NCBI RefSeq assembly: GCF_049075655.1 | Contig: NZ_CP157522.1 | Coordinates: 608,001 to 672,000, forward strand | DNA: 64,000 nt | Reading direction: 5' to 3' | Origin: Methanothermococcus sp. Ax23 | Lineage (GTDB): Archaea > AGJL01 > Methanococci > Methanococcales > Methanococcaceae | Shown here: positions 1 to 64,000 of the stretch, piece after piece | How the letters are laid out: every line of letters begins with the position of its first letter | Numbering within the stretch: the first letter of the stretch is position 1 | Notes under the pieces: model-generated | The model's input: the letters and a program-made list of their open reading frames with translations, nothing else | Database searches by the model: none | Told to the model about the DNA's origin: nothing | Position numbers and translations under genes: made by a program

Positions 1-603
1 AAGGAATTTGAAAAAAACCATGATATAAACAAAATAGTGGCAACAGGCTATGGAAGGCATAAATTATCCTTTGTAGATAAGGTAGTTCCAGAGGTCATAG
101 CACTTGGAAAGGGAGCTCACTATTTTTTTGAAGGAGCTCATGGAGTCATAGATATAGGAGGTCAGGACAGCAAAGTATTAAAAATAAATGATAAAGGGGA
201 TGTTTTGGATTTTATACTATCTGATAAATGTGCCGCAGGAACTGGAAAATTCTTAGAAAAATGTATCGATATTCTAAAAATAGATGACGATTTAAACGAC
301 TATAAATCAGACAATATAGCAAAAATATCTTCAATGTGTGCAGTCTTTGCAGAAAGTGAAATAATTTCCTTACTGTCTAAAAGAACCCCGAAGGAAGATA
401 TATTAATGGGAGTTTATGAGAGTATCTCAAACAGGATTGTTCCAATGGTCAATAAATTAAAGCTAAATAATATAGTATTTAGCGGCGGTGTTGCAAAAAA
501 CAGAGTGTTGATTGAACTTTTGGAAAAAAAATTAGATAAAAAGCTATTGGTTCCAGATGAACCCCAAATAGTTTGTTGCGTTGGTGCTGGTTTAATGGTT
601 TAA
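1..603 (+). CDS. CoA-substrate-specific enzyme activase (BadF/BadG/BcrA/BcrD ATPase family), 5'-truncated by window edge
   Basis: Motifs ATGYGR, IDIGGQDSK, DKCAAGTG, SMCAVFAESE, SGGVAKN; the frame is open back to base 1. Confidence 0.9.
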   Translation, partial: KEFEKNHDINKIVATGYGRHKLSFVDKVVPEVIALGKGAHYFFEGAHGVIDIGGQDSKVLKINDKGDVLDFILSDKCAAGTGKFLEKCIDILKIDDDLNDYKSDNIAKISSMCAVFAESEIISLLSKRTPKEDILMGVYESISNRIVPMVNKLKLNNIVFSGGVAKNRVLIELLEKKLDKKLLVPDEPQIVCCVGAGLMV

Positions 604-722
604 TGAACATTGTGATAAAAAATATAACCAAAACTTTATATTTTGCCAAACTATATAGTTTAAATGAGATGTTATATATTTTATATACTTATTAATTCAC
701 ACTTTGCTTTTTTGGTGTTAAA

Positions 723-2138
723 ATGGAATATATATCTAATTTAAAGAGAGCTGTTAAGACCCTTCGAAAAAACAGAAAAAACAATATATTGATATATACA
801 CATATAGATACTGATGGCATCACTTCGAGGGTGATTTTAGAGGAGCTCCTACACAGATTAAACATAGAGGCAGAATTTAGATTTTTAAAACAACTTGGTG
901 TTGATTCCATTGAAGATATTCCATTTAAGGACTATGATTTAATAATTTTTGCAGATTTGGGAAGTGGGCAGATTAATCTTATAAAAGAAAAAATGGAAGA
1001 ATACAACCTATTGGACAGAAAGGATAAAAATATAATCATTTTAGACCACCACATACCTGCAAATACGAATATTCCAGAAAATATAATAAATGTGAATCCT
1101 TGGAACAACAATATCGACGGAGGAAAGGAAATTTGCGGTGCTGGTGTGTCCTATTTATTTGCGAAAATGTGCAACCCCCGAAATATCGACTTGGCAAAAT
1201 ATGCCGTTCTTGGTGCAGTTGGAGATATTCAAAATTTAGAAGGCAAATTCACAGGATTTAATAGAATTATATTAAACGATGCGGTAGAGGCAGGGGACAT
1301 TGTAGCATTTCCAGACCTTCAATTTTACGGAAAGCACACAAAACCTATTTTTGCATCTATTAAGTATTTTACAGATGTTAGAACCGACTTGATGAACAAC
1401 GATTCAAGGATTATAAACTTTATAAACAATATAAATAGAAAATACAATTTAGACATTATACCAAAAGAAAGCCTATGCGATTTGTCCTTTGACGAAAAAA
1501 GGATTCTTGGAAGCGAATTTTTAAATAAATGCAATAGATATGTTCCTTCCAATTGGGCGAGATTTCTTCCAAAGGTAATATTCGGAGAAAGCTATGAATT
1601 TAAAAAGGAGGAGATAAAAACACCATTTAGAAATTTAGAGGAGTTTTCAACCTGCATAAATGCCTGTTCCAGATATGAAGATTATGAAACTCCCCTTAAA
1701 GTTTTAAAAGGAGATAGGGAAAAATATTACGATAAAATGAAATCACGACTAAATGCCCATAAAAGAAACCTTTCAAAATCACTCCAATATATAAAAGATA
1801 ATGTTGAAATAATCCAGAAAGACAAATTTCAATACTTTGAAGTGGAAAATGGCACAATAGAGGGAAGTATAATTGGGATTGTAGCTGGAATGAGCTATTC
1901 AATAGAAGAGGTAGATTGGAAAAAGCCCATATTTGCAATAGGGGAAATGGATAATGGTTATAAAGTATCTGCCAGATGTCCAAAGCTCTTATCATTTGCC
2001 GAAGACATAAACCTTGCCGATGCCATAAGCTACGCATCTAAAAAAGTTGGAGGAAGCGGTGGAGGGCATAAATTTGCCTGCGGTGCATATATTCCAGAAA
2101 AAAAGGATTTTATAAGGCATCTTGAAAACAAACTATAA
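723..2138 (+). CDS. recJ: RecJ-like DHH-family phosphoesterase/ssDNA exonuclease (DHH + DHHA1)
   Basis: HIDTDG, DLGSG, DHH, GAVGD and C-terminal GGGHKFACG motifs. Confidence 0.85.
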
Positions 2139-2209
2139 TTAAATTATAATTATTTTATAAAATTACTCAATCATAAAAATAAAAACTTAAAAGATTTAAA
2201 AGTGATTTT

Positions 2210-3487
2210 ATGTATAACAACGATAAATTTAAAAATACATTTAAAGAGGATACAAAATTTGCATCAAAGTATGAAATTGATGTAATTAATAGATTAACTG
2301 GTTTAAATTTTGATTATGATGATTTAATACTGCTTGAAAAACTTGCAGGGGATGATTACAGGAAAAGAATGTATTTAGATGAAAATACACAAATTGGAAT
2401 ACTTGAATTTGATTTAATTGATTTAGATTGGAAATTTACTCCGTCCCCTTATTATTATCAGTTGGTAGATGAAAAGAAAATAATACTAAAACCTACAAAA
2501 AGAAGATTAAAGGGGAAGTATTTAAAAGAAGAATATGTTGAAAATATTGACGAATACAAAAGTATAGTGGAAGATACGAACTATTTTGTCGGTATTGACA
2601 TAGGGACATTTTTAGGAGTTGGAATAAAAAGAAATGATAGAATAAAATTGAAGGACTTAAAAAGGAAAAAAGAAGAAATTAATATTAATAAAATAAACGA
2701 TTATTTAGAGAAAAACAAAAAAAGAATGGATTATCTTGTAAAATCATCAAAAAATATCCTTAAAAAATATATCAACAAATATAAAAACAAAGGGTATGTA
2801 ATAAATGTATCATTTAGTGGCGGAAAGGATAGTGCAGTTTCCACACTTTTGGCAAAAGAGATGATAGAGGATATTGATGTTTTATTTATCGACACAGGTT
2901 TGGAGTATCCTGAAACGATGAAATATGTTAAAGATTTTGCAAAAAAATACGATTTGAATCTGCACACTATAAACGGCGATTACTTTTGGGATGAATTGGA
3001 TAAAGAAGGTATTCCTACAAAAGATAACAGATGGTGCAATAGCGTTTGTAAGCTGATGCCATTGAAGAGCTTCTTTATGGAAAATTATCCAAATAAAAAA
3101 ATATTAACAATTGATGGTTCGAGAAAATTCGAGAGCTTTGCACGGGCAAATTTGGATTATACTAGAAAAAGTGGATTTATAGACTTTCAAACTAATGTAT
3201 TTCCAATACTTGATTGGAACGCTGTTGATGTGTGGAGTTATATTTATTTAAATGATGTTCTTTATAATCCAATGTATGATAAAGGGTTTGAAAGGATAGG
3301 GTGTTATATGTGCCCAGCCGCACTTAACAGCGAATTTTTAAGAGTAAGAGAGCTCCACCCAAACCTATGGGAAAGATGGGCAAACTATTTAAAAAAATAC
3401 TACTCAGAAGATGATATATTGAGGGGATTTTGGAGATGGGATGAGCTCCCTCCAAAGATGATAGAAATTAAGAAAAATTTAAAATAG
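2210..3487 (+). CDS. Phosphoadenosine phosphosulfate reductase family protein (PP-loop, Cys-containing)
   Basis: SFSGGKDS PP-loop, DTGLE, RWCNSVCK, RIGCYMCP. Confidence 0.85.
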   Translation: MYNNDKFKNTFKEDTKFASKYEIDVINRLTGLNFDYDDLILLEKLAGDDYRKRMYLDENTQIGILEFDLIDLDWKFTPSPYYYQLVDEKKIILKPTKRRLKGKYLKEEYVENIDEYKSIVEDTNYFVGIDIGTFLGVGIKRNDRIKLKDLKRKKEEININKINDYLEKNKKRMDYLVKSSKNILKKYINKYKNKGYVINVSFSGGKDSAVSTLLAKEMIEDIDVLFIDTGLEYPETMKYVKDFAKKYDLNLHTINGDYFWDELDKEGIPTKDNRWCNSVCKLMPLKSFFMENYPNKKILTIDGSRKFESFARANLDYTRKSGFIDFQTNVFPILDWNAVDVWSYIYLNDVLYNPMYDKGFERIGCYMCPAALNSEFLRVRELHPNLWERWANYLKKYYSEDDILRGFWRWDELPPKMIEIKKNLK

Positions 3488-3555
3488 AACAAAATAAATG
3501 TAATTAAAATAGATTAAATATAGCTAATAAAAATGATAATAATAAAGGTGATATT

Positions 3556-4323
3556 GTGGATAAAAAAATAACAATCGTTGGAGCTGGTCCCGGAGACCCT
3601 GAGTTGATAACATTAAAAGGAAAAAAAGCCATAGAAAACGCAGATATATTAATATATGCTGGCTCTCTTGTTAATAGGGAAGTTTTAAACTACAACAAAA
3701 AGAATGCAAAAATATACAACAGTGCAACAATGAACTTGGGAGAAATTATTGATGTAATTGTTGATGGTGTGGAAAAGGGCTTAAATGTTGTAAGGGTGCA
3801 TACGGGAGACCCATCCATATATGGAGCAATAAAAGAGCAAATTGATGAATTGAAAAAACATAATATAGATGTTGATATTATCCCAGGAGTCACTTCCTTA
3901 TTTGCAGCAACCAGTTCATTGAAGGCAGAATTAACTCTTCCAGAAGTCTCCCAAACTATAATAATTACAAGACCTGAGGGAAGAACTCCAAAACCTAAAA
4001 AAGAAAAAATAAAAGATTTGGCAAAACATCAAGCTACTATGGCAATATATTTAGGCGTTGGTATGATTGATAAGGTTGTAAATGATTTAATTGAGGGAGG
4101 ATATAATGAAGATACACCTGTTGCCGTAGTTTATCACGCATCATGGGAGGATGAGAAGATTATTAAAGGAGCTCTAAAAAATATATCCAATAAAGTTAAA
4201 AACGCAGGCATTACAAAAACGGCATTGATTATAGTAGGGGATGTTTTAGACCCAAAATACTATGAATATTCAAAATTATACGACAAAGATTTTGAGACAG
4301 AATATAGAAAGGTTAAACACTAA
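3556..4323 (+). CDS. cobM: Precorrin-4/cobalt-precorrin-4 C11-methyltransferase (CobM/CbiF)
   Basis: GAGPGDPELIT, YAGSLV, HTGDPSIYGA, ELTLPEVSQT; GTG start with GGTGA RBS. Confidence 0.93.
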   Translation: MDKKITIVGAGPGDPELITLKGKKAIENADILIYAGSLVNREVLNYNKKNAKIYNSATMNLGEIIDVIVDGVEKGLNVVRVHTGDPSIYGAIKEQIDELKKHNIDVDIIPGVTSLFAATSSLKAELTLPEVSQTIIITRPEGRTPKPKKEKIKDLAKHQATMAIYLGVGMIDKVVNDLIEGGYNEDTPVAVVYHASWEDEKIIKGALKNISNKVKNAGITKTALIIVGDVLDPKYYEYSKLYDKDFETEYRKVKH

Positions 4324-4373
4324 CTGCAAACTAATTGCAATAAGCTCAACTATTATAGTCAATCTACGAACAT

Positions 4374-5327
4374 TTATGACCCATTTAAGGACACCTCATG
4401 TAGATTGACTATATTTTGAATACCAATAGCCACCAATACATCATCTTTTTTTACCATAAAATCACTTTTTGGATTAGTTATTAACTCTCCATCTCTTAAA
4501 ATCCCAATAATAGTTAAATTTTTATCATTTTTTAAATTTACAAATATGTCTATAAACTTTGTATCTCCACCATCCCACTTAATTTCAAAAATATCACTAC
4601 CGTATTTACATGTGCTGGTGTCTTCAAAGAACATAACTACTGAGCTCTCAAATATGGAACTTGCCATCAACCTACCTGCAAACCCTTCGGATAATATAAC
4701 AAAATCAGCACCTGAATGTTTTAACAAATCAAAATTATCGTCCTTTATACATTTCACTATTATTGTGGCTCTTGGATTTAACTGCCTTACAATTAAAGTG
4801 ATTAAAATAGTCTTAGAATCATCGTTTGTAGAGATTATTACATACTTTGCTTTATCAATACCTGCTTTATTTAGAACCTCTTTGTCGTCCAATTCACCCA
4901 TTACGTAATCATGACCATAAACGGAAGATTCTGAAACTATAACTACATCTTCTTTTATGTTATTTGCCCTTAACTCATCCAAACATTCCTTACTTGCTTC
5001 ATTCCACCCTATTATAACAATGTGGTCTTTCTTTTTCATAGACAACAACCCCTGAAACTTCGCTATATTTGTATCAACAATATAACTTATCATCAAACTA
5101 GCCAATGTCGAATATACTCCTATCCCCGTTAAGGCTATAGCTATTGCTAAGAACCTGCCATATGTAGTTTGTGGAGTAATGTCCCCATAACCTATTGTAG
5201 TCATGGATATTATAGTCCAATACAAACTATCTAAAAAACTTACATGTTCCATTATTGAAAAGGCAATTGAATAAACTATGGTTAAAACTGCAAATATACC
5301 AAACATTATTAAAAAACTGTTTTTCAT
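4374..5327 (-). CDS. Two-TM potassium channel with RCK domain
   Basis: Filter TTIGYGD, two TM helices, HIVIIGW RCK-N and RCK-C region. Confidence 0.9.
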   Translation of the reverse strand: MKNSFLIMFGIFAVLTIVYSIAFSIMEHVSFLDSLYWTIISMTTIGYGDITPQTTYGRFLAIAIALTGIGVYSTLASLMISYIVDTNIAKFQGLLSMKKKDHIVIIGWNEASKECLDELRANNIKEDVVIVSESSVYGHDYVMGELDDKEVLNKAGIDKAKYVIISTNDDSKTILITLIVRQLNPRATIIVKCIKDDNFDLLKHSGADFVILSEGFAGRLMASSIFESSVVMFFEDTSTCKYGSDIFEIKWDGGDTKFIDIFVNLKNDKNLTIIGILRDGELITNPKSDFMVKKDDVLVAIGIQNIVNLHEVSLNGS

Positions 5328-5453
5328 ATTATCACTTGGTATTGCATGTCATGTGGGGAATTGATTTAGTCCATGTTTGAAATAATTAATTTGACTTAAA
5401 TTATACACCTTTTTTATTTTTCAGCAGGATTATTTAACAACCTGTGTAAATTC

Positions 5454-5645
5454 TTAGATTTTACTCGATATTATTTTTATATCTGTTTTTCTTGTAATAT
5501 CTTCCTCTGTTTCAAGCAATTTATTTAATCTGTTTTTTAAATCTTCAATATCTCTCGATTCATCTATTATCTCCCTTAAAAATTCTATATCCGAGACATA
5601 AGGCCCAACTTCCATCAATATAGCATTTTTTTCTTCAATGTTCAT
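5454..5645 (-). CDS. Small hypothetical protein
   Basis: 63 aa ORF with AGGTGA RBS, 4 bp downstream of the DUF2304 gene. Confidence 0.7.
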   Translation of the reverse strand: MNIEEKNAILMEVGPYVSDIEFLREIIDESRDIEDLKNRLNKLLETEEDITRKTDIKIISSKI

Positions 5646-5649
5646 TTAA

Positions 5650-5991
5650 TCACCTTTTTTCTTTTTTCTCCCTTTCTATTATTGCAATTTCCCTTACAAC
5701 TGTTGTTATTTCCCTTTCAATATTCTCCATCTTAACATATATTCTATATATTAAATAAAACAATACGATAATTGCAAGATATATCAGAACATCTACACCC
5801 CTACCAACACCAGTTAAGGTTGCCAGGTATCCCAAAGTTCTTGGAAATACAACTGATGAAATCACAGCCATCCAGACAAATATCCAAAATATAGCAGAAT
5901 CCCTACTCATGGCATTTGCCCTTACCTGTAATATTACCCTCGATATTGCAAAGACTGCAAAAATAATTGCAAGTATTTGAATTAGTTGCAT
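5650..5991 (-). CDS. DUF2304 family membrane protein
   Basis: GVGRGVD motif, three TM segments, C-terminal coiled coil. Confidence 0.85.
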   Translation of the reverse strand: MQLIQILAIIFAVFAISRVILQVRANAMSRDSAIFWIFVWMAVISSVVFPRTLGYLATLTGVGRGVDVLIYLAIIVLFYLIYRIYVKMENIEREITTVVREIAIIEREKKEKR

Positions 5992-6098
5992 AATTCACCC
6001 CTATTATCAATAATATTAAAATAAATTATTAAGAATACGATATATTAGTGATATAAATTTATATCTAATGATTTGATATATATTATTTTGGTGATTTA

Positions 6099-7013
6099 AT
6101 GAAGATGAAGCATTTGATATCTATAAAAGATATTGGAAAAAAAGAAATTTTAAAGATATTGGATGAATCGGAAAAAATGGAAGAATTGCTAAAATCTAAA
6201 AAAGTGATAAACATTATGGATGGAAAAATACTTGCCACTTTATTTTATGAACCCTCCACAAGAACAAGATTATCTTTTGAAACTGCAATGAAGAGGCTCG
6301 GAGGAACTGTAATAGGATTTACAGATATAAAAAATACATCTGTTATGAAAGGAGAAAGTTTGATGGATACCATACGGGTCATTAGCGGATATGCCGATAT
6401 AATTGCGATACGGCATCCATCCGAAGGCTCTGCAAGGTTGGCAAGTGAGTATGCAACTGTTCCTGTGATAAATGCGGGCGACGGTTCAAACCAGCACCCT
6501 ACCCAAACACTACTTGATTTATACACCATAAAACGAGAAATAGGAAAAATAGATGGAATAAAAATTGCATTTATTGGAGATTTAAAATATGGAAGAACGG
6601 TTCATTCATTATGCTACGCACTCTCTCTCTTTGATGATGTGGAAATAGTGTTTATTTCACCAGAAGAACTTAAAATACCAAAAGAAATAATAGAAGATTT
6701 AAAGAAAAAAGGAAATGTTAAATTTTCTGAAAAATGCCATATAGATTTAACAGATGTTGATGTGGCATACATGACGCGAATTCAAAAAGAGAGATTTCCA
6801 GATTTAAATGAATATCAAAAGGTAAAAGGAATATACAAACTCACAAAAGAGCACATATGCGATAAAAATTTAATTGTTATGCATCCGCTTCCAAGAGTTG
6901 ATGAAGTGGATTCAAATGTGGATGAGCTCCCACAGGCGAAATATTTTGAACAATCATTCTATGGAGTTCCTGTGAGAATGGCAATCTTAAAAATGCTTTT
7001 GGAAAATGAATAA
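6099..7013 (+). CDS. pyrB: Aspartate carbamoyltransferase catalytic subunit
   Basis: FYEPSTRTRLSF, NAGDG, HPTQTLLD, HPLPR. Confidence 0.97.
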   Translation: MKMKHLISIKDIGKKEILKILDESEKMEELLKSKKVINIMDGKILATLFYEPSTRTRLSFETAMKRLGGTVIGFTDIKNTSVMKGESLMDTIRVISGYADIIAIRHPSEGSARLASEYATVPVINAGDGSNQHPTQTLLDLYTIKREIGKIDGIKIAFIGDLKYGRTVHSLCYALSLFDDVEIVFISPEELKIPKEIIEDLKKKGNVKFSEKCHIDLTDVDVAYMTRIQKERFPDLNEYQKVKGIYKLTKEHICDKNLIVMHPLPRVDEVDSNVDELPQAKYFEQSFYGVPVRMAILKMLLENE

Positions 7014-7216
7014 ATAAATAAAATAAATTTTAAAAAAATAAAAAATATATATCATGATAGTTAATTTTTTATATTATTAATTATATTAAATAAATGCTCG
7101 CATGGCCTCTCGCTTTTTCTTAATTATTATTTATTTAATTTAATCGATAATGCATAAATAATATGGCAATAATATAAACACTAAAACAAATATACTATAA
7201 ATCAACTGGTGATAAA

Positions 7217-7603
7217 ATGGGAATTTGGCAAGGAAAGAGTAAAAGAAAACCTACTGGTGGAAAATACAGATTGGTTGTTAAAAAACACAAAAAAGAAATG
7301 GGTAGAGAACCAGCAGAAACTCACTTAACCGATGAGGTAAAAATAAAAATAGTAAGAGTTGCTGGTGGAAACAAAAAAGTTAAATTATTAAAAACAAACT
7401 ATGCCAATGTAATGGACCCTACAAACAATACATGTAAAAAGGTTGGCATCTTAAATGTAGTTGGAAACGATGCAAATAAACACTACATCAGAAGAAACAT
7501 TATTACAAAAGGAGCTATCATTGAAACAGAAATTGGTAAAGCAAAAGTTACATCAAGACCTGGTCAAGATGGTGTAGTTAATGCTGTTTTAATCAATGAA
7601 TAA
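7217..7603 (+). CDS. rps8e: 30S ribosomal protein S8e
   Basis: [30 protein letters not shown]. Confidence 0.97.
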
Positions 7604-7670
7604 CTAAATATTACTAAAAAATAAAAAAATAAAATATCTATTTTTTATTTTATAATGATGATGTTGATGA

Positions 7671-8903
7671 TTATTCTTCATATTCATCCATTTCTTTTTT
7701 CTTTCTCTTTTTATAGATATACCATACAATAATCAATATTAAGAGACCTATTATCATATAATAATAATTTACACTGGATTTAACTTTTGTATGTTCCTTA
7801 AATGTTATATTAAATGTTTTTGAAATATGATATTCATTATGGTAGTCATCAAAATATGTTAAATCAACTTTTACAGGCTGGGTTTCATTTAACTTCCCAT
7901 ATACATTATAGGATACTGTATCATAATCATCTTCATTTAAATCTCCAATATATTTGATATAATTATTGTTTAATTCAGTTATCCCACTTATTTTCAAAAC
8001 ACAGTGTTTTATGGTGGTTGAACCCCTATTTGCCACCCCTATGACTATTTCAGAAGCGTCAGGATTGTATTTATATCCATCCAAATATACAAAAACACTG
8101 TTGTTATGTATTACTTTTACAACCTTTATATTTATGGGAATCGTTGAATTATATATGGTTCCATCTTCCCCAGTCCAATACATTATTGCGGTTATTGGGT
8201 AAATTCCATCATCTGCCTTGGTGAGGGCATAAATTTTTGCTGAAATCTTGCTATTTTCACCAGGTTTTACGGATTTTAAATAGAATGTTGCAGGACCTAC
8301 TATATTGACATTTTCAGTTCCCTTTAAATTGAGCGTTAAGTATTTTGCAATTCCTGTCCCCTTATTTTTAAGTATTATGTCAATATCTTTTGTTTCTGAT
8401 GGAGTTATGTTGTTGCCGTTGTTGGTATCTATCTCAAATTTTGCGATTCCATAAATCGGAAGATAGTATATTTTTGTGAAATTTATTTTATTTTCATATG
8501 TCTCTCCCTTTTTTTCCTCATACTCAGTTGCTACAATATTTACATCAATTCTATAATTTTGAGATGGTGCATCCTCATTTACATGAAGCTTAAAATATAC
8601 AGTATCACTTTCACCAGTATTTAGATGGGATAATGTAGCTGTTCCTTTTATTGGATTTACCTGTTTTACCTCAAATGGATAGTGTGGTGTAATTGTTATT
8701 ATTATATCCTTTACATTTCGGTTGTTGTTGTTTGTTATTTTAAACCACAAATCCACATCATCTCCCGGATGAATTATATTTGGAGATTTTTCATCAGGTA
8801 TTATTTTATCCACCCTATACTGCGGGTCATCGACTATTAATCCATAATTTATAGAGGTTGTTAAAAATATTGTCAAAATTAAAATAGAAAATATTTTTCT
8901 CAT
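7671..8903 (-). CDS. COG1361 S-layer-domain-like secreted, membrane-anchored protein
   Basis: Signal peptide, Ig-like repeats (PGDDVDL, NKGTG, NRGS), C-terminal TM with basic tail; divergent from a MacB-type ABC pair. Confidence 0.75.
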   Translation of the reverse strand: MRKIFSILILTIFLTTSINYGLIVDDPQYRVDKIIPDEKSPNIIHPGDDVDLWFKITNNNNRNVKDIIITITPHYPFEVKQVNPIKGTATLSHLNTGESDTVYFKLHVNEDAPSQNYRIDVNIVATEYEEKKGETYENKINFTKIYYLPIYGIAKFEIDTNNGNNITPSETKDIDIILKNKGTGIAKYLTLNLKGTENVNIVGPATFYLKSVKPGENSKISAKIYALTKADDGIYPITAIMYWTGEDGTIYNSTIPINIKVVKVIHNNSVFVYLDGYKYNPDASEIVIGVANRGSTTIKHCVLKISGITELNNNYIKYIGDLNEDDYDTVSYNVYGKLNETQPVKVDLTYFDDYHNEYHISKTFNITFKEHTKVKSSVNYYYMIIGLLILIIVWYIYKKRKKKEMDEYEE

Positions 8904-9026
8904 AATCCCCCTCTTTTAGTTTAAACTATATACATTATATCCATTATAATATATATAATTACATAATATATAGGCATATAATATACATTGATTATCAAAT
9001 ATACCATATTCAAATTTGGTGAAATT

Positions 9027-10217
9027 ATGAAACCAGCAGATATTATTTCCTTTGCGGGAAAAAACATAACCCAAAAAAGGACTCAAAGTTTGCTAACAAT
9101 TGTGGGAATTGTAATAGGTATTGTGGCCATAGTCAGCCTTATTTCTTTGGGGTACGGAGTTCAAAATTACATACAGGAAGAAACTGCGAAATTGGGGGCA
9201 AATAAAATACAAATTTTTCCGATGAAACAGTTTGGAACTCCACCATCCAAGCTTTTTGGAGATAAAGAGGTTAAAGCAATTAAAAATATAAGGGGGGTGG
9301 ATGAAGTCCTATATGGGTGGTATAGTGGAGTTAATGTTGAATATAGAGATGAAAAATATTTCGTAAATATATACTATGCAAAACCATCCACTCTAAAATC
9401 CGTTTATTCTGATGTGGGAGGGTATGGAATTGAAAAAGGACGGTGGTTATCAGACAATGACAACTATAAATGTATGATAGGTTATGGAGTGGCACATAAT
9501 TTATTCAAAAAAGAATTAAGAGTGGGGGACTCAATATATATCAGTGGGCAAAAATTTAAAATTGTTGGAATCATGACTCAGGTGGGCAACCAGCAAGATG
9601 ATAATATGGTAATGATACCCATGAGCTCCGGTGAAGAACTATTTAATAAAAAAGGGGAGTATAACTACATAATGGTGAAAATCAAAGATGGTGCAGATAT
9701 TAAAAAAGTATCAGAGGATATAAAAGATGCCTTGGAAAAGTCCATGGGGACGGATAATTTCAGCGTTTTAACTGCTGAACAGATGGCAAAATCAATTGGT
9801 GGGATATTAAATGTTTTAACTATGTTTGTAGCAGGGGTTGCTGGAATATCTTTATTAGTTGGTGCAGTTGGAATCTCCAACACCATGCATATGAGCATTT
9901 TGGAAAGAAGGAAAGATATTGGGATTTTAAAAGCACTTGGTGCAGAGACCACGACGATACTATCAATATTCGTGGTTGAAGCAGGATTTTTAGGTTTATT
10001 AGGTGGAATTGTGGGCTTGATAATTGGTGTAGGTATTGCCAAATTAGTTGAAATAATAGCTCAAAATATGGGGTATGGTATGATTCAAGCATGGATTTCA
10101 TGGGAGCTCGCAGTTGGAGTTTTATGCTTCTCGTTTATTGTTGGAGTAATTAGCGGATATTTCCCTGCAAGAAGTGGAGCAAAATTAAATCCAATCGATA
10201 CTTTGAGGGGATTATAA
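9027..10217 (+). CDS. ABC transporter permease (MacB/FtsX family)
   Basis: SLLTIVGIVIG, GISNTM, ERRKDIGILKALGA, FPARSGAKLNPIDTLR; ATG at 9027 after GGTGA RBS. Confidence 0.92.
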   Translation: MKPADIISFAGKNITQKRTQSLLTIVGIVIGIVAIVSLISLGYGVQNYIQEETAKLGANKIQIFPMKQFGTPPSKLFGDKEVKAIKNIRGVDEVLYGWYSGVNVEYRDEKYFVNIYYAKPSTLKSVYSDVGGYGIEKGRWLSDNDNYKCMIGYGVAHNLFKKELRVGDSIYISGQKFKIVGIMTQVGNQQDDNMVMIPMSSGEELFNKKGEYNYIMVKIKDGADIKKVSEDIKDALEKSMGTDNFSVLTAEQMAKSIGGILNVLTMFVAGVAGISLLVGAVGISNTMHMSILERRKDIGILKALGAETTTILSIFVVEAGFLGLLGGIVGLIIGVGIAKLVEIIAQNMGYGMIQAWISWELAVGVLCFSFIVGVISGYFPARSGAKLNPIDTLRGL

Positions 10218-10921
10218 TGACATTTATAGAAGCGAGAAATCTGTGGAAAGTGTATGGAACAGGGGAGGCTAAAACTGTGGTTTTAAAGGGAATAAATTTA
10301 AAAATAGATAAGGGGGAATTCGTGGCAATAACAGGACCAAGCGGATGCGGAAAATCCACCCTTTTAAATATCCTTGGTCTCTTGGATGTTCCAAATAAAG
10401 GTATTGTATATATCAATGGTAAAAAAACCACTTTGATGAGTGAAAATGAAAGAGCGGTATTCAGGAGAAAAATAAGTGGCTTTATATTTCAACAATTCCA
10501 CCTATTAAATACATTGACTGCACTGGAAAATGTGGAGCTCTCAATGGTGCTTAATGACATGGATAAAAATTACAGAAGAAAAAGAGCCAAGGAATTGCTT
10601 AAAATCATGGGCCTCGAACACAGAGAGAAGCACTATCCTAATCAATTAAGTGGGGGTCAGATGCAGAGGGTGGCAATAGCACGAGCTCTTGCAAACCGTC
10701 CAAAGATAATATTTGCAGACGAACCCACCGGGAATTTGGACAGTAAAAGCGGGTATCAAGTTATGAATATTTTAAAGGAGCTCCATGATAATGGAATAAC
10801 TATTATAATGGTCACACATGAGAAAGAATATACAAAATACGCCACAAAGGTTGTAAAAATGAAGGATGGTGAAATTATAGATATTGTGAAAAATCAAGAA
10901 CATAACATTATTGGAGAATAA
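10217..10921 (+). CDS. ABC transporter ATP-binding protein (LolD/MacB type)
   Basis: GPSGCGKST, LSGGQMQR, FADEPTGNLD. Confidence 0.95.
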   Translation: MTFIEARNLWKVYGTGEAKTVVLKGINLKIDKGEFVAITGPSGCGKSTLLNILGLLDVPNKGIVYINGKKTTLMSENERAVFRRKISGFIFQQFHLLNTLTALENVELSMVLNDMDKNYRRKRAKELLKIMGLEHREKHYPNQLSGGQMQRVAIARALANRPKIIFADEPTGNLDSKSGYQVMNILKELHDNGITIIMVTHEKEYTKYATKVVKMKDGEIIDIVKNQEHNIIGE

Positions 10922-10988
10922 TTATTGTATAACTGATAAATTAATTGCATAATCATTCAACAAAAAAAATATTAAAACGGGGGATAAT

Positions 10989-11654
10989 ATGGTAGAATAT
11001 GATTTTAAAATAGAATACAGACCTGCATACTCTTTATTAAAAATAAATCTCCAAAATCAGAGCATCATAGCTGAAACTGGTGCAATGGTGTATATGGATA
11101 GTAATATTAACATAAAAACCAATATGAGCGGGGGATTGATGGGAGCTCTAAAAAGGGCAGTAGTTGGAGAAAATATATTTTTAAATAAATTCAGTGGAAC
11201 GGGGATATTGGCACTATCTCCAAATTATGTTGGGGATATAGTTCATCATGAATTGGATGGAGCTCTGTATGTTCAAAGTGGGGCATATATGGCATCATCA
11301 CCAGATATAAATATCAATACAAAATTTGGAGGGGCAAAATCATTCTTTGGAGGCAAAGGATTATTTTTAATGAAGCTTGAAGGAAAGGGGGATGTGTTTT
11401 TATCATCCTTCGGAGCTCTTGAAACTGTGGAATTGAATGATGAAAGTTTGATAGTTGATAACGGCAATCTTGTTGGATTCACAGATGGATTGTCTTATTC
11501 ATTAAGAAGAATTGGTGGATTAAAATCATCATTACTTGGTGGAGAAGGTGCAGTTTATGAATTCAGAGGCACTGGAAAAGTATATATTCAGACAAGAAAT
11601 ATGGAAAGCTTTGCGGACTTTTTAATGAAGTATTTGCCAGTAGGTAGAAAGTAA
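10989..11654 (+). CDS. TIGR00266/AIM24 family protein
   Basis: AETGAM, FFGGKGLF, VDNGNLV, GGEG, GTGKVYIQTR. Confidence 0.88.
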   Translation: MVEYDFKIEYRPAYSLLKINLQNQSIIAETGAMVYMDSNINIKTNMSGGLMGALKRAVVGENIFLNKFSGTGILALSPNYVGDIVHHELDGALYVQSGAYMASSPDININTKFGGAKSFFGGKGLFLMKLEGKGDVFLSSFGALETVELNDESLIVDNGNLVGFTDGLSYSLRRIGGLKSSLLGGEGAVYEFRGTGKVYIQTRNMESFADFLMKYLPVGRK

Positions 11655-11699
11655 ATATTAAATCAAAAATTATTAAGACCATATAAAATAGGTGAATCT

Positions 11700-12098
11700 A
11701 TGTTAAAATTATACCTCTATGGATTGGGGGCGTGGGTTGTTCTTTTAATTTTAGCAATACTCAATGCAGTTATTAGGGAAACTATATATGCTCCCAAAAT
11801 AGGTGAGCTCCCTGCACATCAAATTAGTTCAATTATATTTATCTGTATTATATTTTTATTCACATATATTTTTCTAAAAATTGTGAATATTGAAGCAACA
11901 GGCACTCAATATCTAATGCTGGGTATCATATGGTTAATATTAACAATTACTTTTGAATTTCTATTTGGGCATTATGTTGTAGGTTATTCATGGAGCAAAC
12001 TACTGGCTGACTACAATATTTTTGAAGGAAGATTGTGGGGCATTGTTCTTTTAACTTTGGTCATTGCCCCATGGTTGATTAATAAATTAAATATATAG
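11700..12098 (+). CDS. Hypothetical four-TM membrane protein
   Basis: Hydrophobic ORF with NAVIRE, FEFLFGHY, DYNIFEGRLW; GGTGA RBS. Confidence 0.75.
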   Translation: MLKLYLYGLGAWVVLLILAILNAVIRETIYAPKIGELPAHQISSIIFICIIFLFTYIFLKIVNIEATGTQYLMLGIIWLILTITFEFLFGHYVVGYSWSKLLADYNIFEGRLWGIVLLTLVIAPWLINKLNI

Positions 12099-12185
12099 AT
12101 TGGAAAAATAAGAAAATGAATAAAAATAAATAGGAAAAGATGAAAAATATGCCTGTGTATATTTTAACACATAAGTGGTGATATT

Positions 12186-12584
12186 ATGGTGAAATTAACT
12201 GAAGAAATGAAAAAATCAATAAACGAATCTGTTGTATTTCTCACAACAGCTACAAAAGATGGAATACCAAATGTTGCTCCTATGAGAGCTCTCAAAGTAG
12301 TAGATGATGAAACTGTTGTAATATGTGATAACTTCATGCATAAAACCTTAAAGAATATTAAAGAAAACCCAAATGTGGCTCTTGCAACATCAGATTGTAG
12401 GGAGAATCCATTCCAATATAAAGGAATTGCAGAATACTACACAGAAGGGGAATGGTTTGAAGTTGCAAAAGAAATAGATGCACAGTTTGGAAGAGTTCCA
12501 AAAGGGGCTGTTGTAATAAAAATAAAAGAAATATACAACTTAAAATCTGGAGAAGATGCTGGAAAATTAATAGCAAAAGATTGA
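12186..12584 (+). CDS. Pyridoxamine 5'-phosphate oxidase-like FMN-binding protein
   Basis: LTTATKDGIPNV, DNFMHKTLKNIKENP, QYKG. Confidence 0.88.
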   Translation: MVKLTEEMKKSINESVVFLTTATKDGIPNVAPMRALKVVDDETVVICDNFMHKTLKNIKENPNVALATSDCRENPFQYKGIAEYYTEGEWFEVAKEIDAQFGRVPKGAVVIKIKEIYNLKSGEDAGKLIAKD

Positions 12585-12697
12585 ATAAATAAAATGTATA
12601 AATTCATATAAACTAATATAAAAACACATAATTCTTCTTTTTTGAACTGTATTTGATAAAAACTTTAAAAATTAGAATTAAAAAAATTAAAAAGAGG

Positions 12698-12931
12698 TTA
12701 TAATAAGCCTGCTGTATCCAATGCTAATTTTACTTCTTCTGTTGAAGCTCCTTTTTCAATTTCAACTTTTTTGTCTGTTGGTTCGATGTGTTTTATGTTG
12801 CATCTTCTTCTTTTAACATTTCCATCTACTACAACAAAGTTTTTATCTAATATATCTACAACAACGCAGGTTTTTCCTGCTTCTCTACCTAATGTTTTAA
12901 TGCATACTCTTCCTACTTCAATTGCTGACAT
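12698..12931 (-). CDS. rpl14e: 50S ribosomal protein L14e
   Basis: [30 protein letters not shown]. Confidence 0.96.
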
Positions 12932-13043
12932 AAATACCTCACCTCAGTTTTTGTTGTTGTAATTGTCGCCAATTACAATTCATCCTTTAAAAGGGGAGGA
13001 GTTATTTATATACCATCTGTTTTTAGTTTATTATATTTTAATT

Positions 13044-13586
13044 TTATTTATTTTCTAAATTATCTATTGCTTCACAGATGATATTAAACACTCCGTTTAT
13101 ATTCCATGTTGAAGAATCGATTACAATATCGTATATTGATAAATCATCTATATCAATATTATATATTTCTTTATATCTCTTCTTCTCACTATTTTCTCTA
13201 TTTATCATTTTAGTTAATGCGGTGTCGAGGTCTTCGTTTTCTCTTTCACTTATCCTCTCACATCTCACCATTGGAGGAGCTCTCAACCATATCGATAATG
13301 TTGGATTCACATTGTTATTTTTAAGCATCCATGCTGCAAGTCTGCCTTCAAGAACTATATTTCCTTCCTTTGCCATTTCAACTTGTTTTCTATCTATTTC
13401 CTTATCAATTTCAGGATTTTCCTCTGCATATTTGCTGAATTCCTGCAACTCCATGTTCATTTCTTTTGCCATATCTCTGAATATAAAACCTGCACATACA
13501 TGTTTAAGGTTGTATTTCTCAGATATTAGCTTTGACATTGTTGTAGTTCCTGTTCCCGGCAGTCCTCCAATGGTTATTATCATCAC
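13044..13586 (-). CDS. cmk: Cytidylate kinase (archaeal)
   Basis: [11 protein letters not shown]-loop, LEGRLAAW; lies between rpl34e and rpl14e. Confidence 0.93.
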
Positions 13587-13611
13587 AACACCTTTTATTA
13601 TGACTTTCTAT

Positions 13612-13881
13612 TTATATATTTCTTGCTTTTTCAATCATTAACCTTTTAAGACATTTTGGGCACAAGTAGCCACCGTATGGTCTTTCAGGTCTTTTCTCTG
13701 TCTTTGAGAGTTTTGCAATTTCGTATGCTCTTCCTCTTGGAACACCATTTAAGAGAGCTCCACAAGATGCACATTTTGCTTTTGAAGGTTTTTTTCTTCT
13801 GTAATGCAATACGGTCTTGTTTCCAGGAGCTCTCCTTGATACTTTCTTAAATGAACCTGATTTATATCTTGGAGCAGGCAT
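13612..13881 (-). CDS. rpl34e: 50S ribosomal protein L34e
   Basis: MPAPRYKS, CASCG, RPERPYGGYLCPKC; ATG at 13881 after GGAGG RBS. Confidence 0.96.
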   Translation of the reverse strand: MPAPRYKSGSFKKVSRRAPGNKTVLHYRRKKPSKAKCASCGALLNGVPRGRAYEIAKLSKTEKRPERPYGGYLCPKCLKRLMIEKARNI

Positions 13882-14047
13882 ATTATTACCTCCTGTGTTT
13901 TTCAATAATAATTATATAACTAATTTCATAACCACATATTTATTATTAAAATATATGGATATTTATAAAATAGTAGATTAACTATGCATTTATAGTATAT
14001 AAAATTTTTCATAGTCGCCACGACCTCAATTTATTATGCCGATTCCC

Positions 14048-14263
14048 TCAGTTTTCTATACACTTCCGGGAGAATTTCACCTGCTTTTCAAGGTCTTCAT
14101 ACTCCTTTAATACATCTTTCTTAGTAGATTCTAAAACACAGTCAAATCTTCTTAAAACACACATGGGGAGAATGACCTCTCCATACTGCTCTTTCTTATA
14201 TGCTCCCCTTAATAATTCAGCCATATTCCAAATTAAATTAACTTTTTCTTGAAAGTTCTCCAC
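14048..14263 (-). pseudogene. hsdM: Truncated type I restriction-modification HsdM (N-terminal fragment, about 71 aa)
   Basis: NFQEKVNLIWNMAELLRGAYKKEQYGEVILPMCVLRRFDCVL matches the HsdM N-terminal domain pattern; GTG start with GAGTGA RBS; no MTase motifs follow. Confidence 0.8.
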
Positions 14264-14315
14264 GCTATCACTCAAATATTTCAATCTATAAATATAATTG
14301 TCTAAAATAAAAAGG

Positions 14316-14402
14316 CGCGGAGGAAGGGATTTGAACCCTTGCGGGGCAAAGCCCCACCGGATTTCAAGTCCGGCGCCATAGTCCAGGCTCGACCACCTCC
14401 GC
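14316..14402 (-). tRNA. tRNA-Ser (anticodon TGA)
   Basis: Cloverleaf: acceptor GCGGAGG/CCTCCGC, anticodon arm CCGGA-CTTGAAA-TCCGG, long variable arm, T-loop TTCAAAT, discriminator G. Confidence 0.95.
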
Positions 14403-14480
14403 ACTTAACCTATTTATTAAATGCATAAAGTAATATATATACTTTTTGGTTAAAAAATATATTAATATATAATTATATAA

Positions 14481-15077
14481 TTATTTTATTCCCATAACCT
14501 TCCTTAAAATCATTGATGTAGCCATTGAACACAATATATACCATCCAAGCCATCCAAGTGCTTCATTAGACACTATACCAAATCCACCGTGATAAAATAT
14601 GCCACCCAGCCAATGGAAAACTGATACAAACAGTATTTTTGATAATATTACTGGCAGATGAACAACTACTCCATCCCATGCAGGATTTAATTGATGAATA
14701 ACCCCCCCAAAGTCATAAACATGCCTTAAATATGCAAATATCGCAATAATTGGCACCCATGTGTAAATCATAGGTTTGAAGCTCATCTTCATCATTTCCA
14801 TTTGCATTGCCATCATTTTTTGCTGTTCTTCCTGCAATTGTTTCATAAGTTCAGGGTCTCTTGCTGCTTTTTTTGCTTTAACCTGGAATTCCTGAATTTC
14901 TTTTTTTAATTCTGCCATCCTATCCTGATTAACCAACAATTTTGTAGCCAAATTTATTATAAACGAAACCATAAATGCTATTATTAATATGGCAATAGCA
15001 GGGTGCATATTTGTGATGAGTGGCATAAACACTGCATCTAACGAATTATAAAACATATTGAAAATAGATTCAAACAT
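14481..15077 (-). CDS. DUF106 / EMC3-TMCO1-Get1 (Oxa1 superfamily) membrane protein insertase
   Basis: TM1, coiled coil, Met-rich [18 protein letters not shown]; next to adk. Confidence 0.88.
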
Positions 15078-15178
15078 TTTTATCCCCGTATTATTTTTAT
15101 TTATTTTTTTATAAATTTTTAATTATAATTTATTGTTAAAAATCATTAAAAAAAGGTTAAATGATAAAATATATAAAA

Positions 15179-15763
<585 letters not shown>

Positions 15764-15898
15764 TCACCTTTTTTAATTTTATACGATTGATAAGGTGTTT
15801 TAAAAATCCTATAATTATGCCCGAGTATTTATCTTACTTTTATTCACATTAATACTAAAAATAAACGCACATTGAATTTAAGGTTTATCTAGTATATA

Positions 15899-16309
15899 TT
15901 ATTTATTATTTCTATATTTTATTTCATTATTTAAATTATTGTTTAATTTAATTAGCAGTTCAATAGCTGTCCCTATTTCAATTATCCTACTTACATCTGT
16001 TTCGCTGTCCAATTTTTTTAATAAATAGCTTATTTTTTTATCCATAATTTTATTTATTTCATTTGAAGGAGAGTATTTAAAACAAGATATTCCTTTTTCT
16101 TTTACTTCTTTTTCAAGTGTGTCATTATTTTTATAGCTATTATAATCATTATAATTACAATTTGGGCAGTATATATTGCCATTTTTATCTTCAAACAGTG
16201 GAAAACCACATTTTTTACAGTGTTTCCCAAGCATCTTGGAGCCTTTGAGCATTTCCTTAGATGCAATTTTTACAACATCCTCTTTTTCATTTGCATTCCC
16301 ATATTGCAT
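15899..16309 (-). CDS. UPF0148 / autoantigen-p27-like Zn-ribbon protein
   Basis: MLKGSKMLGKHCKKCGFPLF...IYCPNC. Confidence 0.85.
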   Translation of the reverse strand: MQYGNANEKEDVVKIASKEMLKGSKMLGKHCKKCGFPLFEDKNGNIYCPNCNYNDYNSYKNNDTLEKEVKEKGISCFKYSPSNEINKIMDKKISYLLKKLDSETDVSRIIEIGTAIELLIKLNNNLNNEIKYRNNK

Positions 16310-16521
16310 GAGCTCACCAAAAACTTAAACTTAAAATTAAATCACTTAAACAATAAACTTAAATAAACACATTGATTATAAAAGGTTTTATATCATTATC
16401 TTATATTTTATTATTTACTCGGTATAAGGCATTTTATGATTATTTATAATTTATAATCTAAATTTATAATTATAATCATGTAAGTAAGTATAATATATGC
16501 AAGCATGGATTTGGTGATAAA

Positions 16522-18441
16522 ATGGAAATGGATTATAAAAATTTAGGCTTAAAGGTAGGTTTAGAGATACACCAACAATTAAACACAAAAAGGAAGCTTT
16601 TCTGCAACTGTCCAACAATAATAAGGGACGATGAACCAGATGGTGAGACTAAAAGAGTATTGAGAACATCCCAAAGTGAGATGGGGGAGGTAGATAAAGC
16701 GGCACTTATCGAATCTAAGAAGGGCAAGACATACATCTACCAGTATTACAACGATACAACATGTTTGGTTGAATTGGATGAAGAACCGCCACACCTGCCA
16801 TCAGAAGAAGCCATAAAAACCGCATTGCAAGTATCCTGTTTAATGAATATGAATATAGTCGATGAAATCCACACAATGAGGAAAATAGTAATTGATGGTT
16901 CAAATACATCAGGATTTCAAAGAACGATGTTTGTTTCAAATGACGGATATATTGAAACAGAATATGGAAAAGTGGGAATTACAAGTTTATGTTTGGAGGA
17001 AGATGCTTGTAGAAAAATAGAAGATGGAAAAGGCTATATAATATATCGTCTTGACAGGTTGGGAATACCGTTATTGGAAATTACCACAGAACCTGACATC
17101 ACATCTCCAAAGATGGGAAAAGAAGCTGCAAGACGAATAGGTATGATACTAAGAGCCACTGGAAAGGCAAAGAGGGGGCTTGGAACAATAAGGCAGGATG
17201 TGAATATATCAATCAAAAATGGGGCAAGGATAGAGGTTAAGGGAGTTCAAAACCTTGATTTAATTGAAAAAATAATTGAAAATGAAGTGATTAGGCAGAT
17301 TAACTTACTGGATATAGCAAACACATTAAAGGAAAGAAATGCCGAAATTATAGATGAAATCGTTGATATAACGGAGCTCCTAAAAGACACAAAATCAAAG
17401 GTAATTAAAAAGGCATTGAAGAAGAAAAACGGAAGGATAAAGGCAGTATTGTTAAAAGGATTTGGAGGACTTGTTGGAAAAGAAATTCAGCCAGGTAGAA
17501 GGTTGGGAACCGAATTATCAGACAGGGCAAAGGTAATTGCAGGAGTGGGTGGTTTGTTCCATACGGATGAGCTCCCAAACTATGGAATCACTCAGGAGGA
17601 AGTGGATAGGTTAAAAGAATATGTTGGAGAAAAACTTAAAACAGAATTTACTGAAAAAGACGCTATTATTCTTGTAGCTGATGAAGAAAGTAAGGTAGAT
17701 AGGGCATTATATGCAATTGTTGAAAGAGCTCAGGAGGCTATTGTTGGAGTTCCTGAGGAAACTAGAAAGGCACTTGAAAATGGAAACACATCATATTTAA
17801 GACCCCTTCCAGGTTCTGCAAGGATGTATCCAGAAACAGATATTCCTGCTATAAAGATAAATGAAGAACAGATTGAAGACATAAAAAACAATTTACCAGA
17901 GATGCCAGAAGAGAAGTTAGAAAGATTCATAAGAGAATATGGATTAAATAGGGATTTAGCAGGTATTATGGTGATGTCCCACCGTGTTGAAATATTTGAA
18001 GAATTATGTAAAAAATATGAGGATATAAAACCAACACTCATTGCCACAACATTGGAAGGAACATTGAAAGAAATTAAAAGAGAAGGTTATGATGTGGATG
18101 TTTTAACTGAAATGCACTTTGATATGGTATTTGAAGGACTGTCTAATGAAAAAATGTCAAAAGAGGCGGTTATCGAAGTATTGAAAGGATTTACAGAATA
18201 TCCTGAAAAAGATTTAGATAAGATTTTAGAGATAAAAGGACTTAAATCACTTTCAAAAGAAGAGGTTGAAAAGATAATAGGGGATATAATAAACCAGAAC
18301 GTTGATGTTGTAAAAAGCAAAGGTATGGGGGCAATGGGAATGTTAATGGGTAGATGCATGGCAGTTTTAAGAGGCAAGGCTGATGGAAAGTTAATAAACA
18401 GCATATTGAAGGAGAAGTTAAGGAGTATTATTGATATATAA
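16522..18441 (+). CDS. gatE: Glu-tRNA(Gln) amidotransferase subunit E
   Basis: GLEIHQQL, KLFCNCP, LEEDA, RGLGTIRQDVNISI, ARMYPETD. Confidence 0.97.
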   Translation: MEMDYKNLGLKVGLEIHQQLNTKRKLFCNCPTIIRDDEPDGETKRVLRTSQSEMGEVDKAALIESKKGKTYIYQYYNDTTCLVELDEEPPHLPSEEAIKTALQVSCLMNMNIVDEIHTMRKIVIDGSNTSGFQRTMFVSNDGYIETEYGKVGITSLCLEEDACRKIEDGKGYIIYRLDRLGIPLLEITTEPDITSPKMGKEAARRIGMILRATGKAKRGLGTIRQDVNISIKNGARIEVKGVQNLDLIEKIIENEVIRQINLLDIANTLKERNAEIIDEIVDITELLKDTKSKVIKKALKKKNGRIKAVLLKGFGGLVGKEIQPGRRLGTELSDRAKVIAGVGGLFHTDELPNYGITQEEVDRLKEYVGEKLKTEFTEKDAIILVADEESKVDRALYAIVERAQEAIVGVPEETRKALENGNTSYLRPLPGSARMYPETDIPAIKINEEQIEDIKNNLPEMPEEKLERFIREYGLNRDLAGIMVMSHRVEIFEELCKKYEDIKPTLIATTLEGTLKEIKREGYDVDVLTEMHFDMVFEGLSNEKMSKEAVIEVLKGFTEYPEKDLDKILEIKGLKSLSKEEVEKIIGDIINQNVDVVKSKGMGAMGMLMGRCMAVLRGKADGKLINSILKEKLRSIIDI

Positions 18442-18461
18442 TTACATATTTTTGGGGTAAT

Positions 18462-19649
18462 ATGTTATATAAAGACCATATATACCTATTTAAGCATATT
18501 ATAAAATGGATGGTAATCTCATCATCCATAGGTGTTGTTGGTAGTTTAAGTGCCATTATTATAACAAAACTTATAGAGATTTTCTCATTAGCACCCCATT
18601 ATGTATTTAGCATACCATTTGCTATGGCATTTGCTGGATATGTTGTTGATAAATATGGAGATTTAAAAGGGTCTGGTGTTGATAGAACATTAAGGGCATT
18701 TAATGAAAAAATAAGTTTGAATCCATTTATAGGATTTCTAAAAATTGTGTTGTCCGGCATTATTATAGGTCTTGGAGGGAGTGCGGGAAAAGTAGGACCT
18801 TCTATTCAGGCTAGTGCTTCTTTTGCAGATTTTTTATACAGAATATTTAAATTAAAAAATAGAAAAGCATTATTAATAAGTGGTATTGCTGGAGGGTTAA
18901 GCGGAGATTTATGTGCCCCATTCGGTTCTGCAATATTTGCAGCAGAAATCGTTCGGAGAGAGGGGTTCGAATATATATCATGCTTTCCTGCAATATTATC
19001 AAGTATCTTTGGATACATGGTATATCTTACAATATATGGAAAAATAAAACTTTTTGATATCCCTTGCCATTATAACTTTTCGCCGATGGATTTTCCATAC
19101 ATATTTATCTGTGCCATATTTTGTGCGTTTATTGCATATATTTACATTCATAGTTATATCTCAATAAGAAATTTTTTTGATAACTTAAAGTATCCCCAAT
19201 ATATTAAATCATTTATGGGTGGAATTATTGTAGCACTTATAGGTTATTATATACCACAATCTCTTGGATTAGGCGTAGGAATTACTGAAAATATAATGCT
19301 TTTAAAATATGGCATTATTTCTTTAAGTTTAATATTATTTGGAAAAATATATACAACATCATTTACAGTTGGAACAGGAACACCTGGTGGTCTAGTTCTT
19401 CCATCTGTATTCATAGGTGCTTGTTCAGGTGCATTGTTTGGAATGTTGTTGGGATTCCACAATGTTTTGCCCTTCATTGTTGTTGGAATAGCCACACTAC
19501 TGTCTTCGATGGCTAATGTTCCGCTTGCTTCTATCGTGTTATGTGTTGAGATATTTGGATTTAATTATTCAATTCCTGCCGCAGTTGGGGCATTAATGGG
19601 CTTTCAGTTAGTTAGATGGAAAACGATATATGAACATATTACATTTTAA
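18462..19649 (+). CDS. CLC family anion channel/transporter with divergent motifs
   Basis: GSGVD, GGSAGKVGP, APFGSAIFAAE, GGLVLPS; many TM segments. Confidence 0.85.
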   Translation: MLYKDHIYLFKHIIKWMVISSSIGVVGSLSAIIITKLIEIFSLAPHYVFSIPFAMAFAGYVVDKYGDLKGSGVDRTLRAFNEKISLNPFIGFLKIVLSGIIIGLGGSAGKVGPSIQASASFADFLYRIFKLKNRKALLISGIAGGLSGDLCAPFGSAIFAAEIVRREGFEYISCFPAILSSIFGYMVYLTIYGKIKLFDIPCHYNFSPMDFPYIFICAIFCAFIAYIYIHSYISIRNFFDNLKYPQYIKSFMGGIIVALIGYYIPQSLGLGVGITENIMLLKYGIISLSLILFGKIYTTSFTVGTGTPGGLVLPSVFIGACSGALFGMLLGFHNVLPFIVVGIATLLSSMANVPLASIVLCVEIFGFNYSIPAAVGALMGFQLVRWKTIYEHITF

Positions 19650-19743
19650 ACATAAATTAAACATCGTAATATTTTAAATATTGAAAATACTAAAAAATAA
19701 TAGTAAATATAGGTTATAATTATTGATGATTATAGGGGTTGTT

Positions 19744-21237
19744 ATGAAGGAAATTTTAGGATACATTATTGGAGAAACCACAAACACCGAGCTCTCATTT
19801 TTATCAGATAAAATTCCAGAGATTGGTAGTTATGTTTCTATAAAATACGACGATGGAAAGGAGATTCTTGGAATGATTGAAGGGGTAATACAGGGATGTC
19901 CAGTTTTTGAGGAAGTTTTAAATGTGGAGGACTTGTTAAAATTAAAAAAATTGGAAACTGATGATTCTTTTTATGTGATGGGTAAGATAAAGGTCTTGGG
20001 AGATATTGATAATAAGGAGATTCCAAGAGCTCCGCCAAAGCCGGGGACTGAGGTATATGGTGCTGATGAAGAGGTATTAAAAAAGATATTTTCAAATGGA
20101 CATATTGAAATAGGAAAGCTTATTTCAAAGGATGTTCCTGTTAAATTGGATGCAAATAAATTATGTTCAAGACATTTGGCAATACTGGCAATTACGGGGA
20201 TGGGAAAGTCAAATACTGTTGCTGTGTTGCTCTCTGAATTAAATAAATTAAATGCCACTGTGCTTGTGTGTGATGTGCATGGAGAGTATAAATACATTCA
20301 ATCCCACGACTCAAATAATAAATTAAAAACACATATTATAAAGCCAAAAATAAATATTTACAATATTAGTAGCAGTAGTTTGGCAGATTTAGCCGGCGTA
20401 GATGCTCAGGCAACAAAACAAAGACCTTATATTAGAAAGGCGATAAAAAATGTAAAAAACCGATACAAAGAAAGTGATTTCAATTCTGCGGAAGATTATA
20501 TAAATGAAGTGATAATCGAACTGGAATCATTCGCAGAAATCAATAAAAAAGATGCCGATAGCATTCAAACTGCAATTTTTAGATTGGAGGACATGTTGCA
20601 ATTTAAAAAGCATTTAATAGCTCTCCATTATAATCCAATAGACGAAATAAGAGAAAATCACATAAACATACTTTCACTTGAAAGCTTGGATGAAAACGAC
20701 ATGGATATAATTGTATCATACTTCTCAAAGGAGATATTGCGAGATAGAAAGGACTCTTTAAGAAACGGAGCTCCGAAACCTATATTTATAATCTTTGAAG
20801 AGGCTCATCTAATTGTTCCACAGAACCGAAATACAAAATCAAAATTATACATATCGAGAATAGCCAGAGAGGGTAGGAAATTTGGAGTTGGAATATGCCT
20901 TGTATCTCAAAGACCAAAGACCCTTGACCAAGAGTCGTTATCACAATGTAATAATTTAATAATTTCAAAATTAATCGAACCTTCTGACCAATCCCATGTT
21001 CAGCATGCCTCTGAAAATCTAAGTGAGGACCTACTTAAACAGCTTCCAGGGTTGAATGTTGGTGAGGCTGTAATACTTGGTCCTGCATTAAAGATTCCTG
21101 CAATAGTTAAGATAAATAAATTTAATGGAGAATACGGCGGAGAAGATTTAGATATTGTAAATATATGGGGCAATGGCAATAATAACCACAATAATGAAGA
21201 AAGGCTTTCGTCTGATGATATGTTTGGAGGTTTATAA
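19744..21237 (+). CDS. herA: HerA helicase/ATPase (HAS barrel + FtsK/HerA ATPase)
   Basis: RHLAILAITGMGKS, DVHGEY, EEAH, REGRKFG, SQRP, SQCN. Confidence 0.85.
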   Translation: MKEILGYIIGETTNTELSFLSDKIPEIGSYVSIKYDDGKEILGMIEGVIQGCPVFEEVLNVEDLLKLKKLETDDSFYVMGKIKVLGDIDNKEIPRAPPKPGTEVYGADEEVLKKIFSNGHIEIGKLISKDVPVKLDANKLCSRHLAILAITGMGKSNTVAVLLSELNKLNATVLVCDVHGEYKYIQSHDSNNKLKTHIIKPKINIYNISSSSLADLAGVDAQATKQRPYIRKAIKNVKNRYKESDFNSAEDYINEVIIELESFAEINKKDADSIQTAIFRLEDMLQFKKHLIALHYNPIDEIRENHINILSLESLDENDMDIIVSYFSKEILRDRKDSLRNGAPKPIFIIFEEAHLIVPQNRNTKSKLYISRIAREGRKFGVGICLVSQRPKTLDQESLSQCNNLIISKLIEPSDQSHVQHASENLSEDLLKQLPGLNVGEAVILGPALKIPAIVKINKFNGEYGGEDLDIVNIWGNGNNNHNNEERLSSDDMFGGL

Positions 21238-21346
21238 TGAATATATAATATAATAAAATACATAATATAGTATTACAATATAATATAAAAAGGGATTTTA
21301 TAACATTGGGAGCTCCCATAAATAATTATATAACATAAAAAAAGAG

Positions 21347-22210
21347 GTGAGCTCTACGAAGTGGGAAGTTACTTTTGACGGCATAACTTATGAATGCATC
21401 AATTGCGGATATTGTTGCAGTTGTAAAGATTGGAGAATATATTTATCATATTTTGATGCTTTGAAGTTAAAGGAATATGCAGAATATATTGAAAAGACAG
21501 AAGATATAAACGATTTAGGATTCAATAGACGATTGAAGATAAATGAGAGGGGATGCGTCCTTTTGAATAAAGACTATTTGTGCAATATCCAGATTAAAAA
21601 AGGATATGAATTTAAACCTGCCATGTGTAGATTATTTCCATTTAGTTTTATGGTCAAATGGAATGGAGATTTACTTTTAATAATTAAACATTACTGTAAT
21701 GGCATTAAAAAAGGAAAATGCGATGATAAAATAATTAAACATGCCATAGAATGCTGTGAAGAGCTATATCTTGATGAACTAAATAAAATAAGACTTATGG
21801 GCGTGGAATCTTCTGCAAAAACCAGATTGGATAACGATACATTAATCACATGGGAGGAGAGGGAAGAGCTCGGAAGGTATATTTTTGATAGTGGTAGTTT
21901 GGATGAGCTCTCTGAAAAATGTAGAGATATTTTAAAACTTGATATTTCCAACGACATATCAAATATATATAATAATATGAAAAAATTAAATCTCAGCAGC
22001 GAAATATTTATTAAAAATGAAGAAGAAATAATAAGATATTTAGGGGAACTTAATAAAAGGGAGCATTTTAGAAAACTAAATTTTAAAAAAGAAATATGTT
22101 ATTTAATAAATATCGGGAAAGAATTGAGCGGATATAGGAACATATTCAAAGGTGAGGGAATTATCGATTCAAAGATTTTAAATTATGGCATATACAACGA
22201 TATTTCGTGA
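21347..22210 (+). CDS. YkgJ family cysteine-cluster protein
   Basis: CINCGYCC, GCVLL, KPAMCRLFPF. Confidence 0.85.
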   Translation: MSSTKWEVTFDGITYECINCGYCCSCKDWRIYLSYFDALKLKEYAEYIEKTEDINDLGFNRRLKINERGCVLLNKDYLCNIQIKKGYEFKPAMCRLFPFSFMVKWNGDLLLIIKHYCNGIKKGKCDDKIIKHAIECCEELYLDELNKIRLMGVESSAKTRLDNDTLITWEEREELGRYIFDSGSLDELSEKCRDILKLDISNDISNIYNNMKKLNLSSEIFIKNEEEIIRYLGELNKREHFRKLNFKKEICYLINIGKELSGYRNIFKGEGIIDSKILNYGIYNDIS

Positions 22211-22214
22211 AAAT

Positions 22215-22730
22215 ATGAAAAAAGAGCAAATAATCATCATAATCATAATGTCAATATTGGTAACAATACCTATTTTATGGGTTATTCAATATACTAATGC
22301 AAATGCAGCAGATGTCTTAAAAAAATATAACATATACGCTATAGAAACCAAAAAAATAAACAATAAAAATGTATCTATCGTATATCAAATTAAAAACCCA
22401 TCTCAGGATATAGCTCCAAATAATATTGACTCCAAAACCAAAGCTGAAATATGCTATATTACATGGTATGTATTTAATCATTATAATAATGTTGATGAAG
22501 TTCAAATAATTGCATATTATAATGACTCGGGCAAATTAAATGAATATTACAAATTTAAAATAGATAGAAATACTGCTGAGATATCGGGGCTTTTGAATGT
22601 TTCTGAAGCCGATATATCATCGGATGTATATTATTATTACCGCAAAATAATTAAACTAGGAGTGCTAAAAGTTAAAGATGTTAATATCCCATATTGGAGG
22701 AGGGTTGATTATGACGATAACACCAATTAA
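22215..22730 (+). CDS. Hypothetical membrane-anchored protein
   Basis: N-terminal hydrophobic helix; tight operonic spacing with both neighbours. Confidence 0.7.
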   Translation: MKKEQIIIIIIMSILVTIPILWVIQYTNANAADVLKKYNIYAIETKKINNKNVSIVYQIKNPSQDIAPNNIDSKTKAEICYITWYVFNHYNNVDEVQIIAYYNDSGKLNEYYKFKIDRNTAEISGLLNVSEADISSDVYYYYRKIIKLGVLKVKDVNIPYWRRVDYDDNTN

Positions 22731-23277
22731 TGAAGAAGAAAAAATGAGTATTTTGGCAGGGCTTAGAAGCCGTGTGCCTGCTACAAAACTAATAACTTTA
22801 AAGAAAATTTCGGATATTGCAGATATGCATCCTGAGTCATTGCAATACCTAGATATGACTGATAAAAGGACAATACAGGAGATAATAGATTCAATTGAAA
22901 GGATATCCAGTATGGAGCAGGATAATGTATTAAAAAGGGAAGCATTAATAGCCCTTGGAAAAATAAAAAAAGCCTTGGGAACAAAATTTACCCGAGATTT
23001 AATAACCTGCAAAAATTGTGGTGAAATTATAGATTTAGGATGGGAATACTGTGCAAACTGCGGGTCTAATATCAATGATATGGAATTCAATGATGTAAAA
23101 AGATGTAAGAATTGTAATAAGAATATTTCTGAGGAATGGTCATATTGTGCCCATTGTGGAATTAGATTAAAAGAAAAGGAAGAAAAGAATTTAACATGCC
23201 CAAATTGTAGAAGACCTATTGACCCGTCATGGATGGTTTGCCCATATTGCGGACATAGACTCAAAAGGGTAAAATAA
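22711..23277 (+). CDS. Zinc-ribbon repeat protein (double-zinc-ribbon type) with N-terminal helical domain
   Basis: Three CxxC-x10-CxxCG units; GGAGG RBS before ATG at 22711. Confidence 0.85.
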   Translation: MTITPINEEEKMSILAGLRSRVPATKLITLKKISDIADMHPESLQYLDMTDKRTIQEIIDSIERISSMEQDNVLKREALIALGKIKKALGTKFTRDLITCKNCGEIIDLGWEYCANCGSNINDMEFNDVKRCKNCNKNISEEWSYCAHCGIRLKEKEEKNLTCPNCRRPIDPSWMVCPYCGHRLKRVK

Positions 23278-23288
23278 GAACATATTTC

Positions 23289-24095
23289 CTAATTTTTTAG
23301 AATATTTGATATAATACAAGATTCTTCTGTGAGCTCGATTTTCAATCCTATTTTTGCAGGAATTATATTAACATCAGTATTTTCCAATATATATTCGCAC
23401 TCTTTAATAGGGTTGGTCATTTTTAATCCCATATGATTCATAACCACAATTTCTGGCTTTTTAGCCATTCCATTTAATAAATCTATTAAATCATTTGAAC
23501 ATAAATGGCCTTTTATACGCTCATTTTTTTTCCTGACAACATTTGCCACAAGAACCCTCACCCCATTGAAATCGTCAATTAACGATTCCATAAACTCAGT
23601 ATCACTTGTGTATCCAATATCTCCCTTATTGGTATTTACCCTTACACCAATTCCGAAAGGATCTCCGTGTTTTGTTTTTGTTGCTGTTAAATTAACATCC
23701 AAAATATCCACAGAATCTTTTGGATTTAATAAATAAACTCTTTCAGGTTTTGATTGATGGTATTTAGATATTGCATTTTCATAATTTCCAAATCCTTCCA
23801 ACACTGAAATATTGCTTATTATATAACCCCTCTTTTTTATCATACCGTTTGTCATAGCCTCTATTATTACCTCAGCATCAGTATAATGGTCAGGATGGTC
23901 GTGAGATACAAAAACAGCATTTGTATTCCATGGGGATATTTTTAACTCACTCATCCTCACCAGAGCTCCGGGACCTGGGTCAATATGTAATTTTGTTTTT
24001 TCAGTATGTATTCTAAAACCGCCCGTTCCCTTATTCTGTGAAATGGTTTCCCATCTACCTCCTCCAGCTCCTAAAAATATTATTTCAACACGCAA
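23289..24095 (-). CDS. Metallo-beta-lactamase fold hydrolase
   Basis: FLGAGGG, IDPGPG, SHDHPDH, YTSDT. Confidence 0.9.
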   Translation of the reverse strand: MRVEIIFLGAGGGRWETISQNKGTGGFRIHTEKTKLHIDPGPGALVRMSELKISPWNTNAVFVSHDHPDHYTDAEVIIEAMTNGMIKKRGYIISNISVLEGFGNYENAISKYHQSKPERVYLLNPKDSVDILDVNLTATKTKHGDPFGIGVRVNTNKGDIGYTSDTEFMESLIDDFNGVRVLVANVVRKKNERIKGHLCSNDLIDLLNGMAKKPEIVVMNHMGLKMTNPIKECEYILENTDVNIIPAKIGLKIELTEESCIISNILKN

Positions 24096-24176
24096 ATTAC
24101 CACATCCGATAATTATTTAAATTCAATAAAAATAAGGGATATTCAAATATAAATAAATTTTTAAAAAAATAATAAA

Positions 24177-24698
24177 TCAGTTATCTATATACTTAATATT
24201 TTCAAATATACCATTTACTTCTACAATTATATAGGGGGATGTAATTAGTATGGTATTATTATTCTGAATACTTTTATTTATATAGACCATTATACTATTA
24301 TTGCTATTTTTAACTATCTTTGTTATTTCAATGTTATAATCAATGGGTTTTTTTCCACCATATATTGCTATAATGGTTTTATTTTTGCATTTATCAATAT
24401 AATTATAATAATATTCTTTATCTTGCTTCCCATATTTTCCATATTCTACTATATCATATTCAATAGAGATGGGAAGTTTTGTTTTAACATTTGTATTATT
24501 TACATTAGTTGTAGAATTATTGCTAAAATGTTCCAAATTGCGTTTATATGTGTTATAATCTCCCATTTCAGTGTTGGTGTTGGTATTCTGAATATTTTTA
24601 ATATTCATCATATTATTAAAATCTAAACAGGCAGATAAACACACCATTGAAAAAATTGAAAATAATACCAACAGTTTATTTGTCTTATAATTTCCCAT
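24177..24698 (-). CDS. Hypothetical lipoprotein (possible PrcB-like C-terminal domain)
   Basis: Signal peptide ending LSAC; GKKPIDYNIEI...ITSPYIIV resembles PrcB_C. Confidence 0.6.
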   Translation of the reverse strand: MGNYKTNKLLVLFSIFSMVCLSACLDFNNMMNIKNIQNTNTNTEMGDYNTYKRNLEHFSNNSTTNVNNTNVKTKLPISIEYDIVEYGKYGKQDKEYYYNYIDKCKNKTIIAIYGGKKPIDYNIEITKIVKNSNNSIMVYINKSIQNNNTILITSPYIIVEVNGIFENIKYIDN

Positions 24699-24711
24699 AG
24701 TATCCCAGTAT

Positions 24712-25518
24712 TCACTTTCCAAATCTTCTTTTTCTCCTTTGATAATCTCTAATAGACCTTAAAAAATCTATTTTTCTAAATTTAGGCCAGTATGTTTCAC
24801 AAAAATAAAGTTCAGAATAGCTCGATTGCCATATTAAAAAATTACTTATTCTTTCCTCACCAGAAGTCCTTATTATTAAATCAGGGTTTGGATATGGCAA
24901 ATGGGACGTATATAAATGTTTAGATATGGTTTCCATAGTTATATCTTCAACATCCATCTCATTATTTTTTATCTTCTGCCCAATCTTTTTTATAGCATCC
25001 ACGAGCTCCTGCTGACCTCCATAGGCAATTGCAACATTTACAAAATAATTATCATAATCCTTTGTTTTATTTTCCGCATAATTTATTGCTTCCCTAACTC
25101 TTTCTGGTAGGAGCTCTATTCTACCTATGGCTTTTATGCGTATTTTATATTTATGAATATCATTATCATCTGCAATTTTCCTAAATTCCTTTTCAAACAA
25201 ATCCATCAATTCATCAACTTCATCCTTTGGTCTATTAAAATTTTCCAGCGAAAATGAATACAATGTTATTATTTTTATATTTAAATCTACACACCATCGT
25301 ATAAACTCCCTGACCTTTTTTGCACCAATGTAATGACCCCTTGTAGGTTTATCCCCCAGCATTTTTGCCATTCGCCTGTTGCCATCCATTATAACCCCTA
25401 TGTGTTTTGGGATATTTTTTTTATTAATTTCCTTCTCAAGCATTTTCTCGTAAAATTTAAATATCCCCATATTATTAAAAAAATCGTAAATTTTAATGAA
25501 AAACAAATTCACCACCAA
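24712..25518 (-). CDS. uppS: cis-prenyltransferase (polyprenyl diphosphate synthase)
   Basis: HIGVIMDGNRR, YSFSLENF, PDLIIRTSGEERISNFLIWQ. Confidence 0.95.
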   Translation of the reverse strand: MVVNLFFIKIYDFFNNMGIFKFYEKMLEKEINKKNIPKHIGVIMDGNRRMAKMLGDKPTRGHYIGAKKVREFIRWCVDLNIKIITLYSFSLENFNRPKDEVDELMDLFEKEFRKIADDNDIHKYKIRIKAIGRIELLPERVREAINYAENKTKDYDNYFVNVAIAYGGQQELVDAIKKIGQKIKNNEMDVEDITMETISKHLYTSHLPYPNPDLIIRTSGEERISNFLIWQSSYSELYFCETYWPKFRKIDFLRSIRDYQRRKRRFGK

Positions 25519-25551
25519 ATCTTTAAATCTTTAAATTAAAGTTATTTAAAT

Positions 25552-26304
25552 TCAAATTCTAATATTTCCAGTTAAAAATTTTATTGCATTATAATATCTA
25601 TCCCAAGTTCCATTTCTACTGGTATCTATAAATTTTATATTGTTTTTATTTAAGACCACTGCACCGCATCCTTCAGTACCGCAGATTAATCCCAAACATC
25701 TAAAAATTAAGTTCCCAGAGATTCCATCAGGAGCTACAATTATATTGCATCCATCTTTTAGATATTCCTCTATTAATATGCCCTTATGTTCTATTACCAA
25801 ATTATTATATTTATTATTGATACATTTAACAATATTTTCACATTCATCTATTGAACTGCTGATTTTTTCACTTCTACCGTAATCTGAAAGTCTTCCCGCC
25901 GATAAAATTCCGATTTTCGGATTTTTAGTGTTAGTATTAATATTAGCATTAGCATTTAAAAAATTTATTGCATATTCTATTATATTTATTTTATCATTAA
26001 AACTATTATTATCATCTACTTCGTCAATGCCAACAGGAGAAAGTAAAAAATAATCATTTGTAAATGGGTTTTTTAAAATCGATGCCCTATAAAATTTTCC
26101 AATATGTTCTTTTAAATATGGTATAACATCAGAAGATGACAGCGTGCCTCTTATGGACCCATGCACTTTCTTTTTTACAGTTAATTCTACGAGCTCCTGC
26201 GGGTCATCTATTAATTCGACTTTTATATTTTCATCTATCAATTTATTGTATGCCTTTAAAATTTCCTCCTCATTGGTTTTGCCAATTCCCATCAAATATT
26301 TCAT
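25552..26304 (-). CDS. mtxX: Methanogenesis marker protein Mmp4/MtxX
   Basis: RGTLSS, PVGIDE, GRLSDYGR, APDGISGNLIFR, DTSR. Confidence 0.88.
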   Translation of the reverse strand: MKYLMGIGKTNEEEILKAYNKLIDENIKVELIDDPQELVELTVKKKVHGSIRGTLSSSDVIPYLKEHIGKFYRASILKNPFTNDYFLLSPVGIDEVDDNNSFNDKINIIEYAINFLNANANINTNTKNPKIGILSAGRLSDYGRSEKISSSIDECENIVKCINNKYNNLVIEHKGILIEEYLKDGCNIIVAPDGISGNLIFRCLGLICGTEGCGAVVLNKNNIKFIDTSRNGTWDRYYNAIKFLTGNIRI

Positions 26305-26385
26305 AGTTTCCCTAATATATAATTTAATTATTCAATTTGTAGTTAAAAGGATAATTTAGAATTATTTTAATTTTATTATTTTATT

Positions 26386-26715
26386 TTAATTTTTTATATC
26401 CAACTTATCTCCTACCTTTAAATCCAAATTACAGCTCTTCACTTCAATCATTGCATTTGAATAAACATTTGATTTATAGGTTTTCCATGGTTTTAAATTC
26501 TTAACAATATCCACAACTTTATTATCCCATAGAAAAATAACATCTATTGGATATTTCATAAAAAATGTGTGTATATGGAGCTTTCTTTTATTATAATAAA
26601 ATATAAGCCCCTCATTATGCCCTATATCTTTAAACATCAAACCAAAGGCTCTTTTTACAAAATTATCTGCAATACTCAAACGATATAGTTTATTATTTAA
26701 TTTTACCTTTAACAT
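26386..26715 (-). CDS. DUF192 family protein
   Basis: ADNFVKRAFGLM, IHTFFMKYPIDVIFL. Confidence 0.88.
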   Translation of the reverse strand: MLKVKLNNKLYRLSIADNFVKRAFGLMFKDIGHNEGLIFYYNKRKLHIHTFFMKYPIDVIFLWDNKVVDIVKNLKPWKTYKSNVYSNAMIEVKSCNLDLKVGDKLDIKN

Positions 26716-27532
26716 AATCTACCTTTTTATAAGGGGTCGGTATGTATTGAACAGATGGTCTTTGGCTCACCGGTTGCTTATATAAATCAAACAGTCTATA
26801 AACCTTATTTGGAACCTCTGTATTTACTGATATTCCCAATTCCCTCAACTTTTTAACAGTTAATGGATAATCATGAGTCCATTTACCTGTTGAAAGTGTT
26901 TCTGCAAGCTCTTTTGCTTTTTCATCAGGCATTTTATCCTTTAATAAATCATATACAAATTCTTTTACCTGATTTATTGCCTTTTTGGAAATATCTGCAA
27001 GTATTAATGTTTCATCGTCGAGCTCATCGATATACTTGGTATTTGCTGCATTTAATATAGATGCCGCAGGATACTGCCCTATTTGCGGGTCTACTGGACC
27101 CATTACTGCATTCTTATCCATTATAATCTCATCTACCGCCAGGGATATTAAACTACCTCCGCTCATTGCATAGTGTGGTATTATTACGGTTGTTTTTGCC
27201 TTATGTTCCTTTAATGCCATGGCTATCTGCTCACTGGCAAGAACCAAACCACCCGGTGTGTGAAGTATTAAATCAATAGGCATGTCTTCGGGCGTCATTC
27301 TGATTGCCCTCAAAACCTCTTCACTATCTTCTATATTTATAAATCTATATAGGGGTATTCCAAAAAGAGCCAGTTGCTCCTGCCTATGTATCATTACTAT
27401 TACTCTAGCTTTTCTCTCCTTTTCCAATTCTTTGATACAATTATACCTTTGTAATAATTTCAGTCTAAACATGAATTGTGGATACATGAATAAAAATATA
27501 AAAAATATCCAAAAAAGACTTGATGGGTCCAT
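26693..27532 (-). CDS. SDH/ClpP-fold serine protease, membrane anchored
   Basis: LILHTPGG, YAMSGGSLI, GPVDPQ, WTHDYP. Confidence 0.9.
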   Translation of the reverse strand: MDPSSLFWIFFIFLFMYPQFMFRLKLLQRYNCIKELEKERKARVIVMIHRQEQLALFGIPLYRFINIEDSEEVLRAIRMTPEDMPIDLILHTPGGLVLASEQIAMALKEHKAKTTVIIPHYAMSGGSLISLAVDEIIMDKNAVMGPVDPQIGQYPAASILNAANTKYIDELDDETLILADISKKAINQVKEFVYDLLKDKMPDEKAKELAETLSTGKWTHDYPLTVKKLRELGISVNTEVPNKVYRLFDLYKQPVSQRPSVQYIPTPYKKVDYVKGKIK

Positions 27533-27737
27533 AATTACACCACATGATATTAATGATTATTATACGCATCAAAATATATTTTATATTTATTAACCTTTAT
27601 ATTTATTAAATCAATAATATATATTTAACAATTACCTATAAATACAGAGCACATAAATATATACACTACTTATGTATATATTATATACACATAATATTCA
27701 TTATCATCATACATTATTACAAAATTGAGGTGTTCTA

Positions 27738-28856
27738 ATGAACAGAATAAATATAAACACCATCAAAATAAAGCCATTATTATCAGAACCTTCAAAATTA
27801 TCTGATGACGTTATGGCTTTAAAATATGTTATTATAGAACCTGCGGGATTTCCCATTAAAATAAATAGCGAGAACTTAAAAATCACTATTGACGACCCAA
27901 AATTATTCAACGTATATGCGAGAGAGCAGTGGGAAGGCGAGAGTGTAAAAGAAGGAGATTATTTATTCGATAACACAATTATTCCTGATTATGCATTTAA
28001 AGTAATCTCGACATACCCCAAAGAAGGAGGTATTATCACGCGAGACACTTTGTTTAAATTAAAAACAGCGAGAACCCACAACAGCAAAGAATTTAAAAAA
28101 GCAAGATTTGACGAAGTAATAGGTCAGGAAAATGCAAAGAAAAAATGTAAAATAATTATAAAATATCTCGAATGTCCAGAACTATTTGGAGAATGGGCAC
28201 CGAAAAATGTATTATTTTACGGACCCCCTGGAACCGGGAAAACACTTCTAGCAAGAGCTCTTGCAACTGAAACATATGTTCCACTTTATCTAATAAAGGC
28301 AACGGAGCTCATAGGGGAACATGTGGGCGATGGTTCAAAGCAAATTCAAGACCTATACAATAAAGCATTAAATGATAGACCATGTATTATATTTATAGAT
28401 GAGCTCGATGCCATAGCACTTAGTAGGCAGTATCAATCATTAAGGGGTGATGTCTCAGAGGTTGTAAATGCACTATTAACTGAGCTCGATGGAATACACG
28501 ATAATGAAGGAATTGTAACAATTGCAGCCACAAACAACCCTGAAATGCTTGACAATGCTATAAGGAGTAGATTTGAAGAAGAGATAAAATTCGAGCTCCC
28601 AAATGATGATGACAGGTTGAAAATTATGGAGCTCTACACAGAAAAGATGCCCATAAAAGTTAAGGCAAACTTGAAGAAATATGTTGAAAAAACAAAAGGT
28701 ATGAGTGGAAGGGATATAAAAGAAAAATTCTTAAAACCTGCACTTCACAAGGCGATATTAGAGGACAGAGGAGTCATTGAAGAAAAAGATTTAGATGATG
28801 CATTGAATAAATTACATGGAAATAAGAGAGAAATGCCTTTAAATCTATATGGATAA
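27738..28856 (+). CDS. AAA family ATPase (COG1223/AMA type)
   Basis: GPPGTGKT, IFIDELD, AATN, SRF; N-domain EPAGFP; WAPKNVLFYG. Confidence 0.88.
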   Translation: MNRININTIKIKPLLSEPSKLSDDVMALKYVIIEPAGFPIKINSENLKITIDDPKLFNVYAREQWEGESVKEGDYLFDNTIIPDYAFKVISTYPKEGGIITRDTLFKLKTARTHNSKEFKKARFDEVIGQENAKKKCKIIIKYLECPELFGEWAPKNVLFYGPPGTGKTLLARALATETYVPLYLIKATELIGEHVGDGSKQIQDLYNKALNDRPCIIFIDELDAIALSRQYQSLRGDVSEVVNALLTELDGIHDNEGIVTIAATNNPEMLDNAIRSRFEEEIKFELPNDDDRLKIMELYTEKMPIKVKANLKKYVEKTKGMSGRDIKEKFLKPALHKAILEDRGVIEEKDLDDALNKLHGNKREMPLNLYG

Positions 28857-28898
28857 TAAAATATAAAAATAATAAGATATAAAAAATAAAAATAATAC

Positions 28899-31800
28899 TT
28901 ATCCCATTTTAAAGAAATCTTCTATTTTTACCTGCTTATTCTTATCATTTTCAAATAAATTATCTATCCCTTCTTTAATTAATTCCAATCTCTGTTTTAT
29001 GTAATCACTTGCGTTGTATTTTTCAGCCATTTTCTGAGAAACCTCCATATATTTTTCCACAGCTCCCTTTGAAACTGTTAATATCAATTTACTACCACAT
29101 TTTGGACATGTTCCTTTTAATGGTATTCTTCTGAATTTTGCACCACATTTACATCTTACCCCCTGCCTTGAAAATGCTCTTAAATTTCCAATTAAATCAG
29201 GGACGAAATGAGATTGAATTACCTTTTCAGCAACGTCTCTTTCATCAGTTGCCCTTATTTTTTTCGCAACAGCCAATTGAGCCTCTGTTTTTTCAAGCAT
29301 GGAACCTAATGTTTTATATGCACAAACTAATGGTCCAACATCAACACTTGAAGTTTCATGGGTATATCCAATACCTTCATATTGGGATGGCGTGCCCAAC
29401 CTATCCTCAACGGTTTCTATTAGCTGTTTAACCTCCTTAGGAGATGGCATTTCAAGTGTTTTTTCGTAGAATTCCAATGGATACTCCCAAACTGTATCCA
29501 TGTTATGAACTTCTCCATCAACTTCTTTTGGGTCAAGAAGTGTGGTTAATACAAGAGGTGCATCCATTTGCCCCCCTCTTTTATCTGGCAAAAATCGTTT
29601 GGAGAAGTTTAGAAATGCGTCTAAAAGCAAGAATATACCGTCTTCGTCCCCATCACATTGGTATGTTTGAATATTTGAATTTATAACTATATTGTGATAC
29701 TTCTTTGCATTTAGCGAATATACAAATTCATCCTCTGCCTTAACGATGGTTTTATTTCTAACTCTCACTATCCATCCATAACTGCAATCATTGGAATATA
29801 TTGTTCGTCGGTGTTTATGGAGTTCATACACATTCTGCTTTTTAGAAGATGTAAATCCAATTTCCTTAAAGAACATATGATAAAATATTGAAGTTATATT
29901 TAATGCATAAATCTTTGATATAGGAGCTCTTGTCCCTCTATTGTCATGATATTTTTTTACAATTCCATTTCTTTCATTTGCATTTTTATCAACTGTAATG
30001 TATGTTCTAATTCCATACTTTGCATTTAATAGAGTATCAACATCGAATAGCAATTCCTTATTTACACTATATACGCTTACTCTTGGCGTAGTTTTTAATG
30101 CTGTTCCATCCCCTGTGAAGTATGTTGAAAGCATCAATTTAACCTTTTCCTTTGGAAGTTTGAATATAAATGAAGGCACTCTTTTATTGTGTGCATTTGT
30201 TCCTGTCTTCAATATCTCAGTGAATAGCAAATATATTATTCTTGAACCAACGGTTATTTTTCCGTCTTTTTCATATATTCCAAACCCATCTCCAAATGCC
30301 TCATTTAATGCATCTTTAAGGTCTTTATTTACTTCCTCATCGTAATTTGAGAAGTTTATTTGATAAACGCTATTGGTCTTTCTTATGTAGCCCTCTGCTA
30401 AATAATAGCCAATTATTTTTAATAACGGTTCGATTTTAATAATTCTTTTTATATTTACCTTGTCCCGTCTTACTGCAATAAATACATCCTTTGGAATATC
30501 AGATATATCTAATTCTGCATTTTTTAATATTTTTAACAGTAAATTCAATGGTATTGTGTCTTGTTTTATATATTTGGTGATATTTTTAATCAGTTTTCCT
30601 TTTCCCTTTTCATCCCTTTCTTTTAAACAGTCCTTTGGAATATTATTTTTTATCCAATCAGCTATTCCTCTAATTCTTATGAGCTCCCATATATGTTTAT
30701 ATTCTTCCTTTGAGAGCTCCGCCAACAAATCAATATATTCGATATCCTCTTCCTCAAAATCCAATTTTGGAATTAACATTAAGTCGTTTTCTTCAATATC
30801 CATTGCATTCTTTTTTATAAATTTATCCTCTTTTTCATCATATATCATTACTGGATGGTCTGGCGTGGTTTCAAAACTTCTTCCTGTGTCGAGCTCTATA
30901 TTTATAAGATGATTTGGAGATGGTATTTTTAAAACTTCCTCAATATCCGTTAAAACCATTTTTTTATTTAATGTGTCGAAGGAATAAACCTTAATATTTA
31001 GATTATTTTTTGGTTTATTTTTAATATATGCCATATTTTCATAATACTCATTGTCATATAAATTGTAGAGCTCCTCAATTGTAATTCTTTTTACTTCCCC
31101 ATTGATATTTACCAATATACTTGTATTTGGTGGGAAGCAGTTTCTTCTCTTTGATGCGTGGAAATATGGGTGAGCATATCCAACATTTGCCTTACAATAT
31201 CCAATAATTCTACCTACCATTCCCGCAGAAGTGTGCGGAGCCATTCCTATTACTAAATGTCCTATTAAGTCCTCTTTATTCTTTACATTGTAAAATCTGT
31301 CTGTTTTATAGAATTTTTCAAGTAAATCATCAATAAACTTCGTTGCATTTACAAAATACTCTGCACAAGAATTTGGAATGATTACATCCTGCACTTTTAA
31401 TTCTATCACTTGATTTTCATCAGTTATAGGATTACCGTATATATCTTTATCATATCCTAATTCCTTCAATTTTTCAATGGAAACATTTATTTCACAAGGT
31501 TTAAAATGAGTAATAGGCACATCTGTGCAGTCAAACCTAAGGGTTCCATCCTTAAACACAAATACATCATTCATTGCCCTTAATATACCCTTTTCAAGTG
31601 GTTCAACTATTTTATCCTTTGAAGTCATACCTTTAATGCACTTTACATCGCCCGGTTTATTTATTTTTAGATTTTCTAATGCCTTATACCAATAATCCTT
31701 TAACGGGAGCTCTATCCTATTGGGTCCCGATAATTCCACATGAGCTCCACAAAATGGACATTTGTTATATAAACTTATTTTTCCACATTTTGGGCATTTT

Positions 31801-33830
31801 CCAGAATATACCTCTACTGTATCAGTTTTTCCTTCCTCTACTGCTTTATTTATTAATCTAACAACGTTACCTGCATTTCCTATTGGGAAAAGACCATTTA
31901 CTGGCGGCTTCATTTTTCTTGCAGCAGCTTTTTCAGGTCGCCCCATACGAGCTCCCACATAAACATAGGCATTTCTTTTAATCTCAAATGGTGATAGTAA
32001 ATTTATAAAGTGCATGGCATTTTTTGATTTATTATATATTTCCGTTATATCCTTTATTAAATCTTGATTTTTTTCAACATCGTATCCTAATGAGTATAAC
32101 AACGGATAATATTCATCTATTGATATATATTTATTGATATTATTATTTTCTTCCTTATTCAATACATTATGACAGCATCCTATTAACTCCAAAACTCTCT
32201 TTGCCTTTGTATTTTCCTCATACTTTGGATTGTATGGGATTAACCATGCGTCATTTTCTTCATCATAGTATCCATTCAATAGATAGTGTCTAAGCAACAA
32301 TATGTCTTCCTTTGATACATCATGCCAGTAGTAAGTATATCTTGGATGTAGTGGCGTTTCAGTTTCTATTGCAAATTTTACAGCTTCTTTATGGCTTGGA
32401 TTATTTATAAATTCCTTTTTATAACATATATTCTTTGAAATTAGTATTTTTTCATACCACTCCTCGCACCAACTGCTTGGAAGTATTGAGTGGTTGTTTT
32501 CAAGGAAATCTCCAAAATTAACTAAAATATCTCCTAAGAATAGTATCTCTTCCACAGAGTCCCTATATTCCAATGCCTTTTCAATTGTGTCTATTTTTAT
32601 TACATTTCCATTTTTTAATTTCACAATAGGCGGTTCTATGCTATCTACTGGGACAACACATGTTGCCTTTCCCGGTCTTTCAGTTTTTAACTGAGTTCCA
32701 ATAGCCATAAAGTCATCTACCAAATACATAAGTGCAGGATGGAATCCATCCGTTGCAAATCCTGTATTTCTGCTTCTCCCATACCTTAATCTAAACCCCC
32801 CTGCTTTTGAAGGATGGGCAAAAACTGGTCTTCCCGCAATTACTTCCCCTATAAACTTTGTAATTGCTTCGATTTCAACATCGTCGTATAATTTACTATA
32901 TTCTTCAAATTCTTCATCATCCACTTCATTGACTTCATCGTCTAAGTTTTCCTTTTCGTTTTCATTTCCTTTTTCATCTTTTTTGCCCTTTAACTCCTTT
33001 AACCAATCCCATCCTTCAATTCCAAGTTTATCAACGTGCCTTAAAATTTTTGGAGCTTTTAAAAGCACACCTTCAACAAGTGCAAGGAGAGCTCCCCCTC
33101 TTATCTGATTAGTTTCTACTCTATCTAAATCCCTATGTCCGCTGACTTCAACATCGTCTGTGGCTTCCCCTGTAATTTCTATTGATATATTTTTTACTGC
33201 TGTTCTTATTTCCTCAGCTTTTGGAGAATACTGAAAGCTACCTACTTCTGATTGATATAAATCAACCTCTTCTACATATCTTTCTATTTCATCATCATTA
33301 GGTAAATATCTATTTAATCCCATGTTTTTTCGGACATAATCACCAACAAGAACGGCTAGTGCCTGAGCTGTCCCTCCTGCACTTCTAATTGGTCCTGCAA
33401 AATATATTGCTAAATACTCACTTCCATCCTTGTTCTTTTTTATTTTAACATGGGCAATACCTTCAAGGGGAGCTGCCACAATTCCTTCTGTGATTATTGC
33501 TAAGGCTGTTCTTACAGCCTGTTCCGCCAGTTCTTCCCTATTTCCACTGTTTCCAAATTTTCCCTCAACTATTTCTTTTGCAATCTCCAATGCAGCAGGT
33601 TCTTTACCGAGCTCAGAAACTAACTCCCTAATTCTCTCAGACACTCCTTTTGGACCTACAAGCCCTTCAACTCTATCTGCCATATCCTTCGCAAGTGGAA
33701 TTTCTACAAAATCAGATACATCATATCCTTTTTTTCTACACTCTTCCGCAATATTGTAAATTTCCTTAACATTCTCTAAAATATTTTTAAAATAAGATTC
33801 CATATTCTTAGAGGAGCTCACATGAAACAT
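28899..33830 (-). CDS. polC: DNA polymerase II (PolD) large subunit DP2, containing one intein
   Basis: [31 protein letters not shown]|CDGDED catalytic motif split by intein, RGGQMDAPL. Confidence 0.97.
29658..31139 (-). mobile_element. Intein in DP2 (494 aa) with LAGLIDADG endonuclease and C-terminal Gln
   Basis: Starts CFPPNT after KRRN; block B TTPDHP; LAGLIDADG-like IGYYLAEG and STYFTGDG; ends NIQTYQ before CDGDED. Confidence 0.92.
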
Positions 33831-33943
33831 ATCTTCACCATATTATAAAATTGTAGATTTAGTAAAATAATATGTCCATCAAATATAAATATTAAAGTAA
33901 GTATTAAGTATATCTAAATATATAAATATATATTTGTAAAAAA

Positions 33944-34192
33944 TATGGGCATGAGGACTATAGCCCGCCTTCTGTAATTTCGGCGACATTCAGCTAAGCG
34001 CTAAATGCTTGCACCCGTGCAGAATGGCCTCGTTTCACCGGCTCCTTGAAACTCCTCAATTTTCATATCATAGTCATCTGTTTCAAGGCCGTGTCGTTTC
34101 TATACACCATTCAATCCTTCTCAGGATATTATGCACATAATGGGTGGGCGGAGCTTCCTCCTAAATGGGAGTCGCCAGTCCTCTTGCCCATA
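33944..34192 (-). ncRNA. rnpB: RNase P RNA (archaeal type M)
   Basis: P1 ends TATGGGCAAGAGGACT/AGTCCTCATGCCCATA; conserved GAGGAAGCTCCGCCC and ACAGAAGGCGGGCTATA (P4). Confidence 0.93.
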
Positions 34193-34252
34193 GTTAATAT
34201 ATTGTAAAATTACATTACACTCGAAAACTCGAAACTATATTGGATAAAAAAA

Positions 34253-34371
34253 TGGCTAACGGCGTCACCCTGTTCCCACCGAAAGGCAGTACTTAGGGTA
34301 TCGCTGGAGGGCTTAATTTCCGAGATCGGAACGGGATCGGATGTGGCACCTCCGCTATGACCGTTATGCCA
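34253..34371 (-). rRNA. rrf: 5S rRNA
   Basis: ACGGTCATAGCGG...CCGATCCCGTTCCGATCTCGGAAATTAAGC...; complementary ends. Confidence 0.95.
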
Positions 34372-34386
34372 GAAAAAATAAAGCGG

Positions 34387-37434
<3,048 letters not shown>

Positions 37435-37494
37435 ACAACCATCATCTTAAATCAGGTTTCAGTTCATAACCCGTGAGGATTATGAACCTCGTTA

Positions 37495-37567
<73 letters not shown>

Positions 37568-37614
37568 AATCCTCAGCCCGCAACCATTTAGTGCTTAGTA
37601 ACGACCTTTTTTTC

Positions 37615-39085
<1,471 letters not shown>

Positions 39086-39339
39086 TATTTGCTAAGCATA
39101 GCTTAGCAAATACTCTTTGGAGTCGGTCAAAAAGTTTTTGGAATTGACTCGGTCGTTACTAAGTATCACTTGGTTGCGGGCTTACATCAAACCTGAGCTC
39201 CTTTTCTCTCAGGCTATCATTGACTGCATAATATGATGGTGGTTTGGATGATGTATTGTTTTTAGGTTTGGAACAATATTATATATATGCAAAAATAATC
39301 CTTCAAAAAATTAACAATAACAATAAAAAAATAAAAAAA

Positions 39340-40356
39340 TCACTTATTCTTTACAATCTTTTCCAGATTATCAAGTTGTTCCGTAGTTCCAAACGCATAA
39401 AGCACATCATTAGAGGAGATTATAATATTGGGCGGTGGATTTGTTATCAACTCGTTGTCTTTTTTAATACCTATTATAGTAGCTCCACTTTCCTGCCTTA
39501 TTCTCGTTTCAGATAAACTCTTACCTGCCAGTCGAGAGCCTTCTTCAATCTTTATCTTTCTTATCTCTAAATCTTCATCATATTCATATTTAGCTATGGA
39601 CATAAAAGTAGATACAAAATCAAGTATATCTGGCTTTAATGCAAGTTCCGCCATCCTTAAACCCCCTATAACATAAGGAGAAACTACCCTATCTGCCCCT
39701 GCAATTAAGAGCTTGTCCATGGCCACTCTTTCATCGGCTTTTGCAATAATATAAAGATTTGGATTAAGTCTTTTTGCAGATAAGGTGATATATACATTAT
39801 CAGAGTCTCTTGAAACTGTTGAAATCAGGCCTTTTGCTTCTTTTATCCTTGCCTTTAATAATGTATCATCAAGGGTGGCATCACCCACAATATAATTAAA
39901 ATTCGGATTATCTTCGAGCTCATTTTCCAAAAGTTCCGCATTATTATCTATGACAACATATTTTGCTCCAGATTTTTCAAGTTTATCTGCAACAACTTTT
40001 CCACTTCTACCATATCCGCAGATAATATAATGATTTTTTAAATATTTTATTCTTTTATCCATGTTTCTCATCTGATTTGTTTTTTTAAAATAACCGCCTA
40101 TAAAAAATTCAGCAATATTTCCCAAGGCATACAATCCTATGCCGACGCCAAATAATATATACATGGCTGAAATGAGTTTCCCCAGTTCTGTCTTTGGCAC
40201 ATAATCTCCATAACCTACTGTTGAAATAGTGACTATTGAAAAATACAGTGCATCCAATGGCCTTAATCCTTCTATATTCATCATAACTATTGAATAGATT
40301 ACAATCGCAACTCCCATTACACCTATACTTAGTTTTATCCTATCTATAACTTCCAT
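39340..40356 (-). CDS. Potassium channel with RCK-N and RCK-C domains
   Basis: STVGYGD filter, HYIICGYGRSG, GDAT, RCK-C; probable ATG at 40356. Confidence 0.92.
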   Translation of the reverse strand: MEVIDRIKLSIGVMGVAIVIYSIVMMNIEGLRPLDALYFSIVTISTVGYGDYVPKTELGKLISAMYILFGVGIGLYALGNIAEFFIGGYFKKTNQMRNMDKRIKYLKNHYIICGYGRSGKVVADKLEKSGAKYVVIDNNAELLENELEDNPNFNYIVGDATLDDTLLKARIKEAKGLISTVSRDSDNVYITLSAKRLNPNLYIIAKADERVAMDKLLIAGADRVVSPYVIGGLRMAELALKPDILDFVSTFMSIAKYEYDEDLEIRKIKIEEGSRLAGKSLSETRIRQESGATIIGIKKDNELITNPPPNIIISSNDVLYAFGTTEQLDNLEKIVKNK

Positions 40357-40469
40357 CTTACCACATATAATACATATAAATCCAAATACATCTATGAAAA
40401 TATAAATAATAATGATGTATAAATTAATTACTACCAACTATAAATTAATAAATATAATCAACATAAAAT

Positions 40470-42029
40470 ATGAAGATGATATTTATGGACATAGGCATAA
40501 TTGATATAAAAGGTTCATTACCCTGTTTTGAAAGTTTTGGGGGCCTACCTACAAAAATAATAGACGAAAACAACACTTCAGAAATTAAAGACTTAAACAT
40601 GCTGATTATACCCGGTGGGAGTTTAGTTGAAAGCGGTTCATTGAACGAAAAATTAAAAAAACATATAATAGAATTTGATGGAATAATACTTGGAATATGT
40701 AGTGGATTTCAAATATTATCTGAAAAAATAGATATTGGTAGAAAAAGTCCAGTTCCCATTGTTAAAGAAGGTTTGGGATTGTTGAATGTTGAATTTTCAC
40801 CACTTATTTGCACAGACGAAGTTAATTTTGAATTAAAAAATGACACTATTTTTGGAAAAAGCAATGATGCTGGAATGGGATTTCATTGCCACACATACGG
40901 CAATATAAAAATAACCAACAAAAAAACAAAACAACTATGTATTTCAAAAATTAAAAAATTAAACTACAAAATGGTTGGAGATGTAGATATCATATCCGGT
41001 GTTTATCATAAAAATATCTTTGGAACAATGGTGCATGGATTTTTAGATAACGAAAATATAAAAGAAAACTTGCTTAATTCGTTAAATATCGACGAAAATG
41101 AACGAGAGTTGATATTTAAAAAAAATAAGGACATAACTCAAAAATTAAAATCTAAATCTATAATAAACACCAATACTAATATGGTAAATAGTAAGGTTAA
41201 TATTAATAATAGGAGCTCCCCTTCAAAACATTCAAAAGAAACTAATGAAAAAAAAGGATTGATTCTTCTAGCAACTGGCTCCGAAAGTGGAAAAACTTTT
41301 CTAACAACATGTATAGTATCAAAATTGGATAAAAAAACATTTGTAGCAAAAATAGGTCCCGATGTGAGAGATATTGTTCCATCACTTTATATTTTAAGAG
41401 AACCTATGTCAAAATACAGCAGTATAAAAATCGCAGATAGGGGCTGGTGTGATGTTGATGATTTTTTAAAATTTGTTAAAAATTCAGATTATACATATTA
41501 TATTATCGAAGGAGTGATGGGTGCATTTACAGGAGCATTGAACAAAAAAAATTATAGTGGAGCCGAAATATCGAAAATATTGGGATTCCCTGTATATATT
41601 GTATCATCATGCAGTAAAAGCGGTATTGAAGGAGCATTTGTGGAAAGTTTTGGATATTATTCATTATTAAAAGAGATGGGAGTTAATGTTAAAGGAATAA
41701 TATTAAATAAAATTTATAACTTTGAAGTATTTGAGAAGGTTAAAAAAATAGGAGATGAAATTGGATTACATATAATAGGAGTTGGAAAAGCAAAAATGGA
41801 TAAAAGAGGTCTGATGCCAGAGGTTGAGATAGATTATGAAAACTTCTGTAAAAATGCCATGGATTTGGATATAAAGCTCGAAATTCCGAAAATTGAAATA
41901 GATAATAATAACGATAACAATGCAAAATTAGAGGAAAACCTTTGCATTTCATCACCCTCCGCTCCGCTCCAAGAAGATAAAGATTTTGAATATTATTTAA
42001 AAAAATGGATTAATAATCATTATTTTTAA
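40470..42029 (+). CDS. CobB/CobQ-like amidotransferase with N-terminal class I glutamine amidotransferase and C-terminal P-loop synthetase domain
   Basis: [26 protein letters not shown]; [20 protein letters not shown]. Confidence 0.8.
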
Positions 42030-42060
42030 GAATTATAACTTATAACTATCAAGGGATAGT

Positions 42061-44085
42061 ATGGATGAAAAAAAGATAGAGCAGTTAAAACCATATATTA
42101 CCAACTATATAAGAAACTTCCACAGTGATGACATTATATCAGAAAAGGAAAGGGTAGTAATAGACTTGGAGAAATTATATAATTATGGAATAGTGGATTT
42201 TATAGAATATATTTATGAAAATCCATACGATGGATTAAAGATTTTAGAAGATGCATACGTGGAAGCATACTACGCACTAAAAAATGAAAATCCAAACTGC
42301 TCCATCACAATAAAAAACATACCCGAAGTATTCAAAAAATACAACAACAAAACATTAACAATTAAGGATATTAAAAGCAGTACATTGGGAAAACTTATAG
42401 AATTTGAAGGAATTATTGTATTAGCAACTAAAATAAAATCAATATTAAAAAAAGCAGTATATGTATGCAATAATTGTGGAAATAGGGTTGTTGTAAATAT
42501 CGATAATCCCTATGAATATAATCCAGAGTCTAAATCATGCACCAATGAAAAATGTAATGGAATATTACAGATAGTAGAAAACGAATCGGAGTATATTGAC
42601 TTCCAGGAATTAAAAGTTCAACAACCGCTGGATTTAATGGATGACCCAGAGGAACCTCCAAAATATATATCTGTATTTTTAGAAAATTCGCCGGGCATAT
42701 TCTGCGGAAGGGTAAAAATAATAGGAATACCCATCAAATACCAAAGTAGTAAAAAACTACCAATATATGACATATACATAAGAGGGCTAAATTGCGAAAT
42801 AATAGAAAATAAATTAGAAAGTGAGCTCACCGAAGATGACATTGAAAAAATAGAAAAAGTTGCCAAACACCCAAAAGTGCTGGATATATTATCAAATGAA
42901 CTCATCCCAGAAATAAAAGGATATGAAACTATAAAGAAGGCGATATTTTTACAGCAGATAAAAGGAGTTAAAAAAGGGAATAAAAGAGCCGACAGCCACA
43001 TACTTTTAATTACCGACCCGGGGATTGGAAAAAGTGTTATGCTCAGAAAAATAGCGGAGCTCCCGGGAAACCTATATGGTTCTGTAACCACGGCATCAGG
43101 AGTTGGTTTAACCGCAGCAGTTGTTAGGGAAAAAACTGAAATTGGGGATGATACGTGGGTTATAAAACCAGGTTTGTTGGTTAAAGCAAACAAGGGGACC
43201 GCATGTATTGACGAGCTAACTGTTAATAAGGACCTTCAAAGTTTTGTTTTAGAGGCTATGGAAAGCCAAACAATTCACATTAATAAAGGGGGTATAAATA
43301 CAAAGCTTCCAGCAGAGTGTGCAATTCTTGCTGCATGCAACCCAAGATGGGGAAAATTTGACCCCAATGTTTCAATACCTGAACAGATAAACATACCTGC
43401 CCCTATGTTAAGTAGATTTGATATAATATTTCCAATAAAGGATGAAGTAGATAGGGCAAAGGACAAAGACATAGCAAAACATATTATCAATATCCATAGA
43501 AAATATTTGAAGAAGGACGAAGGAGACATAAAAGTCGATAAAGAGACTAAAATTAATGGTGTTGAAATCGACGATGAATTTATCATAAAATATATATTAT
43601 ATGCTAGACAGAAAAAGCCAATTATATCAAAAAATGCAGAGGATATTTTAGTAGAATACTACACAAACATGAGGAAGAGCTCTATACAAATAACCGCAAG
43701 GCAGCTTGAAGCTGCGATTCGACTTGCTGAAGCTCATGCAAAGGTGAAATTAAAGGATGTTGTGGAAGAAGAGGATGCAGAAGAGGCAATAAATATAATA
43801 ATGGAATCACTAAAAGAGATAGCCTATGATCCAGAAACTGGTATGATTGATATAGGGAAGATTACGGGAGAATCAAACAAGGATAAAAATAAAATGAAGG
43901 AGATATACACAATTATTAAAAAACTCTCAGAAAAGAACAACGAGGGATTGGTGTTATTCGAAGATATATTGGAAGAAACTAAAAAGAAGGGAATGGATGA
44001 AGAAGAAACCGAGAACATCATTAAAAAATTATTAAAGAGGGGGGACATCGACGAACCAAGGAATGGAAAATACCGAATTATATAA
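42061..44085 (+). CDS. mcm: MCM replicative helicase (no intein)
   Basis: Zn finger CNNC...C...C, DFQE, ITDPGIGKS, GVGLTAAV, CIDE, MLSRFD, TARQLE, C-terminal wH. Confidence 0.96.
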   Translation: MDEKKIEQLKPYITNYIRNFHSDDIISEKERVVIDLEKLYNYGIVDFIEYIYENPYDGLKILEDAYVEAYYALKNENPNCSITIKNIPEVFKKYNNKTLTIKDIKSSTLGKLIEFEGIIVLATKIKSILKKAVYVCNNCGNRVVVNIDNPYEYNPESKSCTNEKCNGILQIVENESEYIDFQELKVQQPLDLMDDPEEPPKYISVFLENSPGIFCGRVKIIGIPIKYQSSKKLPIYDIYIRGLNCEIIENKLESELTEDDIEKIEKVAKHPKVLDILSNELIPEIKGYETIKKAIFLQQIKGVKKGNKRADSHILLITDPGIGKSVMLRKIAELPGNLYGSVTTASGVGLTAAVVREKTEIGDDTWVIKPGLLVKANKGTACIDELTVNKDLQSFVLEAMESQTIHINKGGINTKLPAECAILAACNPRWGKFDPNVSIPEQINIPAPMLSRFDIIFPIKDEVDRAKDKDIAKHIINIHRKYLKKDEGDIKVDKETKINGVEIDDEFIIKYILYARQKKPIISKNAEDILVEYYTNMRKSSIQITARQLEAAIRLAEAHAKVKLKDVVEEEDAEEAINIIMESLKEIAYDPETGMIDIGKITGESNKDKNKMKEIYTIIKKLSEKNNEGLVLFEDILEETKKKGMDEEETENIIKKLLKRGDIDEPRNGKYRII

Positions 44086-44191
44086 TATCAAAAACCTTCA
44101 ACATTATCAGCTTCATCGAATATAATGGGCATATTATAATTAAATCCATTCGATAAAAAAATATTAATGTAAAAAGAATACTTGTGATACA

Positions 44192-45247
44192 ATGAACATA
44201 ATATATCAGACCGCATCAGATTTTTTAACAAATGATATATGGGTCATGCCAACAGATAGGAAAAATATACTTGAATTAGATGAAAGCGGAGAAATTAAAA
44301 TATTTAACAATATTCCAGTTTTAAGGGTGCTTGCAACACCCTCTTTAAAAAAAACAATTAGTAGGTTAGTTTATACCATAAAAGATAAAATGGTTTTATT
44401 TAAAAATAAAGACGAAAATATTAATTTAAATATATTTAAATACTTGGACAAAATGTACTTCAAAACCCCAAATAAAAATTATTATAGGACAAAAAAAGCA
44501 TGGTATAGATTCATTGGCGATTTATTTGAAGACATCAACAATTGGAATTTTAAAAAGGTCATTACTAAAACCATAATACTACTTAAAATATTAAAGCCCG
44601 TGTTAGTATTTGATGTCCATAATGTTTCAAAATGGAACCATATAGAAGGTTTTAAAAAATTTATAAACACACTTCATAAACATAACATCAGCATCGTAAT
44701 AAGATGCCCAGTTGAATCCATAAACCACATAAAAAAAACATTTGAAAACTCAAAAATAAACAATATTGCCGTGATGAAGTACTATGGAAAACTAAAAGGA
44801 TATAATATCTCAACAAAAGTAGCAGAATATTTATTAAAAATATCCAATGGGAATATAAACATACTAAAATTAATATTGCCGCATTCAAAACGGGATTTAA
44901 AGACATTGCGAGATTTAAAAATACCATGGTTAAAAATAATTCCATTGATTGTTCCAAAAAAATATAAACGCATAATGGAAATAGTATGCAGCATGAAAAA
45001 ATTCAGCATAAGTAATATTGAAAAATACATCAATTTAAAAATACCTACAATATATGCATATTTAAGTGATTTAGTTGATATGAAACTGCTAAAAAAGAGA
45101 AGAATTGGAAGAAATTTAATATACAAATTAAACCTAAATAAAGATGAGTTATTCTATTTTATTAACAATATACCTTATAAAGACTTACATTACAGTGTTT
45201 TTTTAGACTCTCAGTCAATACATAATGGATTTCGGCTTTTCGGATAG
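44192..45247 (+). CDS. Hypothetical protein: degenerate AAA+-like core with C-terminal winged helix
   Basis: VLVFD (Walker-B-like), LLKISNGNI (lid-like), C-terminal IPTIYAYLSDLVDMKLL...GRNLIYKL; no Walker A. Confidence 0.6.
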   Translation: MNIIYQTASDFLTNDIWVMPTDRKNILELDESGEIKIFNNIPVLRVLATPSLKKTISRLVYTIKDKMVLFKNKDENINLNIFKYLDKMYFKTPNKNYYRTKKAWYRFIGDLFEDINNWNFKKVITKTIILLKILKPVLVFDVHNVSKWNHIEGFKKFINTLHKHNISIVIRCPVESINHIKKTFENSKINNIAVMKYYGKLKGYNISTKVAEYLLKISNGNINILKLILPHSKRDLKTLRDLKIPWLKIIPLIVPKKYKRIMEIVCSMKKFSISNIEKYINLKIPTIYAYLSDLVDMKLLKKRRIGRNLIYKLNLNKDELFYFINNIPYKDLHYSVFLDSQSIHNGFRLFG

Positions 45248-45762
45248 TATGATATTTTATTGAATAACACATAATCATGGTTTTTTATTATCAAATATGT
45301 TTTGTGTATGGTTATGACACACTTCTATTTTTACCATAAGGTTTTAAAATAATACTATACGAAATGAGAATATAAATGATTTTCTTAAAAGTGTTTCGGG
45401 TTTTCGAACTTCATGTATGTATAGGAAATAAAAATGTATGTCCAAAAACAAAAAAATAAAATTATTCCAGACGTTTTATATTGTATTATTTTTTTGCACT
45501 TAATATGTATATAATCAAAAAAAAATGAATTATACATTATAATATTACATATAACATTACATTATACATATAACTAAATAAATAAAACAAAATATAAATA
45601 AAATCAGATTAAAAAACCGTATATTATGTATTAAATTTATATACTAATGTTTAAGTAAAATATAAGCATTTTCCATTGAATAATTTTCTACGAATAATTG
45701 AAAATCATAATTTTTTTGGAGATTTTCCAGGGCCATACATACATCATGCTCGAAAACCCGAA
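45230..45762. repeat. TTCGGGTTTTCGA-type motifs in inverted arrangement around an AT-rich spacer between convergent genes
   Basis: TTTCGGCTTTTCGG at 45230, TTTCGGGTTTTCGA at 45394, reverse copy TCGAAAACCCGAA at 45750; related copy at 46874. Confidence 0.65.
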
Positions 45763-45768
45763 TTACTA

Positions 45769-46290
45769 TTATTTTTGATTTTCATAATACTTTTTCAGAT
45801 AGTTAATATGCCTACAATCCGAGGATTGACATGCTACACACCACCAGGTGCCTGTTTTTGATTTAAAAACCGTTGATATCTCCTCTCCATTTTCATCATA
45901 GAATTTAAATGAGATTCCACCAAATTCATCGGTGAATTTCCTTATTTCAAAACCTATTCTATTTACTGGATAATACTTGGTTCTAAATTTCTTTTTCGAT
46001 AGACTTTCGAAAAGACCCGAAAAACTAAGGTCAAATATTTCAGGGCATACTCTCTTTAAAATTGCAATTCCTTTTGTAGTTAATGAGTATAATACTTTAT
46101 GACCGTTTCTATCTCTTTTTGTTAAGTTTAAAGCAGTGCAAAGCCTTAAAAATTGTGATGGAATGCCCTTAGAGATTTTTAGGTTTTCGGTTATTTGCTG
46201 GGGATAGGCTGTGCCACGAATCAACACATAATGTAAAATTAATTTCCTTATTGGAGTAGATACTGTTTTATTTATGATATAATCCATCAT
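45769..46290 (-). CDS. Winged-helix DNA-binding protein with C-terminal CxxC-x4-CxH (SWIM-like) zinc finger
   Basis: YPQQITENLKISKG...RNGHKVLYSLT wHTH; WWCVACQSSDCRH. Confidence 0.75.
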   Translation of the reverse strand: MMDYIINKTVSTPIRKLILHYVLIRGTAYPQQITENLKISKGIPSQFLRLCTALNLTKRDRNGHKVLYSLTTKGIAILKRVCPEIFDLSFSGLFESLSKKKFRTKYYPVNRIGFEIRKFTDEFGGISFKFYDENGEEISTVFKSKTGTWWCVACQSSDCRHINYLKKYYENQK

Positions 46291-46977
46291 ACCACCATTT
46301 TTTTATAAATTACGTATTTATAATTGATAATTTGTAATTTAATAAATTGTTTAGTTGTATTTAGTATAATTTATCCTTAGATTCATTTCATGATTTTTTC
46401 ACATTGTGATTTACTATCAAATTCCATACTATATATAATTTTTTGTCAAAGAATATATTTATAATTCAGTTTTTATCGGATGTTCTTATTTTTTACGGGT
46501 AGTGGTTTTGCTATTTTTTATTTAGTTAGATATATTATGTGTAATATTATTTAGCATTATTGATTCATAGTTTTTTTTATTATATATGTTATATTCACAT
46601 TTTTAATTTTCATATATATACTAAAAATTCAATTAAAAAAAACTTTATAATTATAGTGATAGTTTATATATTTTTTAAATTTTTATTAAAGTTATTTTTA
46701 TAGCATTTTTGAGAATGTATTTCAAAGGTTTTTCAATTTTATCATTAGATTCACATTTTAATTTATTTTAAATATTTTATTCATATTTTATTTAAATTAA
46801 TGATTAGAGTTAAATAATCTTATAAATAAATGTATAAATTAATGAATATATACAATAACAAGTAATTTCGAGGTTTCTGGGTTTTCGAATAGATGATGGT
46901 TCAAAATATTAGAAATATCCGAAAAGTATAAAAACAGGTTTTACAGTAGGATGATATACTTTAATATTGGTGGTATT
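46291..46977. other. Candidate replication origin (AT-rich intergenic region with TTAKATTCAY repeats) upstream of a Cdc6-like gene
   Basis: About 690 bp non-coding and extremely AT-rich; TTAGATTCAT 46377, ATTGATTCAT 46559, TTATATTCAC 46589, TTAGATTCAC 46745, TTTTATTCAT 46775; context matches the oriC predicted in silico beside MJ0774 in M. jannaschii. Confidence 0.6.
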
Positions 46978-48207
46978 ATGTTGGACCCTATTGAATTTAT
47001 ACAAAATGCTTCATCAATAACAAAAAAATCAATGAATAGGTTGAAATTAAAGACTAATCCTTTTTCTGAAAAACCAATAAGGGGCAATACCAAGTTTTTT
47101 GTAGGTAGAACCACAGAATTAATGGAAATTGCCGATATATTAGGTGCTGCCCAGTATGGTAGTGTTGCCAATGCCGCCATAGTTGGAACAAAAGGTATTG
47201 GTAAGAGCTCCCTTTTGAATGTTATATATTATGCAGCAAAAAGGCAGAACCACTGGACTGTGGAATTAGAGGCTTCTCAGATTACGCCAAGACAGTTTTT
47301 AATACAGTTAATGCATGGGATTATAAGGGATAATATATTTACTATGGATGGCACCTTATCAACAGATTATTTAGAACACTCTCAAAAGATAATAGATATA
47401 TATCGAAGATTGGATTCATATTCTGATAAAACTCCCGTTCATTATCCAAGGGAGAAAATAGAAAGGGATTTGGATTATTTGTTGAATAATGTAAAAGAAG
47501 ATGGTAAATTATGCATAATTTTAATTGACGAAGCAGACCAATTTGCTAAAAAAGGATGTTTGGGGCTTTTGCAGTTTTTCCACTCATTTTTGTATGAAGA
47601 TGGTATTTTAGCATTTTTTGCAGGTTCCCCAACTCTCATGGAAAATTTAACTAGGGTATCTCCTGCAATGAGGGATAGATTACCTAAAATAATAAATATG
47701 CCTCCGCTATCAAAAGAAGAATCCTATGATTTAATATTAAGGAGATTAAAAGATGCCCAAATTCCAAAGGCAAAAGGTTATGAACCATTCACTGAAAATG
47801 CAGTGGATGTGATTGTTGAAGAATGTGATGGTATTCCAAGGAAAATTATTATGACGTGTTCAGAGGCAATCTCCATAGGATTAAAGAAAGGATTAACTGA
47901 GATAGATGAAGATATTGTTAAAATGGCTATGAAAAAATTAGGAATAAGCGTGGGTCATCAAATCTTGAATCACCTAACCCCTGCTCAATCAAAAATAGTT
48001 AAAGCACTGGCAAGTTTTGGAGGAAAATCAACAGTAACTGAACTTGCAAAAGTTTTAAATAATTCACCTGGGACAGTTGGGACCCATCTATCGGATATAT
48101 ATGAGATGGGATATATTTATAAAGAACGCTCTGGAAATAATGTGTATTATACATTATCTAAGGAATTGAATGAGGTTTTAATAAATAACGATGATGAAGA
48201 TGATTAA
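46978..48207 (+). CDS. AAA+ ATPase with C-terminal winged helix; distant Orc1/Cdc6-like (MJ0774-type)
   Basis: NPF...FVGR, GTKGIGKS, ILIDEAD, DGIPR, C-terminal HTH TVTELAKVL...HLSDI. Confidence 0.8.
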   Translation: MLDPIEFIQNASSITKKSMNRLKLKTNPFSEKPIRGNTKFFVGRTTELMEIADILGAAQYGSVANAAIVGTKGIGKSSLLNVIYYAAKRQNHWTVELEASQITPRQFLIQLMHGIIRDNIFTMDGTLSTDYLEHSQKIIDIYRRLDSYSDKTPVHYPREKIERDLDYLLNNVKEDGKLCIILIDEADQFAKKGCLGLLQFFHSFLYEDGILAFFAGSPTLMENLTRVSPAMRDRLPKIINMPPLSKEESYDLILRRLKDAQIPKAKGYEPFTENAVDVIVEECDGIPRKIIMTCSEAISIGLKKGLTEIDEDIVKMAMKKLGISVGHQILNHLTPAQSKIVKALASFGGKSTVTELAKVLNNSPGTVGTHLSDIYEMGYIYKERSGNNVYYTLSKELNEVLINNDDEDD

Positions 48208-48296
48208 TATAATTAAATATATTAAAATCTTCAAAAGACATTAATGTTAAATACAATAATTTATCATTATTCTTTAATTAATCAAATGGTGAGTCT

Positions 48297-49238
48297 ATGT
48301 TTTGTGATATTCAAGCAACAGAACCTGATATAAAAGTTTCACTCACAAGGGTTGGAGTAACCAATTTAAAAAAACTGGTTAAAATAACGAGGGAATCTAA
48401 AAGACCTATAATTTTACTACCAACTTTTGAAGTATTTGTTGATTTGCCGAGCTCCCAAAAGGGAATACATATGTCAAGAAGTCCTGAGGTAATTGAGGAG
48501 GTAATAGAAAACCTTGTCAATAAAGAAACCTATGGTATAGAGGAGCTCTCGGTTGATATTGTAAAAAAACTTTTTGAAAGGCATGAGTATGCCAGCAGGG
48601 CAGAAGTTTTGATGCACAGCGACTATATGATGGAAGAAAAATCTCCGATAACTGAAAAAAATTCCCAGGAAATTTGTAAGATTATTGGAAGGGCATATGG
48701 AGTAAAGGATTCAGAAGGCAACATTGTTATTAAAAAAATGGTTGGTGCGGAGGTTGTTGGAATTACAGCATGCCCATGTGCTCAGAATCTTTTAAAGGAA
48801 AAAGCAGTGGATAATTTAAAGGAAAAAGGATTTTCGGATGAAGACATCGTTAAAATATTGGATTCAGTTGTTATTGCAACCCATAATCAAAGGGGAATTG
48901 GAACCATAATGATTGAAGTGCCTGATGGGTATGACATCAGCATAGGTAAAATTATAAATATCATTAAAAAATCCATGAGCGGAGAGGTATATGAGCTATT
49001 AAAAAGAGTTGATGAAGGTTATGTCGTAGAAACGGCACACAATAACCCAAAATTTGTTGAAGATTGTGCAAGAGAGATGATTAAGCGGGTTGTAGATGAA
49101 TTTAACTATCTTCCAGATGACACTGAGGTCCTAGTTAGACAGGTTAATAAAGAAAGTATTCATAGACATGATGCTTTTGCAGAGAGATATTCTAAAATGG
49201 GTGATTTGAGGGCTGAATTGGAACTAAATGGTAAATAA
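48297..49238 (+). CDS. mptA: GTP cyclohydrolase MptA (type IV/FolE2 family)
   Basis: KGIHMSR, TACPCA, THNQRG, PKFVED, ESIHRHDA. Confidence 0.95.
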   Translation: MFCDIQATEPDIKVSLTRVGVTNLKKLVKITRESKRPIILLPTFEVFVDLPSSQKGIHMSRSPEVIEEVIENLVNKETYGIEELSVDIVKKLFERHEYASRAEVLMHSDYMMEEKSPITEKNSQEICKIIGRAYGVKDSEGNIVIKKMVGAEVVGITACPCAQNLLKEKAVDNLKEKGFSDEDIVKILDSVVIATHNQRGIGTIMIEVPDGYDISIGKIINIIKKSMSGEVYELLKRVDEGYVVETAHNNPKFVEDCAREMIKRVVDEFNYLPDDTEVLVRQVNKESIHRHDAFAERYSKMGDLRAELELNGK

Positions 49239-49397
49239 TATTAAGTTATTTTATAATATATATAGAACATTTACCATATTTGCTGCATATTCTATATTTT
49301 ATATTTCATATTTCGTTGTTCTATTACTGTATGATTGTATTATGCCTATTTCTAAGTAATTTTATTTTTTCAAATCTCTTTAATTTTAAGTGATTAT

Positions 49398-50543
49398 ATG
49401 AAAGTGCTTGTTATTGGAGTTAATACACGTCCTGTGGTTAATTCGGCTAAAAAATTGGGATATGAGGTTTATTCTATTTCGTATTATAATCCAGTAGATT
49501 TAAACGCCGATAAAAAAGAATATCTTATAAATGATAAATATCATGGGTGTTTTAGAGAAAATTATAATGAGAAAGAATTATTATCTCTTGCCGAGTATTA
49601 TGTGGATGATATTGATTGTATATTTGTATGTTCAGGCATATTTGAAAGCAAACATTCAAAAACACCCGATTGGAATGTTGTTGGGAATCCACCAAAAAAG
49701 ATTAAAAGGATGAGTAATAAATATTACATTACAAAAAAATTAGAAAATTTAGGTTGTAGCGTCCCTACAACATATATTGCTTACAATTATAGCCAACTTG
49801 AAAAGTATTTGTATGATTTAAAGTCTATTGTTGTAAAACCCATTTGTGGAAGTGGCGGAATAAATGTTCATTCTATAACTTTAAATACTTTCACGGATAA
49901 ATTATATAATTTGCTAAAAAATTTGGAGTACCCTGTAATTGTTCAAGAAATGATAACATCAGATAGTTTCAGTGCATCATTTGTAGGTTCAAATTTTATC
50001 ACATTTAATAAACAGATTATTAAAAACAACATGTATGTTGGAAATATAACTCCTTATGTCCCAAATCTAAAAACAAACAACAAAGGAGTCCAATGTATTG
50101 TAGATTCATTTCGAGAAGTTATAGAATCATTTGATTTAGCTGGGATGAATGGTATTGATTTTATGATTAAAGACGGAGCTCCTATTATCATAGAACTAAA
50201 TCCCCGAATATTAGGAACATTTGAAACAATAGAATTGTCGTCAAACAAAAATCTTGTAAAATATATGATTGAAAATTCAGAAAATCAAGGATTTTCATCA
50301 TGTGGTGACTTAAAACCAAAAACTCAGTATATGAAAAGGATATTGTTTGCAGAACAAAAACTTATATGCCGCATTGAAAAACAACAAAATATTTTTGACA
50401 TCCCAATGTATGATACAATAATAGAAAAAAATGAACCATTAGCCACAGCGATTGGGAAAAATAATGATGAAATAAACAAGGCAGTTGATAGTATTTCAAA
50501 GATGGTGATTAATTATGAAATTAAACAAAGAAGAGATATATGA
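49398..50543 (+). CDS. ATP-grasp domain protein
   Basis: [28 protein letters not shown]. Confidence 0.85.
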
Positions 50544-51114
50544 TATGCTTGATAATCCATTGGTTCAGCAAGTTCTACTTGAAGTATTGGATGAGGATGT
50601 GAGTGGATTTGAAGTTTTAGCTGTGCTTATAGATTTAGAGGAAGTTACCGACGATGAAATTTCAAGACAGTTAAATTTAAAACTAAATACTGTTAGGAAA
50701 TTATTATACAAATTATATGATGCAAGACTTGTGGATTACGACAGAGAAAAGGACGAAGAAACAAATTGGTACACATACACATGGAAGCCTGCCCTTGAAA
50801 AATTGCCTGCTCTCGTTAAGAAGAAGACTCAGCATATATTAAAGGAACTTAAAGAGCAGCTAATTATTGAGGAAAATAATATGTTCTTTTACTGCCCAGG
50901 TTGCGAATTTAAATATACTTTTGAAGAAGCCATGGATTATGGATTTAGGTGTCCGCAGTGTGGGGGAGCTCTCAAAGAATATAATAATAAAAATGATATA
51001 AAGATACTTAAAGAGCAGATAAAATTCTTAGAAGATGAATTAAAATTAAATCCATTATTTTTTACGTCTGAAGGAACGGGAAATCAAAGAAAAGAAATAA
51101 GAGCAACTGTTTAA
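50515..51114 (+). CDS. tfe: Transcription factor E (TFEalpha)
   Basis: TDDEIS...[19 protein letters not shown]...FRCPQCG. Confidence 0.94.
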
Positions 51115-51209
51115 TTAAATTTTTAATTTAAATATTTACAACTTATAATTTACAATATATGGATGATTTATATATTTTATTTTAATCATATATTTTACTG
51201 GGTGATTTT

Positions 51210-51836
51210 ATGAATAATTCTTTTTTAAATATGTTAAATGAGCTCCCAGAGAATGATATTAAATGCGTTTTTGACAATAAACCTGGCAATGAAAAGTTTT
51301 TATCTAATAATTCTCCATTCAATAGTCCAGAATTCAAAAAATCCTATGCTCTTTTGTCGAAACTATGCGAAAAAAATGTAGTTATGCATTGTTTGGCGGT
51401 ATCGGTATATACATATGAGCTCGGTTTAAAAATAAAAAATAAGGGGCATAATATCAATCTTGAATTGGCAGTAATAGGAGCTCTCTTGCATGATATTGGA
51501 AGATGCAAAACCCATGGTATAGAGCATGGAATAGAGGGTGGAAAAATATTGAGGAAATATAATTTTAATGAAGAGCTCGCTTTAATTGCTGAAAGACACA
51601 TTGGTGCAGGAATCCCAAAAAATGAAGCAGTAGAATTGGGACTTCCACCAAGAGATTATATTCCACTGACTTTGGAAGAAAAACTTGTGGCACATTGTGA
51701 TAATTTAATAAGTGGAACAAAGAGGGTGGATATTGATTTTGTAGTAAATAAATTTAAAAAAAGAATGAATTTATCCCATCCATCAATAACTCGTATTTTG
51801 AACTTAAACTATGAAATAAATAAATTGTTGATTTAA
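51210..51836 (+). CDS. HD-domain phosphohydrolase (TIGR00295/HDIG)
   Basis: LLHDIGR, HGIEG, ERHIGAG, EEKLVAHCDNL. Confidence 0.9.
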   Translation: MNNSFLNMLNELPENDIKCVFDNKPGNEKFLSNNSPFNSPEFKKSYALLSKLCEKNVVMHCLAVSVYTYELGLKIKNKGHNINLELAVIGALLHDIGRCKTHGIEHGIEGGKILRKYNFNEELALIAERHIGAGIPKNEAVELGLPPRDYIPLTLEEKLVAHCDNLISGTKRVDIDFVVNKFKKRMNLSHPSITRILNLNYEINKLLI

Positions 51837-52717
51837 AATAACATTTTTGTCATAAATAATACTCCATAAAATGACACTAAACCAAAGGTCATGCAGAATG
51901 TGCAGGTAATTATCATTCTATTTATTTTTAAACCAAATAATGGCACAGCAAACAAAATACCAAAAATTCCAGTTCCAATTTGAATGTTTTCCATACATTT
52001 TGCAAGTTGTTCTGGAGTGACAGCAACGATATTTGGGGTCATTTGAGCTATTGCATTTATATAACCTCCAATAATGCCCGCAGTTGCGGGGATAACTCCA
52101 CATATTATTATTAATCCAACTGCGAGACCATTTGCTGTAACACTGAGTAATTGGGCTTTTAGATTTTGCAAATCTTCAAGTGTTTTTGCAAGCGTTCTAA
52201 GAACCTCTGCCAATTCCCCACCATATTTTCTATTTTCTATAATTAGTCTTCCAATCTGTCTAAATATTTTTGAATCGATACTATTTGAAACTAATATAAT
52301 GGAATCCTCAAAACTTAATTTTTTTTCAGTCATTAATGCAACAATTTTTAAAAAAACAGTATCTACTTCTTTAATGCCGCTATTTATAACTTCGTTAATG
52401 GCATCCATTACTGAACGACCTGATTCTAATGACAGTATCATTACATAAAGAGCTTTTGGTAAATTACGTTCGAATTTTTCTATTTTAGACTCATATAACA
52501 TAGATGGAATTGATAATACAGAAAGGACATATAATGCTATTAATATAATTGTGCTTTTTGAATTAAGATTCATAATATATTTTAACACAATTGGTATTAT
52601 GGGTGAAAGCAATAGCATCATAAAATAGGATTTTTCATTTATGTTAATGCCTGCATGTTTTAATATTAAGGTATTACGTCTTATAATATAATTATATATG
52701 TCATAAATATTCACCAT
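51833..52717 (-). CDS. Type IV pilus/T2SS-F platform membrane protein
   Basis: LPKAL...LESGRS, GGELAEVL T2SSF pattern; in operon with the pilus ATPase. Confidence 0.85.
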   Translation of the reverse strand: MVNIYDIYNYIIRRNTLILKHAGININEKSYFMMLLLSPIIPIVLKYIMNLNSKSTIILIALYVLSVLSIPSMLYESKIEKFERNLPKALYVMILSLESGRSVMDAINEVINSGIKEVDTVFLKIVALMTEKKLSFEDSIILVSNSIDSKIFRQIGRLIIENRKYGGELAEVLRTLAKTLEDLQNLKAQLLSVTANGLAVGLIIICGVIPATAGIIGGYINAIAQMTPNIVAVTPEQLAKCMENIQIGTGIFGILFAVPLFGLKINRMIITCTFCMTFGLVSFYGVLFMTKMLF

Positions 52718-52721
52718 AATT

Positions 52722-53873
52722 TCACTCTATTTTCATTTTAATAAATATTGCAAATATTGCAGTGACCAAAGGAGTTATTTTTGTTAATAATAAATCAGTT
52801 GTATTGATTATCCCGTCAAATCCCATATTGCCTTGAAGTGAGGATAGCAGCATACCTGAAAATGGGAGTATTATTCCAACCCCGAATATAAGGTTCCCTA
52901 AATTTGATATTTGAAATTTTGATGAATCTATTCTGGACAATGATTCTCTAATGACTTCATTATATAAATTCTTTAAAAGTAATTGTGTTCCCCCTTTATT
53001 TGCAGAGATGATAAGCTGGCTGTATAATTTTTTCATCAATGGTATTTTAGTTCTTATTCTCGCTCTTTCAAGTGCTTCTTTAAAACTATACCCTCCTCTA
53101 TTGATATCGTAAATTATATTTTTAAATTCAAATGAAGGTATGCCGTATTCGGGATTTTCTGAAATATTTTTCATGGCTTCCTGCAATGACATACCTGAAT
53201 TTAATGAAGAAATCATATGCAATATTGATATCATTATCTGAATTTTTATTTCCCCGCGGAATAGTAATAACTTTATTTTTGGATAAAATATCCCTGCAAT
53301 AAGTAAAATAGCACTTGCAAATAATCCATCAGTAATTCCATATAATATATATCCATCATATACATTATTTAGGAAATATAATATCCCAATACCAATGGAT
53401 GCAATTATTAATTTTAGAAAATATGACTTCACATCTCTAATTCCTGCATACTGAAAATCTATCTTTGAAGGTAGATATTTAGTGTGTGTTACCAAATATG
53501 AGAGATTTTTAGAATACTCATTAAGCATGTTAAAATAACTTTTTTCGATTAATTCGTCTAAATCAATATCCATCTTAATCTTCACATCTGGTTTTTTTTC
53601 AACATATGTGTCGTAAAATTCCATAAGTCCAATGTCTGGTTCTTTATGGGTATCCAATAGTTTTTTTACATGTGTTAATGATATTCTTCTTTTTCGTATT
53701 CTCCTTCTTTTTCTCCCAATTCTTAAATCTATATAAATTAATCTATCGATTAACTTCATCAATTTATTATAATATTTTAATATATTTTTATATATTCTCC
53801 TGCATAATAATATCCGTTTTAACCTTAATTGTTTATATGTATCCCTCAATGATTTGTAGGTCATTTTTTTCAT
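52722..53873 (-). CDS. Type IV pilus/T2SS-F platform membrane protein
   Basis: SSLNSGMSLQEAM, EFKNII, SFKEAL T2SSF pattern plus TM helices. Confidence 0.85.
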   Translation of the reverse strand: MKKMTYKSLRDTYKQLRLKRILLCRRIYKNILKYYNKLMKLIDRLIYIDLRIGRKRRRIRKRRISLTHVKKLLDTHKEPDIGLMEFYDTYVEKKPDVKIKMDIDLDELIEKSYFNMLNEYSKNLSYLVTHTKYLPSKIDFQYAGIRDVKSYFLKLIIASIGIGILYFLNNVYDGYILYGITDGLFASAILLIAGIFYPKIKLLLFRGEIKIQIMISILHMISSLNSGMSLQEAMKNISENPEYGIPSFEFKNIIYDINRGGYSFKEALERARIRTKIPLMKKLYSQLIISANKGGTQLLLKNLYNEVIRESLSRIDSSKFQISNLGNLIFGVGIILPFSGMLLSSLQGNMGFDGIINTTDLLLTKITPLVTAIFAIFIKMKIE

Positions 53874-53887
53874 AAAATCACCAGAAG

Positions 53888-56850
53888 TTATAAGATTATA
53901 TTTTTTAGCACATTTTCTGGATTTTCTTGATATTGCCTAATTAAATTCCCTACGCTATTTATGTCCCGTATGTTATTTTTAATGGCATATTTAAGCACTT
54001 CTATTCTATTCAATCTATCCTCTATGAGCTCATCCCGTGATACACCTGCAATATTGCAAACCTGTTCTTCCCACATACATATTCCATCTTTTTTAATTTC
54101 ATCAGATATACCATCATATTTAAAAAGGCTCGTTTTTGAGATATCCTCTCCAGCCCCGCTAATTTCTATAACATTTAATACCCTTCTCACGGTTTTTCTA
54201 TTTCTTTTAATTCGCTGCTGGTTTATAATAAAATCCAGGGATGAAATCATAACTTCTGGAACGTTCATCGGGGGATTCATTAGTCTAATCATTGCCTCAT
54301 CTGCACTATTTGCGTGAAGTGTCCCGGAACAGTTTGAAATGATAAATCCACCATACTTGCCTGCAATGTATGTGTGGTTATCTTCAACTGTTAAATCATA
54401 AATATGTCCATTGTATTCAATTTCTTCAACACTTACAACCTTATCCCAATATATGTCTGAATTTGCTAATATTTTTAAGTTTTCAGCATTTAATATTTCT
54501 GCTATTTTATTTAACTTCGTTCTCGAAGGGTCTCTTACACCTGTTTCATAAGCCCTGATTAAACTTCTGGTTTTTAATCCAAGTTTCTCAGCTAATTCTT
54601 GCTGTGTTAATTTATTATTTAATCGATAATATTTTATCAATTTTCCGATATTTGGTATAATATCTAGGGAATTTTTGGATTTAAGTAGTATGTTATTTAA
54701 CTTTTCATGTTTTGTATGGTGTGTAAATCCGATATGTTTCCAGTATTTCCATATGTTATCATATCCACCAATGGTTATTTTATAATATGGATTTATATTT
54801 CCTTTTCCATCCTTTTCTTGAGCTGAAACATGGGATATAATCCCAAATCTTAGCAATAAATATGGAAGGGCAATTGCAAGATTTTTGTTTGATGTTACAA
54901 ATTCAATACGCCTTGTAGTTTCATTTATATGGCCATCAGAATCAAATAATCCTTGTATAAATTCTGATAAATCATCGTTTGATAACAATACCTCTATTGG
55001 AATACTAAATGATTTTGTTTTATTTCCAATTGGGATATATTTTGAAAGTTTACTGACTGATTCTACCCCATACACTTTGGCTTTTGTGTGGTTGTTATAT
55101 TTTAAACAAACAACATCTCCATAATCACTCATTTCACTTGAAACTTTTTCAATTACATCGCTATTTTGATTTATAAAGTCAATACAATATTTGCTTAAAT
55201 GATCATCGCCCAATAAAGCACCAATTAAATATGGATTTTCAATATATTTACCATCTTTGGTTTTCAATTCTCGTGGAAGTGCAATGTAATCATTAATTTT
55301 AACCATTTCCGCATTTATCTCAAATATTTTATTATTTAATATATACATAGGATGGTCATGAGTAAGAATTATTTCCTTACCGCTTTTTGTTTTTATTTTT
55401 ATCATCTTTCCAGAGTATTCTTTTCTCCAAACTCTTGATATTAATTTATCTTCAATTTTTAGGGTGCTTTTGTTAAAACTTTTAATAAATATATTCTCAT
55501 TAGATACGTCAATCCATTCAAATCCATTACTTTCTTTTACTTTCATTAAATCATATTTCTCAAAAAATTTATCAACAAATTCTCCTATGTTTATGATGTG
55601 TCCGTTAGATAAATAAATGGGTTCATCTTCCACTAATGCACCATCATGACCTGTATTCATAGCAACTAAAAGAGAATGGGCTTCCTCACCTCTAACCTCC
55701 CCTACAAATATTCTATCTGGTCTCATCCTTAAAGCATTTTTAATTAAATCATCCATTGTGACTTCATACTCTGGAATTCCAGGTCTTGGAGGTCTTGTAA
55801 TCATTTTTATTACATGCTCATGAGGGATTTGCAATTCGGGAGTGTCCTCAATAGTTACAATCCTGTCGGAATACATGGAAAACATTGAAATAACATTAAG
55901 AGTTGTGGTTTTCCCTGAACCAGTTCCTCCCACAATCAGCGTATTTGCAGGTTTTGCTCCGAAGTATCCTTCAACGGCCTGCCATATGAATGCTGCAAGT
56001 TCAAGGTCAAAAGTTTTGTATTTAATTAAATCAACAACCGTCAGCGGGTCAGCTGAAAATTTACGAATGGTTAGGGTGCTGCCATTCAATGTAACATCCT
56101 GTGTTGTGGCATTGACCCTACTACCATCGGGTAAAAACGCATCTAACATCGGTGTCCTGGAGTCTATCGTTCTTCCAGCAAGTAGGGCAATATTTTCAAT
56201 AATTCTAGTTAATTCACTGTTATTAATTACAATATTTGTCTTACACATTTGGTATTTTCTATGGAATACAAAAGTGGGTCGGTTAATTCCATTTACCATG
56301 ATTTCTTCTAGATTATCATCATGTAATGGAACTTCTAAGAATCCAAGTTTTCCTATTATTAAATAAAAATATTTAGCTAAATTTTGAATTTCAATATTTT
56401 TGAGATTCAGGCCATTCTTTTCAGAATAATTTAGTAAATACCCTTGGATTTCTTCAATTTTTTGAAAGCCGCCTTCGGAGATATCAGATTTTATCTCAGA
56501 TATATTTTCCTCAGAAAGCTTGGAAAGCGCATCGATTATCTGGCTAACCTCAGGAATGTTATAATATATTCGCCCATCCTTTTTTTCTATAAGGATATTG
56601 AACACAACGCCATCGATTTTTAAAAAATAATTGTCAATTACATTTGGAGATATGATTTTAATATTTTGAATATTTTGATGAGTGGATTTATCGTTGAAGG
56701 GGAATTTTCGAGTTTCACTACTTGGAGCAAGACCTCTAAGAGGTGCACTAGGCTCAGTTTTTACTGTCTCTTTTTCTAGTTTTTCAGTTTTTTTTTAGGT
56801 TCTGGAGTAGGTTTAATATCTTTGTTTTTAATTCTATCAAAAAGACCCAT
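53888..56850 (-). CDS. Type IV pilus assembly ATPase (VirB11/KlbA-like) with intein; frameshifted at an A9 run (56788-56796)
   Basis: GGTGSGKTT, TIED, LRMRPDRIFVGEVRG, MNTGHDG|CSGTLHA; upstream ATG at 56850 (MGLFDRIK, GGGGCG RBS) is one base out of frame with the 53888-56605 ORF. Confidence 0.88.
54332..55639 (-). mobile_element. KlbA-type class 2 intein (436 aa, Ala1) with LAGLIDADG endonuclease and XRE-family HTH
   Basis: Starts ALVEDEPI after GHDG; block B LTHDHP; GALLGDD and QGLFDSDG; ends IISN before CSGTLH. Confidence 0.92.
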
Positions 56851-56877
56851 AATATCGCCCCGTCTGATAGTATAATT

Positions 56878-59346
56878 TTATAAGGTTACATCAATGTCCA
56901 AATGCTCTGTTAATTCTTTGTATCTATTTCTAATAGTTACCTCTGTAACGCCTGCAACATCTGCAACTTCTCTCTGGGTTCTTCTAGTGCCATGCAGAAC
57001 ACTTGCAATATATATTGCAGCAGCTGCAACTCCTGTTGGTCCCCTACCACTTGTTAAACCTTTTTCATTGGCTTTTTGAAGTATTGCAATGGCTTTTGAT
57101 TCTACCTCCCCAGGTAATTTAAGTTCTGATGCAAATCTTGGCACATAATCTATTGGATTTGTTGGAGCAAGCCTTATTTTCAATTCTCTTGAAATAAATC
57201 TGTATGTTCTTCCGATTTCTTTTCTATCTACTCTGGATATTTCTGCAATTTCGTCAAGGGTTCTTGGAACTTTACATCTTCTACATGCGGCATACAGAGC
57301 TGCGGCAGCCACCCCCTCAATACTTCTACCTCTGATTAATCCTTTTTCTACGGCACCCCTATATAGAACTGCGGCGTTTTCCCTAACATTTCTTGGGAGA
57401 CCTAATTTTGAAGCTATTCTATCCAATTCAGAGAGAGCAAATGCTAAGTTTCTTTCGGAAGCATCTGAAACCCTTATTCTTCTTTGCCATTTTCTTAATC
57501 TATATAGCTGAGCTCTCCTATCTGCTGAAATATCCTTTCCATAACTATCTTTATTTCTCCAATCTATTACTGTGGATAATCCTTTATCGTGTATGGTGTT
57601 ATGAAGAACAAATGCTCCATAACCAGCAACGAAGTTTTCAGCATTTGGAACTGTTAAATCGTAAGCATACCCATTTGTTGGTTTTGTTTTTTCAATCTTC
57701 TTAATTTTTAAGAATATAAAATCAGAGCTCGCAAGTTTTTCCAATTTCTTATCATTATATTTTTTTGCAATGTTCAATGCAAGAGCTCTACTTATTCTTT
57801 TTCTGTCTCTACATTTCCATTCTTTTTTATACTCAGCAGGTGCAGGAATTAACTCTTCAATAGGCGGTTTTTTATTTTCTTTGCTGTAATTTTCAATATA
57901 TCCTAATTTTACTATATGCTTAGGATTTGTAATTCTTAACATATAGGCATCTGAATCCTTTATATGCTGACCATTTAACTCATGACCTTTGATGAGCTCA
58001 TAGTTATAATTTGAATTTATGCCCAATTGAAGCAATAGCATCATTAAATCATTTATTAATTCCTTTGATGAAGAAACCGCAGTTAATTGAATTGTGCTGT
58101 ATTTTTTGTTTGTATATAAATTTCCATCGCCGTTGAAGTATCCTTTTAAAAACTCTATTTTTAAGTTTTTAGGCAATAAGTAGATAATAGATGGAACTCT
58201 TTTTTCCTTTGCACCAGATTTAATACCCAAGGCTTTAAACAATTCCACAAAGACTTTATTTGTAATTTCGATTTGAACTGCGGATTTGTTGCTGTTTTTA
58301 AGATATAATTTAGGTTTAATTCCAAATTTTTTGAAGAATGAAACAACTTCATCGATATATTCCGTTTCATGTTTTCCAAATGAAAATACCAATCTATTAT
58401 CTGTATAATGTCCTTCGGCAATATAATAACCTAATATTTTAGCAAATGTTTCATCTATCTTTAATTTTGATGGTATTTTTAATCCAGAGCCATACCTAAC
58501 AGTTGCAAACTCTGGAACTTCAATTTTTGAATTTATCACATATTCAACTGGTGCGGATTGTCTCTTTTTCCAACTACTGTTTTCATAAGGATAATTGAAT
58601 TGAATATAGCATCCTTTCAGCAACTTCGATAGGTCTAATTCAATATTATATTCAACATTTGGCAATCTTTTTGCAAGCACTAAATAATCCCCTTCTCTGA
58701 GCTCATCTACTCTGGTTTCTACAACTTCACCATCTTTAAGTGCGAATACGCTGTGGCTTCCAGTGGTTTTTATGTGCTTATTTCCTTCAACAACTATATT
58801 ATACACAGAATTTACAGGATGCCTCGAAACCTCGGATACATTCATATAGCTAAATTTATAATCGCTATCGAATGCTACCACTTCTAAATTTTTATCTTCA
58901 ATATTGGCGATTTCCAAAATGCCCTCTTTTCTAATATTTTTCGAGTTTTCGATATATCTGTCAATTAACTCCCCAATTTTTACAATTTTTACATTTCCAT
59001 TTTCTTTAATTATTATCGGCTCGTTGTAATCTACACTATATGTCATCGGAGCTCCGACCCTACTTCTTTTAACTCTCTGCTCATGGTCAAATGCTCTCCA
59101 TTCAGGACCTACATCAAATAAATTCTGCTGTAAAACACATCCACAATCTGCACAGACGATTTCAGCCCTTTCGTAATCTTTAATAACATTTTTGCTTCCA
59201 CAGATTGGGCAAACTAACTCTTCTTCTTTTTCAATAATAACATTTTTAGAGGAATCTTCATTAATTGGTGGTCTTTCCATTATTTTTTTTTCTTCTTTTT
59301 TTGTTTCTTCGCTATTTTTTTGTTTTGACACTAATTTCATTTCCAT
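56878..59346 (-). CDS. tfb: Transcription initiation factor IIB, containing one intein
   Basis: CPICG...CADCG Zn ribbon, GPEWRAF, cyclin repeats RGRSIE and [16 protein letters not shown]. Confidence 0.97.
57598..59037 (-). mobile_element. Intein in TFB (480 aa, Ser1, His-Asn end, Thr+1) with LAGLIDADG endonuclease
   Basis: GAPMTY|SVDYNEP; TTGSHS; [16 protein letters not shown]; YDLTV...VLHN|TIHDKGL. Confidence 0.93.
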
Positions 59347-59447
59347 AATTACACCATCATGGAATTATGCATAAAATACAAAATGCAATAATATTGGTTT
59401 TTAAATAATGATAAATACTCATGATTTAGTATAGTTAATTATAATAA

Positions 59448-59732
59448 TTATTTCGACCGTTTTTTATGCCGCCTTGTCTTCTGCACTTTTTTAGCATCTG
59501 AAATAACTGCTTCCCCAACTTCAAGAGCTCTATTGCCAACTGCGTCGTTGAATGGTATTATCTTTACATACGGTTTATTAACTGGTCCAAAAACATCGTA
59601 AATCTTTCCAAGCTTCGTTCTACTCTCAGTTTTTAAAAAAACAATAGCATTTATTTGAGGTTGGCGGTCTGTTCTTCCAATTATTTTCCCCTTAGGAGTT
59701 TTATGTAATATCTTTATTTTTTTCAAAATCAC
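59448..59732 (-). CDS. gar1: H/ACA RNP component Gar1/Naf1
   Basis: GKIYDVFGPVNKPY; upstream of tfb as is usual in archaea. Confidence 0.88.
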   Translation of the reverse strand: MILKKIKILHKTPKGKIIGRTDRQPQINAIVFLKTESRTKLGKIYDVFGPVNKPYVKIIPFNDAVGNRALEVGEAVISDAKKVQKTRRHKKRSK

Positions 59733-60135
59733 TCCTCCGAGCTCCTTAAATCATGTATTTAAAATTATTAATTTATTAATTGTTAATCTATGATATATAA
59801 ACAATCACTACTACTATATAAATGTTTCGAAAAATATATATAGTCGTTTCCAAAATTGAATAATTAATTCTCATATTATGAATAATATATTATGTATAGG
59901 TCATGATGTAATAACTGATTACCATATAATTATAAATTCGTTTGTAAGAGAATTCGATACTCTAATGTGGGTATTATCAAATAATTATGGACTTGTTCAT
60001 CAAATAGTATAATAGTCAGTTGTAATGTCACGACCTATGTATAATTTCGCCAAATATAATAAACTCGTTCTGAGGGATAAGTATAATAAATATGAATATT
60101 ATAATAATATCTATAAAATAAAAAAGGGGGATATT

Positions 60136-61413
60136 ATGGATTATTTAGAAATCGGTTATGTACCAAAGGATAATGAACTACTTTCATGCATGGTAGTAAA
60201 AGCTGAAAACCTTGAAAAGGCGGCAAATGATATTGCAGGTGAGAGCTCCATAGGAACATGGACTGAATTAAAAACAATGAAAAGCGAGGTATATGAAAAA
60301 CTCAGACCAAGAGTATATGAAATAAAGGAGATTGGAAGTGAGGGGAACAATAAAATTGGATTGGTAAAAATAGCTTATCCATTGGATGATTTTGAGCCAA
60401 ACAACATGCCGGGAACTCTTGCAGGAATAGCAGGAAATATTTTTGGAATGAAATCTCTAAAAGGATTAAGAATATTGGATTTTAGGTTCCCAAAGGAATT
60501 TATAGATTGTTATTCTGGACCAAAATATGGGATAGATGGAATAAGAAACCTATTGAATGTTAAGGAAAGACCATTGGTTGGAACAATAGTTAAGCCAAAA
60601 GTTGGGTTAAATTCCGAAGAACATGCAAAAGTGGCATATAATTCATGGGCAGGCGGTTGCGATATAGTAAAGGATGATGAAAACCTTGTTTCACAGAATT
60701 TTAATAAATTTGAAGATAGATTGTATAAGGTATTGGAATACAGGGATAAAGCAGAGTCTGAAACTGGTGAAAAGAAAATATACATGCCAAACATCACTGC
60801 ATCGTATAGGGAAATGGTAAGAAGAGCTGAGCTCGTAGAGGATGCAAAATGTGAGTATGCCATGATTGATGTTGTGGTGCTTGGGTTTTCAGCAGTTCAG
60901 CAGATTAGAGAGGAAGGTTTTGATTTTGTAATTCATGCCCACAGGGCAATGCATGCGGCTATTACTCGTTCCAAAGAATGGGGCATATCAATGCTTGCAC
61001 TTGCAAAAATATACAGATTATTGGGTGTTGACCAACTTCATATTGGGACAGTTGTTGGAAAGATGGAAGGGGTAAAAGAGGAGGTATGCAGTATAAGGGA
61101 TGAAATAGTGTTGGAGGATGTTGAAAAAGATGATAAATATAAGTTCTTTGACCAGAAATGGTATGGATTAAATAATGTATTTCCAGTATCATCAGGAGGG
61201 GTTTATCCTAAATTAGTTCCAGAAATTGTGAATATCTTTGGAAATGATGTAATTATTCAGGCAGGCGGAGGTATTCACGGACATCCAGATGGCACAGTTG
61301 CAGGAGCTCGGGCAATGAGGGCATCAATTGAGGCAGCTGCTGAGGGCATCCCACTAAATGAAAAAGCGGAAGAAGTTCCAGAACTTAAAAAGGCATTAGA
61401 ATATTGGAAATAA
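60136..61413 (+). CDS. rbcL: Form III RuBisCO large subunit
   Basis: AGESSIGTW, KPKVGL, GCDIVKDDE, HAHRAMH, GTVVGKMEG, SSGG, GGGIHGHP. Confidence 0.95.
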   Translation: MDYLEIGYVPKDNELLSCMVVKAENLEKAANDIAGESSIGTWTELKTMKSEVYEKLRPRVYEIKEIGSEGNNKIGLVKIAYPLDDFEPNNMPGTLAGIAGNIFGMKSLKGLRILDFRFPKEFIDCYSGPKYGIDGIRNLLNVKERPLVGTIVKPKVGLNSEEHAKVAYNSWAGGCDIVKDDENLVSQNFNKFEDRLYKVLEYRDKAESETGEKKIYMPNITASYREMVRRAELVEDAKCEYAMIDVVVLGFSAVQQIREEGFDFVIHAHRAMHAAITRSKEWGISMLALAKIYRLLGVDQLHIGTVVGKMEGVKEEVCSIRDEIVLEDVEKDDKYKFFDQKWYGLNNVFPVSSGGVYPKLVPEIVNIFGNDVIIQAGGGIHGHPDGTVAGARAMRASIEAAAEGIPLNEKAEEVPELKKALEYWK

Positions 61414-61480
61414 TTTTTATTTATTTTAATTATAATTTTTTAATAAATCGTTTTTTGTAAATTTATTATGCGGTGGTATA

Positions 61481-63208
61481 TTGGGTTCAGGTGATAAAAG
61501 CGAAATTGATAACTTGTGTGATAAAGGTTTATATGATGAGGCAGTTCGTTTAGCTAAAAATAAGAAAGGGAGTAAATCAAAATCTTTACTTAAAATAGTT
61601 AAACATTTGTGTAGTAGTATGTTATACGATAAAGCAATCCAAGTGGCTAATGACATACCTGCTAATAATTATAAATACGCATCACTATTTGAAATATCTA
61701 AATCTTTATATATCAAAGGTATGTACGATAAAGCAATCCAAGTGGCTAATAAGATACCCGATAAGAACTATAAGATGGATATATTATCCAAAATATCTAA
61801 AATATCCAAATGCAAATATGATGAAGCATTAAAGTTATGTGAAGAGGGGTTATACGATAAAGCACTTCAAGTGGCTAGTGAAATTCCCAATAAAGAATAT
61901 AAATCTGAGACATTATCTAAGCTATCAAAATGTATGTATGATGATATATTAAAGTTATGTGGGGAAAGAGCGTATAATAAAGCAATCCAATTAGCTAATA
62001 AAATACCCAATAAAGAGCATAAACTTGAATCATTATTTAAAATATCAAAATGTATGTATAATAATACATTAAGATTATGTGATAAGGAATTATACGATAG
62101 GGCAATTCAAGTAGCCATTAAAATACCTAATAATGATTATAAATCTAAATCACTATCTAAAATATCAGAATCTTTATGTAATAAAGGACTATCTGACAAA
62201 GCAATCCAAGTGGTTAATAAGATACCTAATAATGATTATAAATCTAAATCACTATTTAAGATATCTCAATCTTTATGTGATAAGGAATTATACGATAGGG
62301 CAATTCAAGTAGCCATTAAAATACCTAATAATGATTATAAATCTAAATCACTATCTAAAATATCAGAATCTTTATATAATAAAGGATTATATAGTAGGTC
62401 TATCCAAATTGCTAATAAAATACCGCATGAAAGTCATAGATATGAAACTTTAATTAAAATGTCTGAATTTTTATATTGTAATGGATTATATGACGAAGCT
62501 ATTCAGGTGGCTAATGAGCTTAATGAAAAATCTAAATTTGAACTTCTGTTTAAAATATCGGAATCTTTATGTAATTGTGAATTATCTAATAAAACAACAT
62601 TAATATATGATAAAGTTATTCAGGCATCTGCTGAATTATCTAATGAACTGAATAGGTCTAAAATTGTATTTAAAATATCGGAATCTTTATGTAATAATAA
62701 ATTATATGATAAAGCTATCCAAATAGTTGGCAATATATCAAGCACATATTACAAATCGAAATCATTGTTTAAAATATCAGAATCTTTATGCAATAATGAA
62801 ATGTATGATAAAGCCATCCAAGTGGCTGATAAAATATATGATTACAATTACAAAATCAAAGCATTATTGGTAATAGCAGAATCCCAATATAAAAATGGAT
62901 TGACTAACAAATCAATGAATATATATGATAAAGCTATCCAAGTAGCTAATGCAAAACCAAAACTCTTATTGACCATAGCAGAATCATTATACAACATTGG
63001 ATTAACCAATAAGGCAGAATCTTTATATGATAAAGCCATATACATTGCTAAAAATAAGCTTAATGAGGATGTTAAATTTGAAATTATGGAGGATATTGGG
63101 AAATCACTAAACAAGGTGGGATTAACTAGTAAAGCAGAGCAATTAGCCAATGAAATCCCTAAAAGAACTAAAACCGAAAAATTCAATTTATCAGACTATT
63201 TTAATTAA
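61481..63208 (+). CDS. Alpha-solenoid (TPR-like) tandem repeat protein
   Basis: Many ~33-aa repeats of LYDKAIQVANKIPxxxYKSxxLxKISESLC. Confidence 0.8.
   Translation: MGSGDKSEIDNLCDKGLYDEAVRLAKNKKGSKSKSLLKIVKHLCSSMLYDKAIQVANDIPANNYKYASLFEISKSLYIKGMYDKAIQVANKIPDKNYKMDILSKISKISKCKYDEALKLCEEGLYDKALQVASEIPNKEYKSETLSKLSKCMYDDILKLCGERAYNKAIQLANKIPNKEHKLESLFKISKCMYNNTLRLCDKELYDRAIQVAIKIPNNDYKSKSLSKISESLCNKGLSDKAIQVVNKIPNNDYKSKSLFKISQSLCDKELYDRAIQVAIKIPNNDYKSKSLSKISESLYNKGLYSRSIQIANKIPHESHRYETLIKMSEFLYCNGLYDEAIQVANELNEKSKFELLFKISESLCNCELSNKTTLIYDKVIQASAELSNELNRSKIVFKISESLCNNKLYDKAIQIVGNISSTYYKSKSLFKISESLCNNEMYDKAIQVADKIYDYNYKIKALLVIAESQYKNGLTNKSMNIYDKAIQVANAKPKLLLTIAESLYNIGLTNKAESLYDKAIYIAKNKLNEDVKFEIMEDIGKSLNKVGLTSKAEQLANEIPKRTKTEKFNLSDYFN
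62075..62375 (+). repeat. Exact 103-bp direct repeat (62075-62177 and 62273-62375) inside the solenoid gene
   Basis: Identical TTATGTGATAAGGAATTATACGATAGG...CAGAATCTTTAT; offset 198 bp equals two repeat units. Confidence 0.9.
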
Positions 63209-63329
63209 CTAGAATTAATATTTTATTTTAAAGATTTATAGTATATTCAATTTTATACCTTCTTATTTTCGTTATTAATTTATATTATAAGATGATACTC
63301 TTTTAATCAAAATAATTTAGGAGATTAAA

Positions 63330-64000
63330 ATGGATGCCGTAGAAGTGTTGGAAAATTCAATTAAAGCATATAAATTAACAACAAAATATCATGGAAATTA
63401 TACTGATTTAAAGAGAGCTCTGTTTTTAGGATGGTATTGTAATTTAACAGAACCTTGCAAATTTTGCTACATGTCATCCCAAAAGCCGAAAATAAAAGAC
63501 CCAAAATCTGCAAGAAGAAGAATTGAAACCATACTTGCAGAGGCAATATTGATGAAAAGAATAGGCTGGAAATTGGAGTTTATCTCTGGCGGCTATGGAT
63601 ATACTGTGGAGGAATTAAATGATATACTTGAAATGGTTTCCTATGTTCAAAAATCAAAACAGTATTTAAATGTTGGAATAGTGGATTTTGAGAACTTGAA
63701 TTTAGATGTAATTGAGGGAGTAGTTGGGGCAATTGAAACAGTAAATGCGGAGCTCCACAACTACCTATGCCCGCAAAAACCAATTGATAAAACAAAGGAA
63801 ATGCTTTTAAGAGCTAAGGATTACAATTTAAAAACTGGAATTACTATAATATTGGGCATGGGTGAAAAAGAAGAGGATATTGAAAAACTTTTAAATTTAA
63901 TTGAAGAGCTTGATTTAGATAGAATTACATTTTATTCATTAAATCCGCAAAAAGACACAATATTTGAGGGAAAACCGTCCATTACCACATTAGAATATAT
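63330..64000 (+). CDS. hcgA: Radical SAM protein HcgA/HmdB (FeGP cofactor biosynthesis), 3'-truncated by window edge
   Basis: Not in the ORF track; my translation MDAVEVLENSIKAY...RALFLGWYCNLTEPCKFCYM has the CX5CX2C motif typical of HcgA; GGAG RBS. Confidence 0.85.
   Translation, partial: MDAVEVLENSIKAYKLTTKYHGNYTDLKRALFLGWYCNLTEPCKFCYMSSQKPKIKDPKSARRRIETILAEAILMKRIGWKLEFISGGYGYTVEELNDILEMVSYVQKSKQYLNVGIVDFENLNLDVIEGVVGAIETVNAELHNYLCPQKPIDKTKEMLLRAKDYNLKTGITIILGMGEKEEDIEKLLNLIEELDLDRITFYSLNPQKDTIFEGKPSITTLEY

Follow-up and report, generated by a model that had tools for sequence, protein, structure and literature searches.

GAGCTC was found to be a genuine highly iterated palindrome of a Methanothermococcus-centred group of genomes, among them the one analysed here (G000). 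It is explained neither as a repeat element nor by a peptide motif or codon effect, and we are highly confident that a directional force acts on a real HIP-like element. Within the window, i.e., the entire 64-kb stretch of DNA analysed, 86 GAGCTC sites were present, compared to a mean of 4.46 in dinucleotide-preserving shuffles (maximum 10; none of 100 reached 86), in agreement with the approximately 85 sites against four to five expected that had been given in an initial annotation. The sites start at positions 113, 134, 843, 3350, 3443, 4169, 4642, 6924, 9623, 10104, 10535, 10683, 10778, 11143, 11260, 11413, 11805, 12286, 13277, 13755, 13827, 15419, 16310, 17374, 17569, 17726, 19789, 20027, 20768, 21310, 21349, 21866, 21905, 23331, 23963, 25003, 25111, 26191, 27020, 28255, 28305, 28401, 28482, 28593, 28629, 29924, 30681, 30714, 30891, 31068, 31707, 31742, 31949, 33089, 33609, 33814, 35736, 39195, 39916, 41213, 42823, 43057, 43677, 47205, 48449, 48543, 50176, 50966, 51240, 51417, 51478, 51573, 54026, 57510, 57725, 57783, 57994, 58699, 59049, 59525, 59739, 60243, 60829, 61304, 63415 and 63750, the last one ending at 63755. 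As also claimed initially, they occupy all three codon frames, with 42 in frame 0, 25 in frame 1 and nine in frame 2, while ten are located outside the ORF calls.

The same short palindrome was many-fold over-represented throughout the genome, which contains 2,089 copies at an observed/expected ratio (O/E) of 16.7-19.7, placing GAGCTC first among all hexamers. The codon-preserving shuffle that had been put forward initially as a possible refutation left the excess standing: 1,895 coding copies were observed, whereas 187 ± 10 remained after within-gene shuffling of synonymous codons, which preserves protein sequence and codon usage (30 shuffles, maximum 207). Also AGCT tetramer bias failed as a full explanation, with AGCT being near expectation (O/E 1.17) and the remaining 15 NAGCTN words at O/E 0.5-1.2 compared to 19.7 for GAGCTC. 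The excess did not depend on reading frame, codon usage or peptide content and included non-coding DNA (O/E 16.5-18.3 in coding and 16.8-27.6 in non-coding regions), and the sites had unique flanks, with distinct 26-mer surroundings at 2,077 of 2,085. The O/E of just 1.6 obtained under a fourth-order Markov model would fit an excess that merely follows from composition, from codon usage, dipeptides or AGCT bias, or from a dispersed repeat; however, this value is low because most GAGCT and AGCTC pentamers sit within GAGCTC sites themselves. The AGCT counts, the parity of coding and non-coding DNA and the unique flanks oppose such an origin, close relatives with a comparable base composition carry just 9-115 sites, and the two types of shuffle already refute it, leaving it a practically negligible probability.

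Five related genomes displayed the enrichment, most relatives were at baseline (such as G028, with 130 sites) and four were depleted, in the case of G005 via avoidance of AGCT. G012, a 99% complete genome, contains 2,070 sites, and G010 has an octameric form of the motif, GGAGCTCC, with an O/E of 307. G precedes 92% of the non-coding sites in G010 and 35% of those in G000, against a background of 12-13%. No earlier description of this enrichment was found in the literature searched, and a term search in the text of an HIP paper (PMC4390886) gave no mention of archaea or GAGCTC.

A comparison of 51 orthologue pairs between G000 and G012 revealed that 38 of 48 in-frame sites were kept, whereas outside sites the corresponding numbers were 131 of 250 for GAG, 16 of 52 for CTC and 11 of 23 for the preferred codon pair GAATTA. 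The codons of the motif are thus more conserved inside GAGCTC than outside, which is the test applied to HIP1, as described in the part of that study available (PMC5861425). In a 36-kb three-way alignment that also included G003, a metagenome-assembled genome of 90% completeness, 38 of 39 inferred ancestral sites were kept in G000 and 25 in G003, at similar branch lengths (225 and 188 changes, respectively, at 2,174 four-fold sites). The ratio of GAGTTC plus GAACTC to sites reached its maximum in G003 (0.34) and its minimum in G012 (0.17). The maintaining force thus appears to be at work in G000 and G012, where retention far exceeds the synonymous background, and to be relaxed in G003, where the sites decay near-neutrally. 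A lineage-specific, switchable force on the DNA sequence favours the exact hexamer, or the octamer in G010, over its neighbours. The initial proposal that the excess is HIP1-like, independent of frame and actively generated or maintained is therefore supported by the equal excess in coding and non-coding DNA, by retention against codon preference and by the on/off pattern between lineages. At long range, G000 and G010 shared site positions at a ratio of 1.95, which is not above the 1.3-5.3 of ordinary codon pairs. Positional conservation over this distance was thus rejected, and nothing indicates a position-specific function.

Several sites of the window were followed individually. The frame-0 site at 843-848 (plus strand; GAG CTC, Glu-Leu) within the ORF of a DHH/DHHA1 protein (723-2138) is kept in G012 and is GAACTC in G003. 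The frame-1 site (xGA GCT Cxx) at 4169-4174 on the plus strand occurs in G000 only, with GCACTT in G012 and GAACTT in G003, and reads as a gain requiring at least two changes. Similarly restricted to G000 is the site in the PolD DP2 gene (29924-29929, minus strand), where both G012 and G003 have GAATTT, so that three changes fell on the G000 branch. The frame assignments given initially for 843, 4169 and 21349 hold, the last of them provided that translation begins with the GTG at 21347, which places it in frame 2. Likewise confirmed were the intergenic copy at 21310-21315 within TGGGAGCTCCCA (21307-21318), which is AAGCTT in G012, and the six copies in the gene of a PRS2-type AAA ATPase (27738-28856, plus strand), at 28255, 28305, 28401, 28482, 28593 and 28629 (28255-28634), four of which are common to G000, G012 and G003. 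Four further sites (57725, 57783, 57994 and 58699; 57725-58704, minus strand) fall within the part of the TFB gene that bears the intein, a stretch unaligned with G012.

In G000, multi-copy genes contained three sites in 34.4 kb, compared to 1.39 per kb elsewhere, and the variable low-GC islands had none; a core genome dense in the motif and recently acquired DNA poor in it is the distribution looked for in an uptake sequence. The 16S and 23S rRNA genes harbor a single site (35736-35741, minus strand, in the 23S gene at 34421-37400), which is conserved in G012 and G003. Base composition alone predicts about one site over this 4.5 kb, so that strongly constrained sequence shows no enrichment. 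The exact hexamer is favoured wherever DNA has long been resident, the 7.7-kb second contig included, and mobile or recent DNA and the rRNA genes are unreached.

Methyltransferase-coupled repair had been among the mechanisms offered initially. In the form put forward for cyanobacterial HIPs, an orphan methyltransferase would mark GAGCTC, and a mismatch nickase or glycosylase would repair near-sites towards the methylated sequence by very short patches. Cyanobacterial HIPs are reportedly tied to cognate methyltransferases, 18 of 29 one-step differences between close genomes fell on the central C/G, and G000 possesses a 300-aa beta-class N4/N6 methyltransferase, L012. However, a search with four Pfam families (PF00145, PF01555, PF02384 and PF02086) and a motif-IV scan of G000 identified no co-occurring cognate DNA methyltransferase. 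No C5 methyltransferase scored above the cut-off in G000, G003, G010 or G012, no member of PF01555, PF02384 or PF02086 was common to all five enriched genomes, and the one plausible DNA methyltransferase of G010 is absent from G000. L012, with homologues restricted to G003 and baseline g5 genomes, and a second methyltransferase found in G003 only (L002) were rejected as cognate enzymes, as their distributions misfit the trait. In addition, Vsr was detected in none of 40 genomes while controls were, and central transitions within sites were below the background rate, not above. The motifs of the M. aeolicus PL15/Hp SMRT methylome, in the part of the source available, are CTAG, GTNAC, GCACY, CGAG and ACGT only, without GAGCTC, for a strain that may itself lack the enrichment (PMC10113651). 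These gene distributions and the published methylome weaken the mechanism, the one among those offered initially to be so affected, and a methyltransferase with a distribution matching the enrichment, as suggested initially for a check, was not found in the families searched; we regard methylation-coupled repair as distinctly improbable, even though GAGCTC may bear m5C or another modification. GAGCTC also does not behave as a restriction target, which a host would avoid: it is enriched in G000, a genome that avoids GATC, CTAG, GTAC, CTNNAG and GTNNAC. RE_SacI (PF09566) had no match in 38 genomes, with the controls being equally silent.

Another modification-based explanation is that a DpdA system marks GAGCTC by 7-deazaguanine and that many marked sites are selected. 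Bona fide DpdA (NF041059, match of 426.6 bits at a cut-off of 200) was present in three of the five enriched genomes, compared to one among the other 35 searched. It was not detected in G003, where sites decay, and it belongs to a site-rich cluster (17 sites in 5.2 kb). However, none was found in G012 despite its completeness, its abundance of sites and its lowest decay-product ratio, DpdA is present in the baseline genome G028, and the related genomes are non-independent samples, rendering this explanation very improbable. Gene-content subtraction (present in G000 and G010, absent from G005) yielded 306 candidates, a noisy set with 80% of G005 covered, which a synteny filter reduced to 23, consisting of IS/TnpB copies, small metabolic genes and the Dpd cluster. 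An AddA-like helicase-nuclease adjoins DpdA in G000, G010 and G013, but this cluster was rejected as the machinery, because it tracks the trait imperfectly and was not detected in G012. A 288-aa zinc-ribbon protein and a 481-aa unknown protein were also rejected, as both genes occur in the non-enriched G002 and G008 and are therefore core. Across the genomes searched, no methyltransferase, Vsr or DpdA gene follows the enrichment, nor was an uptake receptor, nuclease or binding protein tied to GAGCTC among the genomes compared.

A recombination or uptake route is favoured over methylation-coupled mismatch repair. The overall explanation that we prefer, at somewhat better than even chances, is a HIP-like, recombination-linked drive on DNA, and with equally guarded confidence we assume that the force acts via recombination, through uptake or conversion bias, rather than via DNA modification. 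The agent would be a sequence-specific, probably dimeric, DNA-recognising protein, the site preference of which would become an allele bias through recombination. Site-bearing DNA could be preferentially taken up and recombined, as with DNA uptake sequences, or gene conversion or repair could be biased within the cell. Selection and biased conversion give identical footprints and are therefore inseparable by the tests run. The uptake version specifically is tentative and rather doubtful. Competence exists among relatives of the Methanothermococcus-centred group; a hexamer is a poor discriminator, known uptake sequences being longer and non-palindromic, which weakens the uptake version, and the literature searched held no description of an uptake sequence for Methanococcus. 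Comparably speculative is an archaeal HIP/DUS-like watermark without methylation, in which a dimeric reader of (G)GAGCTC(C) would bias recombination, through uptake or gene conversion between the copies of a multi-copy chromosome, so strongly that thousands of codons would be rewritten and the proteome shifted. Dialects would arise, loss of the reader would lead to neutral decay, and AGCT-avoiding sister lineages would erase the watermark.

Alternatively, GAGCTC may serve as a binding or recognition site selected for density, either for a nucleoid or SMC-type organiser or as a Chi-like end-resection signal. The sites are evenly spread at about one per 800 bp, density rather than position is maintained, and the AddA-like enzyme next to DpdA in three genomes would fit such a role. 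However, that cluster was not found in the site-maintaining G012, and site spacing was slightly over-dispersed (variance/mean 1.2) and not regular, with near-Poisson placement. The small second contig C2 was enriched as well (four sites in 7.7 kb at 27% GC), which a chromosome organiser does not predict, and, to our knowledge, the enrichment of known Chi and architectural words falls far below that of GAGCTC. Selection for binding sites is thus unlikely. The palindromic form would let a Chi-like signal work from either side.

With regard to known systems, GAGCTC shares features with the DNA uptake sequences DUS of Neisseriaceae and USS of Pasteurellaceae, namely a similar density, presence in every frame with consequences for proteins, scarcity in newly acquired DNA, dialects that differ from one related lineage to another, and accumulation through drive instead of position-specific function. 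In contrast to these 9-12 bp non-palindromic sequences with a known receptor, GAGCTC is a palindromic hexamer known from sequence alone. Dcm/Vsr very-short-patch repair in E. coli likewise raises the count of a short palindrome, CCWGG, by repair bias, but that enrichment is small, and here Vsr and, in G000, a C5 methylase were not found in the searches. Closest are cyanobacterial HIP1 (GCGATCGC) and alternate HIPs, which are also short GC-rich palindromes at about one per kb in all frames and non-coding DNA, with constituent codons more conserved within the motif and lineage-specific variants and exceptions; like GAGCTC, HIP1 awaits a functional explanation, in its case for three decades. GAGCTC differs by its archaeal host, its length (a hexamer, or an octamer in one lineage) and the lack of a cognate methyltransferase in the searches. 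It further differs by near-Poisson 5-kb bins, judged from bin counts and next-neighbour spacing only, whereas periodicity has been reported for HIP1. HIP1 has been proposed as a methylation-dependent uptake signal, according to the part of the source available (PMC13756078). GAGCTC provides an independent archaeal case of a HIP-like element, and one that appears to lack the cognate methyltransferase usually suspected. The five enriched genomes with their octamer dialect, the relaxed lineage as a natural knock-out and the AGCT-avoiding close relatives form a useful set. Together they allow the question of which process inserts thousands of copies of a short word into a genome to be addressed by comparative genomics and with methanogens that can be cultured.

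The sequence-level force is strong enough to change proteins: the sites override codon preference, alter amino acids and shift the proteome. In G000, Glu-Leu is written GAG-CTC in 1,069 of 3,842 cases, compared to 65 expected, and 606 of 844 [GR]A[LPHQR] tripeptides (72%) are encoded through GAGCTC. Site density was unrelated to the codon-bias axis (rho -0.035). The O/E of the EL dipeptide was 1.21 in G000 and 1.27 in G010, compared to 0.91 in G005. Peptides encoded by frame-1 sites were conserved in G005 in 46% of cases, compared to 61% for non-site controls, and those encoded by frame-2 sites in 30%, compared to 43%.

GAGCTC occurs 86 times in the window compared to 4.46 times in dinucleotide-preserving shuffles (largest count 10), in good agreement with the about 85 sites against 4-5 expected in the initial annotation, whose example positions and reading frames were also right. 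The Methanothermococcus sp. Ax23 genome (G000; 1.67 Mb, 31.9% GC, two contigs; window at C1:608001-672000) harbors 2,089 sites, 2,085 on contig C1 and four on contig C2 (7.7 kb, 27% GC). No other hexamer has as high an observed/expected ratio (O/E), which ranges from 16.7 by base composition to 19.7 under a first-order Markov model. Coding DNA alone gives an O/E of 16.5-18.3, non-coding DNA one of 16.8-27.6. Our own ORF calls for C1 (1,525 ORFs with ATG start and a 90-aa minimum, 83% of the contig) put 1,069 sites in frame 0 (GAG CTC, Glu-Leu), about 605 in frame 1 (xGA GCT Cxx) and 220 in frame 2, leaving 191 outside ORFs. GAG-CTC encodes 1,069 of 3,842 Glu-Leu pairs, where 65 were expected, and 1,069 of the 2,742 CTC codons are preceded by GAG. 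Two alternative explanations raised in the initial annotation did not hold. The excess survived a within-gene synonymous-codon shuffle (1,895 real sites vs. 187 ± 10, n=30), which is conservative because the codon pool includes the codons of the sites themselves, and tetramer bias is no explanation as the O/E of AGCT is only 1.17 (remaining NAGCTN words, 0.5-1.2). GAGCTC is also not a dispersed repeat, since the 26-mer context is unique at 2,077 of 2,085 sites.

The sites are distributed approximately as Poisson (5-kb bins, variance/mean 1.2), with spacings of 21-50 bp slightly over-represented (117 vs. 75). The biggest gaps correspond to strain-variable, low-GC gene clusters and a type III restriction-modification locus. 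Two such clusters (C1:113848-124946 and C1:1342927-1355393; 26-27% GC, genes of about 350-430 aa) are nearly devoid of GAGCTC, differ between genomes and look like exchangeable surface-glycan-type gene clusters. Multi-copy genes (n=50, IS/TnpB and similar) contain three sites in 34.4 kb compared to 1.39 per kb elsewhere, and the 16S and 23S rRNA genes have one between them.

The excess extends to the protein level. The O/E of the dipeptide EL is 1.21 in G000, 1.27 in the likewise enriched genome G010 and 0.91 in the GAGCTC-poor genome G005, that of the reverse dipeptide LE 0.89, 0.86 and 1.06, and that of the tripeptide [GR]A[LPHQR] 1.85, 2.11 and 1.26, respectively; GAGCTC encodes 606 of the 844 such tripeptides in G000. 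Among 797 reciprocal-best orthologues of G000 and G005, G005 retains Glu-Leu, written with other codons, at 363 of 656 frame-0 sites (control 52%), and peptides at frame-1 and frame-2 sites show lower conservation there than controls without a site (46% vs. 61% and 30% vs. 43%). GAGCTC sites thus originate in two ways, through synonymous recoding and through the replacement of amino acids.

Counting in 38 Methanococcales genomes identified five enriched ones (G000, 2,089; G012, 2,070; G010, 1,645; G013, 1,515; G003, 1,321), a majority with 49-229 sites and four with low counts (G005, 14; G008, 9; G002, 16; G015, 26). The deficit of G005 is AGCT avoidance (AGCT O/E 0.12); AAGCTT is also rare in G002 (29) and G008 (33), compared to 286-450 in G012 and G013. 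In G010, the octamer GGAGCTCC accounts for 1,259 of the 1,645 sites (O/E 307). G precedes 92% of non-coding sites in G010 and 35% in G000 at a background of 12-13%, and the motif therefore occurs in graded dialects. By GatE identity, the other enriched genomes are nearest to G000 (95, 90, 82 and 79%; G008 and G002, about 78-80%). In two other proteins G008 and G002 are at 75-78% identity to G000, compared to 69-75% for G013 and 64-69% for G010 (tblastn). Judging from these pairwise identities, the lineages with few sites probably branch within the enriched group.

Between G000 and G012 (51 orthologues out of 80 kb), 38 of 48 GAGCTC sites are kept, whereas outside sites GAG is kept at 131 of 250 and CTC at 16 of 52 positions, jointly about 16%, and the preferred pair GAATTA at 11 of 23. 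G000, G003 and G012 were aligned three ways over about 36 kb, where 62 informative positions gave the presence patterns, in this order of genomes, TTT 24, TFT 14, TTF 8, TFF 8, FFT 5, FTF 2 and FTT 1. Four-fold sites place G012 as outgroup to G000 and G003, whose branches are alike, with 225 and 188 lineage-specific changes among 2,174 four-fold positions. G012 shares 39 sites with at least one of these two genomes; G000 kept 38 of them and G003 25. By a rough estimate, G003 has lost about as many as predicted from how often GAG and CTC decay away from sites. The ratio of GAGTTC plus GAACTC to sites is 0.34 in G003, 0.22 in G000, 0.20 in G010 and 0.17 in G012. Together, these alignments and ratios indicate that G000 and G012 are under an active force, which is relaxed in G003. 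Over the longer distance between G000 and G010, shared site positions (ratio 1.95) fall inside the ordinary codon-pair range of 1.3-5.3, and the density of GAGCTC rather than individual positions is maintained. Central C/G transitions make up 18 of 29 one-step site differences among close genomes, but are nevertheless less frequent within GAGCTC than matching changes outside.

A methyltransferase matching the enrichment, as suggested in the initial annotation, was not found among the families searched. G000 has six DNA-methyltransferase candidates and no detectable C5 methyltransferase; the distribution of its two Type II-like enzymes is out of step with the enrichment. The five enriched genomes have no PF01555, PF02384 or PF02086 member in common, the PF02086 search covering those other than G000. 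A Dam-like (PF02086) gene is split in G003 (C69:3568-4327) into two open frames of 206 and 81 aa, and an intact 287-aa counterpart occurs in G012. The very-short-patch repair enzyme Vsr was detected in 0 of 40 genomes, with positive controls detected. m5C is invisible to SMRT sequencing. The excerpted SMRT methylome report on M. aeolicus PL15/Hp, a strain that may or may not be enriched, gives no GAGCTC-containing motif (PMC10113651). Synteny-filtered gene subtraction yielded a DUF6884–UvrD–PD-(D/E)XK–DpdA cluster outside the window (C1:1537329-1542521), encoding the 7-deazaguanine DNA transglycosylase DpdA (NF041059, 426.6 bits), a DUF6884/DpdC-like protein, a UvrD-type helicase and a PD-(D/E)XK nuclease. 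Of 40 Methanococcales genomes, only G000, G013, G010 and the baseline genome G028 were found to carry the cluster, and it was detected in neither G012 nor G003. It is ruled out as the driver because G012, where it was not found, maintains its sites.

GAGCTC fits a HIP-type element, like the highly iterated palindrome HIP1 of cyanobacteria, maintained by a force on resident DNA that is directed by sequence, specific to certain lineages and switchable, in line with the active process making or keeping sites that had been proposed initially. Some motif-reading protein would recognize GAGCTC, and the bias may act during uptake, through gene conversion or repair, or via selection on density. We favor a recombination-linked route over modification, as the latter failed all gene-level tests run. 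The literature searched (supplements apart) contained no earlier description of the enrichment.

G000 strongly avoids many other palindromes, i.e., GATC (O/E 0.03), GTAC, GGCC, GCGC, CTAG and ACGT, and likewise all CTNNAG and GTNNAC hexamers, which suggests that this genome has long been under pressure from restriction-modification. CTGCAG, strongly depleted in G000 (18 copies), is enriched in G005 (366 copies in 1.2 Mb, O/E 4.8) and may represent a milder enriched palindrome of another lineage or a TGCA-rich codon effect. The window also carries three housekeeping genes with LAGLIDADG-domain inteins, all on the minus strand: PolD DP2 (28899-33830), a T2SSE-type ATPase with an HTH_3 match in the intein region (53888-56605) and TFB (56878-59346). 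The archaeal RNase P RNA gene (33949-34187, minus strand) immediately adjoins the 5S-23S-tRNA-16S rRNA operon (34254-39085).

Follow-up and report, generated by a model that had tools for sequence, protein, structure and literature searches.

An mcm-linked locus of Methanothermococcus sp. Ax23 as the probable chromosomal origin module of Methanococcales

Is the DNA behind an mcm gene of Methanothermococcus sp. Ax23, occupied by three genes and two AT-rich spacers, a chromosomal replication origin? The question arises in an order whose replication initiation has been called "an intriguing unknown" in a review, where Orc1/Cdc6 still counts as absent in another paper, and in which canonical Orc1/Cdc6 (TIGR02928 at E<=1e-30) was found in none of 40 genomes, the same search matching the Haloferax, Sulfolobus and Methanosarcina controls. 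The window analyzed comprises 64,000 nucleotides (contig NZ_CP157522.1, positions 608,001 to 672,000). All elements of an initial annotation (mcm, proteins B, C and D, and spacers S1 and S2; Table 1) were recovered in place, and its suggestion of a replication-initiation module is supported, the locus having that look. We read it as most likely the chromosomal origin module of Methanococcales, with D as initiator, S1 as origin and B and C as accessory proteins, a reading that builds on observed anatomy, conservation, protein folds and co-occurrence.

Table 1. Features of the locus, in positions of the window.
Feature	Position	Strand	Details
MCM helicase, origin-linked clade I	42061..44085	+	674 aa; Pfam MCM 3.2e-75, MCM_lid 1.3e-25, MCM_OB 1.7e-17
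Protein B, modelled as AAA+ base (degenerate P-loop) plus lid plus winged helix	44192..45247	+	351 aa; AF2 model, Foldseek, VIA
Weak box copy over last B codons and stop	45226..45254	+	GGATTTCGGCTTTTCGGATAG
Spacer S1	45248..45768	.	521 bp, GC 0.21
ORB-like box, plus arm, 32 bp	45394..45425	+	TTTCGGGTTTTCGAACTTCATGTATGTATAGG
AT-rich inter-arm stretch, candidate DNA unwinding element	45426..45731	.	306 bp, GC 0.16
ORB-like box, minus arm, adjoining C stop codon	45732..45763	-	inverted-repeat partner
Protein C, winged helix of ArsR/SmtB type, then a disordered linker and a CxxCx4CxH domain	45769..46290	-	173 aa
Spacer S2	46291..46950	.	660 bp, GC 0.18; 687 bp with the later D start, ATG 46978
Three direct GATTCA boxes in S2	46380, 46562, 46748 (46380..46753)	+	same strand
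Box copy upstream of D	46875..46906	+	exact GGGTTTTCGAA at 46879
Half-box beside TATA-like element, likely D promoter	46919..46936	+	CCGAAAAGTATAAAAAC
Protein D, Mc-pRIP (MJ0774 family), intact AAA+ and HTH_5 winged helix	46951..48207	+	probable start ATG 46978

The gene order is mcm, B, S1, C (minus strand), S2 and D, followed downstream by mptA (TIGR00294, E 4.4e-132), an ATP-grasp protein, tfe (E 1.4e-80), an HD protein, two T2SSF genes and a T2SSE pilus ATPase; the order given for these neighbours in the initial annotation is borne out by profile matches as far as the pilus genes. The mptA-tfe synteny reaches into the second Methanococcales family, an rRNA operon lies near the locus, and this housekeeping context (mptA, tfe, rRNA operon) is kept in both families, as is the B-S1-C-S2-D unit, in the same arrangement wherever contigs allow. 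Out of 40 genomes D was found in 31 and B and C in 30 each, the B count leaving out one genome (G033) in which the match is D's winged helix alone.

Concerning D, the MJ0774 family to which it belongs is said to have been proposed as the Methanococcales initiator by Zhang and Zhang in 2004. The protein matches AAA_16 (4.6e-10), ATPase_2 (3.9e-8) and HTH_5 (8e-10) in Pfam, and its Walker A (GTKGIGKSS) and Walker B (LIDEADQF) motifs are invariant in 28 sequences, which gives it the AAA+ motifs of an Orc1/Cdc6 protein. Against TIGR02928 it scores 22.3 bits (E 5.1e-5), below the cut-off of 181.3, and its matches do not include the Pfam models for the Cdc6 winged helix and lid. D is 70-98% identical in 30 other genomes across the two families; its start is probably ATG 46978, since the alignment of orthologues begins at DPIEF. 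D is probably a strongly diverged Orc1/Cdc6-type ATPase and would act as the active initiator.

The spacer behind B, expected at about 520 bp, measures 521 bp and ranges from 456 to 756 bp across genomes, mostly 515-537. Its two box arms form a 37-nt inverted repeat (84% complementary), and both are present in 29/29 B-C loci, at a median inter-arm distance of 312 bp (296-315 bp in 24 of the 29) and with an inter-arm GC of 0.11-0.24. The plus arm begins 104-159 bp past the B stop in 21 of these loci, and at 67-69 (three loci), 92, 101, 125, 126 and 199 bp in the other eight. Each box is made up of tandem TTTTCGA heptads followed by GCATGTATGTATA, and the private variants of each genome are common to its two arms. 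The 10-mer GGGTTTTCGA has four copies in the 1.66-Mb genome, three of them within 1.5 kb of the locus, a clustering whose chance probability is roughly estimated at 1e-5; matches to the pattern TTTCGRRTTTTCGAR number 105, spread over 31 of the 40 genomes and many of them at the locus, versus 4 for the reversed control. The weak copy at the end of B is at the same time coding, GGATTTCGGCTTTTCGGATAG specifying the conserved C-terminus FRxFG, which is FEFS in the other family. It should be noted that S1 sits between the convergent 3' ends of B and C, and therefore no promoter accounts for its length or conservation. The locus shows archaeal oriC anatomy, that is, inverted boxes, an AT-rich stretch and an adjoining candidate initiator gene, and S1 would be the origin proper, its inverted 32-bp boxes flanking about 310 bp of AT-rich DNA that would melt.

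The second spacer, put at about 690 bp beforehand, is 687 bp long with the D start at ATG 46978 (660 bp with 46951), and 601-767 bp across genomes. It holds a second repeat class, three to five same-strand GATTCA(C) boxes per genome at similar offsets from the C start (~90, 275, 305, 460 and 490) in both families, and the k-mer TGAATCAA occurs in 18 of 27 S2 spacers, with 48 copies in total; S2 is read as carrying an array of direct boxes. In 9 of the 11 mapped genomes the final 40-115 bp of S2, ahead of D, contain TTTCGA-type copies, the plus strand of the other two (G026 and G022) carrying none there. The half-box next to a TATA-like element is, judging from its sequence, likely the D promoter, and the arrangement TTCGAAA-n-TATAAAAAA recurs in relatives. 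S2 would then carry the divergent promoters of C and D, and the box copy at the latter would allow autoregulation. In two genomes D is remote from the other elements, by about 445 kb (G003) and 190 kb (G004), with neither boxes nor AT-rich DNA upstream of it, whereas B, S1, C and S2 stay together, which fits cis-acting DNA served by D in trans.

Protein B matches no Pfam family, and the NCBIfam models give weak ArsR-type HTH matches at residues 260-317 (E 1.3e-4) and nothing else. Its sequence has no Walker A GxxxxGK[ST]; a remnant, ATPSLKKT, is found at residues 48-55 (GSPSLKKT in some relatives), where P50 never varies and at least 90% of sequences keep K54, and in place of a Walker B hhhhDE stands LVFDVH, without DE. 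The AF2 model (pLDDT 85.4, pTM 0.77) has ORC1, ORC4, ORC2, Cdc6 and archaeal Orc1 ranking first in Foldseek (E 2e-4 to 5e-3, TM 0.16-0.24), while in VIA residues 1-189 match TnsC (Z 10.9, rmsd 2.7, 130 aligned) and, at Z 8.4-8.8, MuB and not Orc proteins; scores for the Orc1/Cdc6 link are moderate; residues 244-327 are a winged helix (Z about 10). The proposed AAA+-like fold lacking Walker A is supported by model and fold matches, and B has the look of an origin-recognition protein whose ATP site no longer works. At the sequence level homology to D or Orc1/Cdc6 is not demonstrable: B has no TIGR02928 match, its profile finds HTH proteins alone in the PDB (E 0.2-0.4), and among 1.84 billion representatives no more than 12 reach E<=1e-3, seven of them (at E<=1e-10) apparently being family members or fragments and the five weaker ones matching the winged-helix region alone. 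Comparison of the B and D profiles likewise yields a shared winged helix only (hhalign probability 38%, E 3e-4), and the three-protein complex of the initial annotation, with an active and an inactive AAA+ subunit and a DNA-binding partner, is not supported as it was put forward.

For C, a winged helix joined to a Cys/His domain had been suggested, and this holds. A profile search gives a weak ArsR HTH match at residues 8-75, the C profile finds CzrA in the PDB (E 7.8e-6), and residues 1-93 superpose on CzrA in VIA (Z 10.1, rmsd 2.5, 85 aligned), which by profile and fold makes them an ArsR/SmtB winged helix. In the model of C (pLDDT 80.1) the C-terminal domain consists of four strands plus a helix, with W150, C151, C154, C159 and H161 invariant in 29 sequences. 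SWIM zinc fingers carry the signature CxCxnCxH, from which the CxxCx4CxH motif of C differs, and we rejected that assignment; PF04434 (SWIM) is not among the 25 of 37 matching families listed for 29 C members at E<=5, and the lead in its favour is a weak one, a single atlas cluster at 0.86 of whose members 13% have SWIM. With its winged helix and Cys3His metal-type domain, C would bind one of the two repeat classes. Neither B (among the 1.84 billion representatives) nor C has relatives beyond Methanococcales, and both would be order-specific accessory origin proteins.

The MCM belongs to a clade (I) whose orthologues are 59-98% identical across Methanococcales; in the tree it joins, at support 100/98, the origin-linked MCMs of its family and the other family's best orthologues, and the branching of the clade tracks genome groups. 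That mcm is linked to the module was found to extend beyond one genome, mcm adjoining B in 13 of 15 module-bearing genomes of its own family, the Methanococcaceae; as a part of the module the linkage holds in that family and fails in the second, where it is seen in 0 of 16 B-bearing genomes, and mcm is therefore no defining part of the module. Eight genomes of the same genus (99, 99, 99, 96, 86, 81, 64 and 54% complete) are without the entire set of B, C, D, box pattern and clade-I MCM. In five genomes searched, four of them module-less, MptA is 83-84% identical to that of Ax23, the module-less ones being at the same level as one module-bearing relative. Since close relatives have lost it as a whole, the module is not indispensable in the order.

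As regards strand composition, skew and gene-strand analyses do not single out the locus: cumulative GC skew and gene-strand bias peak or bottom out near 820-830 kb and 170 kb, and at 653 kb, within a broad trough, neither switches. A Z-curve analysis of M. maripaludis S2 was likewise described as inconclusive in a review.

Among known systems, the S1 boxes, whose sequence we take to be unrelated to ORB and mini-ORB, share with Sulfolobus oriC1 and Pyrococcus oriC (ORB(-)/DUE/ORB(+)) the inverted placement around an AT-rich stretch, and as in Orc1/Cdc6-ORB origins a gene for a candidate initiator of AAA+-lid-winged-helix type is found next to them; differences from the latter are that D and B both fail the TIGR02928 cut-off and that the locus has two order-specific proteins more, as well as a second spacer with repeats. 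Eukaryotic ORC and the S. solfataricus Orc1-1/Orc1-3 heterodimer (2qby) combine unlike AAA+ subunits, some catalytically inert, and B resembles such a subunit in its Orc-like domain order, degenerate P-loop and missing Walker B glutamate beside an intact D, as well as in a Foldseek list topped by ORC1, ORC4, ORC2, Cdc6 and 2qby_A, although the B-D pairing is putative here and the likeness is one of fold, not of demonstrable sequence homology. C with its GATTCA boxes would be the counterpart of WhiP, the Cdt1-type factor of Sulfolobus oriC3, which is likewise a small winged-helix protein encoded at an origin and has repeats of its own; WhiP is considered to carry two winged helices, whereas C has one plus the Cys3His domain. 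Closest is the Mc-pRIP/oriC system (Zhang & Zhang 2004; DoriC 5.0; Ori-Finder-Arch): D has the same HTH_5 plus AAA+ make-up, occurs in Methanococcales and adjoins AT-rich, repeat-bearing intergenic DNA, upstream of mptA. Mc-pRIP and an adjacent predicted oriC are already published, with a lid similarity to Cdc6 claimed from AF3 models (bioRxiv 10.64898/2026.08.15.744077), and D with a neighbouring oriC is known rather than new; the accessible parts of these descriptions (PMC3531139, PMC4009838, bioRxiv 10.64898/2026.08.15.744077) name the ATPase and the intergenic oriC only, and mention neither B and C nor a layout with two spacers, a fixed distance between the arms or module-less relatives.

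On the origin-module reading, we infer that the origin would fire from S1, that box classes would pair with particular proteins, that B, D and C would be in contact, and that MCM would be loaded there. B, with Orc1/Cdc6 domain order and a dead nucleotide site, would resemble the non-catalytic ORC subunits and would bind DNA and/or its partner D, and in Methanococcaceae, where clade-I MCM is encoded directly upstream, helicase and presumed loader would be co-inherited.

Other functions have to be weighed against this. A segregation or centromere-like locus, in which C binds the S2 GATTCA(C) array and B and/or D serve as adaptor or motor, appears improbable; such a function may yet apply to C and S2, and could also sit beside an origin without replacing it. 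The C profile does match AspA, the pNOB8 centromere-binding protein (E 3e-3), which also figures in the C fold lists (Foldseek 4rs8_A, E 3.7e-3; VIA 5k5o_A, Z 8.3), and the three to five S2 boxes keep strand and offsets, but many ordinary ArsR/SmtB repressors outrank AspA in every list, a Walker ATPase of the ParA or SegA type is missing, D being an AAA+ protein of initiator-type domain order, and the S1 pair around AT-rich DNA is, in the accessible descriptions, the classic origin pattern. Quite improbable, too, is an ordinary ArsR-type regulator cluster with repeats as operators and spacers as promoter regions. Source annotations call B, C and D ArsR, MarR or HTH regulators or hypothetical, S2 does contain two divergent promoters, and the half-box adjoins the TATA-like element upstream of D; against this, S1 between its two 3' ends needs no promoter, an order-wide spacing fixed at ~312 bp is no operator feature, and regulators would hardly fit the 70-98% identity of D in genomes of both families, the invariance of its ATPase site or a module lost jointly with an MCM.

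Least credible to us is that a plasmid or virus integrated long ago left a domesticated replication module here (MCM and Rep-like proteins with an origin of their own), which would not be the main chromosomal origin. Many methanococcal mcm copies arrived with mobile elements according to reviews, eight relatives dispense with the module, and B and C are confined to Methanococcales; against this the module is single-copy within housekeeping synteny kept in both families, the clade-I MCM branches follow genome groups, and an unsystematic look noticed no integrase or att-like features.

The origin module can be carried further in a tentative, rather unlikely form, namely that Methanococcales, beyond replacing Orc1/Cdc6 by a single odd ATPase, use a three-part ORC-like machine (D active, B inert, C adaptor) that would read two repeat classes at the ~312-bp geometry and load clade-I MCM. 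One sublineage of the same genus would have discarded origin, initiators and that MCM together, and would replicate with the other MCM, origin-independently or by another route. B and D would then perhaps descend from the two ancestral Orc1/Cdc6 paralogues, C being a winged-helix/zinc adaptor.

Beyond Mc-pRIP, the locus adds two conserved proteins, a 32-bp box pair with fixed spacing and a second box class. The module-less close relatives provide a natural comparison set, and M. maripaludis is genetically tractable, which makes ChIP, plasmid-replication assays and deletions feasible. Should B be an inert Orc-like subunit, Methanococcales would offer an archaeal parallel to the mix of active and inactive subunits in eukaryotic ORC.

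The gene order given in the initial annotation, mcm followed by gene B, spacer S1, gene C, spacer S2 and gene D, is borne out by the ORF map and by family scans of the window, and the features are collected in the table.

Features of the candidate origin locus in Ax23
Feature	Position	Strand	Length	Evidence or domains
MCM	42061-44085	+		ORF map, family scans
B	44192-45247	+	351 aa	No Pfam family; weak ArsR-type HTH at about residues 260-317
S1	45248-45768		521 bp	Spacer
C	45769-46290	-		Weak N-terminal ArsR HTH; C-terminal Cys/His motif
S2	46291-46950		660 bp	Spacer
D	46951-48207	+		AAA_16, ATPase_2, HTH_5

The GC content of the spacers drops to 11-19% in 200-bp windows. The true start of D is probably the ATG at 46978, directly 5' of which lies GGTGGT; the alignment of D orthologues begins with DPIEF. 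Downstream of D follow mptA, an ATP-grasp gene, tfe, an HD protein, two T2SSF genes and a T2SSE-type pilus ATPase (53888-56605, minus strand), whose intein carries LAGLIDADG and HTH_3 domains; an intein shared within this ATPase family is remarked upon in an arCOG paper. Where the initial annotation expected tfb there is an 822-aa ORF (56878-59346, minus strand), a size compatible with an intein-bearing gene. A small metatranscriptome contributed four short pieces, over the 3' end of MCM, the 5' end of B, the 3' end of D and mptA, which do not amount to proof of transcription, and only 2 reads of a DNA sequencing run matched.

Protein D is already known, as a member of the Mc-pRIP/MJ0774 family. 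In the available text of DoriC 5.0 (PMC3531139) and of the 2014 Z-curve review (PMC4009838) MJ0774 is named a distant Cdc6 homologue, and oriCs are predicted adjoining its orthologues in 11-14 Methanococcales genomes, while a 2026 preprint (10.64898/2026.08.15.744077), as far as its accessible portion goes, derives an HTH_5, an AAA+ and a Cdc6-like lid domain for Mc-pRIP from AF3 models and depicts the oriC of M. jannaschii as ORB(-)/DUE/ORB(+). Orc1/Cdc6 is scored as absent from Methanococcales in the accessible sections of PMC3914693 and PMC3984812, the latter of which also lists the M. maripaludis MCM MMP0030 as essential, and is termed 'highly divergent' in those of PMC5333045. Neither B nor C appears in the available text of the published accounts of MJ0774 and its oriC, and literature searches under the locus names MJ0772/MJ0773 and MMP0031-0033 gave nothing relevant on them. 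In our sequences D has a mean column identity of 78%, its Walker A and B motifs do not vary, and it reaches only 22.3 bits against the canonical Orc1/Cdc6 model TIGR02928.

The predicted structure of B (pLDDT 85.4, pTM 0.77) combines a base of alpha/beta type with a helical lid and a winged helix. The top Foldseek rows are human ORC1 and ORC4, fly ORC2, Cdc6, S. solfataricus Orc1 (2qby_A) and A. pernix ORC2, with E values of 2e-4 to 5e-3 and low TM scores, followed by Apaf-1 and CED-4. Fold alignment of residues 9-189 with VIA gives TnsC a Z of 10.9 (rmsd 2.7 over 130 aligned residues) and MuB a Z of 8.8, and in a search independent of Foldseek residues 1-189 are spanned only by four entries for TnsC (Z 8.7-8.9) and by MuB (Z 8.4). 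Against TFE/TFIIE the winged helix reaches a Z of about 10. B reads ATPSLKKT at the P-loop and LVFDVH at the Walker B position, and has SNGN in place of the GDAR of Orc1/Cdc6 proteins. Profile comparison of B with D aligns the winged helices alone (probability 38%), and a scan of all 1.84 billion representatives with the B profile returned, outside the family, winged-helix matches only. The family comprises 27 clusters, of which the named ones are all from Methanococcales and labelled hypothetical, HTH or ArsR. Protein C is of the ArsR/SmtB type over residues 1-93 (CzrA, profile E 7.8e-6, fold Z 10.1), disordered in the model over residues 95-111, and modelled over residues 115-172 as four strands and a helix bearing an invariant WC-x2-C-x4-C-x-H; whole-model fold searches yielded lists taken up by winged-helix matches. 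Its family has 12 clusters, the named ones again all from Methanococcales.

Conservation was analyzed in 40 genomes, a set that was identical for the order and phylum scopes. D is found in 31 of them (identity 70-98%), B in 30 (39-85%, discounting a match in genome G033 that covers the winged helix of D only) and C in 30, and every readable locus shows the arrangement B(+), S1, C(-), S2, D(+), with S1 of 456-756 bp, mostly 515-537, and S2 of 601-767 bp. D lies apart in two genomes, about 445 kb (G003) and 190 kb (G004) from a B-S1-C-S2 block that is still together and carries box sequences in S2; the DNA upstream of the displaced D is not AT-rich and has no box. It should be noted that the B orthologue of G009 (locus L067) contains an in-frame TAG, that the D matches of G008 (L066) and G003 each contain one TAA, probably inside a non-conserved N-terminal extension, and that a small second contig of genome G000 (C2, 7732 bp), possibly a plasmid, has neither the box core nor an MCM match.

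S1 contains an inverted repeat, of 37 nt and 84% complementarity in Ax23. Both arms of the corresponding 32-bp ORB-like box, composed of heptads and a GCATGTATG part with the consensus TTTCGAGTTTTCGAGTTGCATGTATGTATATG, are found in 29 of 29 B-C loci. The plus arm begins 104-159 bp past the stop of B in 21 loci, and at 67-69 (three), 92, 101, 125, 126 and 199 bp in the remaining eight, while 12-16 bp separate the minus arm from the stop of C in 24 loci and 25-87 bp in five. The arms are a median of 312 bp apart (296-315 bp in 24 loci; the five outliers include G020, where 353 bp reflects a mispicked plus arm, and G021, with 577 bp), and the DNA between them has a GC content of 11-24%. Variants private to a genome are common to both of its arms, GGGTTTTCGA occurs four times in the Ax23 genome with three copies at this locus, and the 15-nt core pattern has 105 matches across the order versus 4 for its reversed control. 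Several genomes add an inner inverted TATCACA pair in S1. S2 contains a second class of boxes, GATTCA(C)/TTCACAA, on the same strand at about 90, 275, 305, 460 and 490 bp from the start of C in both families, and in its final 40-115 bp, 5' of D, weaker, TTTCGA-type copies of the first box adjoining a TATA-like element.

Some box-like sequences coincide with coding DNA. A weak copy of the box at 45226-45254 overlaps the stop of B and encodes its conserved C-terminal FRxFG (FEFS or FEFSK in the other family), so that the DNA element rather than the peptide may be under conservation. A tandem TTTTCGA-type TTAGTTTTTCGGGTCTTTTCGAAAG at 46000-46030, on the sense strand of C, encodes a conserved LSFSGLFE, and its nucleotide sequence is retained in most genomes from two genera of Ax23's family as well as in the other family; either a box embedded in the gene or coding constraint alone may account for it. 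A further good copy lies about 11 kb upstream, at the end of the rRNA operon (34220-34234, minus strand), between the RNase P RNA (33949-34187) and 5S rRNA (34254-34368), and G027, G026 and G037 have core-pattern matches likewise about 11 kb upstream. A scan of the spacers for bacterial-type promoters and terminators, ill-suited to archaea, gave no excess over shuffles. GC skew had been proposed in the initial annotation as a check, and over the whole genome neither it nor the Z-curve components or gene-strand bias shows a switch at the module locus.

The linkage to MCM on which the initial annotation leaned is not peculiar to Ax23, although it is confined to one family. Among the 15 module-bearing genomes of Ax23's family an orthologous mcm lies at most about 125 bp upstream of B in 13, with mcm 1.4 kb away in one of the other two and contig ends interrupting the second, whereas it adjoins B in none of the 16 B-bearing genomes of the other family, where B is flanked by cofactor and redox genes. 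In a maximum-likelihood tree of 26 MCMs selected from 16 genomes, the origin-linked MCMs and the best-matching orthologues from the other family form clade I (support 100/98), separate from the slowly evolving clade II.

Eight genomes of the same genus (G025, G028-G032, G035 and G036; loci L042, L043, L080-L084, L094 and L095) have neither B, C and D nor the box pattern. Two of them, assembled in 1 and 5 contigs, are 99% complete, and the D profile found no match in the five searched with it. They are close kin of Ax23, since MptA in the four searched is 83-84% identical to that of Ax23, equal to the value in a module-bearing relative; the context of mptA differs in the two viewed (G025 and G032). 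A conserved clade-I MCM is likewise missing from the module-less genomes. The six sampled retain a conserved clade-II MCM, and these proteins form a single clade (100/100), sister to the clade-II MCMs of Ax23 and its two nearest relatives; G036 has in addition a second, long-branch MCM, placed with G027_b next to clade I. A canonical Orc1/Cdc6 was found in none of the 40 genomes; the weak TIGR02928 matches of the module-less genomes are Mg-chelatase/MoxR-type ATPases.

Taken as a whole, B-S1-C-S2-D is best explained as an origin module, a reading that we hold to be somewhat probable. That the locus is an origin together with D is rather likely, and whether B and C take a direct part is close to an even call. 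In such a module S1 would be the melting site flanked by symmetric initiator boxes, D the active initiator, capable of working in trans, and B and C co-inherited origin proteins. The co-loss with one MCM clade links the module with replication and not with ordinary regulation, and shows as well that it is dispensable.
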